From Chiloscyllium plagiosum (lineage: Eukaryota), in contig NC_057747.1 of the NCBI RefSeq assembly GCF_004010195.1, positions 9,445,879-9,509,878 of the forward strand: a stretch of 64,000 nt of DNA, given 5' to 3'. The stretch's first letter is position 1. Each line of letters starts with the position of its first letter. The translations under genes were made by a program, and so were the position numbers. Under the pieces are notes generated by a model. It saw only the letters and a program-made list of their open reading frames with translations. It was not told the origin of the DNA and ran no database searches. Below, in pieces: positions 1 to 64,000 of this stretch.

Positions 1-114
1 CGTTTCTCATGTAGATGTGAGGTCAATGATTGCAGGATAAAACAACAGAGAAATCAGACAGAGTTACTATAAGCTAATCCTGATCATTGGTGCTGTTGGT
101 AATTCCAATGAGCT

Positions 115-352
115 GTTTGGGTCTGAGGTGAGGAGAAACCACTTCGCACATAGGGGTTATGAATGTTTGGAATTCTCTACCACAAATGGTCATGGATGCT
201 TTATTTTTGAATATGTATAACCCTCAGATGGACTTTTGGTCTCTCAGGGAAGCAAGGAATATGTGGAATGAGGGTTTGAAACCAAAGATTAGCCAGAACC
301 GTATTGAATGATGGCCCAGGCTCGATGGGCTGGATGTCAACTCCCCTTCCTC
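115..352 (+). mobile_element. Old CR1-clade LINE 3' end remnant
   Basis: Decayed match to the CR1 end motif (gaggtgaggagaaaccacttcgcacataggggttatgaatgtttggaattctct, RRNxFxxRVxNxWNSL) followed by a 3' UTR like those at 33255-33685 and 60825-61030. Confidence 0.55.
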
Positions 353-895
353 TTCATTGGATTTTTAGGCTCTGATGTGTGTGGCATAAGGCATTTCATT
401 TGTATGCTGTTAATATCGGTTATTTTAGAGTTTGGATTCTGAACTAGTGGCATGTAGAATTTGGTCTAAGTATATGAAGGGGTAACTTGCCAGCATTTCT
501 GTAACCTGATTTTTTTATACTAGAGTGAGTCCCTGGGGTGATAATGGGAATTTGTCTGTAATATGAGAATTTTATAGTGGCAAAGATTAATGTTGAAAGG
601 AATATGCTCACTTGCAGTTTAGAAAATTGGGGATGGAGTTTATTTTTGGCTTAGGGTAGTGTCCCATAGCTTACAAAATCTTTTGGTCAGTTTGAAGAAG
701 TACTCAGTTAAGTTATAAGTAGGAAACCGTGTCTCCTGCAGAAAGGAGGTACAAAATAGATTGCCTCAGTGTAAGGATTTTAGTTCGAAATTACAGATGA
801 GGGCTAAATGGTTAGAAGGCTGAAGGGATTATTTGAGGTTGAGAGATACTAAGCTCTGATTGTATGTAATTAAAGAGCTTGTCAAGCTTTCAATA

Positions 896-1231
896 TAGGT
901 ACACAATCCTTTGTCTGAAATTCTGAAATCCGAAAACTTCCGAAATCCGAAATTCTTTTCGTGGAGTGTGGAGTGTCATTTTGGCGTGCAAAGGGGTGAC
1001 CCAACTCCACACGCACTTGAACCACATCACTCAGATGTGATGTGGCAGCATGGCCCAACACGGGCAGGCATCATTGTGTCTTTTAGCTCGTACTATTCAC
1101 ACATGTGTCTGCCGTTAGGCAATATTTTTATTATTTCACTGTGAAAATGTCATTTATTCCGAAATCCAAAAAATACCAAATTCCAAAAAACAACTGGCCC
1201 TAAGGATTTTGGATAAAGCGATGTGTATCTG
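896..1231. mobile_element. Tc1/mariner Tigger-like MITE
   Basis: Imperfect ~28-bp TIRs (taggtacacaatcctttgtctgaaattc / ggattttggataaagcgatgtgtatctg), TA on both flanks (894-895, 1232-1233), internal ccgaaat repeats reminiscent of Tigger4/MER46. Confidence 0.7.
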
Positions 1232-1586
1232 TACTGGGATTTGAAGGAAAGTTAATCTCTACCCATGGATGCGACACAGCGGGAATTCTCTCTGATGTTT
1301 GAGTACGGGTAAAGTGAAGGTGTTGGGATAGATGGGATTTTACTTTTAACTGCATGTTTCAAAATCTTTCCAATTGTGTTATGTGTGAATACCTTTACTT
1401 CATTTATCTTCGATATAAATGTATATTTTATTGTTAAGACAAAATCTGCAGCATTGCATATATGTGTTTCAGTCAATAACCGACTTATGAAATAAAGAAA
1501 ATCTATCAATCCAGGACTCAATCAGGGATTTGGCTTTCCCAGAGCTGGGATCATAATATGGGGAATATTCTTTTCAGATTACAGAA

Positions 1587-2525
1587 CGTAGGAGGTATAG
1601 TTAGTAATTTTACAGATGACATGAAAATTGGAGGTGTAGTGGACAGCGAAGAAGGTTATCTCAGAGTGCAACAGGATCTTGATCAGATGGGCCAATGGGC
1701 TGAGGGATGGCAGACGGAGTTTAATTTAGATAAATGTGAGGTGCTGCATTTTGAAAAGGCAAATCAGGGCAGGACTTATACAGTTAATGATAAGGTCCTG
1801 GGGAATGTTGCTGAACAAAGACACCTTGGAGTTCAGGTTCACAGTTCCTTGAAAGTGAAGTCGCAGTTAGATAGGACAGTGAGGAAAGTGTTTGTTATGC
1901 TTTCCTGGATTGGTCAGAGCATTGAGTATAGAGGTTGGGAGGTCATGGTACTGCTGTACAGGATGTTGGTTAGGCCTCTGTTGGAATATTGCGTGCAATT
2001 TTGGTCTCCCTCCAATCAGAAGGATGTTGTAAAACTTCAAAGGGCTCAGAAAAGATTTACAAGGGTGTTGCTAGGGTTGGAGGATTTGAGCTATAGGGAC
2101 AGGCTGAATAGGCTGGGGCTGTTTGCCTTGGACCATTAGCGGCTGAGGGGTGACCTTATAGAAGTTTATAAAATCATGAGGAGCATAGATAGGATAAATA
2201 GACAAGGTCTTTTCCCTGGGGTGGGGGGGGAGTCCAGAACTAGAGGGCATAGGTTTAGGGTCAGAGGGAAAAAATTTAAATGGACCTGAGGGACATTTTC
2301 ACACAAAGGGTGGTGCAAGTAATGGAATGAGGAAGTGGTGGAGGCTGGTACAATTACAACATTTAAAAGGCATCTGGATGGGTATATGAATAGGAAGGGT
2401 TTAGAAGAATATGGGCCAAGTACAGGCAAATGGGACTAGATTAGTTTTGGATATCTGGGCAGCATGGACGAGTTGTACCGAAGGGCCTGTTTCCATGCTG
2501 TACATCTCTATGACTCCATGACTCT
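1587..2525 (+). mobile_element. HER1/CR1-clade LINE, 5'-truncated (RT C-terminus, 3' UTR, ctatgact-type tail)
   Basis: ORF 1558-2139 contains FTDDMKIGG, FNLDKCEVLHF, LVRPLLEYCVQFWSP; premature stop; ends in tandem ctatgact/ccatgact repeats. Confidence 0.92.
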
Positions 2526-2532
2526 GAATTGA

Positions 2533-2781
2533 TACAGTGTGGAAACAGGCCATTTGGCCCCTCAAGTCCACACCAAGTCTCTGAAGAGCATCCCACCTAG
2601 ACCCATACTCCTACCCTATCCCTGTATTTCCTCCGACCAATCCACCTAACCTGCACAGCGGAAGAAAACCAGAGCACCCAGCAGAAATGTGAAGAACGTG
2701 CAAACTCCACACAGACAGTCACCTGAACCCAGGTCCCTTGTGCTATGAGGCAGCAGTGCTACCCATTGAGCCATGGTGCCA
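2533..2781 (-). mobile_element. HE1-type tRNA-derived SINE
   Basis: Reverse complement of ggcac..tggctcaatgg.tagcactgctgcctca head, gtgactgtctgtgtggagtttgcac body and LINE-like tail. Confidence 0.85.
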
Positions 2782-3696
2782 ACTACAGCTCAGTAGCTGC
2801 TTAATTTATACTATTATATTAACATTGCAAGATGTACTTTTAAAAGTCTTGTGATTTCACCGTAGTGATAAAATTGAAGGCATGTGTCGATTGGAATTTT
2901 TAACATACTCATGTCTATTTTAACACTTGTTTCTTCTTTGTGCCAAAACAATGATGGCTTCAGGCTCTGATGTGCTCAAGCCTTATGGATGTATGTGAGC
3001 ATTCATACTTTCCGGAACTTCAGCAGCCCAGAAATGTACTATATAAGCATTTCAACTGGTCATAATATTTCTGCCTCAACTGATAAATTCTAGGCCGGAC
3101 CTATTTAAAAGCTTTCGGCGCAGCTGAATACATCGGGTAAAATTCCAGGTGATAATTTTACAAAGTATTCAAGACAGGAAGTCAAACCTTATCCAAAGCA
3201 AGGAATTCAACCGCGCTAGGTTTTGAAGAATTTGGACCAGAATCTTCCCCAAGACCCTGAACAATCTGGGCGCTGCTGAGAAAGGTGGAAAAATCGTGTA
3301 AAATGTCCAGCAAAGAGTTTCTTAACATGGAAAGAAAATATCTCGAAAATTCTAACTAATGATAGGATGAGATTCTTGTCAGTGAGTGGCAGTTTGTATG
3401 CACCAACATCTCATCATTAGTTAATCACACCTCATTTCTGTGCATTTTCTCTTTTGTCCATCTGCCGGTTGGAAAGGAGTTGGTGCCAATTCCTGATTTG
3501 AAAGTCAGAGCAGTAACCTGGTGATTCCAGCTCACTGCTTGCTCCTCTAAACCTCTACCAATTACCACCATCATGGGGCACAGTCCATGGCCTGTGACCC
3601 AATGCACTCCATGTCCATTAGACATGACATCGGATATGTATCAACCCAACTGCACTCTCAGGACATTTCTTCAATCCACTTATAATATGGTTTTGT

Positions 3697-3799
3697 GTTG
3701 TTTGTGTGTGTGTGTGTGTGTGTCAGGGGGAGAGTGTGTGTTTGTGCGTGTGTGGGGATAGTATGTGTGTGTTTGACTGTGTGGGTGTTTGTGTGTGGG
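3697..3799. repeat. (GT)n microsatellite, partly degenerate
   Basis: Pure TG run at about 3703-3723 with degenerate GT-rich flanks. Confidence 0.8.
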
Positions 3800-4429
3800 C
3801 CCTCTTTGTTTGTCTTCTAAGGAAAGGCTAGGCTTGTGTGCAGTGGGTTAGATTTATATTTATATTTATGTATTGTCACATGTATATAAAAAGATAGTGA
3901 AAAGTGTTTTCTCAGGAACGGAAAACAGTGTCCACATGCTCCAGCAAGATCTTGACACACTGAATATAGTACAAGATTTTACAGCAATAGAGGTCATCCT
4001 TGACCCTTCTTCTTGTTTGTCCTCTGCTTGCTGCTTGACACTGGCCGGGCGTCTATGTACCGGGGTCCCGGGTCTTGGTTACCGGTCTGCCTCAGCTGGT
4101 CGCTGCCATTACCACATGTGCCGCGTCCAGGTTGGAGCCATGGGCTTGGTCTATTGCCTCCTGCTGCCCCTCCAATGCTCCTTCAGATGCTGCCACCGGT
4201 CGTTGGTCGCTGGGGTCCTAGCTCTGGGCTACACCACCGCCTAAGCTGAAGCCTTAGAGCAAGAGCCAGAGCTGGATCCGGCCATGGATCTTGACTTGGG
4301 CATGGCCCGGCCCTAACCCACTCCCCTGCGGAAGGAAAAAGCTGGGGAAAGACTGTGAAGCCACCACAGCACTGAGTGGTGAAGCTGTGTGAGATGATGT
4401 GGATGCTACTGGCTTCACTGTATGGTGCC

Positions 4430-5144
4430 TGTTATGGACCAAGCCAGACCCCCCTCAAAACATTTTAAAAAAATACACCACACCCTAACTTTGCCAGTTG
4501 TTTTAAGCAGGTGTAAAGTGGATGCAGCTAGTCGAACCACTTAGATTTAATCAAAACAGAATATTTACAAGATTACTGAATGAAACACAAACAGAAGAGA
4601 ACAGAATATAGAATAACTTAACCTCTCGGAAAACCCAACAGACTATGCCAACTTAATGATGCTGTTCCAAATTCGTGCAACATTCCCAATAAATACCCCT
4701 TGGCACAAAAGGTAAAATCAAACACAGGGTCATACAGGGGAGATGTCAGAGACAGATGATCACGGACCTACTTCTTTGGGTCCAGCAGCTTTTACAATGA
4801 CTGACTGCTTTCAGTGAACAGCCAAACTGTTACAAACCAAACCAAACCAGAGAAAAGAAGAAAGTGCGATTCCTGATTAAGGGCTAATGCCTGAAATGTT
4901 GATTCTCCTGCTTCTCGGATGCTGTCTGACCTGCTGTGCACTTCCAGCAACACACTCTCAAACCAGAGAAAAGCTGAGCTGGGAAAACTGGCCACTCCTC
5001 TTTCATTGTGTAAGTGTTTTTGTTAAACTTGAAAGCCTTGTGACTGAGGTCATATCTGTTAGCTATAATCAAGTTAGTCCTAAAACCCTTCAAACCTTTT
5101 GGAATCACTACTTTTTTGAAGAAAAAGCCAAGGTCAGCATAACT
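4430..5144 (-). mobile_element. Solo LTR-like element
   Basis: Termini tgttatg...cataac(t); shares segments with 20251-20868 and 61842-62468; TSD not recognisable. Confidence 0.55.
4858..4959. mobile_element. Penelope-derived mini-element with degenerate hammerhead core
   Basis: 14-bp TSD aaaccagagaaaag (4844-4857, 4960-4973); ctgattaagggctaatgcctgaaatgtt at 4873. Confidence 0.8.
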
Positions 5145-5689
5145 TTGTTCAAGGTACAGTATCATTACATGCCCATGAATGGCCAAGTCCCAGAATGAGG
5201 AGCCCATGGCTGCCATCTTGGAATATAGAACAGTTAAATGAGAGTGCATTAAAGCATATAAAATCCAGTTGGGTTCTTGGAAGGGTGGATGCAGAAAAGG
5301 TATTTCCTCTCGCATGATAATAAGAAGTTACATATTTAAGTGAGAAATTATGAAAAAATATTTAAAAGATGGTGGTGAGTCTTTGAAACGTTCCTCCTTA
5401 AAAAGCGGATGGTCAATTTTGCAGATTTGTAAGCCTGAGGGAAATAGGTTTGAGACAAGCAAGGGCTGTGAAAGTTATTGGAAGAATTTGAATAGTCATG
5501 ATCATATCCAGCAGGTTTGAGGAACTGACTGACCTAATCCTGCTCCCCATTGTTGGTATGGTTGTGCAACATGCTAATGAGACACAATAATACCATCATA
5601 GGAAATGATGCAATGTCACATGATCTTACCCTTCTTTGCAGTGACAGATGTCTTCTTAGCAGGATAAGAATTTTAAAACATCGTGCCAT

Positions 5690-6671
5690 TTTCGCATTCT
5701 GTCAATCTGGCATTTTTGCATTTTATGTACTCTAATTCTTGCATTCTTGCATTCTGCCCTTTGGTCATGGTTGCATTCTTGCATTCTGTCATTTGATCAG
5801 AATGGCAGAATGGAACATCATGCAAGAATGCAAAAATAACTTGATCTAAGATAGCAAGTATGCAACATTGCAAATCATGCAAGAAATTAAGAAGGCAAAA
5901 ATAAAAATAAATGCAAGGGTACAAAATGACATCATGCAAGAATGCTCAAATGATAGAATGCACAAATTAGAGTACATAAAATTCAAAAATGCAAACGTGC
6001 CAGAATGACAGAATGCGAAAATGACATTACGCAAAAGTAACAAAATACAAGAAGGAAACAAGAAAGCTAGGATAACTGAAGGCAAGAATGCAAAAATAAC
6101 AAGCATGACAATTAATAGAGCAAGAAAGTCCTAAGGACAGAATGGAAGACTGACAGTGTGCAAGAATGCAACAATGCAAAAAAAAATGCAAGAATGCAAA
6201 AAAATAACAAGAATGACAGATTGGAAGGATGCAAAGTTACAGATATGCAGGATGGCAGAATGGAAGTGTACAAAAATGACAGGCTGCGAGATTGCAAGTA
6301 TGCAACATTGCAAAGCATGCAAGAATATAAGAATGCAAAAATAACAAAATGCAAGAGTGCAAAATGACTTAATGCAAGAATGGCAGAATGGAACAGAATG
6401 CAATAATGCAACAATTAGAATGACAGAATGCAAGAATTCAAAATTACAAATTTGTAAGAATGACAGAATGGAAGAGAATACAAGAGTGTAAAAATGACAG
6501 ATTTCAAGAATGCAACTAGGCAATACATACAAGAATGCAAAATTACAAGTATACGAGAATGACAGAATGGAACAGAATGCAGGAATGCGAAATGACATGC
6601 TGCAAGATTGCAAGTATGCAACTTTGCAGAACATGCAAGAAAGCAAGAAAGCAAAATTACAAATATGCAAC
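5690..6671. repeat. Complex degenerate satellite built on an ~8-bp unit (atgcaaga/agaatgca), with an inverted 5' block
   Basis: ttcttgca units at about 5690-5790 switch to tgcaagaa units after about 5798; higher-order block gcaagtatgcaac recurs near 5853, 6294 and 6610. Confidence 0.85.
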
Positions 6672-6885
6672 AATGTGTCTTGTTTATTTTGTGCTTAATT
6701 GAGAGGACCCATTCTCTTCTTTTCGCATCATAATTTACTTCATTGCACTTTCTTTTTTCTCTTTCTCCAGCATTAACAACCCCTTTGCCTTTGACACTAT
6801 CTCCACACTTTGCTTTTCCTCCACCTCTGTCCAAAGTATCAAAAAAAAGTTTTTCAACATCTTTAAGTTCTGAAGAAGATTAATA

Positions 6886-7195
6886 GAGTCATAAAGCAGG
6901 GAAACACACCCTTCGGTTAAACTCATTCACACTGACTAGAATCCACTCTGACCTAGTCCAATTTCCCAGCATTTGGCCCATATCCCTCTAAACCCTTCCT
7001 ATTCATATAGCCTTCAGGTGTCTTTTAAATTTGTAACTGTGCCTGCATTCACCACTTCCTCTGGCAGCTCCTTCCATGCACATTCCACCCTCTGCATGAA
7101 AAAATTACTCCTCGGGTCCTTTTTGAATCTTTCCCCTCTCACCTTAAACCTATGTCCTCTAGCTTTGGAATCTCCCAACCTGGGGAAAAAGACCA
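6886..7195 (-). mobile_element. HER1/CR1 LINE 3' fragment
   Basis: Minus ORF 7014-7208 RGHRFKVRGERFKKDPRSNFFMQRVECAWKELPEEVV; tail at left. Confidence 0.88.
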
Positions 7196-7444
7196 TGGTT
7201 AGAGTCATTTTGGACTTGAAATGTTAATCCCGTTCCTCTTTCCACAGATGCTTCAAAACCTGCCGAGTTTCTCCAGATTTCCAATTTCCATAGTATTTCA
7301 CTTTTATTTGAGTGATTAACCTCAGTGATCCCATGATGGAGAGGGTAGTGATCTATGAAGGTTTGTGCTCCAGTCTGTATTTGATTGCTCTGTTGGAATG
7401 TGCACAAGGTTACTCACATGAAATAAAAGGAGACCTAGCCATGT

Positions 7445-8493
7445 GTAGAAGTCAGAGGCTGATGGTGGAGAGGGGCCTTTCATACTGGAGGTCTGTGACC
7501 AATGGTGTGTCACAAGGATCGGTGCTGGGTCCACTACTTTTTGTCTTTTATATAAATGGTTTGGAGGTGAGCATAGGAGGTATCGTTAATAAGTTTGCAG
7601 ATTATACCAAAATTGACGGTGTAGTGGACGGTGAAGAAGGTTACCTCAGATTACAACAGGACCTTGATCAGATGGGCCATTGGACTGAGCTGTGGCAGAT
7701 GGAGTTTAATTGAGATGAATGCGAGGTGTTACATTTTGGAAAGACAAATCAGGGCAGAACCTATACACCGAATGGTGAGGTCCTGGGGAGCGTTGTTGTA
7801 CAAAGAGACCTTGAAACAAATAGTTCCTTGAAAATGGAGTCACAGGTAGATAGGATAATGAGAAAGACGTTTGGTATGCTTGCCTTTATTGGTCATTCCA
7901 TTGAGCACAGGAGTTGGGAGGTCATGTTGCAGCTGTACAGGACATTGGTTAGGCCCCTTTTGGAATACTTGTGCAATTCTGATCTCCCTACTTTAGGAAG
8001 GATGTTGTGAAACTTTAAAGGGTTCAGGAAAGATTGACAAGGGTGTTGCCAGAGTTGGAGGATTTGTACTATAGGGAGAGACTGAATAGGGGACTGTTTT
8101 CCCTGAAGCATCAGATGCCGAGGGATGACCTTATAGAGGTTTATAAAATCATGTGGGGCATAGATAGGATAAATAGGCAAGGTCCTTTCCCTGGGGTGGG
8201 GAAGTCCAGAACTAGAGGGCATAGGTTTAAGGTGAGGGGGGAAAGATTTAAAAAGGACCTAAGGGGCAGCTTTTTCATGCAGTACGTGTATGGAATGAGC
8301 TGCCAGAGGAAGTGGTGGAGGCTGGTACAATTACAACATTTAAAAGGCATTTGGATGGGCATGTGGGTCAGAAGGGTTTAGAGGGATATGGGCCAAATGC
8401 TGGCAAATTGAACTAGATTAATTTAGGATATCTGGACGGCATGGATGAGTTGGACTGAAGAGTCTGTTTCTGCGCTGTACAGCTCTATGACTC
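7445..8493 (+). mobile_element. HER1/CR1 LINE, 5'-truncated RT pseudogene
   Basis: WRSVTNGVSQGSVLGPLLFVFYIN...KFADYTKI in ORF 7312-7713, continued with stops and frameshifts in 7726-8010 and 8034-8381; ctatgact tail. Confidence 0.93.
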
Positions 8494-8668
8494 GAAATGG
8501 ATATCTGGTGAGAAGATTGAGGTTATTCACCACATGGTTAAAAAGTGATATCATTCATTGTATGAAAAAGAGAAACTGCTCTGATAAGGTACAAGGGAAC
8601 AGTGGTGTCTGGTGGAACAATTGTTTTCTAGCATGAGGCGAAAATAAGTAAGAATTATTTATTTTCTT

Positions 8669-8802
8669 TGAGCTTTGACAAAGGGTCAGTTAGACTCGAA
8701 ATGTCAGCTCTTTTCTCTCCTTACAGATGCTGCCAGACCTGCTGAGAGTTTCCAGCATTTTCTCTTTTGGTTTCAGATTCTAGCATCCGCAGTAATTTGC
8801 TT
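8669..8802 (+). mobile_element. Penelope-derived mini-element (variant B), degenerate hammerhead core
   Basis: 14-bp TSD ttatttattttctt (8655-8668, 8803-8816); ttgacaaagggtcagttagactcgaaatgtc then gatgctgccagacctgctga. Confidence 0.7.
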
Positions 8803-9692
8803 TTATTTATTTTCTTCCTCGTTTCATGCTGGTGTTCTGGCACTGACCATCTTTCGCAAGTGTTATGAAATGAAGACGGACACCTGAGCCAAATCAGCCT
8901 TTCTAACTCTGTCTACGTAACACAGTAAAATTAAAACCTTCAAAGACCCTCAAAATTGACACTGATAGTTTCTACCCAACTTTTGAATTAACGAATCCCA
9001 GACTGTGCAAAAAATTAATTCTTGACACCAGTTTGTCACTTAATTATAATACAGTAAATTTAGCAGGGCAGAGCTAAACAACAAATTGATCCAATTGACA
9101 TCCTTGTTTAAATCCAATAACCTTATTTTTACAACCCCATTCACACAAAGACAGACAAACAAACACGTTAAGAGATTAGTAAGAGAAAATAACAAAACTG
9201 GTCAGATTATTTCAATGGTTTTCATGATGCATTGTTCCACAGGCATAAATGATTGTTTGTTAGTTGATTTTCTGAACATGGCTTCCATCAGGATCACATT
9301 TTCTGCTCACTCATAGGGAATTAGTCATTTTTTAGCTTAGTTTCTATTCGCTGAGCTTCTATTAGCTGATAATAGGAGATTAAACAGGGAGCTTTCAAAC
9401 CATCATGCTGTTACCTCAACAGTTAAACTCTTTCTCCCAGAAAGCATAGTCCAAATCCCAGTTCAAAACTCTGACTTCTCCCTGTCCCAGCTGTTACTCA
9501 ATATCTAACATCTGCTTGAGTCTCTCCCAGACTTGCTGGAACCAGTTCCCAGGTACTGACCTTATTGATGGCCATCATCTGTTTCAACATTACTGCTCTG
9601 CCCAGTGTCAAAGCATCTGTAGAGTTGATTGATCGAGACCCAACCTTCAGTTAACTTACAGGCCTGGCCTCGAAACAAGCCACAATTTGTTT

Positions 9693-10469
9693 TGATTCGG
9701 AGATGCCAGTGTTGGACTGGGGTGTACAAAGTTAAAAATCACACAACACCAGGTTATAGTGCAACAGGTTTAATTGGAAGCACACTAGCTTTCGGAGCGA
9801 CGCTCCTTCATCAGGTGATTGTGGAGGGCTTGATCGTAACACAGAATTTATAGCAAAAATTTGCAGTGTGATGTAACTGAAATTATACATTGAAGAATTG
9901 ATTGTCTGTTAAGCCTTTCATCTGTTAGAATACAGTGACATTTTCACTTCTTTCATGTGTAAATCACAAAACCCTTTTTTTTAAAGTTGCATTCTCGGGT
10001 TAGCTTTTAACAATGGTGATAGCTAGACAATATGTTGAAGGTGTTAGCCCCCTGTGTTCTCTGTCTATGACCTGATGTTTAGATAGATTCCAATCTAAAA
10101 AGTGAAATAACAGAGTTTTACATAAATTGATGCAGTTTTTGAGCTCAGAGTTCGACATGAATCTATGTGGTTTTTGAGCAAAGTGCAATGTAACTTTGTA
10201 CCAAAAGAATTCACCAGCCACTTTCCTCTGCTGCCTGTCCCGAAGTCCACCTTGGAGGATGGTCACCCGAAGGTCCGAGGCTGAATGTCCTGGACCACTG
10301 AAGTGTTCCCCAACTGGGAAGGAACACTCCTGTCTGTTGATTGTTGTGCGGTGCCCATTCATCCGTTGTCGTAGCCTTTGCTCAGTTTCCCCAATGTACC
10401 ATGCCTCTGGGCATCCCTGCCTGTAATGTATAAGATAGACAATGTTGGCTGAGTCACATGAGTACCTGC
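9693..10469 (-). mobile_element. Penelope-like element fragment: GIY-YIG endonuclease piece plus terminal repeat
   Basis: Minus ORF 10000-10509: SCDSANIVYLI..CPEAWYIGETEQRLRQRMNGHR..VGEHF; 10-bp TSD caatttgttt (9683-9692, 10470-10479). Confidence 0.9.
9783..9817 (-). ncRNA. Minimal type I hammerhead ribozyme motif
   Basis: Minus strand CAC-CUGAUGA-A-GGAGC(GUC)GCUCC-GAAA-G-CUA-GUG: intact core, 5-bp stem II, CAC/GUG stem I, palindromic AGCU in place of stem III. Activity untested. Confidence 0.75.
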
Positions 10470-11281
10470 CAATTTGTTTGCTCTGCTTTCTTTTTAAGCT
10501 GCAGCCCACAGTCCAAAGGTCATTTTAAGCTCCCAGTTCTCAATTCACAGCTCCAAACCAGAAAAAAATACATTAAAAGTGATGAAACATCAGTGAAAGT
10601 TCCAACAAGTATCTTGCCCAAGCAAGAGGTACCCTTAGGTTGCCCACAGACACCAGTGGGAGGAAGCTATTTGATCATAACAGGCATCACAGCCAAATGT
10701 ACTCTAGGCTGATGATATGGCTGGAGCAACGGGTGTTCAGCAAATGCTTAGGAGCAAGGAATCTTTCTAAATTATGTGTGTGATGGGTTGGGGGAGGTGG
10801 GGTTGCATATTGCATTGTCAGGGCCATAAAACGCTTCACTTGAGTTCAGGTAATTCAGCACAGACCTGAGCTGCTCCTGATCCATGATATTCAGTTCCGC
10901 ACAGGGCAGCTCATTATAGTAACCGGGCCAACAGAGAGCTGTAAACACTGCCTTTTTAAACGGGGATTGAAATCCAAGCTCGTCCACTCCCCCCCCCCCC
11001 AAAAAAAGTCACATTTGGGCATTGTGAGAAATGATTAAGACCATGTGTGACAAATTGGCACATGACTCATGTAGGCAATTACTTCCATGCCTTTGCAAGT
11101 TATGATAATCTGCTGACAATAGTGTATAATTCACAAGTTATTTTAGTGTGCTACACCTCCCTTCATCAGACACAAAAATGCATTTGCCTCTCAAACGCCA
11201 GGCAGCTAATTTTATGTTTCAGGAATCATTTTGATTGAAAATAAATCTGTGAGAGAGCAATTCCTAAAGGACATGCCTTTG

Positions 11282-11612
11282 GATGGCACAGTAGCTCTGT
11301 GGGTTAGTACTGCTGGGACCTGGGTTCGATTCCAGCCTAAGGTGACTGTCTGTGTCGCGTTTGCGCATTATCCTCTTGTCCGTGTGGGTTTCCTGCTTCG
11401 GTTTCCTCCCACAGTGCAAAGTTATGCAGGTTAGGTGGATTGGTCATACTAAATTGTCCCATAGTTGCCTGGGGATTTGTAGTTTAGGTGGATTAGCCAT
11501 GGGAAATGCAGGATTACAAGGATAGGGTAAGGGGTTGGGCTGATCTTTGGAGGGTTGGTGTGGTCTCGATAGGCTGAATGCCCTGCTTCCACTCTGTACG
11601 GATTCTATGATT
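11282..11612 (+). mobile_element. HE1-type SINE
   Basis: A/B-box head (ggcacagtagctctgtggg, gggttcgattcc), central body, attctatgattct tail. Confidence 0.85.
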
Positions 11613-11914
11613 CTAAATGTTAGCACAGCTGTGAGTCTTGGTAATGGATAGAGCTCATCACAACAACAGCTACCTACTGTGCCTCTAATATAATAAACAT
11701 CTCATGGTGCTCCACAGGTAAATTCAGAAGGCAGAATAAACCCCCAAGTCAGATTAAGAGATAAAACCAAAAGCTGAATCAAAGAGGTGGGTTTTATTGA
11801 ATGGATTAAAGAAGGATGATTAGGTAGAAAGACATGGAAAGGTGTAGGAAGGGAGTTGTAGGCAACTGAAGATGCAACCAGCAATGTTGGAATTATCAAA
11901 AGTGGTTAAAATTA

Positions 11915-12165
11915 CATTTTTTATTCCTAATTCATGCAATGTGAGCGTTGCTTGTTTGGGTCAGCATTTATTGACCATCCTTAATTGTCCTTGAGATGAT
12001 GTTGAGCCACCTTTTTGCACCTCTGAGGTCTAAGGAAGGCTGGAAGGGGTTACTTGGGTGCACCCACAATGCTGTTATGGAGGGAGTTGCAGAATTTTGA
12101 GCCAGTGACTCTTATGGAACAGCAATATACTTCCAGAATGGTGAGTGGCTTGGAGGGGAACTTGC
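11915..12165 (-). mobile_element. Old LINE 3' end (same family as 39836-40590)
   Basis: gcatttattgaccatccttaattgtccttgag ... cacccacaatgctgttatggagggagttgcagaattttga is the reverse complement of the tail seen at 40430-40590 and 55300-55480. Confidence 0.5.
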
Positions 12166-12531
12166 CTCTGTTCCCATTCATGAAACTCTGTATGAGCAGA
12201 GGATATGGTGCTATCCTTATTGTGTTACTCATTTAGTAATTCATAGGTCTGAACTCAATTGGGATTCAGGTTACAAAATCTGGTGACTTAAAGCTGATGG
12301 CATTGATAGAAGTGCCTCTGTTATTGTTGGAATGATGTTAAAAATCCAAATGGCTTCCAAAGATGGGAAAGAAACCTTTGAGACTCATGAAATCTGGCCT
12401 GTACAACAAGTGTTACTCCAGAAATATACTCTACTTATAAAAATGTGTTCCAAAACATTGCATGTTGAGAATTAAGGAGTAAGTGCAGTAAAGTTGCATT
12501 TTTCTCCTTACTGCATATGCTGCTCTGAGTT

Positions 12532-12858
12532 CATAGAATCCCTGCAGTGTGGAAATAGGCTGTTCAGCCCATCGAATCCACATAGACCCTCCCATCCAGA
12601 ACCCACCCAATTCCTATAACCCTGCATTTCCCACGGCTAATCCACCTAAGCTACACATCCCCAGACACTATGGGCAATTTGGCATGGACTATCCAGCTAA
12701 CTTCTACATCTTGTGACAGGAAACCAGAGCACCTGGATAAAACCCACACAGACATGGGGGGGGGTATATATAAACTCCACAAAAAACAGTCGCCCGAGTG
12801 TTGAATTGCACCTTGGTCCCTAGTGCTGTGAGGCAGTAGTGCTAACCACTGAGCCACC
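12532..12858 (-). mobile_element. HE1-type SINE
   Basis: Typical head at right (gtggctcagtggttagcactactgcctcacagcac on minus), tail at left. Confidence 0.87.
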
Positions 12859-13535
12859 CTATCATTGCAACAATACAATTTCAACACTTGGTATTCACAA
12901 GGCACAGCCTACGTCAAACATATAGCCCAGGGGCAAAACATTTCAGATTGAATATTGCAGTAAGTACAATAGCATTCAAGGTTTTCCATATAGCCTGCTC
13001 CACTTGGAGATACCTCAAGACAATTTCAATAATCTTTAATGTGTACAATATATTTTGCACATCAGGCTCACAGCCCAACGTGCTCCAAACAGTTTTCAGT
13101 CTCAGTGTACATGGGTGAAAGCTGTTCGACAATAACCCTTCCACAGTGTGCCTCTGCATGAGCCATCCTAAGTTTTAATCCATCCTTACTGTTGAAGGAG
13201 CAACTGGACTTCACCTCGAGTGTGTCCAACAAAGGTGGCCCACAATTTTCTGATGGCAACCAGGAATCTGCTTTTGATTGATGCCTGCGTCCTAAGGATT
13301 GGTGAACAGTGGAAATACCCGTGCATGTCAGAGCCAATATGTTGTTGAATTTTGGTGTCCAAGGACATGGCTTAGACAATAGGTCAGGATTCATGGTCCT
13401 AATTATCTTGTGATGGCTGACACTGGAATGTACGTGAGCATGAATGTCAGCTGGGAACAACAACAACAATTTCCATTAATTATAGCACCTTTAACACAGA
13501 ACAATGTCCCACAGCATTTCACAGAGCTGACAAGA

Positions 13536-13752
13536 AAGAGTCACAGAGTTATAATCATAGAGATGTACCACTCGGAAACAAACCCTCCGGTCCAACTCTT
13601 CCATGCGGACCAGATATCCTAAATTAATCTAGCCCCATTTGCCAGCGTTTTGGGACTAGATTAATTTAGGATATCTGGTTGGCATGGATGAGTTGAACCA
13701 AAGGGTTTGTTTCCATGCTGTACATCTCTACGATTATGACTCTATGACTCTT
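13536..13752. mobile_element. Fold-back (head-to-head) pair of HER1 LINE 3' ends
   Basis: 13536-13648 is the reverse complement of 13652-13752; tails point outward. Confidence 0.8.
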
Positions 13753-14155
13753 CGAGACTGGATAGGCTATCGCTGTTTTCCTTCAAGAACAGAGGCTGAG
13801 TGGAGGTTGCTGGCTCTGAGTGAGGTATATAAAACTCTGAGGGGCATAGGCAGGGTATATAGGGACTAAAGGCCAATAAACAAGGAGGCACAGTTTTAAG
13901 GTAAGGAGCAGGAAGAATGAAGGAAATTTGAGAATATGTTTTCATCCAGAGGGTTGGAATTCACTGCCTGAAAGAGTGGGAGAAGCGGGAAAGACGTTTG
14001 AGAATTATTTAGCCAAATAGTTGAAATGCCACAGCATACAAGGCTACATATGGACCAAGTGCTGGGAAATGGGATTAGAAAAGGCAAATGTTTGATGACT
14101 GGTGCGGACCTGATGGGCCGAAGGGCCTCTTTCCGTGCTGGAAAATCTATGAGTC
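13753..14155 (+). mobile_element. Older CR1 LINE 3' fragment
   Basis: gaggtatataaaactctgaggggcatag (EVYKTLRGI), ggaattcactgcctgaaagagtgg and CR1-type UTR. Confidence 0.65.
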
Positions 14156-14816
14156 TGGATGGACAGCAAGCCAAAGAATTAGAAATAAGGATGAATGGTT
14201 TATCTTTGGCCAATGAGTTTTGTGGATGCTCCTTCAGCAGGAGGAGATGGGATTGGATTACAAAAGGAAAGGAACAATTAATCAGGTTTCTGTGTTGATT
14301 TTTCAAAAAAATTCATTTACAGGATGAGGACGTTGCTGGCTAGGCCAGCATTTATTGCCTATTTCTAATTACCCAGAGCGCAGTTAAGAATCAACCACAT
14401 TGCTGTGGGTCTGGAGTCACATACAGGCCAGACCAGGTAAGGATGGCAGTTTCCTTCCTTGAAGGGCATTGGTGAACCAGATAGGTTTAGAACATAAGAA
14501 CTAGGAGCAGGAGTAGGTCTTCAGGCCTGGTCCACCATTCCATAAGACCATGATTGATCTTTTAATGGCCTCAGCTCCACTTACCCACACTCTCACAGTA
14601 AGCCTTAATTTCTTTATTGTTCAAATATTTCCAACAATCAACTCTTAATTCCAGGTTGTTTTTTAAAAAATTGATCCAATGTGGTTTGATTCAAACCTGA
14701 GCCCCAACTCTGGATTAGCAGTCCTGTGATAATACCACTAGGTCATCGCCTGTCCTTGAATAGTTGTAGTAACGCGGTCAGCAAAGAAAGGGAATTTTAG
14801 AGGTGACACTAGTCCA

Positions 14817-14912
14817 GTTCTGATGAAGGGTTACTGGACCCGAAACACTGACTCTGCTTTCTCTCCGCAAATCCAGCCAGACCTGCTGAGTTTTTCCAGC
14901 ATTTTCTGATTT
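14817..14912 (+). mobile_element. Penelope-derived mini-element (variant B) with hammerhead core
   Basis: ctgatga-a-gggtt(actg)gaccc-gaaa at 14820; cleavage triplet mutated. Confidence 0.7.
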
Positions 14913-15339
14913 GGATCCTCCTGAAAGTCTGACAGCTACAGTAGAGAAGTGTAAAGTGAAGTCATTGCTGAAGGTGCCATGCGTACAATCAGATTGGAGA
15001 TGAAACCGTTGAAGTGTTGTGCCAATGATGTGGATCAGGGTTTGGTAGAGGAAGATGTAGTTGACTGTGGTAAAGACTTGAGGAAGATGACGCAAGGATA
15101 ACACTCCCCATGGTCACAGGGAATACTGTCAATTGGTTTGAGCCAGGGACTATGATGGGGAGCGCAAAAGTCTGATTGAAGAGATTTGAACAGGGGAGAT
15201 AGCATGAATTGTTAACCAGCAGCATGAAGTGTTTTGGAGGGTGGGGGTGCATAGTTTCCAAGGCCAGAGGGTTTTTTTGTGGTTTAGCGAGTGGGGACCA
15301 TTTTGAAGACAAGGAAACAATTTATAATGTCAGTTAGCA

Positions 15340-15620
15340 TGGAGGTCAGGAAAGGAGGCTGCCTGACCTGCAGTTTAATTGGAATAAATGAAGGGCACAG
15401 GTCATGAATCGCGTGGATGAAATAAACTTGGAGAATGGATGGGAAAGGAGTGGGAAAGGTGATAAAGAGATTGGGGAGAGAAAGAGAGAGGGATGGAGAA
15501 AAAGAGAGAGAGAGAAGGGATTCAATGTTTGGGTAAGGGGTAAATCTGGAGGGAGAGTTGTCCTGTTGAGCAAGGGGAAGGGAAGGAGGCAGCAAAGGAA
15601 GCCAGGAGCAGAGGCAAACC
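15340..15620. repeat. Purine-rich (GA) low-complexity tract
   Basis: Mostly G/A on the + strand, with gagagaga runs. Confidence 0.6.
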
Positions 15621-15766
15621 CAATTGCAATTTTCAGCATGGATTAATGGCCTGAATTAGTTCATATTTAAGGTTTGAAGTCTGTGTACATGTGTTTAACA
15701 TGAAGGAACACCATCAAGATTCAAGTTCTCAAGAAGCATGCTCAGAATTGTATAATGTTGGTAAGA

Positions 15767-15953
15767 GTCAAGATGAGAGTGGTGCTGGAAAAACACAACA
15801 GGTCAGGCAGCATCCGAGGAAATCCTGATGAAGGGTTTTTGCCCAAAACACTGATTTTCCCGCTTCTTGGATGCTGCCTGACCTGCTGTGTTTTTCCAGC
15901 ACCACTCTAATCTTGACTCTAATCTCCAGCATCTGCAGTACCCACTTCCACCC
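15767..15953 (+). mobile_element. Fold-back Penelope-derived mini-element with hammerhead core
   Basis: 13-bp TSD aatgttggtaaga (15754-15766, 15954-15966); inverted arms; ctgatgaagggtttttgcccaaaa at 15825. Confidence 0.85.
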
Positions 15954-16164
15954 AATGTTGGTAAGACTTTGGCTAGCACAGACTTAGAAAATGACTTCTA
16001 GCCTTGTCCACGGTGACTTTGAAGGACATTGTCAGCATACAGCTAATATCGAGAGCTGCTCTCTGACAGTCATTTTATGTTTCGTTTTTAAATCAGTCAT
16101 CACTCCACAGACAGGGTATTAAGGATCGAGCATGCAAAATTAAACCTAATCATGTCTTGTTGTA

Positions 16165-16445
16165 GATTAGATTACTTACAGTGTGGAAACAGGCCCTTCG
16201 GCCCAACAAGTCCACACCCACCCTCAACTCAACTCACTACCCTAGGTTTCCCCCTTCACCTAACACTATGGGCAATTTAGCACAGCCAATTTACCTAAGC
16301 CTACACATTTTTTGGCCTGTGGGAGGAAACCCACGCACACACAGGGAGAATGTGCAAATGCCACACAGGCAGTCGCCTGAGGTGGGAATTGAACCCAGGT
16401 CTCTGGCGCTGTGAGGCAGCAGTGCTAACCACTGTGCCACCATGT
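16165..16445 (-). mobile_element. HE1-type SINE
   Basis: Full head to tail, attag repeat tail at left. Confidence 0.87.
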
Positions 16446-16664
16446 CACCGACTGTTTTGCAGGCAATGTGCTGGAATGCACCAAGCTGAACAAGTGTTTT
16501 AAAATCTATCCGCAGCAGTACCTGGGCAACTGGACACAACATTAGCTGCTGCACAGTATGAATGTTTAGGTGCATATGGAATGGACACATTATCATTCAG
16601 CTGTATATACACTAAAGTTGGAATGATACAGAGGAGATTAGCATAGGCTGTGCCAGGCTGGCAT

Positions 16665-16770
16665 GCAATCTTGTGGTGCAGTGGTAGTGTGCCCACCACT
16701 AGATTGGGGTTGCCCAGGTTCAAGTCCCACTCTTGCTCTGGAGATGTGTCGCAACATCTCTGAACAAATT
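16665..16770 (+). mobile_element. Short tRNA-headed SINE fragment (second family)
   Basis: tggtgcagtggtagtg A-box, ggttcaagtccc B-box; related pieces at about 18250-18350, 29425-29540, 36580-36680 (-) and 48370-48460 (-). Confidence 0.55.
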
Positions 16771-17804
16771 GATGTAGGGAAAAAGTAGTTCTGATTAGTT
16801 TAGTCAGGGCACCGTAAGTTAATAAAATTGAAAGTGTCAAAAATTGGAGCAATTGTTTTTGCCAGGGAGGGATGTTAAGTTTTACTGAGACAATATGGTG
16901 AAGATGGAGTTAAGATACAGATCAGTCATGACAGGTAATAAGCAACATTAAGACAAAACCTGATGTTGCCTGTATTATTGATGTCTGTGGGACCCTTGCT
17001 GCTCACAAGTTATGGAGCGACAGAACAGGCAACAGGGTCAGAGGACTCAATGTCCTGCCTCCTGACTTGTGGTGTATTCTATTTGTTGTTTTTGTTTATT
17101 AACTTTTTAAGCAAACATTTTGGTTTAAGGAACATTTATGCCCAAAGATTAACATCCCAGTGAAAGTCAGCAGGCCTGAAACCTAAAGAGCAGGGGTCCC
17201 TAATTTACAAATGCTCAAATTGTATTTACGAATGCAATCTCACACAGGATGAAATTTTAAAGACCTGATGTATGAATATTTCCTGTATTTATGAGCAGCT
17301 GCTTTACATGGTGTTTTGATGAGTGTCCAAATTGATGTGCGAATGGACTTCGGAATAAAATTCGCAATCCAGGGTCTGCCTATAAGTGCAGCAACACAAC
17401 CCCACTGTCTGAGGGATTCAGTATTACTGCAGTGCAAATGCATCCTTGCAATGACTCTGGAATCTGCCTTCCACCTGTTCCATTTGTCTTCATGGAATTG
17501 GAGGTGCCAGTGTGGTGACACAGTGCAGCATAAACATCTCTGCTAGTTGGTGGTTTGTTATCACTCTAAAAGCTTGGGCGCCTGAACACAGTAACGTGTG
17601 GAATCATGGCACAATGTTGAGGCCTTTAGGTAGAATTTAAGAGGTATGCTTGAGGGGTTTTGGAACAATAGCAAATTGCCGTGCACATATATTGTGAATG
17701 TATAAACTTGGCAAGTGCTGAAGTCATAAATTGTGCATGTTTTATAACCAATTAGGTATTCTTGAAAAGAAATGTAGAAAACAGGAGGTCTTAAATTTCC
17801 TAGA

Positions 17805-18003
17805 GTGTGGAAATAGGCCATTCAGCCCATATTGATCCTCTAAAGAGCATCCCACCCAAAGCACTTAACTGGCACATCTTTGGACTGTGGGAGGAAATCC
17901 ACAAAGACACGGGGAGAATGTGCAAACTCCACACAGACAGTCACCCAAGGCTGGAATCAAACCCAGGTCCCATGAGGCAGCAGTGCTAACCGCTGAGCCA
18001 CCC
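17805..18003 (-). mobile_element. HE1-type SINE, internally deleted
   Basis: gtgcaaactccacacagacagtcacccaaggctggaatc...gaggcagcagtgctaacc. Confidence 0.82.
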
Positions 18004-18017
18004 TGTTCTACCTGTTG

Positions 18018-18240
18018 ACCAGACCAGGTAAAGTAGGTTGATCTCCTTTCCTAAAGGACATTAGTAAAGCAGATTGACAATTGACAGATAATTCATGGTC
18101 ATCATTAGAGTCTTAACCCAGATTTTTTAAAAATTGAACTCAAATTCCACCATCTGCTGTAATGGGTTTTGAACTCAAGTCCTCAGAGCATTACCTGGGT
18201 CTCTGGATTACTAACCCACTGATAATACCATTAGGTCGTC
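18018..18240 (-). mobile_element. Old tRNA-headed SINE (third family)
   Basis: caaattccaccatctgc..tttgaac..ctctggattacta..ataataccat, also seen at about 14640-14750 and 33725-33995. Confidence 0.5.
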
Positions 18241-18805
18241 ACACCCCCTTCTTATACACTGAGGAGCATCCCTGCCTCTGAGCCAGAAACTTCAGGATCA
18301 AGTCCCATTCCAGGCCTTGATGAACAATGAAGATGTATTCATAACATGTCAGACACGCCAACTTGTAAGTGTGGCAATACATGCCTAATAGAGAGGGAGA
18401 GATTCCTGGCCAGGCACACGATGGAGAGGAGTTGGAGTCTCTACCATCATTATCCATAGCTCCGACTACAGCATCTGTGTAAAAGTTCCCACACCAAATA
18501 TGACTCTTTGGCGTTTAGTTAGCTCAGATGGCTGGATGGTTGATGCAGATTAGATTGATGATGGGATTTGATCCCTGTTCCTATTGGAGTAGATTTGGGA
18601 CTGACCCTTTCCCTACCCAGGGGGGACATTGTGGCATCATGCGTTGGACCCAACATCAGGCAGAGAACTAAAGAAGAAGAATGTAGGGATGTAAAAGTCA
18701 ATTTGTATGCACAAGTTCCCATGTACATCAGAGATATAGACAACACCAGGTAATATGTTTTCTTGTAATGTTGTTTGTTGTAGGGAAAATATTAGCCAGC
18801 ACTTG

Positions 18806-19100
18806 GGGCGGCAGCACGGTGGCTCAGTGGTTAGTACTCTGCCTCACAACACCAGGGACCCTGGTTCAATTCCACGCTCAGGTGACTTTCTGTGTGGAGT
18901 TTGCACATTCTCCCCATGTCTGTGTGGGTTTCCTCGTGCAGGTTATGTGGATTGGCCATGTTAAATTGCCCATAGTGTCTAGGGATGTGTAGATTAGCCA
19001 TGGAGAGGGTAGGGAGTGGATCAGAGATGAGATGCTTGTTAGAGGTATGGTTTGGATTCGCTGGGCTGGATGGTCTGCTTCCACCTCGAAGAGATTCTAT
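18806..19100 (+). mobile_element. HE1-type SINE
   Basis: gggcggcagcacggtggctcagtggttag head, typical body. Confidence 0.85.
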
Positions 19101-20250
19101 ACTTCAGTGAAGAGCTCCATCAAATGGAGTCATTAGTTCTTCCATGCCCAGACAGGGCCATTACTTAACACCTTCTCCACACCATAGCACCTTTAATGGA
19201 ACCATATTCCTGTGAAGTAGCTGCCTGGTTTAGATACTCAAGTTTCTAGAATGATATTTGAAACTATCACCTTTCGACTCAAATATAAGTGTGCTGAACC
19301 ACAGCTGATGCTAAATCAGGTCAACATTTCATGGCATTACTCCATTCGTCAGGGCTGTCACTTTTACTCAGGATTTACCCTTCTGAATTGTTTGCCACCT
19401 CGATTACGAGAGTGCACAGAGAAATTCCAGACAAATATGTCAAAGCTCTTATTAAATTGCCAGCTGTAATTTCCAGCCTATTTGTTCCATCCAACTCAGT
19501 GCAAGGCTCGCCCATTTTTCTAAATGTCAGGTAAGGTTCACCTTCTAACCAACGCACTGCATAATCTGAGCAGACACGCTTAGGTTTCCGAGAATTAATG
19601 ATTTGCTCCATCTGGAAGCTGTCTGCGTTCCAAACCTAAAGTCATGTTTGCCATGTTTTGATCCAGATTAAACTAATTTTCATCAGGCCAGTGGATGGCG
19701 TTAATCAATCTGGGGTGAATGTCAGATTACAATATCTGCAGAGCAGAACCTGGAATGCATACATGACACTGCCAATTTTCCAGGCCCAATCAAATATTGC
19801 AATCAAGAACAAATCTGGTAGTCTAAACACTTGACAGAAAGTTTTAACTGAACTCAGCTGACAGGAAATGGATGGAATTAGGAGCAACACTAGCTTTACA
19901 TCCTGTCTGATTTTGTTCTCAATGAAATCAACAAAGAACTTCATTGGGTGACATGCTCCACCAATTGCATGGATTTGTCACCAGGCACTTTGGGTTAAAA
20001 TGGGCCCAGTTGTTTCAATGTCCAATGTGGAACAATTGTGTGAAATCACTTCATGCGATATCTTGGCCAAGCCACTGGTCACCTACCTGCCCTTTAATTA
20101 CGGATCCAACAGAAACAAATAGGCTCAAATGGGATCCATGTGTTGCGCTTTTACGTTTTCAGCATTTATCCTCAACATTGGGAAACCTTGGTTTTTGGCA
20201 TGGTGCAGATGGAAAACAAAGCCTTTTGAATAACGTCCTTCTGCAGATGA

Positions 20251-20868
20251 TTTCTATGGACTAGACCAAAATACATGATGAAGAAAACCTTTTGTAATTT
20301 TAAAGGCATGTGCCAAGTGTTGCAAATTCTGGATGCGATTCTTTTGGTCAAACCACTAGCAAGACACACTTCATTCGTACACTATAGTTAAATACAACAA
20401 AAAGAAAGAAGAAATTGGAATGACTTCACTCTGTTGGAAAAGTTAGCAGAATAATAGATTATTTAACTACCAAATAGTAACCGTTCTAATACAGTAACAT
20501 CCCATACACATACTCTGGGCAAAAGGCAAATTCAGTAAAATGGATTGTCTGACATGCAGGTCTAGCAGCAGGAGGAATAAACATCAAGAGAAAACTCAGA
20601 GAGACCGAAGCAGGGAGAAATGTACTACAACTTCCAAACCCAGCTTTAAGACCTCAGAATGAAAACTAAAACTAAAAATCCAGGTTCTGTAGAAGCTTGA
20701 CCCCACTCATTCAGGCTTTAAAAGTCCAACTTTAAAAAAACCCCAAAACCTCACAAGCTGTTTACTTTATTGGATCCAAATAGACAGCTCAACACCTCTG
20801 TCTTAAAACCTATCTTCAAAAAAAGAACCAGGACAAAATACACCTCTTAAAGCCATAGTATTATCACA
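20251..20868 (-). mobile_element. Solo LTR-like element
   Basis: Right end reverse-complements to tgtgataatactatggctttaagaggtgtattttgtcctgg, matching the start of 61842-62468. Confidence 0.6.
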
Positions 20869-21139
20869 AGAGCTTCCTACTGGATCTTTAGCGGCCGTGT
20901 AAAAACTCTACACCCAATTTTAAGTCGTAACATCCTTGGAAGAATTACTTGGAGTGCAAGAGGAATGACATCCATAGCCTTTTCCTCATCCATAGCAGTG
21001 TGGACCAACATTTTGTTCAGAAGAATCTCTGTGGAGATTTTGTATCAATATATTGACTTCACAAAAGTGGGAGATCGTCCAATGGGACCATGAAACATTA
21101 GATCCAAATAGTTCTTTATTCAAGTAGTTTCCACAAAGT

Positions 21140-21572
21140 AGGTTGAATAGGCTAGGGCTGGTTTTCCTGGACAGTTGGAGGCTGAAGGGTGACCCTATAA
21201 AGGTTTATAAAATCATGAGGGGCATAGATAGGATAAATAGACAAAGTCTCTTCCCTGGGGTGGGGGAGTCCAGAACTAGAGGGCATAGGTTTAGGGTGAG
21301 AGGGGGAAGATATAAAAGAGATGTAAGGGGCAACGTTTTCACGCAGAGGGTGGTACATGTATGAAATGAGCTGCCAGAGGAAGTGGTAGAGACTAGTACA
21401 ATTGCAATAATTAAAAGGCATCTCGATGGGTATATGAATAGGAAGGGTATGGAGGGATATGGGCCGGGTGCTGGCAGGTGGGACTAGATTGGGTTGGGAT
21501 ATCTGGTCGGCATGAATGATTTGGACCGAAGGGTCTGTTTCCATGCTGTACATCTCTATAACTCTATGAGTC
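21140..21572 (+). mobile_element. HER1/CR1 LINE 3' fragment
   Basis: ORF 21143-21364 RLKGDPIKVYKIMRGIDRINRQSLFP..RTRGHRF; tail. Confidence 0.9.
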
Positions 21573-22206
21573 TAGTGAGGAGTGCTAGACTGGTTTCTCA
21601 TTTCCCCACTCCTCATTTAATTAGAACAGAGGTTTTGAACCTAAAAAGGATGTATTTGCCACTTCAGTGTGTGCTTGACCATGTGTGAATATATATAATG
21701 AATTGGACTGATTTTCTTGAATTATACAAATAAGGAATTATTTTATTGTTTTAAAACCCATACAGGTAAAAGCAGTAAAAATGCAAAACTGTATCATGCC
21801 TTCTGTAACTTCGGTGCAAATACAAACTCAAACCAAGCATGTAAAAATACAAATTACAGAGTAGAGGAGATTAATATATCACATCTGTGTTGTCATCAGA
21901 GCCATTGTATGTTATAGCCTTGGTGATTAATTTTATGTCAAAGCAAGCTAACATTATAATGGTTCATTCTTCCACGTTTGTATGTTGTGAATCTTCAGCA
22001 TTGGGAGGGTGAGAAGGAAGCTGTTTACATCTCCTCCAGGATTTACAGTCTCCGGTGGGGTCTTCATAAACCCTGCACCTCAATTCAATGGACTGGAATG
22101 TGAGTGCTATCATGGTGCAGATTAAAGCAGCCCTTTCTAGTTTCAGTCAATGCTCTTGTTCTGTTTAAATAACCATCTCTCATAAAAGAAAAGCCCAATA
22201 TCTACG

Positions 22207-22345
22207 ATAAAACAAAGAACTGTGTATACTGGCAGTCTGAAATAATAACATAAATTCTGGAGAAATTAGCAGGTTTGGCAGCATTAGCTTTCTCTCCACA
22301 CATGCTGCCAGACCTGCTGAGTTTCTCCAGCACTTTTTGTTTTTG
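22207..22345. mobile_element. Old fold-back mini-element (variant B), hammerhead core lost
   Basis: ctggagaaattagcaggtttggcagcat inverted against atgctgccagacctgctgagtttctccag. Confidence 0.6.
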
Positions 22346-24754
22346 AATTAAAAACTAATACCTGATATGATGTGTTTGTAACATGGCAAAAAGTAGAGTT
22401 TTCAAAAGGGGTATAGGGCTCCACAGTGTATATACAGGTCACAAAGAAATAAGTAGAAAAGATACTCAGAAAGCTTTTATGACAAGATTGCTAGAATGAT
22501 GAAGATAGAGTTTGGTTGCAGCTACTCAAGGTTCTGATTAGACCAAATATAGCATATTGTGTCTAGTTCTAGGCACTATACCTTAGAGTGGATACGTTTT
22601 ATCTGGAACAACTACAGCTCAGATTCACAAAGATGTTACCAGGATCCCAAAGGTTAAGAGGAGAGATCACACAACCTTGCATTTCCAGGAACATTATAGG
22701 TTAAGGGGTGATTTTAATTTTTTTTAAAGGTTTTTTGAGGCAATTGATGGGATGGATAGAGAGAATCTTAATCTGCTGATGGAGCAAATTATGTTAAAGG
22801 CTGTACCTTGAAGTCAGAGCCAGGCATTCAGGGAAGAATTTCAGAATCCCTCCTTCCCATAAAGGATGGTAAAAGAGCTGATTCTCTTCTCGAAAAAGCA
22901 GTAGCTGATAATATGACATTGATAAATGTTTTGCAACAATATGGTGCCAAGGCGGATGGAGAGAGAGGTGTGATCCCATGCCTGTCCTGTGTTGCTAAAG
23001 CTGGAGCTTCTCTGGTCTTTGCTGTTGTTAAGACAAATTTAAATGTTGTTATGAGGATGTTTACCTCAGCATTGTGGTCCATATTTATTCCTCAACCAAT
23101 TTCACTAAAACCGATTGACTGGTCAATGACATTGCAGTTTGCAAGATCTTGCCATGCATCAAGGACTCCCAATTGATGATGTTTCTTTCATTACAGCACG
23201 CACTTCAGCAGCACTTAAGTTACACTGAGACATCTGGAGGTCATGAAAGGTGCAATACAAATGCCAGTTATTTTACCTTGTGCGATTAACGCCAGCCTAT
23301 CAACATGGAAATCTAAGTTGGGTAAGTCTCTGCTCTTTGCAACTCTGTACATCGTCAATGGAGAACAGAGCTGTCCTGTTACCTATGTAACCCAGATGGA
23401 ATGAACTTTGATGTCTTTCCAAAGTATGTGGAGTGAATACGCAAGACCAGATTAGGCACAGGACCAGTATAAATGCTGCTTGTATAATGTTCTTAGACAC
23501 ACTGGCGTCCACTCCAATTATTTGAATCAGATAAATATTGCCATTTATATTTGGATCACCTGAACCGAATTTGAAATTCCAGCTACACCAGCCAGGTCGC
23601 AATACATCTTTCATATTCATTGTTGCAAGAGGCACATGAATGCAAGCAAATTCTTCCACGCTGTCTTTGATTTCATTTCTATTTCCATCCCGCGAAATAA
23701 ATTAAGAGAAATGTATTGCCTGGAGTGATAATCAACCAGCAGAGAGAAGACTTGTTATAGGGTCAACCTTCTTGCTTTCTGGAGGATTAATTGAAGTAAT
23801 TGGCTTCAGAAACTTCAGATGCTCAGAAGACAAAAAGTCAGCCATGGTACTTCCTTCGGTTTTGTAAGACCAGCTGGCTAAATGTTTATACGATAAAAGC
23901 AAAACACTGCGGATGCTGGAAATCTGGAATAAAACAGAAAATGCTGGAAAAACTCAGAAGGTCACAACCCTTCCTTGTGTATTTACATGATGTGGATACT
24001 AGCACACTCAGATGTAACTATGTTCAGTAGTCTGTTAAGACCTTTATTTTTGGCTGGACTTAAAAATAAAGAACTCAGAAAGCTGCTGGTGCCTACTGAA
24101 ATCCTTAAGTCACAGCTTTGCTCATGGAAAAATAAAGACACTGTTTGCCAACTTCACGTAAAATTTAAAAGCATTTTTACAAGCTTCGTAAATCTGTCAG
24201 TACTCAGGGAGGTACAAATGCTGAATTAACTAGAAATTAGCTTAACATTCAGACATGTGGTTTCTTCCAATGAGTTGCAGGTGACGGTGCTGTCTATATA
24301 AGTTATTGATTCCGTCCCAAATCCCTGCCTGATGTAGCTGGTAAGAAGCAGGACAATAGGAACTTTGTAACTGCCCCCGGTGACCATGAGCTAAGAAAGG
24401 GCCAGGAAAAGGGTCAAGGTTCATGTTTCTGTTCTCCATACAGCGATCCTTGAAATGCAAAGGTGTGCACAAGTGGGCTTTTTCTGTGATGTTCTAAATG
24501 GCGGGTTATTTTGTTGACATTCATCACAGACATAGGCAATAGCAACTTGAGAAAGGACAGAAACAGGGACGGAGTTCCTACCATTGAAAGAACAGCAGGA
24601 TTGAAAAGATATATTTGGTCAGGGGTTGATGATCTGGAATCATCTTGGGTGGGTACTTCTTAAGAGCTGAATAGCTATGTCCCTAATTTCACAAGGTCCA
24701 CTGGTCAATAACAGTTTATGGTCTTGCTGTGGATATATATGTTATGCCTAAGAT

Positions 24755-25235
24755 CATAAGAAATAGAAACAGGAGGAGGCAATTCAGCCCCTTGAACCTG
24801 CTGCCCCATTCAATCGGATCATGACAATGCTTACACCCACTTTCCCGCCCTTACCCTGTAACCCTTAATTCCCTTATTGATCAAAAATCTTTCTACATCA
24901 GCCTTAAACAAACACGAGTCGATAGATGTGAAGCTGGAAGAGCACTGTAAGTCAGACAGCGTCCGAGGGGCAGGAAAGTCAACATTTCGGACCGAAACCC
25001 TTTGTCAAGACTGACAAAGGATTTCAGCCTGAAACATTAACTTTCCTGTCCCTTGGATGCTGTCTGACTTACTGTGCTCTATGAGCTTCACATCTACTGG
25101 CTCTGACTTCCAGCATCTGTAGTCCTTACTGACTCCTTAAATGTAAGGAATCTGCCCCCACAGCTCTCTATGGCAAGGAGTTCTAAAGACTCTCAACCCT
25201 CTGTGAGAAGAAATTGTATTCCTGTGTGGTGTAAA
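24755..25235 (-). mobile_element. CR1 LINE 3' fragment interrupted by a mini-element
   Basis: cataagaaataga..ggaggcaattcagccc tail at left; ggagttc..ctctcaaccctctgtgagaagaaatt after the insertion. Confidence 0.65.
24917..25136 (+). mobile_element. Fold-back Penelope-derived mini-element
   Basis: Inverted ~90-bp arms meeting at tttgtcaag-a-ctgacaaagg (25001-25020), i.e. two opposed degenerate hammerhead cores. Confidence 0.8.
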
Positions 25236-28007
25236 GTCTTTGTTTAGATGCACTTTTTTTTGGAGGGTTTTCACTAGCTTGGATGGCTGGTTTGCAATGC
25301 AGTGTAATAGCAACAACATGGGTTCAATTATGACACCAGCTGAGGTTACCATGCTTCCTGCCTTCTGAGCCTTGCTCCTCATCAGAGGCCTGATGACCCT
25401 CACCTGAAACTCACCATCAGTTCTCTCTCTCTCTCTCATGAGACAGTGGGACTGGGCCAACTTTAAATTTTCTGTGATAATTCATTTATCTCTGGTACAT
25501 GACTTAGGAGTGCGTGCCAATATCAAATGAATTCCTTAATCGCATTTGTTGGAAGTACAGCCTTCAATGCCAATTTATGCCCACGCGTCTGATGTAATGC
25601 TTTCACACCTCCATTGGCCAATGAATAATACACTAGGAACTTTGATCCGAGTTCCAACGTGTGATGCCGGAGCAAGCTGTTCTTGTGCTAACAGTGAGCA
25701 AAGAAAATGTCACTTGATTTGCATCACATCTTACTCGAAACTGGTAGCCAGATGTACAGACCAACCAGCAAAGTCTCCAAATAAAATCAAAATAAAAAAC
25801 AACCATTGTTTAATATTAACTAGCTGTACATTATACAACGAGCACCATCTAAAGTTGCATTTATTATTTTTCAGAAAGTCCAGAATTTTAGAAAGAATGC
25901 ATCAACTCACAGAACCATACATGAGTTTAAGAAACTGGGAGTATTACATTTCTAGCTCTGCCTTTTAATGCTCCCAAATGATGCCACTATAAAGCTTTAC
26001 TGGCCCATTGGTGACAGTAAGTCCCCCCTGTGAAACAACTACAAATCATCATCTCATAAAGTATTTTGTGCAACCTCTGTGCACAATGAGGTGACTCCAT
26101 AACCTGAGATGAAATGAGTTTCCCTATATATCAGCTTTCTATTACCATTTATTGCCAATAGTCACGTAGCTGGATGTTTTAGACTTCATTCGTTGATGTG
26201 TACTGACTTGAGGAGGCCAAGACAAGCTCACAAGGCTAAAGCCATTGGCGCACTCTTCTATAAATCTTTCTAAGTAAGAACCATTTTCATTTCACATTTT
26301 AGATGTTGAACAAATTTGGCCATAACCTTTTTCCCCCACCTCTGGTAATCTTTATGATCGCACCAAACCTTTGGCAGTTATTTTAACAACATAAAACTAT
26401 GTCTTTAGGAAAGGAATCCTCATTCCCCTTCAATCTTGACTCTAGCATAAACCACAAAAAGTAATCTACCACCAGGTTTAAAGGCAATACATCCCAGCGT
26501 AAATATTGACATTCTGTCACACATAAAGTAGTCTTTGAGGAATGAACAGTGAAGACCATTGCAGTGTGTAAGCCACGTGAATAGACACCAATGCTGCTCT
26601 GATGCTATGTAGTCGCTCACTATTAATAATGCTGATTCCTACTATGAGCCAAAATGTTTTAATCTAACATCCAAATACTCCCCAAAAAGACATCCATCCA
26701 AACGCCATCTTCCAAGGCATTACATTTTTGTAAAACAAAATTAAGAGTACAAAACAGGCCTTTTATTGTTTCATTGGTCTCAATGGTTTCTGTACATAGC
26801 AGTGGAACATAATTAAAGTTTAACATTAAAATGTCACGTTGCAATTAAAACAACATAAAGAGCCGCTATGCTACGTGACGTATTTTTCCACATATGCAAG
26901 CCAGGGAAATCTTGGGTAAAAATTAGTTCACCTTTTAACCAGTACTGTATATTCTGCCGCTTCTAGAGCAAGACCCGGTTCTTGAGAGATATTGATTATG
27001 CGAAATTGAAGGGAAAGGAACGAAGTGCATCTATTTATTGTGACAGCTTCTGCGAAAGGGAAGAAAAATATTTTATTAGCTTCATAATGACGGGTTTGCT
27101 CTGTTGGTTCAGTGCATGATAATATGAAATGAACAGCGGTTCATTGTTCCGGGAGAGAATGAAAGCCTGTATGGAGTCACTACAGGACGCTACACATCAC
27201 AGGCACACAGAAACTATCCACTGTTAGGCTTAAACTTTCTGCTTCTGTTGCTGTTTTATTGGTCATGTGATGGGGGTCGGAAAGTCAGCTTCTATACACA
27301 CACGCACACACAAGATTTCAGCCTCAAGACTCAGAACTGAGCTTCATTCCAAAGAATTTAAAACAATGTCGTATTTGTAACAGTAGCTGTAATTTAAGAA
27401 ACATGGTTACATCAGTGCTTTCTTATGAGGCGCCTATAGTCACATTTAATTATCAGGGTAACTCTTGGCAGTAAACTACAGGAGTGCTGTTCAGTTGAAA
27501 CTTAGGTTTCGTAAGGATTGCTACAGTTTCAATTCAGAGCCCCACTCACGCACGGAAGGTAGAAGATCATACTTATTTCGGTGCACCAATTACCAACGTG
27601 TAAATGGACCTTTTCATTCTCCCCTCTGGTCTTTCACTAACTCAAATCCAGGCTCTCCAGCAGCAACTTACCATCATACTGTTAGAGATGTCAAATGTGA
27701 CTTGTTGATTATCCCAGAAAGGCTCCACAGTGAAATATGAGTTAAGTCCAAGAGATTTGATTTTTTTTTTCACCTTAGATAATAACTCAGTGGGAAAATA
27801 ATTAGTAAAAAGAATCGGTAAGATTTAGAATTGAAGATTGTGCTAACAGGGGGGAGTTCCATTTTGAAATATACAGGACCAGGATGTGTCATATACAAGT
27901 TTACGGGTTTGGTAAAAGTTAGGAGTAGGCCATTCTGCCCCCTTGACCCCATTCCAGCATTCGTTATGATCATGGCTGATTATTGAGCTCAGTACCTTAA
28001 TTCTGCC

Positions 28008-28215
28008 TGTAGTGATTGGAACGGGGTCAACCAGCTGGCTCTCATGCAATATGAGTTCCCTGATTGGACCAAGTTAACAGTCCCACTCTGGGAGCCCTGG
28101 CTGACAGGAGTGTCAGAGGTTCTGCTCACTCTGAGAGCTGGCTCTGAGGGAGCCGGACCAGTGTCAAGTACTATGCATTTGTAGAGGTGACTTGGTGATG
28201 GGATACCATATTTCA
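28008..28215. mobile_element. 208-bp solo LTR inserted in a CR1 3' tail
   Basis: TG...CA termini, exact 5-bp TSD ctgcc (28003-28007, 28216-28220), internal ATTGG box. Confidence 0.7.
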
Positions 28216-28346
28216 CTGCCCTCTACCATATCACTTGATCCCTTTAGTTTCTGCCATTGCCTGTGGTGGAATGGATAAACATGATACTACAGCTCAGAAG
28301 ATTGTATGTTCAACTTCTACCTAGCTCAAATGCAATTCACAATTTT

Positions 28347-28630
28347 GGGTGACACAGTGGCTCAGTGGTTAGCACTGCTGCCTCACAGTGCCAGGGACCT
28401 CAGTTCGATTCCACCCTTGGGTGACTGTGTGGACCTTTGCACAATCTCTCCATGGGTTTCCTTTGGGTGCTCCGGTTTCCTCCCACAGTTCAAATATGCG
28501 CAGGTTAGGTGGATTGGCCATGGGAAATACAGGAATACGGATGGGTCTGTGTGGGATGCTCTTTAAAAGCTTGGTGGGGACTCAATGGGCCGAATGGCCT
28601 GCTTCCACACTGTAGGGATTCAATGATTCT
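28347..28630 (+). mobile_element. HE1-type SINE
   Basis: Typical head, body and tail. Confidence 0.85.
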
Positions 28631-29797
28631 GCAAAATGTCAAAATTAGTCACAAACCCAATCCTTTTGAGCATCAGGCTATTGGATAATGGAGAAGAACA
28701 GCTTTTCGGTATGTTTGCCATTTATTGGCCCTGTAGATTCCTACTCCGCTCTGATTTCCTATGCTCTCACACAGTGGTAGTTGTGAGGGATGGAAGGAAG
28801 TACTTTGTTGTAATGCTCCAGCCATTGTGAGTGTAGGGCAGACTTAGTAGTTGTGTAGCTCTTTTCCTGCCCACTAATTCTGTTCTATTCGCAATGCCAT
28901 TGCTTCTCAGGTTCACTGTGTTTACGGGGAGTACTGTCACTATAGCAAAATCACTCTCTCTGTCTTTTGTAGAAAGTTTGCAGAGAACTTTGGCTCAAAA
29001 CTAAACCTGATATTTATTAGTTATTATAATGTTTTTGAGTTCTGTGGAAATTCTTATAACACAGCTGCAATTAAGCTAAGCAAATTGGCTTCATCCTTCC
29101 CAGAAGACATTGCATGGAGAAAAAGCATAAGCAGGCCCCCTGCTGGTGAGGGACTTAATATAACAACAATTTCTTCCAATGCCAGGCACAACAGCCTATT
29201 GATAATTGAGAGATCACTTTGCTTATGTGATTCAAACTTTTTAAGGTGACAGTATTGTCAGTGATTGGTTTGATATAAATATAGCGCAGCCTGGAAGCTG
29301 TGAGCCAAAATGGTTTCCTCACCCTGTATGCATGAGAGTCTCAACACTCCTTCATCCAGAATCAAAAGGTTTGCCAAATACTTTGCTTCGTTGGTTTCCA
29401 ACCTTGTGTTGGCTCTTTATGATGATCCTGTGGTGTAGTGATAACTTCGCTACCTCTGGTCCATAAGCTCTGATTTAGGTCGCATTCAGGGCTGTCAGCC
29501 ATGGAAGGTGGACTTGTAACATGATAACCAGATTGATTATCAGCTTGTAAGCCCTTCTCATGTGCCTGATGTAAAGTGAGAAGGTTTTGTGCAGAAAGCA
29601 GTGGCTGCAATTGTATGCCAGGTAAACTCTTGTCCAATCAAATGGAAGTCCATGCTGGTCAATGCCCTTTAAGGGCATGGTCCCTGCAGAGAGAGAGCTG
29701 GATATTTTACACCAATATTTTCTTCACCAGTGAATTTTACGTTTTCAGCAAAGGAGTGGATCCTTTGCAAAAATCCAATATTTGCTTATCGTATTAG

Positions 29798-30143
29798 TCA
29801 TAGAATTCCTACAGTGTGGAAAGAGGCCACTTGGCCCATTGAGTTCAACCGGACCCTCTGAAGAACATCCCACCCAGACCCAGGCCCACACCCTATCCCG
29901 TAACTCCTTGTTTTACTATGGCCAGCCCACATAGCCTACATTTCCCTCAACACTATGGAATATTTAGCATGGCCAATCCACCTAACCTGCACATCTTTGG
30001 ACTGTGGGAGGAAACCAGAGCACCCAGAGGAAGCCCACACAGACACAGGGAGAACATGCAAATTCCACACAGACAGTTCCCAAGGAATCAAACCCAGGTC
30101 CCTGGTGCTATGAGACAGCAGTGCTACCCAATGAGCCACCATG
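29798..30143 (-). mobile_element. HE1-type SINE
   Basis: Typical head, body and tail on the minus strand. Confidence 0.87.
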
Positions 30144-31116
30144 CTAACATTATAAATGTTTCTCTATTGAAATGAATCTATAGAGATATTTATGGTGTAG
30201 TTCTATACTTGCAGCGTGTTCACCACAGGTGTTCAATTCCCCTTGTAATTCTGCCGACAAATGATTTAATACATTATCCCTTCAATCCTTAACCAATACA
30301 AATTCCAAGCCTTTGAAGTCTTCGCTAGGCTACCTATGAGCAAAACTGGATTCCTAACCAGTGTTGACAGAAGAGATGGGGAAGAGAGAACAATGAGGCT
30401 AGTGTCTGAAAGATGAAAGAGTTGGGGTAGAGGTTGGACAGGTATTTGGAGATGGTATCATAATCTTATCTGAATGTCCCATTGCGAATGTCTGGACCTT
30501 TGCTTAGCCTGAGTTATTGAAAGAGTTATTCGAAGAGAGGAGATATAAATGGGTGATTCTGGGTATTACCGTTTAACATGTGCTCGGATGATTGGCCACC
30601 ATGCTGATGACAAGATGCAACATGGCCACACCCACGGTATGACAAGGTAAAAACTGTCCTCTTTATACCTGAATGCCAGTTCCTCCTGCAGCACCCAATG
30701 TTGGCTGCCCAGTTGTGTCACTTGTGCTCCAGATGCTTTCCTGTCGGAATGGGTTGCTTCAAGCGTTTTTCCAGAATATCCACAGTGGAACAGCAATCAC
30801 ATTAAGCCGAAACTCCGCAGCAAAGTTCCACTTCCTTGAAGATCAATTTTAGAGAAGGTGGTATTTGAATTGTCCAGGCAACAATCCTTCTGGGTGCACA
30901 AAGGAACTTCTACCACATGCAGCTCAAACCTATAACTTGTGTAGTTGTATCTGCGGTGATTGTTTCACAGAATCAAAAAAATGGTTATAGAGCAGAAAGA
31001 GGCCATTCGGCCCAATGTGCCTGCATTGGTCCTATTATCTAACGTCAATCTTGTGCCTTTTCCCCATGTCCCTGCACATCATTTCTATCCAAATAAGCCT
31101 TTTTGAATGCCTCAAT

Positions 31117-31465
31117 GGGCAGTACGGTGGCTTAGTAGTTAGCACTGCTGTCGCACAGTGCTAGGGACATGGGTTCAATTCCAGCCTTGGGTGACTGTAT
31201 GGAGATTACACGTTCTCCACATGTCTGCATGGGTTTCCTCCGGGTGCTCCAGTTTCCTCCCAAAGATGTGCAGGTTTGGTGGATTGGTCATGCAAAATTG
31301 CCCCCAGGGTTCAGGAATGTGTAGGGTAAGGTTGCTTAGCCATGGAAAATGCAGAGTTACAGGGATTAGGTAGGGGGATGTGTCCGGGTGGGATGTTCTT
31401 CAGAGGGTCTGTGTTTACTGAATGGGCCGAATGGCCTGCTTCCACACTATGGAGATTCCATGACT
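31117..31465 (+). mobile_element. HE1-type SINE
   Basis: Typical head, body and tail, nested in CR1. Confidence 0.87.
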
Positions 31466-31529
31466 TAAGCAATTGAATCGGCCTCAGCCAACTTTCCAGC
31501 CAGTGCATTCCAGACCCTAATTACTTGCT

Positions 31530-31820
31530 AGGAGAAAGTGAGGACAGCAGACGCTGGCGATTGGAGTGGAGCAGCGGGGGGGGGGGGGGGGGGGTGGGAG
31601 GAAGGTAGCTGGGAAGGTGATTGGTGGATGCAGGTGGGGGATGATGGTGATAGATTGGAGAGGAGAGTGGAGTGGATAGGTGGGAAGGGAGATAGACAGG
31701 TCAGACAGTTCACGAGGACGGTGTGAGTTGGAGGGTTGGATCTGGGATGAGGTGGGGGAAGGGGATATGAGGATGCTGATGCTGCCTGACCTGCTGTGCT
31801 TTTCCAGCTCCACACTCTTT
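31530..31820. mobile_element. Rearranged Penelope terminal-repeat insertion with G-rich tract
   Basis: 17-bp TSD gaccctaattacttgct (31513-31529, 31821-31837). Confidence 0.8.
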
Positions 31821-32331
31821 GACCCTAATTACTTGCTGCGTGAAAAAGGTTTTTCTCACATCACCCTTGCTTCTTTTGCACATCACTTTGAATCTATGTC
31901 CTCTGGTTCTTGTTCCCTTTAAAAGTGGGAACAGCGTCACCCTATCAACTCTATCCAGCCCACGCATGGTTTTGAAAACCTCTATCAAATTAACCTTCTT
32001 CTCTCTCAGGAGAACTGTACCCAACTTCTTCAATCTATCCTCATCACGGAAGTTTCTCATTCCTGGAACCATTCTCGTAAATCATATTCCTGTGAGACCT
32101 GTGCCTTTCCTCACTCTCGCTCATGGTCCAGAGGACTCATTCCAAATGTTTTTGTTTTTCTGACAGCTCATTTGGAAGGTAAAACGTCCCCACAAACCCC
32201 TCCGTGTTAGAAACACAAACAACGCTGGTCAGGATCTCAAAGGAATCACTTCCGAAGAAGACTCATTCTGGCCTTGAAGCATTGACTCTGTTTCTCTCTC
32301 CATAGATGCTGCCAGACATACGTATGACTGA

Positions 32332-33239
32332 GGTTTGGATCAGAGTGCTGCTGGAAAAGTACAGCAGGTCAGGAGCAGGAAAATTGATGTTTCAGGCAAA
32401 AGCCCTTAATCAGGAATAGAGGCAAGAAGCCTCCAGGGTGGACAGATAAATGGGGGGCTAGGGGGAGTGCTGGGGAGAAGGTAGCAAAGAGTACAATAGG
32501 TGAATGAGGGTGGGTATGGAGGTGATAGGTCAGAGAGGAGGGTGGGGGAAGGTAGCAAAGGGCACAGAAGGTGATTGGAGGTGGGGATGGAGGTNNNNNN
32601 NNNNNNNNNNNNNNNNNNNNNNNNNNNNNNNNNNNNNNNNNNNNNNNNNNNNNNNNNNNNNNNNNNNNNNNNNNNNNNNNNNNNNNNNNNNNNNNNNNNN
32701 NNNNNNNNNNNNNNNNNNNNNNNNNNNNNNNNNNNNNNNNNNNNNNNNNNNNNNNNNNNNNNNNNNNNNNNNNNNNNNNNNNNNNNNNNNNNNNNNNNNN
32801 NNNNNNNNNNNNNNNNNNNNNNNNNNNNNNNNNNNNNNNNNNNNNNNNNNNNNNNNNNNNNNNNNNNNNNNNNNNNNNNNNNNNNNNNNNNNNNNNNNNN
32901 NNNNNNNNNNNNNNNNNNNNNNNNNNNNNNNNNNNNNNNNNNNNNNNNNNNNNNNNNNNNNNNNNNNNNNNNNNNNNTTGCTACCTTCCCCACCCTCCCC
33001 TCTGACCTATCACCTCCATCCCCACCTCCAATCACCTACTGTACTCTTTGCTACCTTCTCCCCAGCCCTCCCCCATTTATCTCTCCACTCTGGAGGCTTC
33101 CTACCTCTATTCCTGATGAAGGGATTTTGCCCAAAACGGCGGTTTTCCTGCTCATAGAATGCTGCCTGACCTGCTGTGCTTTTCCAGCACCACACTGATC
33201 TAAACTCTGGTTGCCATCATCTGCAGCCCTCACTTTCTC
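32332..33239. mobile_element. Long fold-back Penelope terminal-repeat element spanning an assembly gap
   Basis: Arms are reverse complements; degenerate 15-bp TSD catacgtatgactga / cattcatatgactga; hammerhead-like ctgatgaagggattttgcccaaaa near 33113. Confidence 0.75.
32595..32977. other. Assembly gap (383 N)
   Basis: Run of N. Confidence 0.99.
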
Positions 33240-33254
33240 CATTCATATGACTGA

Positions 33255-33685
33255 CAGATGAGGAAAGGCTGGATCGACTTATACTCGCTGGAATTTAGAA
33301 GAATGAGAGGGCATCTCATAGATATAAAATCCTGATAGGACTGGACAGGCTAGATGCGGGAAGAATGTTCTCAATGTTGGGGAAGTCCAGACCTAGGGGT
33401 CACTGACGAAGAATAAGGGGTAAGTCATTCAAGGCTGAGATGAGGAAGAATTTCTTCCCTCAGGGAGTTGTGAACCAGTGGAATTCTCTCCCACAGGAAG
33501 CTGTTGGGGCCAGTTCATTAGATACATTCAAGAGGGAGCTGAATATGGCCCTTGTGGTTAAAGGGATCAAGCGGTATGGAGAGAAAGCAGCAATGGGACA
33601 GTGAAATCGCGTAATCAGCCATGATCTTATTGAATGGTGGTGTAGACTCGAAAGGCCGAATGGCCTGCTCCTGCTCCTATTTCTA
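33255..33685 (+). mobile_element. CR1 LINE 3' fragment
   Basis: ctggaatttagaagaatgagagggcatctcata..gagatgaggaagaatttcttccctcagggagttgtgaac..ctcctgctcctattt tail. Confidence 0.8.
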
Positions 33686-33837
33686 TGTGACAGTCAATGA
33701 AAGCTTAACAGTGACTGTAGTAGGGTCAGCTTTCAATTCCAGATTTTATTAATCGAAACCTAATTCCATTCACTGCCGTTGTTGGATTTGAACTGGTGTC
33801 ACCAGAGCGTTCGCCTGGGGTACTGGATTACTAAAGC

Positions 33838-33964
33838 TGAAAATGTGTTGCTGGAAAAGCGCAGCAGGTCAGGCAGCATCCAAGGAACAGGAGAATCGAC
33901 GTTTCGGGCATAAGCCCTTCTAAACGCCAGCTCGCGGACACCTCCTCCTACTTTTATTTTAACC
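33838..33964 (-). mobile_element. Young Penelope mini-element arm fused to an unrelated 45-bp segment
   Basis: 17-bp TSD tactggattactaaagc (33821-33837, 33965-33981). Confidence 0.8.
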
Positions 33965-35519
33965 TACTGGATTACTAAAGCAGTATTACCACTATCTCCC
34001 ATTCCACCAAAACTATTGAACAAATTGTCAAGCCAAACTATGTCTCGATGCTTGCATTTCCATTTCACCAACCAAGCTTATTAATTCCTAAGAATTAAAG
34101 CATTTAACACCTTGAAAATTATGATATCACCATCTTGGGTTATACCTAAAACTGGTAGGCAGCTCCCTGACCTCAGACAGCAGTCGATTCTAACGGTGAG
34201 TGGTAATGGGGCAAAGAAACAGCTCGGCTGGGTTCTTGGTGTGGATGTTAATCCCAGTTTTACTTGGCACAAGGAACAACATTGTTCGATAGATTAGCAA
34301 ACCTCCCACTGGTGAGCGGTTCATTTCCCAGGTCTGTACACGAGTATCCGTAAGAAAAAGCTGCACATATCCGACAAACAATGCAGACTCCACTGATGCT
34401 GCTGAGATGTTTTATTTTTTTTAAAACAGAACTCCCTGTTGTAAAACGCCAAAAATAAAAAAAAGACGTTAAAAAATAATAAACCTTTCTGTTTTTCAGG
34501 GGATTTTTTTTTATTTTTATTTTTACACAGGGGACCATTTTGCTGGTCTGATCAGTTTTCTCGACAGGAGGCTTTTGCTGGTTTGGTTTCTTTTCCTCTT
34601 TTACAAGAGAGGTGGGTGTTTTGCAGGAAAACTTAAAAAAAAAACGTTGAACAAGAGACCTCTTTATTTTTCCACGGCTATTTATTTTTTTCTCCGGGAG
34701 AAAAAGGACAGAAACTAAAAAGGAAGTGTAAGATAAAGTCAAGTTCAGTAGCTCATAAGAACAAACTTGCTCACAGGCAGAGAGGTCTAATTTTCACAGT
34801 AAAGGCACATTGTCTGATATCCAACCAGGCAGATAGGAAGCCTGACTCTCTCCTGCACTTTTGGTTCCGATTCCTGTGAATTGTAATGTAGGGATATGAA
34901 TATTCTGATTAATCCAGGGTTCAGATCTAAACATGGGAAGCTGTCCAAGATAATGTGCCTGACATGGTGGGGGGGGAGGGGAAATTGTCCCTGGACCACC
35001 TGCAGATATCAGACACGTTTACGAGAGGTTGCAAGAGAATTTGGATGCAAACCCAATACATCACCAGGGAGAAGACTTGCTCTGGTTCCCTTCTCTCTGC
35101 AGAGGTCATTGAAGACTTCCTGGAGTAGAATTTCAGAAGGTATTTTCCCGATCCCCCACTGTAACTTTTGGCAGAAATACCCAGAGATTGGTGTCGAGAA
35201 TAGCTGCTAGTGTTTCTTTTACAAACGGAAATTGGCTGATCGCCCTCAACAAGATATCAAGAGGATAGTCAAGGAGACCCCTGCATCACAAGGTAATGCT
35301 CCTGGCCAAATTGGACCAAGATCCCAGAATGACCAGTTACTGTCTCACAAGGAACTACAATCAGAGACCACATTCATGCTTGCCCTTAAGATTCCTCCAA
35401 CATATTTGCTAGTGGAAAATTCCTCTTTAGGAATAAATGCATGCACAGAACCACCGTTCTCTGTATAGTATATGAATGGATTTTGCCTTTCAGAAGCAGT
35501 TGTAACTTAGAAACACTGA

Positions 35520-35870
35520 TGTCATACAGTCATACAGCATGGCAACAGACCCTTCCTGATGAAGGGTTCCTGCCCGAAATGCCGATTTCCCTGTTCCTCG
35601 GATGCCCACCTGACCTGCTGTGCTTGTCCAACACCACTCTAATCTTGACTCTAATCTCCAACATTTGCAGTCCTCACTTTCGCCTAACAGACCCTCAGTC
35701 CAACCAGTCCGTGATGACCATAATCCCAATATAAAATACTCCTACCTGCCTACTCCCAGCCCATATCCCTCCAAACCTTTCCTATTCATGTAAAAGTGTT
35801 TTACCAACATTTCTTCAGGGAGTTCATTCACACACGAACCATCCTCTGCGTAAAAGATTCGCCCCTCATG
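35520..35870 (-). mobile_element. HER1 LINE 3' fragment interrupted by a mini-element
   Basis: gtcatacagtcatacag tail; ccatatccctccaaacctttcctattcat. Confidence 0.7.
35554..35685 (+). mobile_element. Penelope-derived mini-element starting at the hammerhead core
   Basis: 10-bp TSD aacagaccct (35544-35553, 35686-35695); ctgatgaagggttcctgcccgaaa at 35556. Confidence 0.82.
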
Positions 35871-35949
35871 TCTTGTCCGTTAAAGTAAGGACATTTATAA
35901 ATTAATTTCAACTGGAACACACTATTTGATCTCCTCCTGAGGTCCCAAC

Positions 35950-36975
35950 CATTACAGAAATCAGTCTTCAACTAATTTGATTCACTCCTGGTCACACCAA
36001 GAAACAGCATGAAGCATTTGGATACATTAAAGGTGATGGGCCCCGACATCATCTGGGCCATAGCACTGAAGACTTGTGCTCCAGAGTACACTGTGCCTCT
36101 GGCTGAACTGTCCCGTACAACACTGGCATTTACCCAGTAATGTGGAAAATCGCTGAGGTATGTCTTGTCTGAAAAAAGGCAGAACAAATCCAGTTGAACA
36201 GTTAGGGCCCGATCAGCTAGTTCCCAATCACCAACAGGTGATGGGAGTGATAGTTGATCACGCAGCATTCACTCAGCAATAACTTGATAATGGATACTGA
36301 AGGGTACTGGCTTCAAACCTCATTACAGCCTCAGTCCAAATATGGATCATGGAGTTAAATTCCATAAGAAAGATGAAAGTAATTATCCTTGACATCAAGG
36401 TAGCACTTAACTAAGTGTGGCATCAAGGAGATCTGGCAAAAATAGAGTCAAGGGGAAACAAGGGCTCATCAGTTGGTGTCATATCTAATGCAAAGGAAGA
36501 CAGTTGTGATTTTGGAGAGTAATCATCATATCCTAGCATATCACTGCAGAAGATCCTCAGGGTAAATATTTTATAATCAACCTGTCCAGAGATGTTATCA
36601 CACACCTCTAGAGCAAGGTGGGATTATACCAGGCCTCCTGACTCAGATGTAAGGACATTACCACTGTGCCACAACAGCCCATAGTTCCTCAGGGTAGTGT
36701 CCTCAGCCAAACCATCTTCAGCTTCTTTATCAATAACTTTCCCTCAATGGTGAGAGTTAAAGTAGGAATATTTAATGGGGGATTGCACATTATTCAGCAC
36801 TGCTTCTAACTCCTTAGATACTGAAGCATCTCACATGTATATGCAACAAAAGTCTGGACAACAGAGAGTACAGAAAGTAACATTCATTCTACCCAAGTGC
36901 TAGGCAATCATATCTCCAACAAGACAGAATCTAAACATTTCCTTTGACATTCAACTGCATTAGTCTCCCTGTATT
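35950..36975 (+). mobile_element. Decayed LINE RT region (CR1/L2 group)
   Basis: Reads through frameshifts as KVMGPDI..ALKTCAPE..YNTGIYPVMWKIAEVCLV.KKAEQ; later cctcagggtagtgtcctcagcc (PQGSVLS). Confidence 0.65.
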
Positions 36976-37681
36976 CCCACCAGCAGACCATATAAATGTG
37001 TAGAAACACAGAAAATAGAAAAGTAGGAGCGGGAGAAGGCCATTCAGCCCTTTGAGCATGTTCCACCATTTAATATGGCCATGGCTTATCATCCAAATCA
37101 GTGCCCCATACCTCATTTCTTCCCATACCCTTTGATCCTTTTAGTCTGAAGAACTGTATCTAGCTCCTTCTTGAAAATATTCAATATCTTGGCCTCAAAC
37201 TCTTTCTCTGGCAGAGAATTCCTCAGGGTCCCTAAGCTCCATTGTAAATGACCTACCCTGTATACTCAGACTGTGACCCCTGGGTTCTGGGCCCTACAGT
37301 CACTGGGAACATCCTTTCTGTACCTAACCTGACTAGTCCTGTTAGCGTTCCTATGAGATCCTCTTCATTCCTCTAAACTCCAGTGCATGTAATCCCAGCC
37401 AATCAAAACTCTCTTCATATGTCAGTCCTGTCATCCCAGGAATCTGTCTGATCAACTTCTCTTGCTCTCTCCAGAACATCCTTCCTCAGATGAGAGGGTG
37501 AAAACTGCACACAATAATCCAAGAGTGGTCTCACCGAGGCCCTGTACAATTGCAGCAAGACATTCTGGCTCCTGTATCCTCTTGCTTTTTAAACCATTTA
37601 CCATTTGCTATTTTCCCCACTTGCCTTCCCTGAATGCTTACCCAATCAATTGCTGTTCGGATATGACCTGCCACCCTGATG

Positions 37682-38100
37682 GGGTGACACAGTGGCTCAG
37701 TGGTTAACACTGCAGCCTCACAGCACCAGGGACCCAGGTTCAATTCCAGCCTTGGCGACTGTGTGGGTTCTCCCTGTGTCTGTGTGTGCTTCCTCCCACA
37801 ATTTGAAGATGTGCAGATTAGGTGGATTGGCCATGCTAAATTCCTGATGAAGGGCTTTTGCCCAAAAAGTTGACTTTCCTGCTCCTCAGATGCTGCCTGA
37901 CCTGCTGTGCTTTTCCAGCACCATTCTAATCTTGACCATGCTAAATTTCCCATATTGTTCAGGGATGTGTAGGCTAGGTGCATTAGTCAGCGGTAAATGT
38001 AGAGTAAAGGGGAATGGGTTTGGGTGGGATACTCTTTGGAGGGTCAGTGTGGATTCGTTGGGCCAAAGGGCCAGTTTTCACACTGTAGTGATTCTATGAT
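37682..38100 (+). mobile_element. HE1-type SINE carrying a mini-element
   Basis: Typical SINE split at ccatgctaaatt. Confidence 0.85.
37843..37935 (+). mobile_element. Penelope-derived mini-element starting at the hammerhead core
   Basis: 12-bp TSD ccatgctaaatt (37831-37842, 37936-37947); ctgatgaagggcttttgccc at 37844. Confidence 0.85.
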
Positions 38101-38951
38101 TTTCTGACTGAAGTGGATAACCTCACATTTATCCATGTTATACTTCACCTGCCAAGCATCTTCCCACTCGCTCAACATATCCAAATCACATTGAAGCTTT
38201 TCTGCATTCACCACACAGCCTGCTCACTGATATTACATTTAGTTTCCTCATCTATATCATTAATATATATTATAAGTGGCTGAGATCCATGCCCTGATCC
38301 TTCCTGTACTGCTCATACCACTTGGAAAAAGACTCAATTATTCCTATTTTCTTTGACCTGTCTGCCAACCTAGCTCACTCTTCATGTCAATATCTCACCC
38401 TCAATCCCATGTGCTTTAATGTTATATGCTAACCTCTTGTATAGGACCTTATGGAAAACCTTCTGAAAGTCCAACTAAATCACATCTACTGACTTCCCTT
38501 TATTAACCTAACCAGGTACCTCCATGAAAAATATGAATAGATCTGCCAAGCACGATTCCCCTTTTAGAAACCTATGCGGACTTTGTCTGATAGTGCAGAG
38601 TGGTCTGTTGTTAAAATTTTTATAATGGACTCTGGCATTTTCCCCACTACTGACATCAGGCTAAGTGTGTTCTAAGTTTGAATTCACTGTTTTCTCTCTG
38701 CCTCCTTTTCAATGGAAATGATTCTGACTAATCTGATTTTTGTTCATGTTTGCTTGACATTTATGTTTGCGACTTTTAAATAGTGAGGTATAATATAAAC
38801 AGAACAAATAATTAGAAATAGCGAATATTAACAGAATTAAAATAAGACTTCATTATAATTGCATTCCTTTGCACAATTATCTCAAACTTAATTTTTGTTT
38901 TAACCTGAAGGTTCCACTTGGTCTTAACTCCCCCTACGTAAGACCATGGAA

Positions 38952-39835
38952 GAAGTGGACAGCGAAGAGGGTTGCTTCAGATTACAACAGGATCGAGACC
39001 AGATGGGCCAATGAGCTGAGAAGTGGCAGATGGAGTTTAATTCAGATAAATGCGAGGTGCTGCATTTTGGGAAAGCAAATCTTAACAGGGCTTATAATGG
39101 TAAGGTCCTAGGGAGTGTTTGCTGAACAAAGAGACCTTGGAGTGCAGGTTCACAGCTCCTTGAAAGTGGAGTCACAGGTAGATAGGATAGTGAAGAAGGC
39201 GTTTGGTATGCTTTCCTTTATTGGTCAGAGTATTGAGTACAGGAGTTGGGAGGTCATATTGCAGCTGTAAGGACATTGATTAGGCCACTGTTGGAATATT
39301 GCGTGTAATTCTGGTCTCCTCCCTATTGGAAAGATGCTATGAAACTTGAAAGGGTTCAGAAAAGATTTACAAGGATGTTGCCAGGGTTGGAGAATTTGAG
39401 CTATAGGGAGAGACTGAACAGTATTTTCCCTGGAACGTCAGAGGCTGAGGGGTGACCTTATAGAGGTTTACGAAATTATGAGGGGCATGGATAGGGTAAA
39501 TAGGCAAAGTCGTTTCCCTGGTGTTGGGGAGTCCAGAACAAGAGGGCATAGATTTAGGGTGAGAGGGGAAAGATATAAAAGAGACCTAAGGGACAACTTT
39601 TTCACGCAGAGGGTGGTACATGTATGGAATGAGCTGCCAGAGGATGTGGTGGAGGCTGATACAATTGCAACATTTAAGAGGCATTTTGATGGGTATATGA
39701 ATAGGAAGGGTTTGGAGGCATATGGGCTGGGTGCTGACAGGTGGGACTAGATTGGGTTGTGATATGTAGTCGGCATGGACGGGTTGGACCGAAGGGTCTG
39801 TTTCCATGCTGTACATCTCTACGCCTCTATGACTC
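38952..39835 (+). mobile_element. HER1/CR1 LINE, 5'-truncated
   Basis: Colinear with 1587-2525; stops and frameshifts; ctctatgact tail. Confidence 0.92.
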
Positions 39836-40590
39836 CAATTGCCATTGACTAGAAACTGAATTGGACTAGCCACATAAGTGCTGTGGCTAGAAGAGCAAGA
39901 ATCCTGCAGTGAATTACTCACCCTGACTCTCTAAAGCCTGTCCATCATCTACAAGGCATAATTGAGGAATGTGATAGAGTTTCACGCCCTCGCCTGGGTG
40001 GTGCAGCTCCAACAACACTTAAGGAGCTTGACACCATCCAGGTCAAAACAGCCCGCTTGATTGGCACAGCATCCACCAATGTTCACCCTCTCCACCACTG
40101 ACACTCAGTAACAGCAGTGAGTACCATCAAAGATACACTGCAGAAATTCACCATGCCTCCTTAGACAGCACCTTTCAAAACCACTTCTATCTAGAAGGAC
40201 AGAGGTAGCAAATACATGGGATCACCACCACTTCATGATAAGCAATTATTCCTTTGCCTTTAGTCTCTTTTCCTCCTCTTCCCATTCAGTTTCTGGTCAT
40301 TGGGAATTCATTGGTACACATAATGACAATTGCCTCTTTAATACTGAGAATACAACAAAGGCGAGTTCAGACCAAGTTTTCCTCCAAGCCACACATCATA
40401 GGAAACATATTGTCATTCCTTCAATATCGCGGTATCAAAATCCTGGAACATTCTCCTTAGCGTATTGTGGATCTACCTACACCAAATAGACTGCACTAGC
40501 TGAAGACTGAGCTCACCATTGCTTCCTCAAGGGGACATGCAGTAAAGGTTGGCCCAGCCAGCAATGCCTGCACATTATGGATGAATAAAA
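39836..40590 (+). mobile_element. Old LINE 3' portion (CR1/L2 group)
   Basis: ccattgactagaaactgaattggactagccacata (IDxKLNWTSHI), ccatctacaaggc, cttgacaccatccag; tail atgaataaaa. Confidence 0.65.
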
Positions 40591-42894
40591 CAAAAAACAG
40601 AAATCTTCCAAATGGGTCTATAAATTCTGCTTTAGTCATAAACCCATTTAAAAAAGATACGGTCTTGCAAATTTAACCCCCACCTCCCTGCAAACTGTAG
40701 CATATAATTGTGCTAAACACATTTCTGGATGCTATTGGATATTATTTTACCTTCTTTGAAGAGTGCCAAAACTGGAAAGAAATGAAATGGTTGAGATATT
40801 TCAAAGTTGTTTTGGTTTTGCAAAAGTCTGATGGCATAAGAAGAAAACATGGCTGCTGACCCTGGAAAATATTTCACTGTGAATTAGTTGCCACATAATT
40901 CACTCTTGCTTTCATAATTCATGGCTTCTGTGGTGCATCATAATGGAATAATTTATATTTTCCCCTTGCTTGCCCACCAACCATTCTCTGATAAGGTTAC
41001 CATTTCTTCAAGCCACATGTCAAAAAGCAAACATGAACAAAAATAAGAGTATTCAGAAACCTTTCTATTAACGATGTTTTTCATGAGTTAGGCTGTACCA
41101 CGTTAATGTCTAGTTTATTTAAGGTTGAGGTCCAGTTTTATGGTCGAATTCATGTCCTTGCCACCTAAGGTGCTAAGTGGTTTCACAAAAATAGGAACCA
41201 CAAGATAAAACGTGGACATTTTATTCCTAAGAAAATAGCCATATGGCAAATCTGTCAGTCTTCAATGGAGAAATCTAGAATAGAAGCCAAAGTCAGAGAC
41301 GCAGGGCACAAACAAGATTGTTAAGAATCACAACTTTTACAGTGAGGGTTCAAAGGTGCGAAAAAAAATCCATTTGCAATTTAGGAGAAATAAGCAAGGA
41401 AGTTTCAGAGCAGTGACGTCAAATGTAATATCAATAAAGTGGATAAAGATAGGTATGGTTATGGCAGGAGGAGATTAAACTCAGACAAAGAACTGCTTAT
41501 CAAGCAGTAAGAGTTGTAATCCTCAAACTTAACTTTGGAATGGCTAGAGGGCATTGGAAATTATTTCCAGTGTTTGTCAAGAACTTGCATTTGTACCACG
41601 ATCTATCACAACCTCAGAACATCCAAAACAGCTCAATTCGATTAAGGCTATTTGAAGTGTTGTCTCTCTGGCAATGTAGAAATATCAGTAGCTAATTTGC
41701 ACACAGCATGAGGCTCATAATACATCTAATGTCAGATCGATATTGTTGAAGAATAAATATTGGCCAGCATTAGGTGAGGGGATTGTCTTCAAAACAATGC
41801 TTGATATTTTTTACATACATTTTAGTGGCATAGAGGGCCTCATGTAATCTATGGCCTCAGTTGAAAGATGGCACATCCACCTGGAGAGAACTCCCTCAGT
41901 ACAGGGCTGGTAAGTAGTTATGTTTCTTATTTGCTGGAGGGGGACTTGAACTTGGCTTGTGGGTTCAGTTAACTTCCAATACTGTTTGGTTCGTTCTTCA
42001 GGTAACTCATGGCCTGTTCTGGATTGGGAAGATTTCCATCCATGAGTAACTTAGATTTAAATCCAGCAGATTTCTTCAAAAATCCATTGTTCACACTATT
42101 GTATTTTTTCATTTTTGTACTTTTTTAAAACAACGCAAAAGATTTATGAGGATTACTGCATATTTAGAAAGCAAAGCATTTGATACTGTGTGTGAATCCC
42201 GTTTGTGTAGCTGTGGGTTCCAGCAATGGGCAGACGAACTGGGACCGAGGGATTGTTGATGAATGAAGTTGATTGGTGTGGGCGCGTAGCTGGTTACCAA
42301 TGACAAAGGCTTGCCAACAGTTATGTGATTGGTTGTCAGGTAACTGAACAGCTTGGGCTGACAGCAAGGCAGAAAGAGGTTTGGTCAGACCAAAAGAGGT
42401 CTGCAGGCCTGCAGCAGCTAAAGACTCTCTTTCTCACTCAGTCTCTACAATAAGCCATTTTAAACCGAAAGAAAACCAACTTGTCTTATCTTCATTGGGT
42501 CCTGCAATTTGTAAATTTGAATCAAATAAATCCAAGATCTTTGAACCAGCCACCCTCTAGCTCTTGCAAACAAGTGGACGGACCCAAAAAAAGGAAGGTT
42601 GATGAGAAAACTTCAGATCAACAAGAACCAACCCAACAGATCTTGTGAACATAGACTGCAGAACAGTTTTCCCTCTGGCCATGTTTGCACCATGGCTCAG
42701 CGGTTAGCACCGCTGCCTCACATGGACCTGGGTTTGACTCCAGCCTCAGGTGACTGTCTGTGTGGAGTTTGCACATTCTCCCCGTGAATGCATGGGTTTC
42801 CTCCCAAAGATGTGTGCGTTGGGTGGATTAGCCATGCTAAATTGCCCATATTGTTCAGGGATGTGCAGGCTAGGTGGGTTTGCCATGAGAAATG

Positions 42895-43094
42895 GTGAGG
42901 TAAAAACAATGACTGCAGATGCTGGAAACCAGATTCTGCAGATCAGTGGTGCTGGAAGAGCACAGCAATTCAGGCAGCATCCGAGGACAGGCAAAATCGA
43001 CGTTTCGGGCAAAAGCCCTTCATCAGGAATGAAGGGCTTTTGCCCGAAACGTCGATTTTGCCTGTCCTCGGATGCTGCCTGAATTGCTGTGCTC
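42895..43094 (-). mobile_element. Young fold-back Penelope mini-element
   Basis: 15-bp exact TSD (42880-42894, 43095-43109); perfect 68-bp inverted arms. Confidence 0.9.
42997..43028 (-). ncRNA. Minimal type I hammerhead ribozyme motif
   Basis: Minus strand UC-CUGAUGA-A-GGGC(UUUU)GCCC-GAAA-C-GUC-GA; canonical GUC triplet, palindromic ACGU stem III, weak stem I. Activity untested. Confidence 0.7.
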
Positions 43095-43914
43095 TTGCCA
43101 TGAGAAATGCAGAGTTACAGGGAAAGGGTAGGGGGATTGGGCCTGGGTGGAATGCTCTTCAGAGAGTTGGTGTATACTCAATGGGCCGAATGGCCTTCTT
43201 CCACACTGTAGGGATTCTATGATACCCCCATTTGTGTGTATGAGTTAATGAAGTGATTCATGTTCTAATTGGTAGAGTTTACCTAATTTAGTTAAATTGT
43301 TTACCTGCAGCTAGAATCGAACTACTTGTAAGAAACAATGATTTTTTTTAAAGTACAGAAGTTCATGCTTTCTATCTGTCTGGGTCTGAAAATTAGGTAG
43401 ATTGGGAATTTTACAAATTCCTTTTGAAAACTTTAACTTTTGCGATGAGTCTAAGAACAGTGGGATTTGATTTGCAGCCTGAAGCCATCGTAAGTTGTGA
43501 CCATGTAGTGCTTTCTATACTTCTCACTAAGCACATCCTTTTGTGCAGCCCGTTCCTCTCTTTACTAAGATGCTTGCCTGCAATTGCAGATGTCACCATT
43601 AAATCAAGATACACGTCATGATCTCATTACCATAACCACAAACCCATTTCTTTATGGAACTGACAATGACTCAGGGTGAAGGCAAATGCACTATTGTTTG
43701 ATCTTTCACTTTACTGAATCCATAGCTGTTCTCAGTATTGCTACTAGGCCAATCAGTCATAGAATGAGAAATTCTATGCCCTTGGCTGTGCTAGTTATTT
43801 TTGGACTTATGTTTTAATGAGGTAAGTTGGAATCTGCAGTCTTTGCGACTGTGAATTGCTGAGGGCAGGTGGATTTTCAACATTACAACTGGACAGGACA
43901 ACAGTAGCCTCGCA

Positions 43915-44015
43915 TTCTGAAAAAGGGTCACTGGATTCGAAATGTTAACTCTGTTTTTTTTCTCCACCGACACTGCCAGACCTGAGTTTCTCCAGCAATT
44001 TCTGTCCTTGTGTGT
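43915..44015 (+). mobile_element. Penelope-derived mini-element (variant B), decayed
   Basis: ttctgaaaaagggtcactggattcgaaatgttaactctg...ctgccagacctgagtttctccagc. Confidence 0.6.
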
Positions 44016-44519
44016 TCATTAGGTAAAGTAAAGACCTCATAGTCCCAAAGGACCACTGTCTCATCAGAGGGAGACCGGTGGTGGTTTCAGCAAGTGGAGA
44101 GGTTGAGAAGGAGAGTCCTTCACGATAACGTTGTAGGAATTGAACCCATACTGTTGGTGTCACTCTGTATTGCTAACTGACCCCTTTGTTTGACATCCTC
44201 ACATTATTACCTGAATTAAAACAGGAACGCGCAAGTAGAGGAGCTGCTTGGGTGTTTAACTCTTTTGCTGAGCTATCTGATTGACTCTACCATCCTGGGA
44301 ACTAAATAATATGGTTCATATAAATCCTTTGGTCATTCTGCACGTAGAACTTTCTTGACCTAGGAAGAATAGATCATGTGAGCAAATTTTAATGTTCAGA
44401 ATGTTTTCATTACTGATGGATGGATTTAAATCACAACTTGCATTCCTTTGCCAATTTTTTAAATAACAGTAATTACTTTCGTGCAATTCTCTTTCTAGAA
44501 TATTTGATTTTGCATCAAT

Positions 44520-45428
44520 CATCATAGAATTTCTACAGTGTGGAAGGAGGCCATTTGGCCCATCAATTCTGCACCAATCCTCTGAAGGGCATCCCAACAA
44601 AGACCCAGCTCATCACCGCATCCCATAATCCTGTCTCCCTCGTATCGAAAGGATATTGTTAAACTTGAAAGGGTTCAGAAAAAATTTACACGGATGTTGC
44701 CAAGATTGGAGGGTTGAAGCTAGAGGGAGAGGCTGAATAGGCTGGGTCTGTTTTCCCTGGAGTGCCGGAGGCTGAGGGATGACCTTATAGAAGTTTATAA
44801 AATCATGAGGGGCATGGTTAGGGTAAATAGACATGGTCTTTTCCCTGCGGTGGGGGAGTCCAAAACGAGAGGTCATAGGTTTAGGGTGAGAGGGAAAAAA
44901 TATAAAAGGGATCTAAGGATTAACTTTTTCACATAGAATGTGGCACATGTATGGAATGAGCTGCCAGAGGAAGTGGCGGAGGTTGGTACAATTACAGCAT
45001 TTAAAAGGCATCTGGATGGGTATATAAATAGGAAGGGTTTAAAGGGATATGGGCCAAGTGCTGGCAAATGGGACCAGATTAATTTAGGATATCTGGTCAG
45101 CATGGACGAGTTGGACCGAAGAGTCTGTTTCCATGCTGTATATCTCTGTGATTCTATCTACCATGGCTATTGCACCTCCCCTACTCATCCCTGAATACTA
45201 TGGACAACTTAGCATGGCTAACCCACCTAGCTGGCAAATCCCTGGACACTATGGGCAACTTAGCGTGTCCAATTCAGCTAACGTGCACATCTTTGGACTG
45301 TGGGAGGAAACTGGAGAACCCAGAGGAAATCCATACAGGCACAGGGAGAATGTGTAAACTCCATACAGTCACCCAAGGCTGGGTCCCTAATGCCTTGAGG
45401 CAGCAGTACTAACCACTGAGCCACCATG
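44520..45428 (-). mobile_element. HE1-type SINE split by a HER1 LINE insertion
   Basis: SINE tail at 44520-44630, remainder at 45160-45428. Confidence 0.8.
44640..45158 (+). mobile_element. HER1/CR1 LINE 3' fragment
   Basis: Colinear with other HER1 copies (WNELPEEVAEVGTITAFKRHLD). Confidence 0.9.
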
Positions 45429-45765
45429 ATATGTCTAAGTAAATTTTGGAAGGTTGAGAGTGCAGTACCTTTCTTACGTGGGTAGAAAAATGAATTATTT
45501 TCATGGGATGATATGGAGATGACAGTGAACTTTCACACACCTTTTGTGCAGGGTCTCATGGTGGATTATTAGGATTCACAACCTAATGGGAAAACTCGAA
45601 TTTCACTTGGTTGCCATATCATGTTGGTGACCCACTCTGACAAACCAGCCTGATTTGGAACTATATAGTTCTCCCTTCACTGTTACTGTGTCAAAGTATC
45701 CTAGAACCCATTTGCTGTGTTCACAATATCGATGGCAGCAGTTCGAGAGACAGCTCACCGCCATC

Positions 45766-46071
45766 TTAGATTAGATTCCCTACAGTGTAGAAACAGGCCC
45801 TTCAGCTCAACCAGTCCACACCGTCCCTCCGAAGAGTAACCCACCCAGACCCATTTCCCTCTGACTAATGCACCTAACACTACGGGCAATTTAGCATGGC
45901 CAATTCACCTAACCTGCATATCTTTGGATTGTGGGAGGAAACCAGAGCAAACCCACGCAGACACAGGGAGAATATGCAAACTCCACACAGACAGTCACCC
46001 GAGGCTGGAATCGAACCTGGGACGCTGGTGCTGTGAGGCAGCAGTGCTAACCACTGAGCCACCGTGCTGCC
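45766..46071 (-). mobile_element. HE1-type SINE, little diverged
   Basis: Near-consensus with retained CpGs; ttagattagattc tail. Confidence 0.9.
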
Positions 46072-46134
46072 TCAAGGGTAATTAGGAATAGCCAATAAAT
46101 ACCAGTTCTGGTGTTCTGTAAATAAATAAAATAT

Positions 46135-46535
46135 ACCCCTGGAGCATCGGAGGCTGAGGGGAATCCTTATAGAGGTTTATACAACCATGAGAGACATGGT
46201 TGGGTGAATAGTCAAAGTCTTTTCCTCAGAGTGGGAAAGTCCAGAACTAGAGAGCATAGGTTTAAGGTGAGAGGGAAAAGATTTAAAAGGGACCTAAGGG
46301 GTAACTTTTTCAAGCAGATGGTGGTGTGTATATGTACGTAAAGAGGAAGTAATGGAGGCTGGTACAATTACAACATTTAAAAGGCACCTGGATAAGTATA
46401 TGAATAGGAAGGGTTCAGAGGGATATGGGACAAATACTGGTAAATGGGACTAGGTTAATTTAAGATACCTGGTCAGCATTGATGAGTTGGACCAAAGGGT
46501 CTGTTTCTGTGCTGTACATCTCTATGACTCTATGA
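46135..46535 (+). mobile_element. HER1/CR1 LINE 3' fragment
   Basis: Colinear with other copies; ctatgactctatga tail. Confidence 0.88.
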
Positions 46536-46975
46536 TGGATTTTCTCCAGTTTCAACTGCAACATTGGTTGTCTGAATAATTAATGCACACGGGAAAAGTT
46601 TAATATGGTAGAAAATGGAACAACTGTGATTCATATGTTTCCATTTTCTCAGGAATCGGAACCTTCTATTTTGATAAATGATACTACTACCACCTAGTTC
46701 TAATGAATGATTAAGATGTAGGACCTTATTAAGCTACTGACTAGGTGATAAACTTTATTCCCTTGCCCTCTCTTATTTCTGTTGTTTCTGGTCACTGTCA
46801 GTTGGTTTGGCATCTGTTTCTTTACATCTACATGAAGAGTCTTGGGATGTTTTTCTACATTCACAGTATAAATGAGCATTGCTGTATGAATGCAAATTCT
46901 GAGGTTATTTGAAGAGGACATGGCTGGGAACTTCACAAACTTTGTTGATGGTGTTATTGACCTCTTGGTTGTATG

Positions 46976-47287
46976 GATGGCACTGTGGCTCAGTGGCTAG
47001 CCCTGTGGCCTCACCGTGCCAGGGACCCAAGTTCGATTCCAGCCTCGGGCAAGTGTCTGTGTGGAGTCTGCACATTCTCCCTGTGTCTGTGTGGGTTTCC
47101 TCCGGGTGGCCTGGTTTCCTGCCACAGTCCAAAGATATGCAGGTTAGGTGAATTGGCCATGCTAAATTGCCCATAGTGTTTAGAGATTAGTGGCTGTAGA
47201 GGGGTAGGGGAATGGGCCACTCTTCGGAGAGTTGGTGTGGACTTGTTTGGCTAAGTGGCCTGTTTCCACACGGTAGGAATTCTATGA
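46976..47287 (+). mobile_element. HE1-type SINE
   Basis: Typical head, body and tail. Confidence 0.87.
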
Positions 47288-47549
47288 AAGTTTTCCACAA
47301 TGCTTTACACACCAGCTATTGCTCCTGGTACAGTTTGAGTGGTTGGATTATTTTCAATGTTATCTCTACTGCTCCAACAGCAATACCTTGCATTGATATA
47401 GTGGCTAGCGCTACCCAGAGAGCCTCCTGGTCATGTGTCCAATATCAATTTTAAATGTTTTAACAAAGATCTCAAGATTCATTCATTCAAACTCATTTCT
47501 GCTCAGCGACTATTTTTGAGTGACAGGTTTGCAGGTGTTTATTTTATAG

Positions 47550-47631
47550 AGTCAGAAGTCACACGACAGGTTCATAGTCCAACAAGTTTATTTGAAAATA
47601 CAAGCTTTCGGAGCATTGCTCCTTCACCAGG
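47550..47631 (-). mobile_element. Penelope terminal-repeat fragment (variant C) with degenerate hammerhead core
   Basis: Minus strand ctggtgaaggagcaatgctccgaaagctt; related to 9700-9820. Confidence 0.65.
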
Positions 47632-47639
47632 CAGCATAA

Positions 47640-48080
47640 AGTGCATAAGAAGTACAAATCATGCAAAATACTGTGTAATAAAAGAATGAAATTAATGAAA
47701 CATTGTTCTAGCAGCAATTCAAAATCATGCAAAGAATTTCAGATGGGAAAGAGTCCGATCACGCAGTGTTAAGGAGCCTGATGGCCTGAGGGAAGAAACT
47801 GTTGCACAGTCTGGCTGTGAGAGACCATATGTTCTGGCATCTTCTGCCAGATGGCAGGAGGGAGAAGAGTTTGAGAGAGGGGTGTGTGGGGTCTTCCACA
47901 ATGCTCCTAGCCTTCCAGATACAGCGTGTGGTGTAAATGTCTGTAATGGAGGGAAGAGAGACCCTAATATTCCTCTCAGCTGTCCTCACTATCAACTGCA
48001 GGGTCTTAGGATCCGAGACGGTGCAATTCCCGAATCAGGCATTGATCCAGCAGCTCAGGGCACTCCCAATGAACCCTCTG
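47640..48080 (-). mobile_element. Rex1/Babar-type LINE 3' fragment
   Basis: Minus ORF 47759-47995 KARSIVEDPTHPSLKLFSLLPSGRR..RLCNSFFPQAIRLLN, the characteristic Rex1/Babar C-terminal motif. Confidence 0.8.
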
Positions 48081-48492
48081 CAGAATATTAACAATATTGA
48101 CACAGATATTGACATCAGTGGTACACCTACTCAGCCTATGAGCCTTTGTGTTGGAACTTGTAGATTTAAAAATCCAATAACGTGCAGCCTCATCTACAGG
48201 GATCAGGGGACAGTTAATGGGGCAATTAACTGTCTGCCTCCTGAGCCAATTCAATTTATGAATCCTTTCTGCAATGTGCTAGGATGTTTAGTTCAATGTT
48301 AATTTGTGCAATGGTATGCTACAGTTGTGGAATATGCATGTTATAGATTATTTAAACAAAACATTTGGATTTTTATGACACACATCTGGGCAAAGTGGGA
48401 CTTGAACTCAGGCCTTCTGGCTCAGAGACAGAGCCACAGAGATCCCTGTGTTCCAAGAGCACCAAGACGTACACTATACTCTGGAACTATAG

Positions 48493-48852
48493 ATCATAGA
48501 ATCCCTACAGTGTGGAAGCAGGCCATTCAGCCCATTGAGTCCATACTGATCCTCTGAAGAGCATCCCATCCAGGCCTACGCCCCACCTTATCCTTTAACC
48601 CTACATTTCCCATGGCTAATTTACCTAGTCTGCACATCCATGAACACTGTGGGTAATTCAGCATGGCCAATCCACCTAACTTGTACATCTTTGGATCATG
48701 GGGAGAAATTACACTGGGATTTGAGTTGATAAAATAAACAGAGGGAACCCACACAGACACAGGGAGAACATGCAAACTCCACACAGGCATTGCCTGAGGG
48801 TAGAATCAAACCTGGCGCTGTGAGCCAGCAGTGCTAACCACTAAGCTACCCA
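48493..48852 (-). mobile_element. HE1-type SINE
   Basis: Typical SINE with a ~30-bp internal insertion near 48710-48740. Confidence 0.85.
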
Positions 48853-50658
48853 TAGATAGGGATGGTAGGGTCTGCAACATTTTGCTTTCGTCACAAATCT
48901 GGCCAGGATTCTGAATTGCCTACCATCAGAAGAATTTGTAGTTTGTTAATCAAACTGCTTGGCCATGTTATAAACTCACCTTTCTTGGACGTCAGGTTCT
49001 GACGTGGAACTGGAACCAGAACCAGGAATGATATACAGACTGCACAGGACCTCCATGTCAAATCGCATACAGGAAGCTACTTAGTCAAGGGAGAAAAAGA
49101 AGAGATGAGGAGAATGTATAAAAAAAGACTTTATTTAAAATGTAGTTTTTAAAGAATAATTATAATTGGAGGACATGAGTCTCTAGGTTTCTAAATATTG
49201 ATTTTCAGCTTCAGGGAAGTCTTTTGGCAGTAAATTAAGAAATGGCACAATGTTAAACGTTGAAGTACGTTTGATTGGATAAGTCCTAATGTCTTCATAA
49301 CCGCTTCGTGAGTACGATGTATCTTAATGAGGTCAATACTTATCTTCAGCCTTGGGTAGAATGCTCGCAAAGCGAAGAGGATCTATCAAAGGTAAGGAAG
49401 ACCTTGAGGAGTATGGTTTACAAGGTCCCCAATAATATGACAACTCAATATCAGCTTCCAGAACTAAAGTGGTCACTATCATATTATCTATACAGTGTGT
49501 AACTCAATCAAGTAGTCTGGACAATCACATGACAGAAACAATGTTCCTTCAACAAATATGTTCGCCACCAATGGGCAAACTGGAGCTTTTTCATCTATTG
49601 GTTGAGAAGTGCTACAGAATGATGAACTAGCTCTGTTATTGGGGTGACAGTACCTCTTGCTATAATGAATTCAGTTAGTTCTAAGTGTGAATCTCAACTC
49701 CTCATTGACTGTATTGATACTTACACTGTTCTGTAAGTATCGAGGAGAGAGCTTGTCAGGCAGTAACAGTGAGCTCTGCCTGGATGTGCACTTGTCCCTT
49801 CCCTTGCAGTAAAATGGTAGCAACTGTTTACTTTATCAACTCGAATCCCTGTTGACAACCTATTACTGCTGTAGTTTACTTGATTCAATAAGTAGTAAGC
49901 CGCAGTATTGTAACTCTGGTCGACTGTTGTAGAATCAAACAGCGCAGAAGACATTCTTCAATCCATCTAATATCTGATAATTCATCTCCGTCAATCTTTC
50001 CAGCATTTGGAATAAAGCCTTGAATGTTTGGACATTGTTACCCTATCTTATGCACTGATCCTAAATATCTAGTTTGTTAATGAAGCTATTTTTCATAATG
50101 CCACTTTTTATTCCATTCCATTCCATTCCAAGATGGCGCAGTGGCAGGGTTGGCAGCATTTGGCTCCTGAGCGGGGGGCTCAGCTGTTCATGGCTCATAC
50201 AGTGGGTTCTGCCACATCCGCATGGCTCTGTTGTAATGTTCCCAGCTCAGTCACATTTTTTATTTTGCCCTGATGCCTCTTCTTCTGGAAGGCTGAGGCC
50301 CCTTGTATCTCCATCCTCACTCCATCTCGGCTGTTGGGTATCGGAAGATGAGCCAGGATCCTATTGGTCGATTCAGAGCTGGGGCCCCGTCGTTCAACTC
50401 AGAGCCAGGACCCTGTCGGTTGATGTCCAGCATTGGGGAAGGCTGCGAGATCCACACAGTGTGACCCCTATCTCCAACTCGGAGATGGTGGATAAGAAAG
50501 CAATGACGCTGGTGGCAGCAGGAAAGGAGCACATTGCCAGGACCACAGCGATGATGATGGATGGCAGTGACTGGAGGAGGAGAGAGGGTGAAGTCTTTGG
50601 ATGCAGAATAATGAACCTTTGAAGTTGTTTCTGCTTTAGTAATATTCATTTATTCAGT

Positions 50659-50841
50659 TAAAAATCACACAACACCAGGTTACACAACACACAACACAAC
50701 AAAAATCACACAACACACAATCACCTGATGAAGGAGCGTCGCTCCGAAAGCTAGTGTGCTTCCAATTAAACCTGTTGGACTATAACCTGGTGTTGTGTGA
50801 TTTTTAACTTTGTACACCCCAGTCCAACACCGGCATCTCCA
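50659..50841 (+). mobile_element. Young Penelope mini-element (variant C) with inverted 5' arm
   Basis: 15-bp exact TSD attcatttattcagt (50644-50658, 50842-50856); nearly identical to the terminus of 9693-10469. Confidence 0.9.
50722..50756 (+). ncRNA. Minimal type I hammerhead ribozyme motif
   Basis: CAC-CUGAUGA-A-GGAGC(GUC)GCUCC-GAAA-G-CUA-GUG, identical to 9783-9817 (-). Activity untested. Confidence 0.78.
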
Positions 50842-52684
50842 ATTCATTTATTCAGTATTTTACCATTTATACAATTCATTCAGCAATCCAAGATGGCACT
50901 GGAATGTGGCGACATTATCCATTTTTTACTGTATCTAAGTACGAGTGTCAATATATTAAGTAAATCAAAATAATTTTTTTTCTTTATTGTAGCTCTTCAT
51001 GAATGATGATAATTTGCTCATAAAACAAACCAACGAACTATAGATTCTGGAAATATGTACTCAACATAATTTGCTTGTCCTAATGTTTCTTCCCTGCAAT
51101 AACTGTTAGAAGTGATGAGGCAAAATCCCTTGTTCCCTCCCATCCTGGATCTCAGCTGTTTTCAGCCACTCAAACTACAGGATCAAATCCTGGAGAGGAT
51201 CACATCTCCTCTCCCCCAGTTAAATGATCCCCTTTTACAATGACCGTCTGTTTCTAATTATGAAAGTAGATTTTTGACCAATTTCTTTCCCCTCGCCGCT
51301 TCCTCTTTATTCCCCAAGCTTGTACCTTTGGTACCAGTCTCTCGTGAGCTATTTCACTGAGTGGCTTTTGAAAACTGAGATGAAAAATATCCCCTAGCTT
51401 GCCCCCATCTGGTAACTCAGTCACAACCTCAATAAATTTATGAAGCACGGTCGTCTATTCATAAATCCACGTCGGCTTTCCGTGGTCGTATTTACTTTTG
51501 ATAAATGATCCTGAATTATGTCCCTTATAATCTTCTCAAATATTTTTATGACTAACCTAACCAGCCTGTATTTCTTGCCCTTTCTTTAACATTGGCACGA
51601 CATTAGGTTGACACTCCTGTTTTCAATGAGCTACTGTATATTTTAACCAAAGTCTAAGCTCCCAGGGGGTTATGAAAAGATATTTGAGAGCATTTTTAAA
51701 CTATTTACCAGGGTTATTATGATTTGAGATCTGCAAGCCTTATGAGGAAAGGCAGCTTTACTGCTTGACAGAGCAACAAAGGAGGAACTGCGAGTCAGAG
51801 CCATGCAAAGATTGTTCTGTTATACCCTGATTCATGGGCTGTTGATCAGTTCGTGTTTCTAATCATCTCATTATTATAACTAACTTGTTTTCAGAGCCCC
51901 TCTGCGTTCGGACATTTTCTACAAGTTGTGCTGTAGCGATAAGGTGTTAATTTTATTTTAAACCAGCAGACCATACCAAAAATACACTCAGTGCCCAGAA
52001 ATTCATACATAAATAATCTCATTAAATACAGAACTCACCTTCACCTGGCTCCAGTCTACCTGCCATTAAATGAATGCCAGCATTACTAAAGTCAACAGGA
52101 GTCCTGTGTGAAAAGAAAATGGCCGCCTCTTGGATGCAATTGTAGACACTTGGCCCATGTGTCTACAATCAGCCTTTGATTAAGGGTTGACTCTTTCTTG
52201 CCACTTTTTTTCCTGGCTTAAAATATTCAGTCGGAGTGAGAGACTGTTGTAAGTGAGGCTAATGAAGTGGGTGCAATCATTTTCACAATACCTATGCATG
52301 CCTGCAGTTTTAGTCACATGTGCATCACACCTCAATCAAATAACTCTCACAAAAGTCAAATAGGGACAATTTGAATACTCAGGAATAAATGGGTCGGTGA
52401 TTAAAAACCAGAATCAGGAATCAAAACTGCTTTGAAACCACCCATGTACAGTTTGTGTGTGGGGGTTGGGAGGGGGGAAGTGGACAACAAGCAGAGAGTT
52501 CTTAGGTTTCAGGGCAGTCCTTGGAAGCTTCAAGGCTTAATAGGGCTTACAGATTGGCTGGTTTTCCTTTTCCATGGGAAATCCAGCAAAATGAGGTAAC
52601 GGGGACTGGTTCCATCAGCTGAGTATTATTTACAGCACTGTTTGTGGGCCAAGGTGAGCAGAACTGTTTCCTTCAAGCTCAATG

Positions 52685-52837
52685 TGGGAGGTGCCAATGT
52701 TGGACTATGGCGGACAAAGTTTAAAATCACATGACATTATGTTATAGTCCAACAGGTTTATTTGAAAGTTCAGGCTTTCGGAGCACTACTTGACGAAAGA
52801 GTAGCGCTTTGAAAGCTTGTGATTTTTAACTTTGTCA
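52685..52837 (-). mobile_element. Older fold-back Penelope mini-element (variant C)
   Basis: 13-bp TSD with one mismatch ttcaagctcaatg / ttcaggctcaatg (52672-52684, 52838-52850). Confidence 0.72.
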
Positions 52838-53282
52838 TTCAGGCTCAATGACCTGACTCTGCCAATACTCCACTCATTCTCCCTTATCTCATCAACCTTC
52901 CAAGTCACCCATCTCAGTGACCATGTGTCATAATCTGCACCCCTCCCTTGCTCATTGTTCTGTTTCTGAGCCCCTACAAACTCTCCCCCCTCCAACTTCA
53001 CACAAATTTCTGATAATCCTCTCCATCCATCACCTGAAGTCTTTGAACAGGTCTGTACACACCCACTCTCAATGATCCCACCCCTGTCATCTGAGAAATC
53101 CCACAGAATCCGATGAAGACAACCTGCATTAATGTAGTACCCTTCATGGTCTCAGGATGTACCGACGGCTTTTACAACCAATGAAGTAGCTTTCTATAGT
53201 GCAGACAATTACTTTTTAATGATAGACATGCGTCAGGCATTCAATGCACAGGAAGGTCCCATGACAGCAATATGAGCATGCA

Positions 53283-53517
53283 TAGGTTTCCTCCGGGTGC
53301 TCCGGTTTCTCCCACAATCCAAAGATGTGCAGGTGAGGTGAATTGGCCAATCTAAATTGTCCATAATGTCCAGCAATGTGTAGGTTAGGTGCATTAGTCA
53401 GGGGTAAATATAGGATAATAGGGTAGGGGAATGTGTCTGGGTGGATTACTCTTCGGAGGGTCGGTATGGACTTGTTGGGCAGAAGGGCCTGTCGCCACAC
53501 TGTAGGGATTCTATGAT
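53283..53517 (+). mobile_element. HE1-type SINE, 5'-truncated
   Basis: Begins at ggtttcctccgggtgctccgg; typical tail. Confidence 0.85.
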
Positions 53518-54936
53518 CGCATAATGTGATTTAGTGATTCTGATTAAGTGACACCATGGATAGTCTTCCTCAAAAGAGTGCCACGTTGTCTTCCTCAATT
53601 AGCTGGGGATGTGTTTAAGCTCTACAAGCCCTCAGCTTAACACCTCAAATATAGCCCTGTAGACAGTGCAGCTCCCCATTAGCATTGCAGCAGACTGGTA
53701 GTCTAGATTTGATGTCACTCCCAGAGAGCGACATTAAGCATGATCCAGCCCATTAAGTTTCCTTCTTGACTCAGCTGCAGTGTGAGGGAATGGCGTGAAA
53801 AGGTTGAAGAGAGACTCCAAAGCTTTGATCCATTTTGGTGGTCGGCTATCAAGTCCCTGAACTGTTAAGTAAATGTTTAACTTTACACCCACACGTGGCC
53901 TCCATTCGCCAGTCAGTCAACCTCACTTAAGAATTTACTTTCGACAGTGTCCACTCTCCCATTAGAGCTATGACAAATGCAGTCATGGGGAAAATGTTTG
54001 TTCTGCTCTGTTTACAGAATGTAAGAAAGTAGTGGAAGATAAGGGGCCAATTAAGAGTCATTTAGAAGATAAGAGAGTTCTCAGTTCTCCTTTGATAAAG
54101 AACTCAAACATTTACAATCATTGGTGCCTAACATTTCCCTTTTCATAATGTGGTATGAGGAATAAACCAGTTGAAGATGCTTTTGGTAAAAACTGTTCCG
54201 CAAACCTTTGGCCTTTTAACTCCATAGTGAAGTGAGAGAAAGCATTTCAACAGAACTTGGACTGAAATCACACAAAACATTGTGAGGCAAGTGTTTGGTG
54301 AACGACGTATTTTAATGTTGTTGGCTGTGATGGACTGCTTCAGGCTAAATAAAGCAACTGCCTCTTCAAGCATAATTACTTCCATTATACAATGAAATAT
54401 GCGGTTCACAAGTGAAGGTTTAAAATCTATAAATAAATGAAATGTGATGAAATTTATAAACATAGGTTACATTGTAGGCCAGGACAGAGTCAATATAAAC
54501 TGGTCAACATAATAGGGCTTTGTATGCTGTAGGCCCATGGGGTTAATGTTCCAAAGGCACCTCTGGGGAGCCTGAGCACTTCCATTGCATATTGGAAAAT
54601 TTGTGAGCATTGCTGTTAGAACATATTCACTAATACCTGTCAAGGAAAATAGTCTCCTCCATGTTTTTTGCTCAGTTATCTCAGCAGGGGTTTTGTGGAA
54701 TACTCCCTTTTGCCTGATGAATGCAGCTCCAACAACATTCAAGACGCTTGACACCACCAAGCCTATTTGATTGGCATCAAATCTCAAAACCTTCACTACA
54801 AGATATACTGTATACATTCACCAAGATTCCTGAGCCAACACCTTCTCAACCCATGACCATTACCATGTAGAAAGACAAGGGTCATATATGGGAACAACAA
54901 GAAGTTGTACTGAGGTACCTTGTACTTAAGATGGCT

Positions 54937-55137
54937 GAAAATGTGTTGCTGGAAAAGTGCAGCAGGTCAGGCAGCATCCAAGGAACAGGAGAATCAACGT
55001 TTCTTCAGGAATCCTGAAGAAGGGCTTATGCCCGAAACATCGATTCTCCTGTTCCTTGGATGCTGCCTGACCTGCTGCGCTTTTCCAGCAACACATTTTC
55101 AGCTCTGATCTCCAGCATCTGCAGCCCTCACTTTCTC
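54937..55137 (+). mobile_element. Fold-back Penelope mini-element with hammerhead core
   Basis: 13-bp TSD acttaagatggct (54924-54936, 55138-55150); ctgaaga-a-gggc(ttat)gccc-gaaa-c-atc at 55014. Confidence 0.87.
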
Positions 55138-55209
55138 ACTTAAGATGGCTCCAAAAGTGCTGACCTGTAAACTCTTTACTATATGCTTTGCGTACATGTG
55201 ACAATAAAG

Positions 55210-55253
55210 TTAATTCAATTCAATTCAATTCAATTCAGTTCAGTTCAGTTCAA
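55210..55253. repeat. (AATTC/AGTTC)n pentanucleotide retroposon tail
   Basis: Follows gtgacaataaa. Confidence 0.7.
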
Positions 55254-56559
55254 CACCAGTTGCAAGTTCCTCTCTAAGCTACTCACCATCCTGACTTTGA
55301 AATATATCGCTGTTCCTTCAATGTTGCTGGGTCAAAATCCTGGAACTCCCTTACTAATAGCATTGTTGGTCTACTTGCAAGAAATAGACTATATCAGTTC
55401 AAGAAGGCAGCTCATCAGCTTCTCAAGGAAAACTAGGGATGGGTAATAATGGCTGGCCCAGCCATCATCACTTACATTGCATGAATGGGGAGGAGGGGTT
55501 TCTCCCTGGTATCCTGCGCAAATAATTGCTTCAGCCAACACCCATTGCAAAAAGATTATTTGATCATTATCACATTGCTGACTCTGGGAGCTTGCTGTTA
55601 GTAAATTGGCTCCTACATTCTGAAAGTGACAAAACATCAAAAGTGCTACGTTGGCTGTAAGATACTTTAAGATGTCCTGAGATCATGAAAGCTTTATATA
55701 AATGTCAGCCTTTATGATCTCAGTTGTGATTGCCAGTTGCTCTTGTTCTCAATGCCCGTGTTTGTGATTGCAGCAGCTAATAATAAAATGGGGAAGAAAG
55801 ATATAATGAAATGCAACATTATTGAATACGTTCATAGAGTAGATTGTGGGTGAAATGAGAAGAATTCTACCTTGATATAAGCTGCTATTGTGAAAAATCT
55901 GAGAGCAATGCTTAAAACATATGCATTTATAAGTGGGAACCCATTGTCAGAGATACCCTATTTCTTCACGTTGTGCAGTATTTCCCAAGAGACTCAACAA
56001 TGAAATGGCTGCAATGGTCTGAATGTCTGCTACTTACCCAATGGTTCCACATTAACAGTGACTGAAAATGCACTCAGGAGAAAGTGAGGGATAATAGTAT
56101 GATTAATGAAAGCTACTGCTGAATAACCCCTCCAGTCCTGAATAAAATACACAGTTTTACAAGTTTTACCAAACCCTTAGAAGAAAATTAGTGTGAGAGC
56201 TTTAAAAGGTTTTTTTTAGAAGCTTTGTTTCTGTCTTTCTCATTTATTTCTCTAACTTAGTCCATTTGTAGCTTCCAATCTTTGCTCTACTTTCTATATA
56301 CAACTCAAGTCGAAGTTATATTTCTTGGCTTATTTTTTAAAAATCTGATTGGCTGGAGAGTCGCACAGTATCTTGACCTTCTCACAGATCTATTGACAAA
56401 GATGTGGCACTGGCAAAGGCACTGAATTTGGAGAAATCACTACTGAGAGGGCAGCAAATATTTTATTGGCAACTGTTGGTGAGTTGAATGTTCCTCCACC
56501 CCTGTCAGCCAAATCCATACCTTGGTTTCATCTCAGCACAGCGAAGAGAGTTAGAGTGG

Positions 56560-56900
56560 GGGATGCAGTGGTTCAGTGGTTAGCACTACTGCCTCACAGT
56601 ACCAGGGACACAGGTTCGATTCCACCTTTGTGCGACCATCTGTGTGGAGTTTGCAACATTTTCCCTGTGTCTGCGTGGATTTCATTCAGGCGCTCTGGTT
56701 TCCTCCCATGTGCAGGTAAGATTAATTGGTCGTGCTAAACTGCCCGTAGTGCGCAGGGATGTGTAGGTTAGGTGGGTTAGCCATGGGAAATGCAGGCTGA
56801 AAGAGATAGGGTGGAGGGGGTGGGTCTGGGTGGGATGCTCTTCAGAGGGTTGGTGTGGACTTGATGGGCTGAACGGCCTACTTCTACATTGTAGGGATTT
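56560..56900 (+). mobile_element. HE1-type SINE
   Basis: Typical head, body and tail. Confidence 0.85.
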
Positions 56901-58804
56901 ATCAGCGAGTAAGGAAAACTCACGAGCGTCATTATGAACAGGGAAGAACATGTGATCTTTTTGAGTTTCTCACTTACGTGACTTTACTTAGTTTGTGGAA
57001 TCTCTCTAACATTAAGCAGCTTGAGAAAAAAATTAATTTGAATTAAAGTAGAGGCATCTTGACATCCTTATGATGAACTCAGTATCCTTTGAACATCCAA
57101 CCTCATCTCCTGTTGTCACAATAGTCTTGTTGTCCATATAGCGTCCCTTCATATAGGTTAGTTTAGATGAGATACAACGCTACTCACTTTGCTCTTTTTC
57201 CGTCCAAATAGAGTTAAACAGAATTTATAGCACAAACCAAGCCATCCAGCCTAACTGACCCACATAATGCTCTTCCCACCTTACTCCAGTTCACCCTATC
57301 AAAATTACTCTCTGGTCTTTTAAGATAAATTTCAAACACTTTAGACAGTCCTTGGTGGGGAACTTTAACAAAACCAAATTCAATGGTTTTGAAAAATCGC
57401 AGAAACTGATCAAAATTAAATAAAGCAACCACAGCAGGATTTGAACCGACAATCTTCTGATAACAATATAATCTACACTGAAGTCAGACAATCCCAGCAG
57501 TTAAGAAACAGTTCGATGATCTATTTTCATTTTAGTATGTTGAAGAGCCTTAGTCTACAAGACTACAGGTCAAAGGCTGGAAAATGGGAACAGAGAAGTT
57601 AGGCATTTGATGACTGGTAGACGCATGATGGGCTGAAGGGTCACCTTTCATGCTGATAAATTTTACCCTATGACCATTGGGCGACGCAATCAACTTCAAA
57701 ATCATTCTCTACTCTTTCCTCCTGCAGGTATTTATGCAGCTTTCCTTCAAATGCACCTTTGCTATTCATCACAACCACTCCATGTGAGAGCAAGTTCCAA
57801 TGTAATTCTTAGATTAAACTAGGAACTAAATTAATTAGGTTTAGTCAGGAGACAATCATATTGGCATTTTTAAGTTAAAGCTTCAACTTCCTGCTTGATA
57901 TTTTACAATTTCAGTTTTCTGGAATTATCAAGCTGGATGAACAAAAAAAAAACTGAAGTTTTATTTTGCTAAATTGGCAGGGTATTTTGTCGTTTGCAAT
58001 GTGTTTTACATTGTCAATGTCAGTGAAACGTTAATAATGTTTGAGCAATGCTGTAGCAGGAAGTCTTTGGTTTTATTACCTGTTCAGACTGCTCTGGGGC
58101 TAACAGAACTCAACATATGAATGCCTCTCACTATTGCTGGTTTCCCTCCTGATTAAAATGACCTAACTTGGCAGAATGATCCTTCCAAACAATACATAAT
58201 AGATGGCTCCTTTTAAACATAGAGTGCAGATACAAAACAGATTTGACGTTAATGAGGGACAAAAACATAGTGTGCTGATCTCTCCTCCAGGTAATCTTCC
58301 ATTAATAGTTGGAAGACAGGGTTAGTTGGAATTTAAGTCCCAATCCAACAACGTATCTCAGTCTGACACTTGTGGGACCGTGTTCCACCGCTACCAACAG
58401 TTCAATCAGATCAGAAGGTTCTCAGATAAAATTCTGGCTCTTGAATAATCTCCCTGTCTATCTGCTGCCTCCAAGTCCCCTCCACATGTGCAACTTCCAA
58501 ATGGACCCACTATCAATCTTCCTGCAGTAGGGGAACCAAAAGCCAAATTTTAAAGCTTTTGAAAATCACTTAATAAAAGGAGGAGGAAAATGGCTCCTTT
58601 CACAACCATAAGATGTCCCAAAACATTTTTCAGATATTGATGTCCTTATGATGTGCAGTGACTGTCAAAATATAGGAAGCACGGCAGCCGATTTGCAAGT
58701 AACAGTCTCCCACAGAATATGATGCTACGATGATCAAACAATCTTTATCCTTGATGTTGATTGGGGATAAATATTTTCAGGGAATCAGGACATAAGCATG
58801 TGCC

Positions 58805-58905
58805 ACAAAAACAGATGTTGCTGGAAAAGCTCTGCAGGTCTGGCAGCATCTCTGGAAAGAAATCAGAATTAATGTTTCTGGTCATGTGACCCTTCCTCAG
58901 AACAG
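58805..58905 (-). mobile_element. Penelope-derived mini-element (variant B), decayed
   Basis: Minus strand ttctgaggaagggtcacatgaccagaaacattaa..gatgctgccagacctgc. Confidence 0.6.
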
Positions 58906-59268
58906 GGTCACCCAAAGAATAGAACTCTGACAGTGCAGCACTCCCCTGGTCCTGCAATGTTGTGTCAAACCTGGGTTTGTTGAGCTCAAAGGGACATGAA
59001 CTCACTGTACAGAAATGGGAAGAAGAACCATGATAGCTTTTCCGTAACCATCAAGCCTAATCTAATGATTGGGTTTACGAATTTAAAAAGCTCCCAGTGA
59101 CTGGAACCAAAATCTAAGAATGGGAACACTTTTTCTTTAATGATGTCAGAGAATCAACAATTTCTTAAAAGCAGAGTTGAATCTTTTATTTGTGGCTCAT
59201 TGAAATTTCTAAAAAAATGCACATTCAAATTGATGATTTTATTTTTAAATTACTCGGGAGGAATTGCG

Positions 59269-59396
59269 TATCATGGGATATGAGTATCATGGGAAATCGA
59301 TGTCATGGGAAATGGGCATCATGGGAAATGGGTGTCATAGGAAATGGGGATCTTGGGAAGTGGGCATCATGGGAAATGGACATCATGGGAAATGCC
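59269..59396. repeat. 16-bp minisatellite, 8 units (consensus catcatgggaaatggg)
   Basis: Eight consecutive 16-bp units without indels. Confidence 0.88.
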
Positions 59397-59819
59397 AGAT
59401 TTCTTCCTCAATTCTAATGGTCCTTGAAGCCAGTTAAGGATGAACCACATTGCTTTGAGTCTGCAATCACAAGATATTGGTTTCTTTCTAAGGGCATTAG
59501 TGAACCAGGTGGGTTGTTTGTGGCAATTGGTGAGGGCACCATTTATTAAGATTAACTGAGAAGGGTAGTGCTTGTCACTAGTCACTCCGGTATTTCCTTT
59601 CTTCCTGGTGGTGGAATATGAATAAAGATTTACGCACTTGTTTGTTCGTCAATGTGTCCTACACCTGCATAGTTGCTGAGGAAAAATAAACACTACCGCT
59701 GTTAGGGCAAAGAAAAAGCATAATCACAATAAAAACAGAAGGAAAAAAATGAACAGGAGTGTCAGGGGTTCAGTTCACTCCGAGAGCTGGATCTGAGGAA
59801 ACTGGAAGTAAATAAAAGG

Positions 59820-59950
59820 GCAGGGGGTTGAGCAGTGTCCGGGGAGCAGGAGAGCTGCCGAATTCCTGATGAAGGGCTAATGCCCCAAACATCAGCTCTC
59901 TCCAGTTCCTCAGATGCTGCCTGGCCTGCTGTGCTTATCCAGTGCCACAC
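59820..59950 (+). mobile_element. Fold-back Penelope mini-element, decayed
   Basis: ctgatgaagggctaatgccccaaacatc at 59866, short inverted arm upstream. Confidence 0.7.
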
Positions 59951-60824
59951 TAAAAGAAATATAAAAATTAACTTTCAATTCCAGCTTTATTCACATGCTG
60001 TAGTGGGATTAGCACGTTCATTCTCAGAGCAACAGTCTGGGCCTCCAGATTAGTCATCCCCAAGACATTACAACTAAGTCACCATCTCCCCTAAGATTCA
60101 GAAGCACTGTCTCTATAGATCATGATCATGATTGTGGTACAGATGGCAACAACTCTTTCTGAGCACGGCTATAAATATTCCCTGCTCTTGAAATTACTTA
60201 GCATCTACATCCGTCTTGACAGTACATAGCAGAATGAGTTCAGATTAATTCATTGCCTTGCACTAAGTTAACTGGTCTCACCTATTGCAGCTTTGATATG
60301 CCACTGATGGAAAATGGATTGAGTTTCTTACATAAATTTCGTATTTCTCATTTTATCAAATGTAACCAGAACTGTTAGCTTATTTCCTTATTTTTTTAAA
60401 AGCAACTCAGCAGGTTCATTTAATCTAACAGCAATGAATGGAAACATTAATTTATTTTGGCTTTCTGCTGGGTGAGTTTGATAGGGTTTAATTCCCGAGG
60501 CAGCAAAAAGTTGGTCATTGCTCATTTCATGCCATTCAAGGGCTTAACAAGTACTTAATGGACAAAGTAACAATCAAAGATAGTAATGTAAACTCAGGGA
60601 TCAGAAAACAAGGAAATCAAGCAGAGAAGTGAAGCTGTACTGTCTTATTTATAGCCCTGACTATTTTGGGACTTCAGGAGGAGAATTTATGGATATGTGA
60701 TAATATTACTGAGTAATTCTATTATTTTAATACAGGTACTAAGCACACAGACTTGCTGAGTTTCTCCAGAATTCTCTGTGTTTGTTACAGATTTCCAGCA
60801 TTTGAGTGTTTAATTCACAGTTAT

Positions 60825-61030
60825 TCATGACTGAGATGAGGAAGAATTTCTTCACCCAGAGAGTTGTGAATCTATGGAATTCTCTGCCACAGAAAGCTGT
60901 TGGGGCCAGTTTGTGAGATAAATTCAAGAGGGTCCTGGAGGTGGCCCTAAAGGGATCAAGGGGGTATGGAGAGAAAGTTGGAATGGGATACTGAGATTGC
61001 ATGATCAGCCATGACCATTTTGAATGGTGG
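60825..61030 (+). mobile_element. CR1 LINE 3' fragment
   Basis: gagatgaggaagaatttcttcacccagagagttgtgaatctatggaattctctgcc (MRKNFFTQRVVNLWNSLP). Confidence 0.82.
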
Positions 61031-61201
61031 CACAAACAATTTTTATGTTTCTGTGTCTGTGTTACTTCTCTTCCTGATGTGTCCAACCTGAAGCTCTGCT
61101 CAGAATATCTGATGGGATTAAAGTTTTAATGTTTTCGCTTGTTCCCTTTTGCTACTCCTCCGTCTCTGTCAAAAGTAAAAATAAAATTCCCGCACCTTTA
61201 T

Positions 61202-61515
61202 GGGCGGCACGGTGGCACAGTGGTTGGCACTGCTTCCTGACAGCGCCAGAGACCCGGGTTTAATTCCCGCCTCAGGCAACTGTCTGTGTGGAGTTTGCAC
61301 CTTCTCCCCGTGTCTGCGTGGGTTTCTTCTGGGTGCTCCGGTTTCCTCCCACAATCCAAAAATGTGCAGGTTAGGTGAATTGGCCATGCTCAATTGCCCG
61401 TAGTGTTAGGTGAAGGGGTAAATGTAAGGGAATGGGTCTGGGTGAGTTGCGTTTTGGTGAGTCGGTGTGGACCTTTTGGGCTGAAGGGCCTCTTTCCACA
61501 CTGTAAGTAATCTAA
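61202..61515 (+). mobile_element. HE1-type SINE
   Basis: Near full-length; inserted within a decayed variant-B Penelope terminus that resumes at about 61520-61625. Confidence 0.88.
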
Positions 61516-61841
61516 AACCTTTCTCTTCTGAAGAAGAATCATACTGGACTTGAAATGTTAACTCTGTTTCTCTCCACTGATGCTGCTAAATGTGCTGAGT
61601 TTCTCCAGCTCCGTCTGTGTTTATTGTTGGGAGATGAAGCATTGTAATTTTTTTTGGATTTGTTCATGGGCATGTAGAATGTTACATTTGTGGCATTTCT
61701 GTTCTCTAGTTAAAGCCTTTTCCTCTTTTGCTCCACTTTCCAGTCTCAGCAGTACTTGGTTACTGGATGAAAAGATATTCGATCATGAATGAATGGGTGT
61801 GACTTGAAGGTTCACTAGAGTGAGGGTGGAGTGACTGGGAG

Positions 61842-62468
61842 TATGATGACCCTGTGGCTTTAAGAGGTGTATTTTGCCCTGGTTTCATTTAGAGATAAAT
61901 TGGCAGACAGGTGCTGAGCAGCCTATGAGAAGATAAACAACTTGTGAAGCCTTGGTGCTGCTTATTTTTTAAAATAAGCTAGAACAATAGAAGCAGCCTG
62001 GCTGGGTGTGATCAAGCTCTCACCCACAGAACCAGGATTTTTAGTTTTCAGCAGCAGTTGTTGTTGGGGTTTTGAAGAAGTGGGAGCTATTTTCCCCTCT
62101 CTGGATCAGCCAAGAGCTGGGGGCTTCTCTTTCTGGGCTGTTGAATTACATGTGAGACAAAATCTGTTTTCTGAATTTGCATTTTGCCAAGGGTGTGTTT
62201 TATGGGATGTGACAATATTGGAACTGTTAATTAGTAATAGTGACTGTATGTATTATTCTTAAGTTTTCAACAGAGTTAATTTATTCTAAGTTATTTCTGT
62301 TGTTGTATTTTAATTAGTGTTTGAATAAATTTGTGTTTTGCTTAACATCGAGTAGTTTGACTAATGAAACTGCATCTGAAACATGGCACCTGGCATTTAA
62401 CTTTTAAAACGAGAAAAAGTTAGGATCTAGGCTACCTTAATATATCTTGAAGGGGTCTGGTCTATAAT
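61842..62468 (+). mobile_element. Solo LTR-like element
   Basis: Homologous to 20251-20868 in the opposite orientation; internal aataaa near 62325; decayed TG/CA ends. Confidence 0.6.
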
Positions 62469-63534
62469 TGGAAGATATGCAAGGGTTATTTGTTTGTGAG
62501 CAGGGTCGATTTGTCAGCGGTTGTGGGAGAGGATATAAAGTTGCCATTGCAAGTACCTCTGACATGGAGCCACTATGCAACACAAAGGAATTTCACATTA
62601 GGAGCAGCATCTTTAGTAGCCGAGGCAGCAATACTTGCAGCCACTGATGTTTCATTTACCCTCATCACCTATCCCTGCCTTGCCTTGCTCCCCCTTCTTA
62701 AAATTAGCAATAAAACCTTTGTTCTATGCCTTCTTCACTCTGCAGGTTGAAATCTTTTTGTTGTGTAATGATTTTCCAAATACTTTTCTTTTTGTTAAGC
62801 CCCTTATTGGTATTGAGTGAAGTGTGCTTCCAGGTCCATCTCAGCACCTGCAGTAAATGTTCAACTTTGCAATGGCTTGTTGAATTACATAACGGCTTTC
62901 TGAAGTGAGTATCCCTTGTCTCTTCGCAACTATCCCTAAACTGTCCCTGTCTGATTACATCAGGGAGTGTGGACGGTCACAGGTCTAAAACATCATGGCA
63001 CTCCCTGGGAATCCAGTGCATGTGCAGATAGAAATTCTGGTGCACGCACATGGTGGTGTTTAACGTTTCTATGGTTCAGTTGTTCTGTGCTTGATTGCGT
63101 GAGTCTGATAACTGATCAACGCTCGCTGTGCTTGATTGGTTGAGCCTGGTTGTGCATAACCTTGAATGAGTCCTGAGTCCCATGAATATTCCTATGCAGG
63201 CCGAAGCCAACACCATCAGCTTGATTTTCTCTGTACTTACTGTTTGTTACACTGTATGAGAGAGAGAGAGTTTCATTCTGAATCATTGGACTTCACCTCA
63301 GACTGAGATGGTGAACGGTGCCAGGAAAAAACCCAATCCTCCAGACCAGCCATCAATGAACGGGTCCCGATGGGCAGAAGGGAATGAGACGAACTTTTTC
63401 CCTTTTTTCTTCCATTTTTTATTATTTAATATCCATTCATATTTAAGAAAATTGCTGTTAAGTCTTCTCTTAATTGCATTTACCTGAATCCAAACGAAGC
63501 GCTTGGATACATGCTGTGATTCAAGACACCCACC

Positions 63535-63692
63535 TGCTCACCATAACCCTTCATTCCTTTACTGTTCAAAAATCCATCTGTCTTTGCTTTTAAAAACATT
63601 CAATGAGGTAGCTTCAACTGTTTCACAGGGCAGGGAATTCCACAGATTCACCACCCTTTGGGTGAAAAAGTTGTTCCTCAACTCAATCCTAA
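63535..63692 (-). mobile_element. CR1 LINE 3' fragment
   Basis: Minus ORF 63559-63747 RIELRNNFFTQRVVNLWNSLPCETVEA. Confidence 0.8.
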
Positions 63693-64000
63693 AGAAGCTG
63701 CAGTTTAGATGTGATATGATAGTTAAATAGACAAAGAAAGTATGCACTCCGTGACAAATGAGAATGTTTCATTGATCCCAAAGCTCTTCTGTAGATTAGA
63801 GCATAGAGGCAGCACACTCTTACATCCCATATATCTCACTGGCTTTTCTTCGATGGTGGCCATGTTTGCTCTTCCTCCTTTTATGTAGGGGAACTCCTGG
63901 TCTTCCCTCAGGAAGATGGTGGGTCATTCTCTCGCTCTCATTTGAAGTCCTCTCTCCCCACTTATCCAGATTGATACACGTTATTTTGGGTATTCGTGCT

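Follow-up and report, generated by a model that had tools for sequence, protein, structure and literature searches.

Short Penelope-like inserts with hammerhead motifs in a shark genome are very probably products of individual insertions

Our data indicate that a 64-kb window of the Chiloscyllium plagiosum genome (the whole stretch analysed, positions 9,445,879 to 9,509,878 of NC_057747.1) is populated by end-pieces of a known kind of element, the Penelope-like elements (PLE), which are decayed and belong to three families, A, B and C. These inserts are very probably produced one insertion at a time and are not copies of an amplified unit. We favor, with a probability of roughly 0.55, a mechanism in which each insertion involves paired internal priming and run-off to the transcript start.

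Decayed Penelope-like end-pieces in the window

Profile searches seeded with window copies found 24 PLE loci, one per 2.7 kb, of which 22 measure 54-291 bp and the remaining two 777 and 909 bp; no full-length PLE copy was found within the 64-kb window. A preliminary description of this DNA had reported more than 15 insertions, mostly of 90-300 bp, at about one per 3-4 kb, and the dense population that it claimed stands with the figures given here. Its Penelope origin, minimal type I hammerhead of the dimer type, target-site duplications (TSDs), inverted terminal pieces, non-random short insert size and three stem II variants were also borne out, while its term fold-back applies to 10 of the 24 loci (7 of the 11 that it named) and not to the others. 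Rfam (E<=1) reported no hammerhead in the window, only one U6 copy and chance miRNA-like hairpins. A strict scan for core plus stem gave 8 matches against 0.87 in shuffles, and 23 against 12.6 when one mismatch was allowed. A metagenome pattern scan gave 17 loci, all rejected as unrelated, with matches over the 20-30-nt seed only.

Positions within arms take the first C of CUGANGA as +1. Two alternative 3' ends occur in each of families A and B, at approximately +85-96 (short) and +124-130 (long). Family A single arms lie on the plus strand at 35554..35685 (-2 to the long end; 10-bp TSD), 37843..37935 (about -4 to the short end; 12-bp TSD) and 59862..59951 (-4 to the short end; TSD not found), and a family A arm on the minus strand at 33838..33964 runs from +5 to the short end with 43 unassigned bases and a 17-bp TSD. 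Family B single arms lie on the plus strand at 8669..8802 (-6 to +128, the long end; 14-bp TSD), 14812..14915 (from about -4; TSD not found), 43915..44004 (from about -2; TSD not found) and 61526..61612 (from about -2; no convincing TSD), and on the minus strand at 58808..58906 (starting at -2 to -6; TSD not found). Family B fragments, all on the plus strand, lie at 7201..7287 (from about +8; TSD not found), 32247..32317 (about -2 to +63, stopping at the start of the next insert) and 60748..60801 (tail only, from about +60). Family C contributes, on the minus strand, a long 5'-truncated copy of 777 bp at 9693..10469, comprising a coding fragment, 3' UTR, hammerhead and tail, and a variant single arm at 47545..47635 (from -1 to -5 through the short end; TSD not found).

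Ten inserts are two-armed. In family A, the insert at 4858..4958 (plus strand; 15-bp TSD) has an arm from -5 to +88, a short end, after an inverted stub of the long end; 15767..15953 (13-bp TSD) has an inverted left arm from +39 to the short end and a right arm from -2 to the long end; and in 24916..25136, a variant (TSD not found), the arms join at -4 / +1 with the short end left and the long end right. The insert at 31530..31820 (17-bp TSD) lacks a hammerhead and reads as an inverted long end, an inverted upstream CT-rich region and a forward arm from +46 to the short end. The long insert at 32332..33240 (short left, long right) contains natural upstream sequence, with a hairpin ending at -6 and an initiator-like A at -4, and both of its arms extend upstream into a 383-N gap. 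At 42895..43094 (15-bp TSD), the left arm runs from -4 to the long end with an intact hammerhead and the right arm from +4 to about +70. At 54937..55137 (13-bp TSD), the left arm starts at -4, has lost stem II and reaches the short end, and the right arm runs from -2 to the long end. Family B is represented by 22210..22346, which lacks a hammerhead and has its long end left and short end right (TSD not found). Family C is represented by 50659..50841 (15-bp TSD), with AC-rich slippage at its left short end and a right arm, hammerhead intact, from -9 to the long end, and by a variant at 52685..52837, with the long end left and the short end right, the latter with an internal deletion. The long end at 4858 is just about 10 nt and the short end at 42895 falls about 15 nt under the usual one, the weak cases for the pairing of ends described below.

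All 11 TSDs of the preliminary description were found, 10 of them exact and one with one mismatch (13 bp, at 52685), at the lengths it gave save at 4858, where it had 14 bp. Two further TSDs surround 9693-10469 (10 bp) and 32332-33240 (15 bp with 2 mismatches), and none was found at 10 other loci searched. TSDs flank 8 of the 10 two-armed inserts. Of 4972 random segments, 0.3% contain an exact 10-mer repeat with similar spacing.

Ends of the arms and the proposed mechanism

We found that the 5' end falls at -9..+1 in 19 of the 22 arms that reach +1, while a loss of 0.6% per nt over +2..+60 predicts about 6% (binomial 1e-20, or 4e-13 under a stricter loss rate); end positions were read by eye, and arms of one insert are non-independent, so that the count by insert is 17 of 19. 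Twelve of these 19 arms adjoin a TSD or their partner arm and thus need no upstream reference. Among 14 arms, the sequences upstream show no relationship to one another save in the two long A arms. All six core-bearing family B arms end at -6..-2 in a window that holds no long B copy. In both long A arms a YYANWYY initiator places the start at -4, a position at which six A arms end; such motifs are frequent (1.2-1.8% of positions) and were searched for post hoc. TATAWAW is absent in family A. In family C, a putatively functional TATAWAW match at -38 (9846..9852, minus strand; window rate 0.0006 per nt) stands 30 nt ahead of an initiator-like A at 9822 (-8), a TATA/initiator spacing that fits a predicted transcript start at -8. 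No transcript start was observed in the RNA run, whose library is 3'-primed and shows no pile-ups of read starts or ends, and no consistent cap-derived extra G was seen by eye at the junctions. The family C boundary is leaky or weaker, since DNA depth drops only about twofold over it (from 2.55 million at 9800 to 1.2-1.4 million at 9859-9863) and its zone is involved in 2 of the 15 joints listed for this family; among the six rows listed for the DNA run there is no family C loose-end peak at -9..+1. The clustering of 5' ends speaks against random truncation, the alternative that the preliminary description had set against its own reading, and likely reflects run-off at the 5' start of the element RNA.

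A strong pause at the hammerhead front edge, during ordinary 5' truncation of a long tandem or read-through PLE RNA, is a rather unlikely source of the same boundary. The pause could be caused by an upstream hairpin or by a ribozyme bound by protein or as a dimer, and a 6-7-bp hairpin, a possible stall for the enzyme, does end at -6 in both long family A arms. Family C depth falls gradually, as a pause would have it, and the published model invokes tandem transcripts (PMC11167929, PMC6765202). However, the family C fold lacks such a hairpin, an enzyme that meets the ribozyme from its 3' side would be expected to stop near +30 and not at -4, and a pause leaves the TATA-initiator spacing of family C unexplained.

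The 3' ends are also discrete. Among the ends listed, family C DNA contigs end at +84 (303 contigs), +116 (776) and +122 (1071), the last being also the end of the family C reference copy, and the flanks of these ends are AT-rich and heterogeneous. The poly(A) signal of this family (+41) and its two poly(A) addition sites, 9757 (+58) and 9754 (+61), fall within 9754..9774 on the minus strand and thus upstream of all three; in the single RNA sample, poly(T) loose ends number 440 at +61 and 338 at +58 among 3632 mapped reads. The 3' end of that RNA therefore lacks the stretch between +62 and the DNA ends, which must have been copied either from a 5' leader or from an RNA that reads through. No poly(A) signal was present in +1..+86 of families A and B in the 11 arms checked. 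Every one of the 10 two-armed inserts has one long and one short 3' end with the tails pointing out, for which the chance is 1/2^10 given independent ends at even odds. The partner arm is the nearest sequence in 4 of the 5 family A pairs tested.

In the mechanism that we favor, the element enzyme would nick both target strands at the landing site, and reverse transcription would start at two internal sites of the RNA 5' leader, some 85 and 120-130 bases past the hammerhead core. The cDNA would usually run off at the 5' start just ahead of the hammerhead, so that the pile-up of 5' ends would mark the transcript start, and a single RNA would serve as template for both arms, each nicked strand receiving one. 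Longer copies would need either read-through or tandem RNA, or a jump to the hammerhead segment that is repeated at the polyadenylated 3' end. Such a jump from the transcript start would resemble retroviral first-strand transfer, and the run-off would resemble strong-stop DNA.

For the second arm alone, it is conceivable, if doubtful, that a second priming on RNA is replaced by snap-back self-priming, with either the first cDNA or an antisense strand as template. Arms do share private changes (at 42895 they are 100% identical over 68 nt), junctions show short overlaps, and self-priming on an antisense template was proposed earlier (PMC3846280). By itself, however, snap-back gives no reason for the second arm to end at the other fixed start site of the family, as it does in 10 of 10 inserts; the left arm of 31530 has upstream sequence absent in its right arm; and in vitro, cutting and extension affect both strands (PMC11167929).

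Coding copy, hammerhead decay and junctions

The long family C copy holds a broken C-terminal coding fragment (10183..10470, minus strand) with 82% identity to P0001 and 70% to the C-terminus of the RT-bearing P0008. The fragment is putatively GIY-YIG-like by its motif, and Pfam and PDB searches gave no endonuclease match. The relatives P0001 and P0008 both have a Cys-rich linker between RT and endonuclease, short of which the window copy ends; this linker has been described for Neptune/Nematis-type PLE (PMC8557442). No coding sequence was linked to families A or B in the window. Positions 50716-50846, within the 183-bp insert at 50659, are 97% identical over 131 nt to 9693-9823, so this short insert corresponds to the end of the TSD-flanked 777-bp coding copy, and short copies do not differ in kind from long ones. 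Two TSD-flanked long copies end as short ones do.

The preliminary description had proposed a ribozyme-plus-tail unit amplified as such. For single arms this amounts to short, non-autonomous SINE-like masters that use host promoters and are mobilised in trans, which would account for the constant 5' edge, including that of the six family B arms. This is improbable, given the 97% identity of a short and a long C copy, the separate masters that one boundary would require in at least three families, the two alternative 3' ends, the varying junctions and the decay of copies.

That decay extends to the hammerhead. An intact minimal hammerhead of family C lies at 9782..9820 (minus strand), with a predicted cut between 9786 and 9785 (+29/+30). 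In a core-anchored alignment, stem II is paired in 78 of 84 cells, against 21-49 after sliding by 1-2 bases, and stem I in 61 of 84, against 19-32, in a register fixed from a prior structure and hence biased towards pairing. The claimed covariation of stem II is upheld by compensatory changes between families. CUGANGA and GAAA, said to be kept, are kept between families but not within copies: the whole core is intact in 6 of 21 arms, and core plus helix-III palindrome in 3 of 21. Nor are 31530 (core absent) and 33838 (first 4-5 core bases missing) hammerhead-bearing, as had been stated. In family A copies the core is not significantly better conserved than the tail, with non-CpG differences at 5/90 in the core and 53/530 in the tail (p=0.24), and single-arm folds were no more stable than shuffles in 7 of 7 cases (z -1.5 to +0.7). 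None of 32 arms has its 5' end at the ribozyme cut site, the nearest ends being at +37 and +39; this count omits the 4858 stub, the 43 unassigned bases of 33838 and the rearranged left arm of 31530, which does extend upstream. No read-end pile-up was seen at +29 in the RNA run, whose 3'-primed library is poorly able to show one. In the reading that we favor, the hammerhead is a passenger in the window copies.

All nine visible fold junctions differ, as do all insert lengths (54-909). Individual junctions and lengths were among the outcomes that the preliminary description had named as refuting its own reading, and those outcomes largely hold here. The 15 joints listed from a public DNA run are scattered, at depths of 10-86 against about 16 in the flank; no circular joint is among them, and a poly(A) library cannot display circles. 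No head-to-tail tandem units were found among the 24 loci. Amplification of whole fold-back units, MITE-like or retrozyme-like through circular RNA, would suit the eight palindromic two-armed inserts with TSDs but is largely refuted by the differing junctions, the near single-copy depth of the joints listed, 5' ends that avoid the cut site and want of the tandem hammerhead repeats or permuted ends that are hallmarks of metazoan retrozymes (PMC7229834).

Relation to known elements

Solitary minimal hammerheads from truncated PLEs were already described in 2014, and the catalogue is ordinary in kind; Rfam misses them. In the available part of that work (Cervera and De la Pena 2014, PMC4209133), minimal hammerheads of metazoan PLEs are mostly solitary and "probably related to truncated PLEs", and some form pairs on opposite strands, 100-700 bp apart. 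The window motifs share their core, extra base before stem II, G-C first pair and palindromic ACGU/AGCU replacing helix III, but have short stems (stem II 4-5 bp, stem I 2-4 bp); sharks are absent from the taxa in that part. Endonuclease-bearing PLE units consist of a pLTR, an inverted 5'-truncated copy and an optional 30-40-bp tail (PMC3846280; PMC8557442), and the window inserts show the same inverted arm and optional tail, with TSDs. In those elements a single ORF encodes an RT and, C-terminal to it, a GIY-YIG endonuclease, and a partial tandem gives two direct pLTRs around a full ORF. Most window inserts measure just 54-291 bp, at the very high density of 24 per 64 kb. Neither a pile-up at the front edge nor a poly(A) site ahead of the tail is mentioned in the available portions of these two sources.

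PAc, which belongs to the Poseidon elements and comes from Anolis carolinensis, starts reverse transcription at two internal sites that define its tail. Its targets are AT-rich, both strands are cut and extended, and no RNA ends occur where the ribozyme cuts (Frangieh et al. 2024, PMC11167929). The discrete family C 3' ends with AT-rich flanks fit these start sites and tail. The PAc ORF begins in stem II, whereas the same frame stops early in window families A and C, and the available part of that paper states neither that a long and a short start are paired in a single insertion nor that there is run-off to the transcript start. The start in Drosophila Penelope is some 120 nt ahead of helix I (PMC2377424 with PMC4209133), so a start at the ribozyme edge is not general. 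Metazoan non-LTR retrozymes are likewise small, non-coding and presumed to be PLE-mobilised, with a type I hammerhead, but they are head-to-tail tandems whose canonical hammerheads yield circular RNA (PMC7229834; PMC7761336). Neither such tandems nor such hammerheads were seen in the window inserts, nor a circular joint among the 15 listed.

More tentatively, shark PLEs might follow a retrovirus-like R/U5 logic without true LTRs, the tiny inserts being integrated strong-stop cDNAs and full copies arising only after the jump. The start would lie at the hammerhead front edge and the poly(A) site about 60 bases on, a dimeric enzyme would prime both nicked strands at two 5'-leader sites of one RNA, and paired hammerhead copies could possibly hold the RNA ends together. 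The origin of pseudo-LTRs, inverted arms and one-sided tails and the role of the hammerhead are called open in the available parts of the PLE literature. The inserts are valuable as a fossil record of the PLE mechanism and offer a modest mechanistic lead: the order of start, hammerhead, poly(A) site and two priming sites, together with the one-long-one-short rule, makes specific predictions for an in vitro PLE assay.

Penelope-like end-pieces and their genomic setting

The window DNA is repeat-rich and of vertebrate type. Profile searches of the window identified end-pieces of Penelope-like elements (PLEs) at 24 loci in three families (A, B and C); these loci total 4619 bases, a 383-N gap counted in, and 22 of them are 54-291 bp long. 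All 11 target-site duplications (TSDs) named in the preliminary description were recovered, ten of them exactly and the eleventh with a mismatch. A further two TSDs each surround a long copy, and a search at 10 other loci found none (the chance level of an exact 10-mer repeat at comparable spacing is 0.3%). The stubs at 37843 and 42895 were inserted within copies of an abundant SINE, which we take to be tRNA-type, and both TSDs contain the same short SINE motif (n=2).

Other repeats include a degenerate full-length U6 snRNA copy at 16585-16692 (+), which at 45.8 bits, barely above the Rfam cut-off, is likely a pseudogene; a degenerate array with 8-base periodicity at 5825-6678, immediately preceded by an inverted portion; and, at 13536-13752, two inverted 102-base LINE 3' ends with 13 bases between them.

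A TSD-flanked 777-bp family C copy at 9693-10469 (-) holds coding sequence 82% identical to protein P0001 and 70% identical to the RT-bearing P0008. The coding fragment (10222-10482, minus strand), a putative GIY-YIG piece, matches shark proteins, among them those of Chiloscyllium punctatum (up to 92%) and Hemiscyllium, and points to a bamboo-shark-like source. At 10161-10226 (-) this copy lacks the final stretch of the ORF, and read depth collapses there, in keeping with an internal deletion confined to this copy. The fragment is also contained in shark gene models P0009, P0011, P0031, P0038 and P0042, reflecting exonisation or annotation contamination.

Ends and arms of the inserts

We scored by eye the 5' ends of 32 arms from profile matches and locus alignments, leaving out the stub at 4858, the rearranged left arm at 31530 and 43 unassigned bases at 33838. 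With +1 as the first C of the hammerhead core CUGANGA, 10 arms stop within +2 to +60 and 22 reach +1; 19 of the latter stop at -9 to +1 (17/19 when counted by insert) and 3 continue upstream. The loss rate across +2 to +60 predicts that about 6% would stop per 10-base window. The boundary adjoins a TSD or partner arm in 12 of the 19 arms. In the other 7 it is based on upstream flanks that are unrelated to one another, their best pair scoring 20 against a null 99th percentile of 22.5; the upstream flanks of the two long family A arms score 111 as a pair. None of the 32 arms has its 5' end at the predicted ribozyme cut site.

Family C carries TATAWAW, a rare motif (0.0006/nt), at -38; its initiator-like A follows at -8, a distance we judged against the consensus spacing of core promoters; both long family A arms contain YYANWYY with its A at -4, initiator-type motifs being common. 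Two results from contigs of a public DNA run aligned to family C count against a sharp boundary: no loose-end peak at -9 to +1 is among the six listed, and depth across the boundary drops only about twofold. A family A upstream hairpin ends at -6, and the stops might reflect a pause on a long RNA, which we consider unlikely.

Each family has one short and one long 3' end, 30-45 bases apart. In the contigs, family C ends at +84 (303 contigs), +116 (776) and +122 (1071, a figure that partly reflects where the reference copy itself ends), and the flanking DNA is AT-rich. This offset corresponds to the tail published for an Anolis PLE, where it is bounded by two internal start sites of reverse transcription (PMC11167929).

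Ten of the 24 loci are two-armed, with arms head to head and tails outward, and in all ten one end is long and the other short, 4858 and 42895 being weak cases. In 4/5 family A pairs no sequence is closer to an arm than its partner; in the fifth the partner ranks second (0.944 vs 0.958). Self-priming, which would account for the second arm only, is a doubtful alternative. Short SINE-like masters, best suited to family B, are more improbable still; arm 50716-50846 is 97% identical to 9693-9823, the end of the 777-bp copy. The earlier proposal of a hammerhead-bearing fold-back parasite amplified as a unit is not supported and is very improbable, given this identity between short and long copies, fold junctions that differ in 9/9 cases outside the assembly gap, and a 909-bp two-armed insert whose ends are arranged like those of the 200-bp inserts. 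Family C joints in the contigs have depths of 10-86 each vs about 16 in the flank (15 of at least 100 joints). Insert 31530, flanked by a perfect 17-bp TSD, lacks the hammerhead and includes inverted upstream sequence.

Within another 17-bp TSD, 43 bases (33921-33964) have no other match in the window and could represent either captured DNA or an element end lying further downstream. A 383-base assembly gap (32595-32977) is central to a long two-armed insert, and long fold-backs may be under-assembled genome-wide.

Family C RNA and the hammerhead

From one raw poly(A) single-cell RNA run (X21; a single sample, of which about 2% was read), 3632 reads aligned to family C, and most of them had the orientation that the read layout of oligo-dT libraries gives for sense RNA. 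Poly(T) ends occur at +61 (440 reads) and +58 (338), with a poly(A) signal upstream at +41. Internal oligo-dT priming is an unlikely source, because neither position is among the DNA loose ends listed and the sequence beyond is GU-rich, not A-rich. Since coverage continues across the predicted cut site (depth 1338 at 9800 and 1185 at 9761) and start or end pile-ups are absent from the listing, many polyadenylated family C molecules are uncut; products of cleavage would be too short for detection. These RNAs may stem from the element itself or from host transcription that uses the poly(A) signal, which was absent from the 11 family A and B arms checked. A predicted tail hairpin at 50716-50841 (+) pairs bases just before the poly(A) site with a segment beyond, and one might speculate that it masks this promoter-proximal poly(A) site.

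Across 21 core-anchored arms, stem II is paired in 78/84 cells (21-49 in slid registers) and stem I in 61/84 (19-32). Stem II pair 3 is G-C in families A and B and A-U in family C; pair 4 is C-G, U-A and G-C in A, B and C, respectively. A 4-base palindrome stands in place of helix III: AGCU in 4/4 family C arms, and ACGU in families A and B, surviving in 1/17 arms with CpG-type decay in most others. The full core is retained in 6/21 arms, and core plus palindrome in 3/21. Among nine family A arms, 5/90 non-CpG core cells differ from the majority, compared with 53/530 elsewhere (p=0.24), and 23/70 CpG cells differ. Pairing across families and core losses in copies indicate a ribozyme that source lineages conserved and that is decaying in their copies.

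Proposed priming within the 5' leader

In family C the priming sites lie beyond the poly(A) site, so the first-copied bases cannot derive from the polyadenylated RNA end; they probably come from the RNA 5' leader, with retroviral R/U5 and strong-stop DNA as the comparison. An enzyme priming there would reach the putative transcript start after 90-135 bases, and such run-off would match the 5' pile-up as well as the size of most inserts. If both nicked target strands were primed at two sites of one RNA, tail-out palindromes of one long and one short arm would result, and the junction would differ from one insertion to the next. For longer copies, read-through RNA or a jump to the repeated segment at the RNA 3' end would be required.

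In the literature covered, mainly outside subscription journals, we found no statement on shark PLE hammerheads, nor on a poly(A) site within the pLTR or on a strong-stop model for PLEs. The population observed here is real and belongs to a known kind, and its value rests on the end geometry together with the poly(A) mapping.
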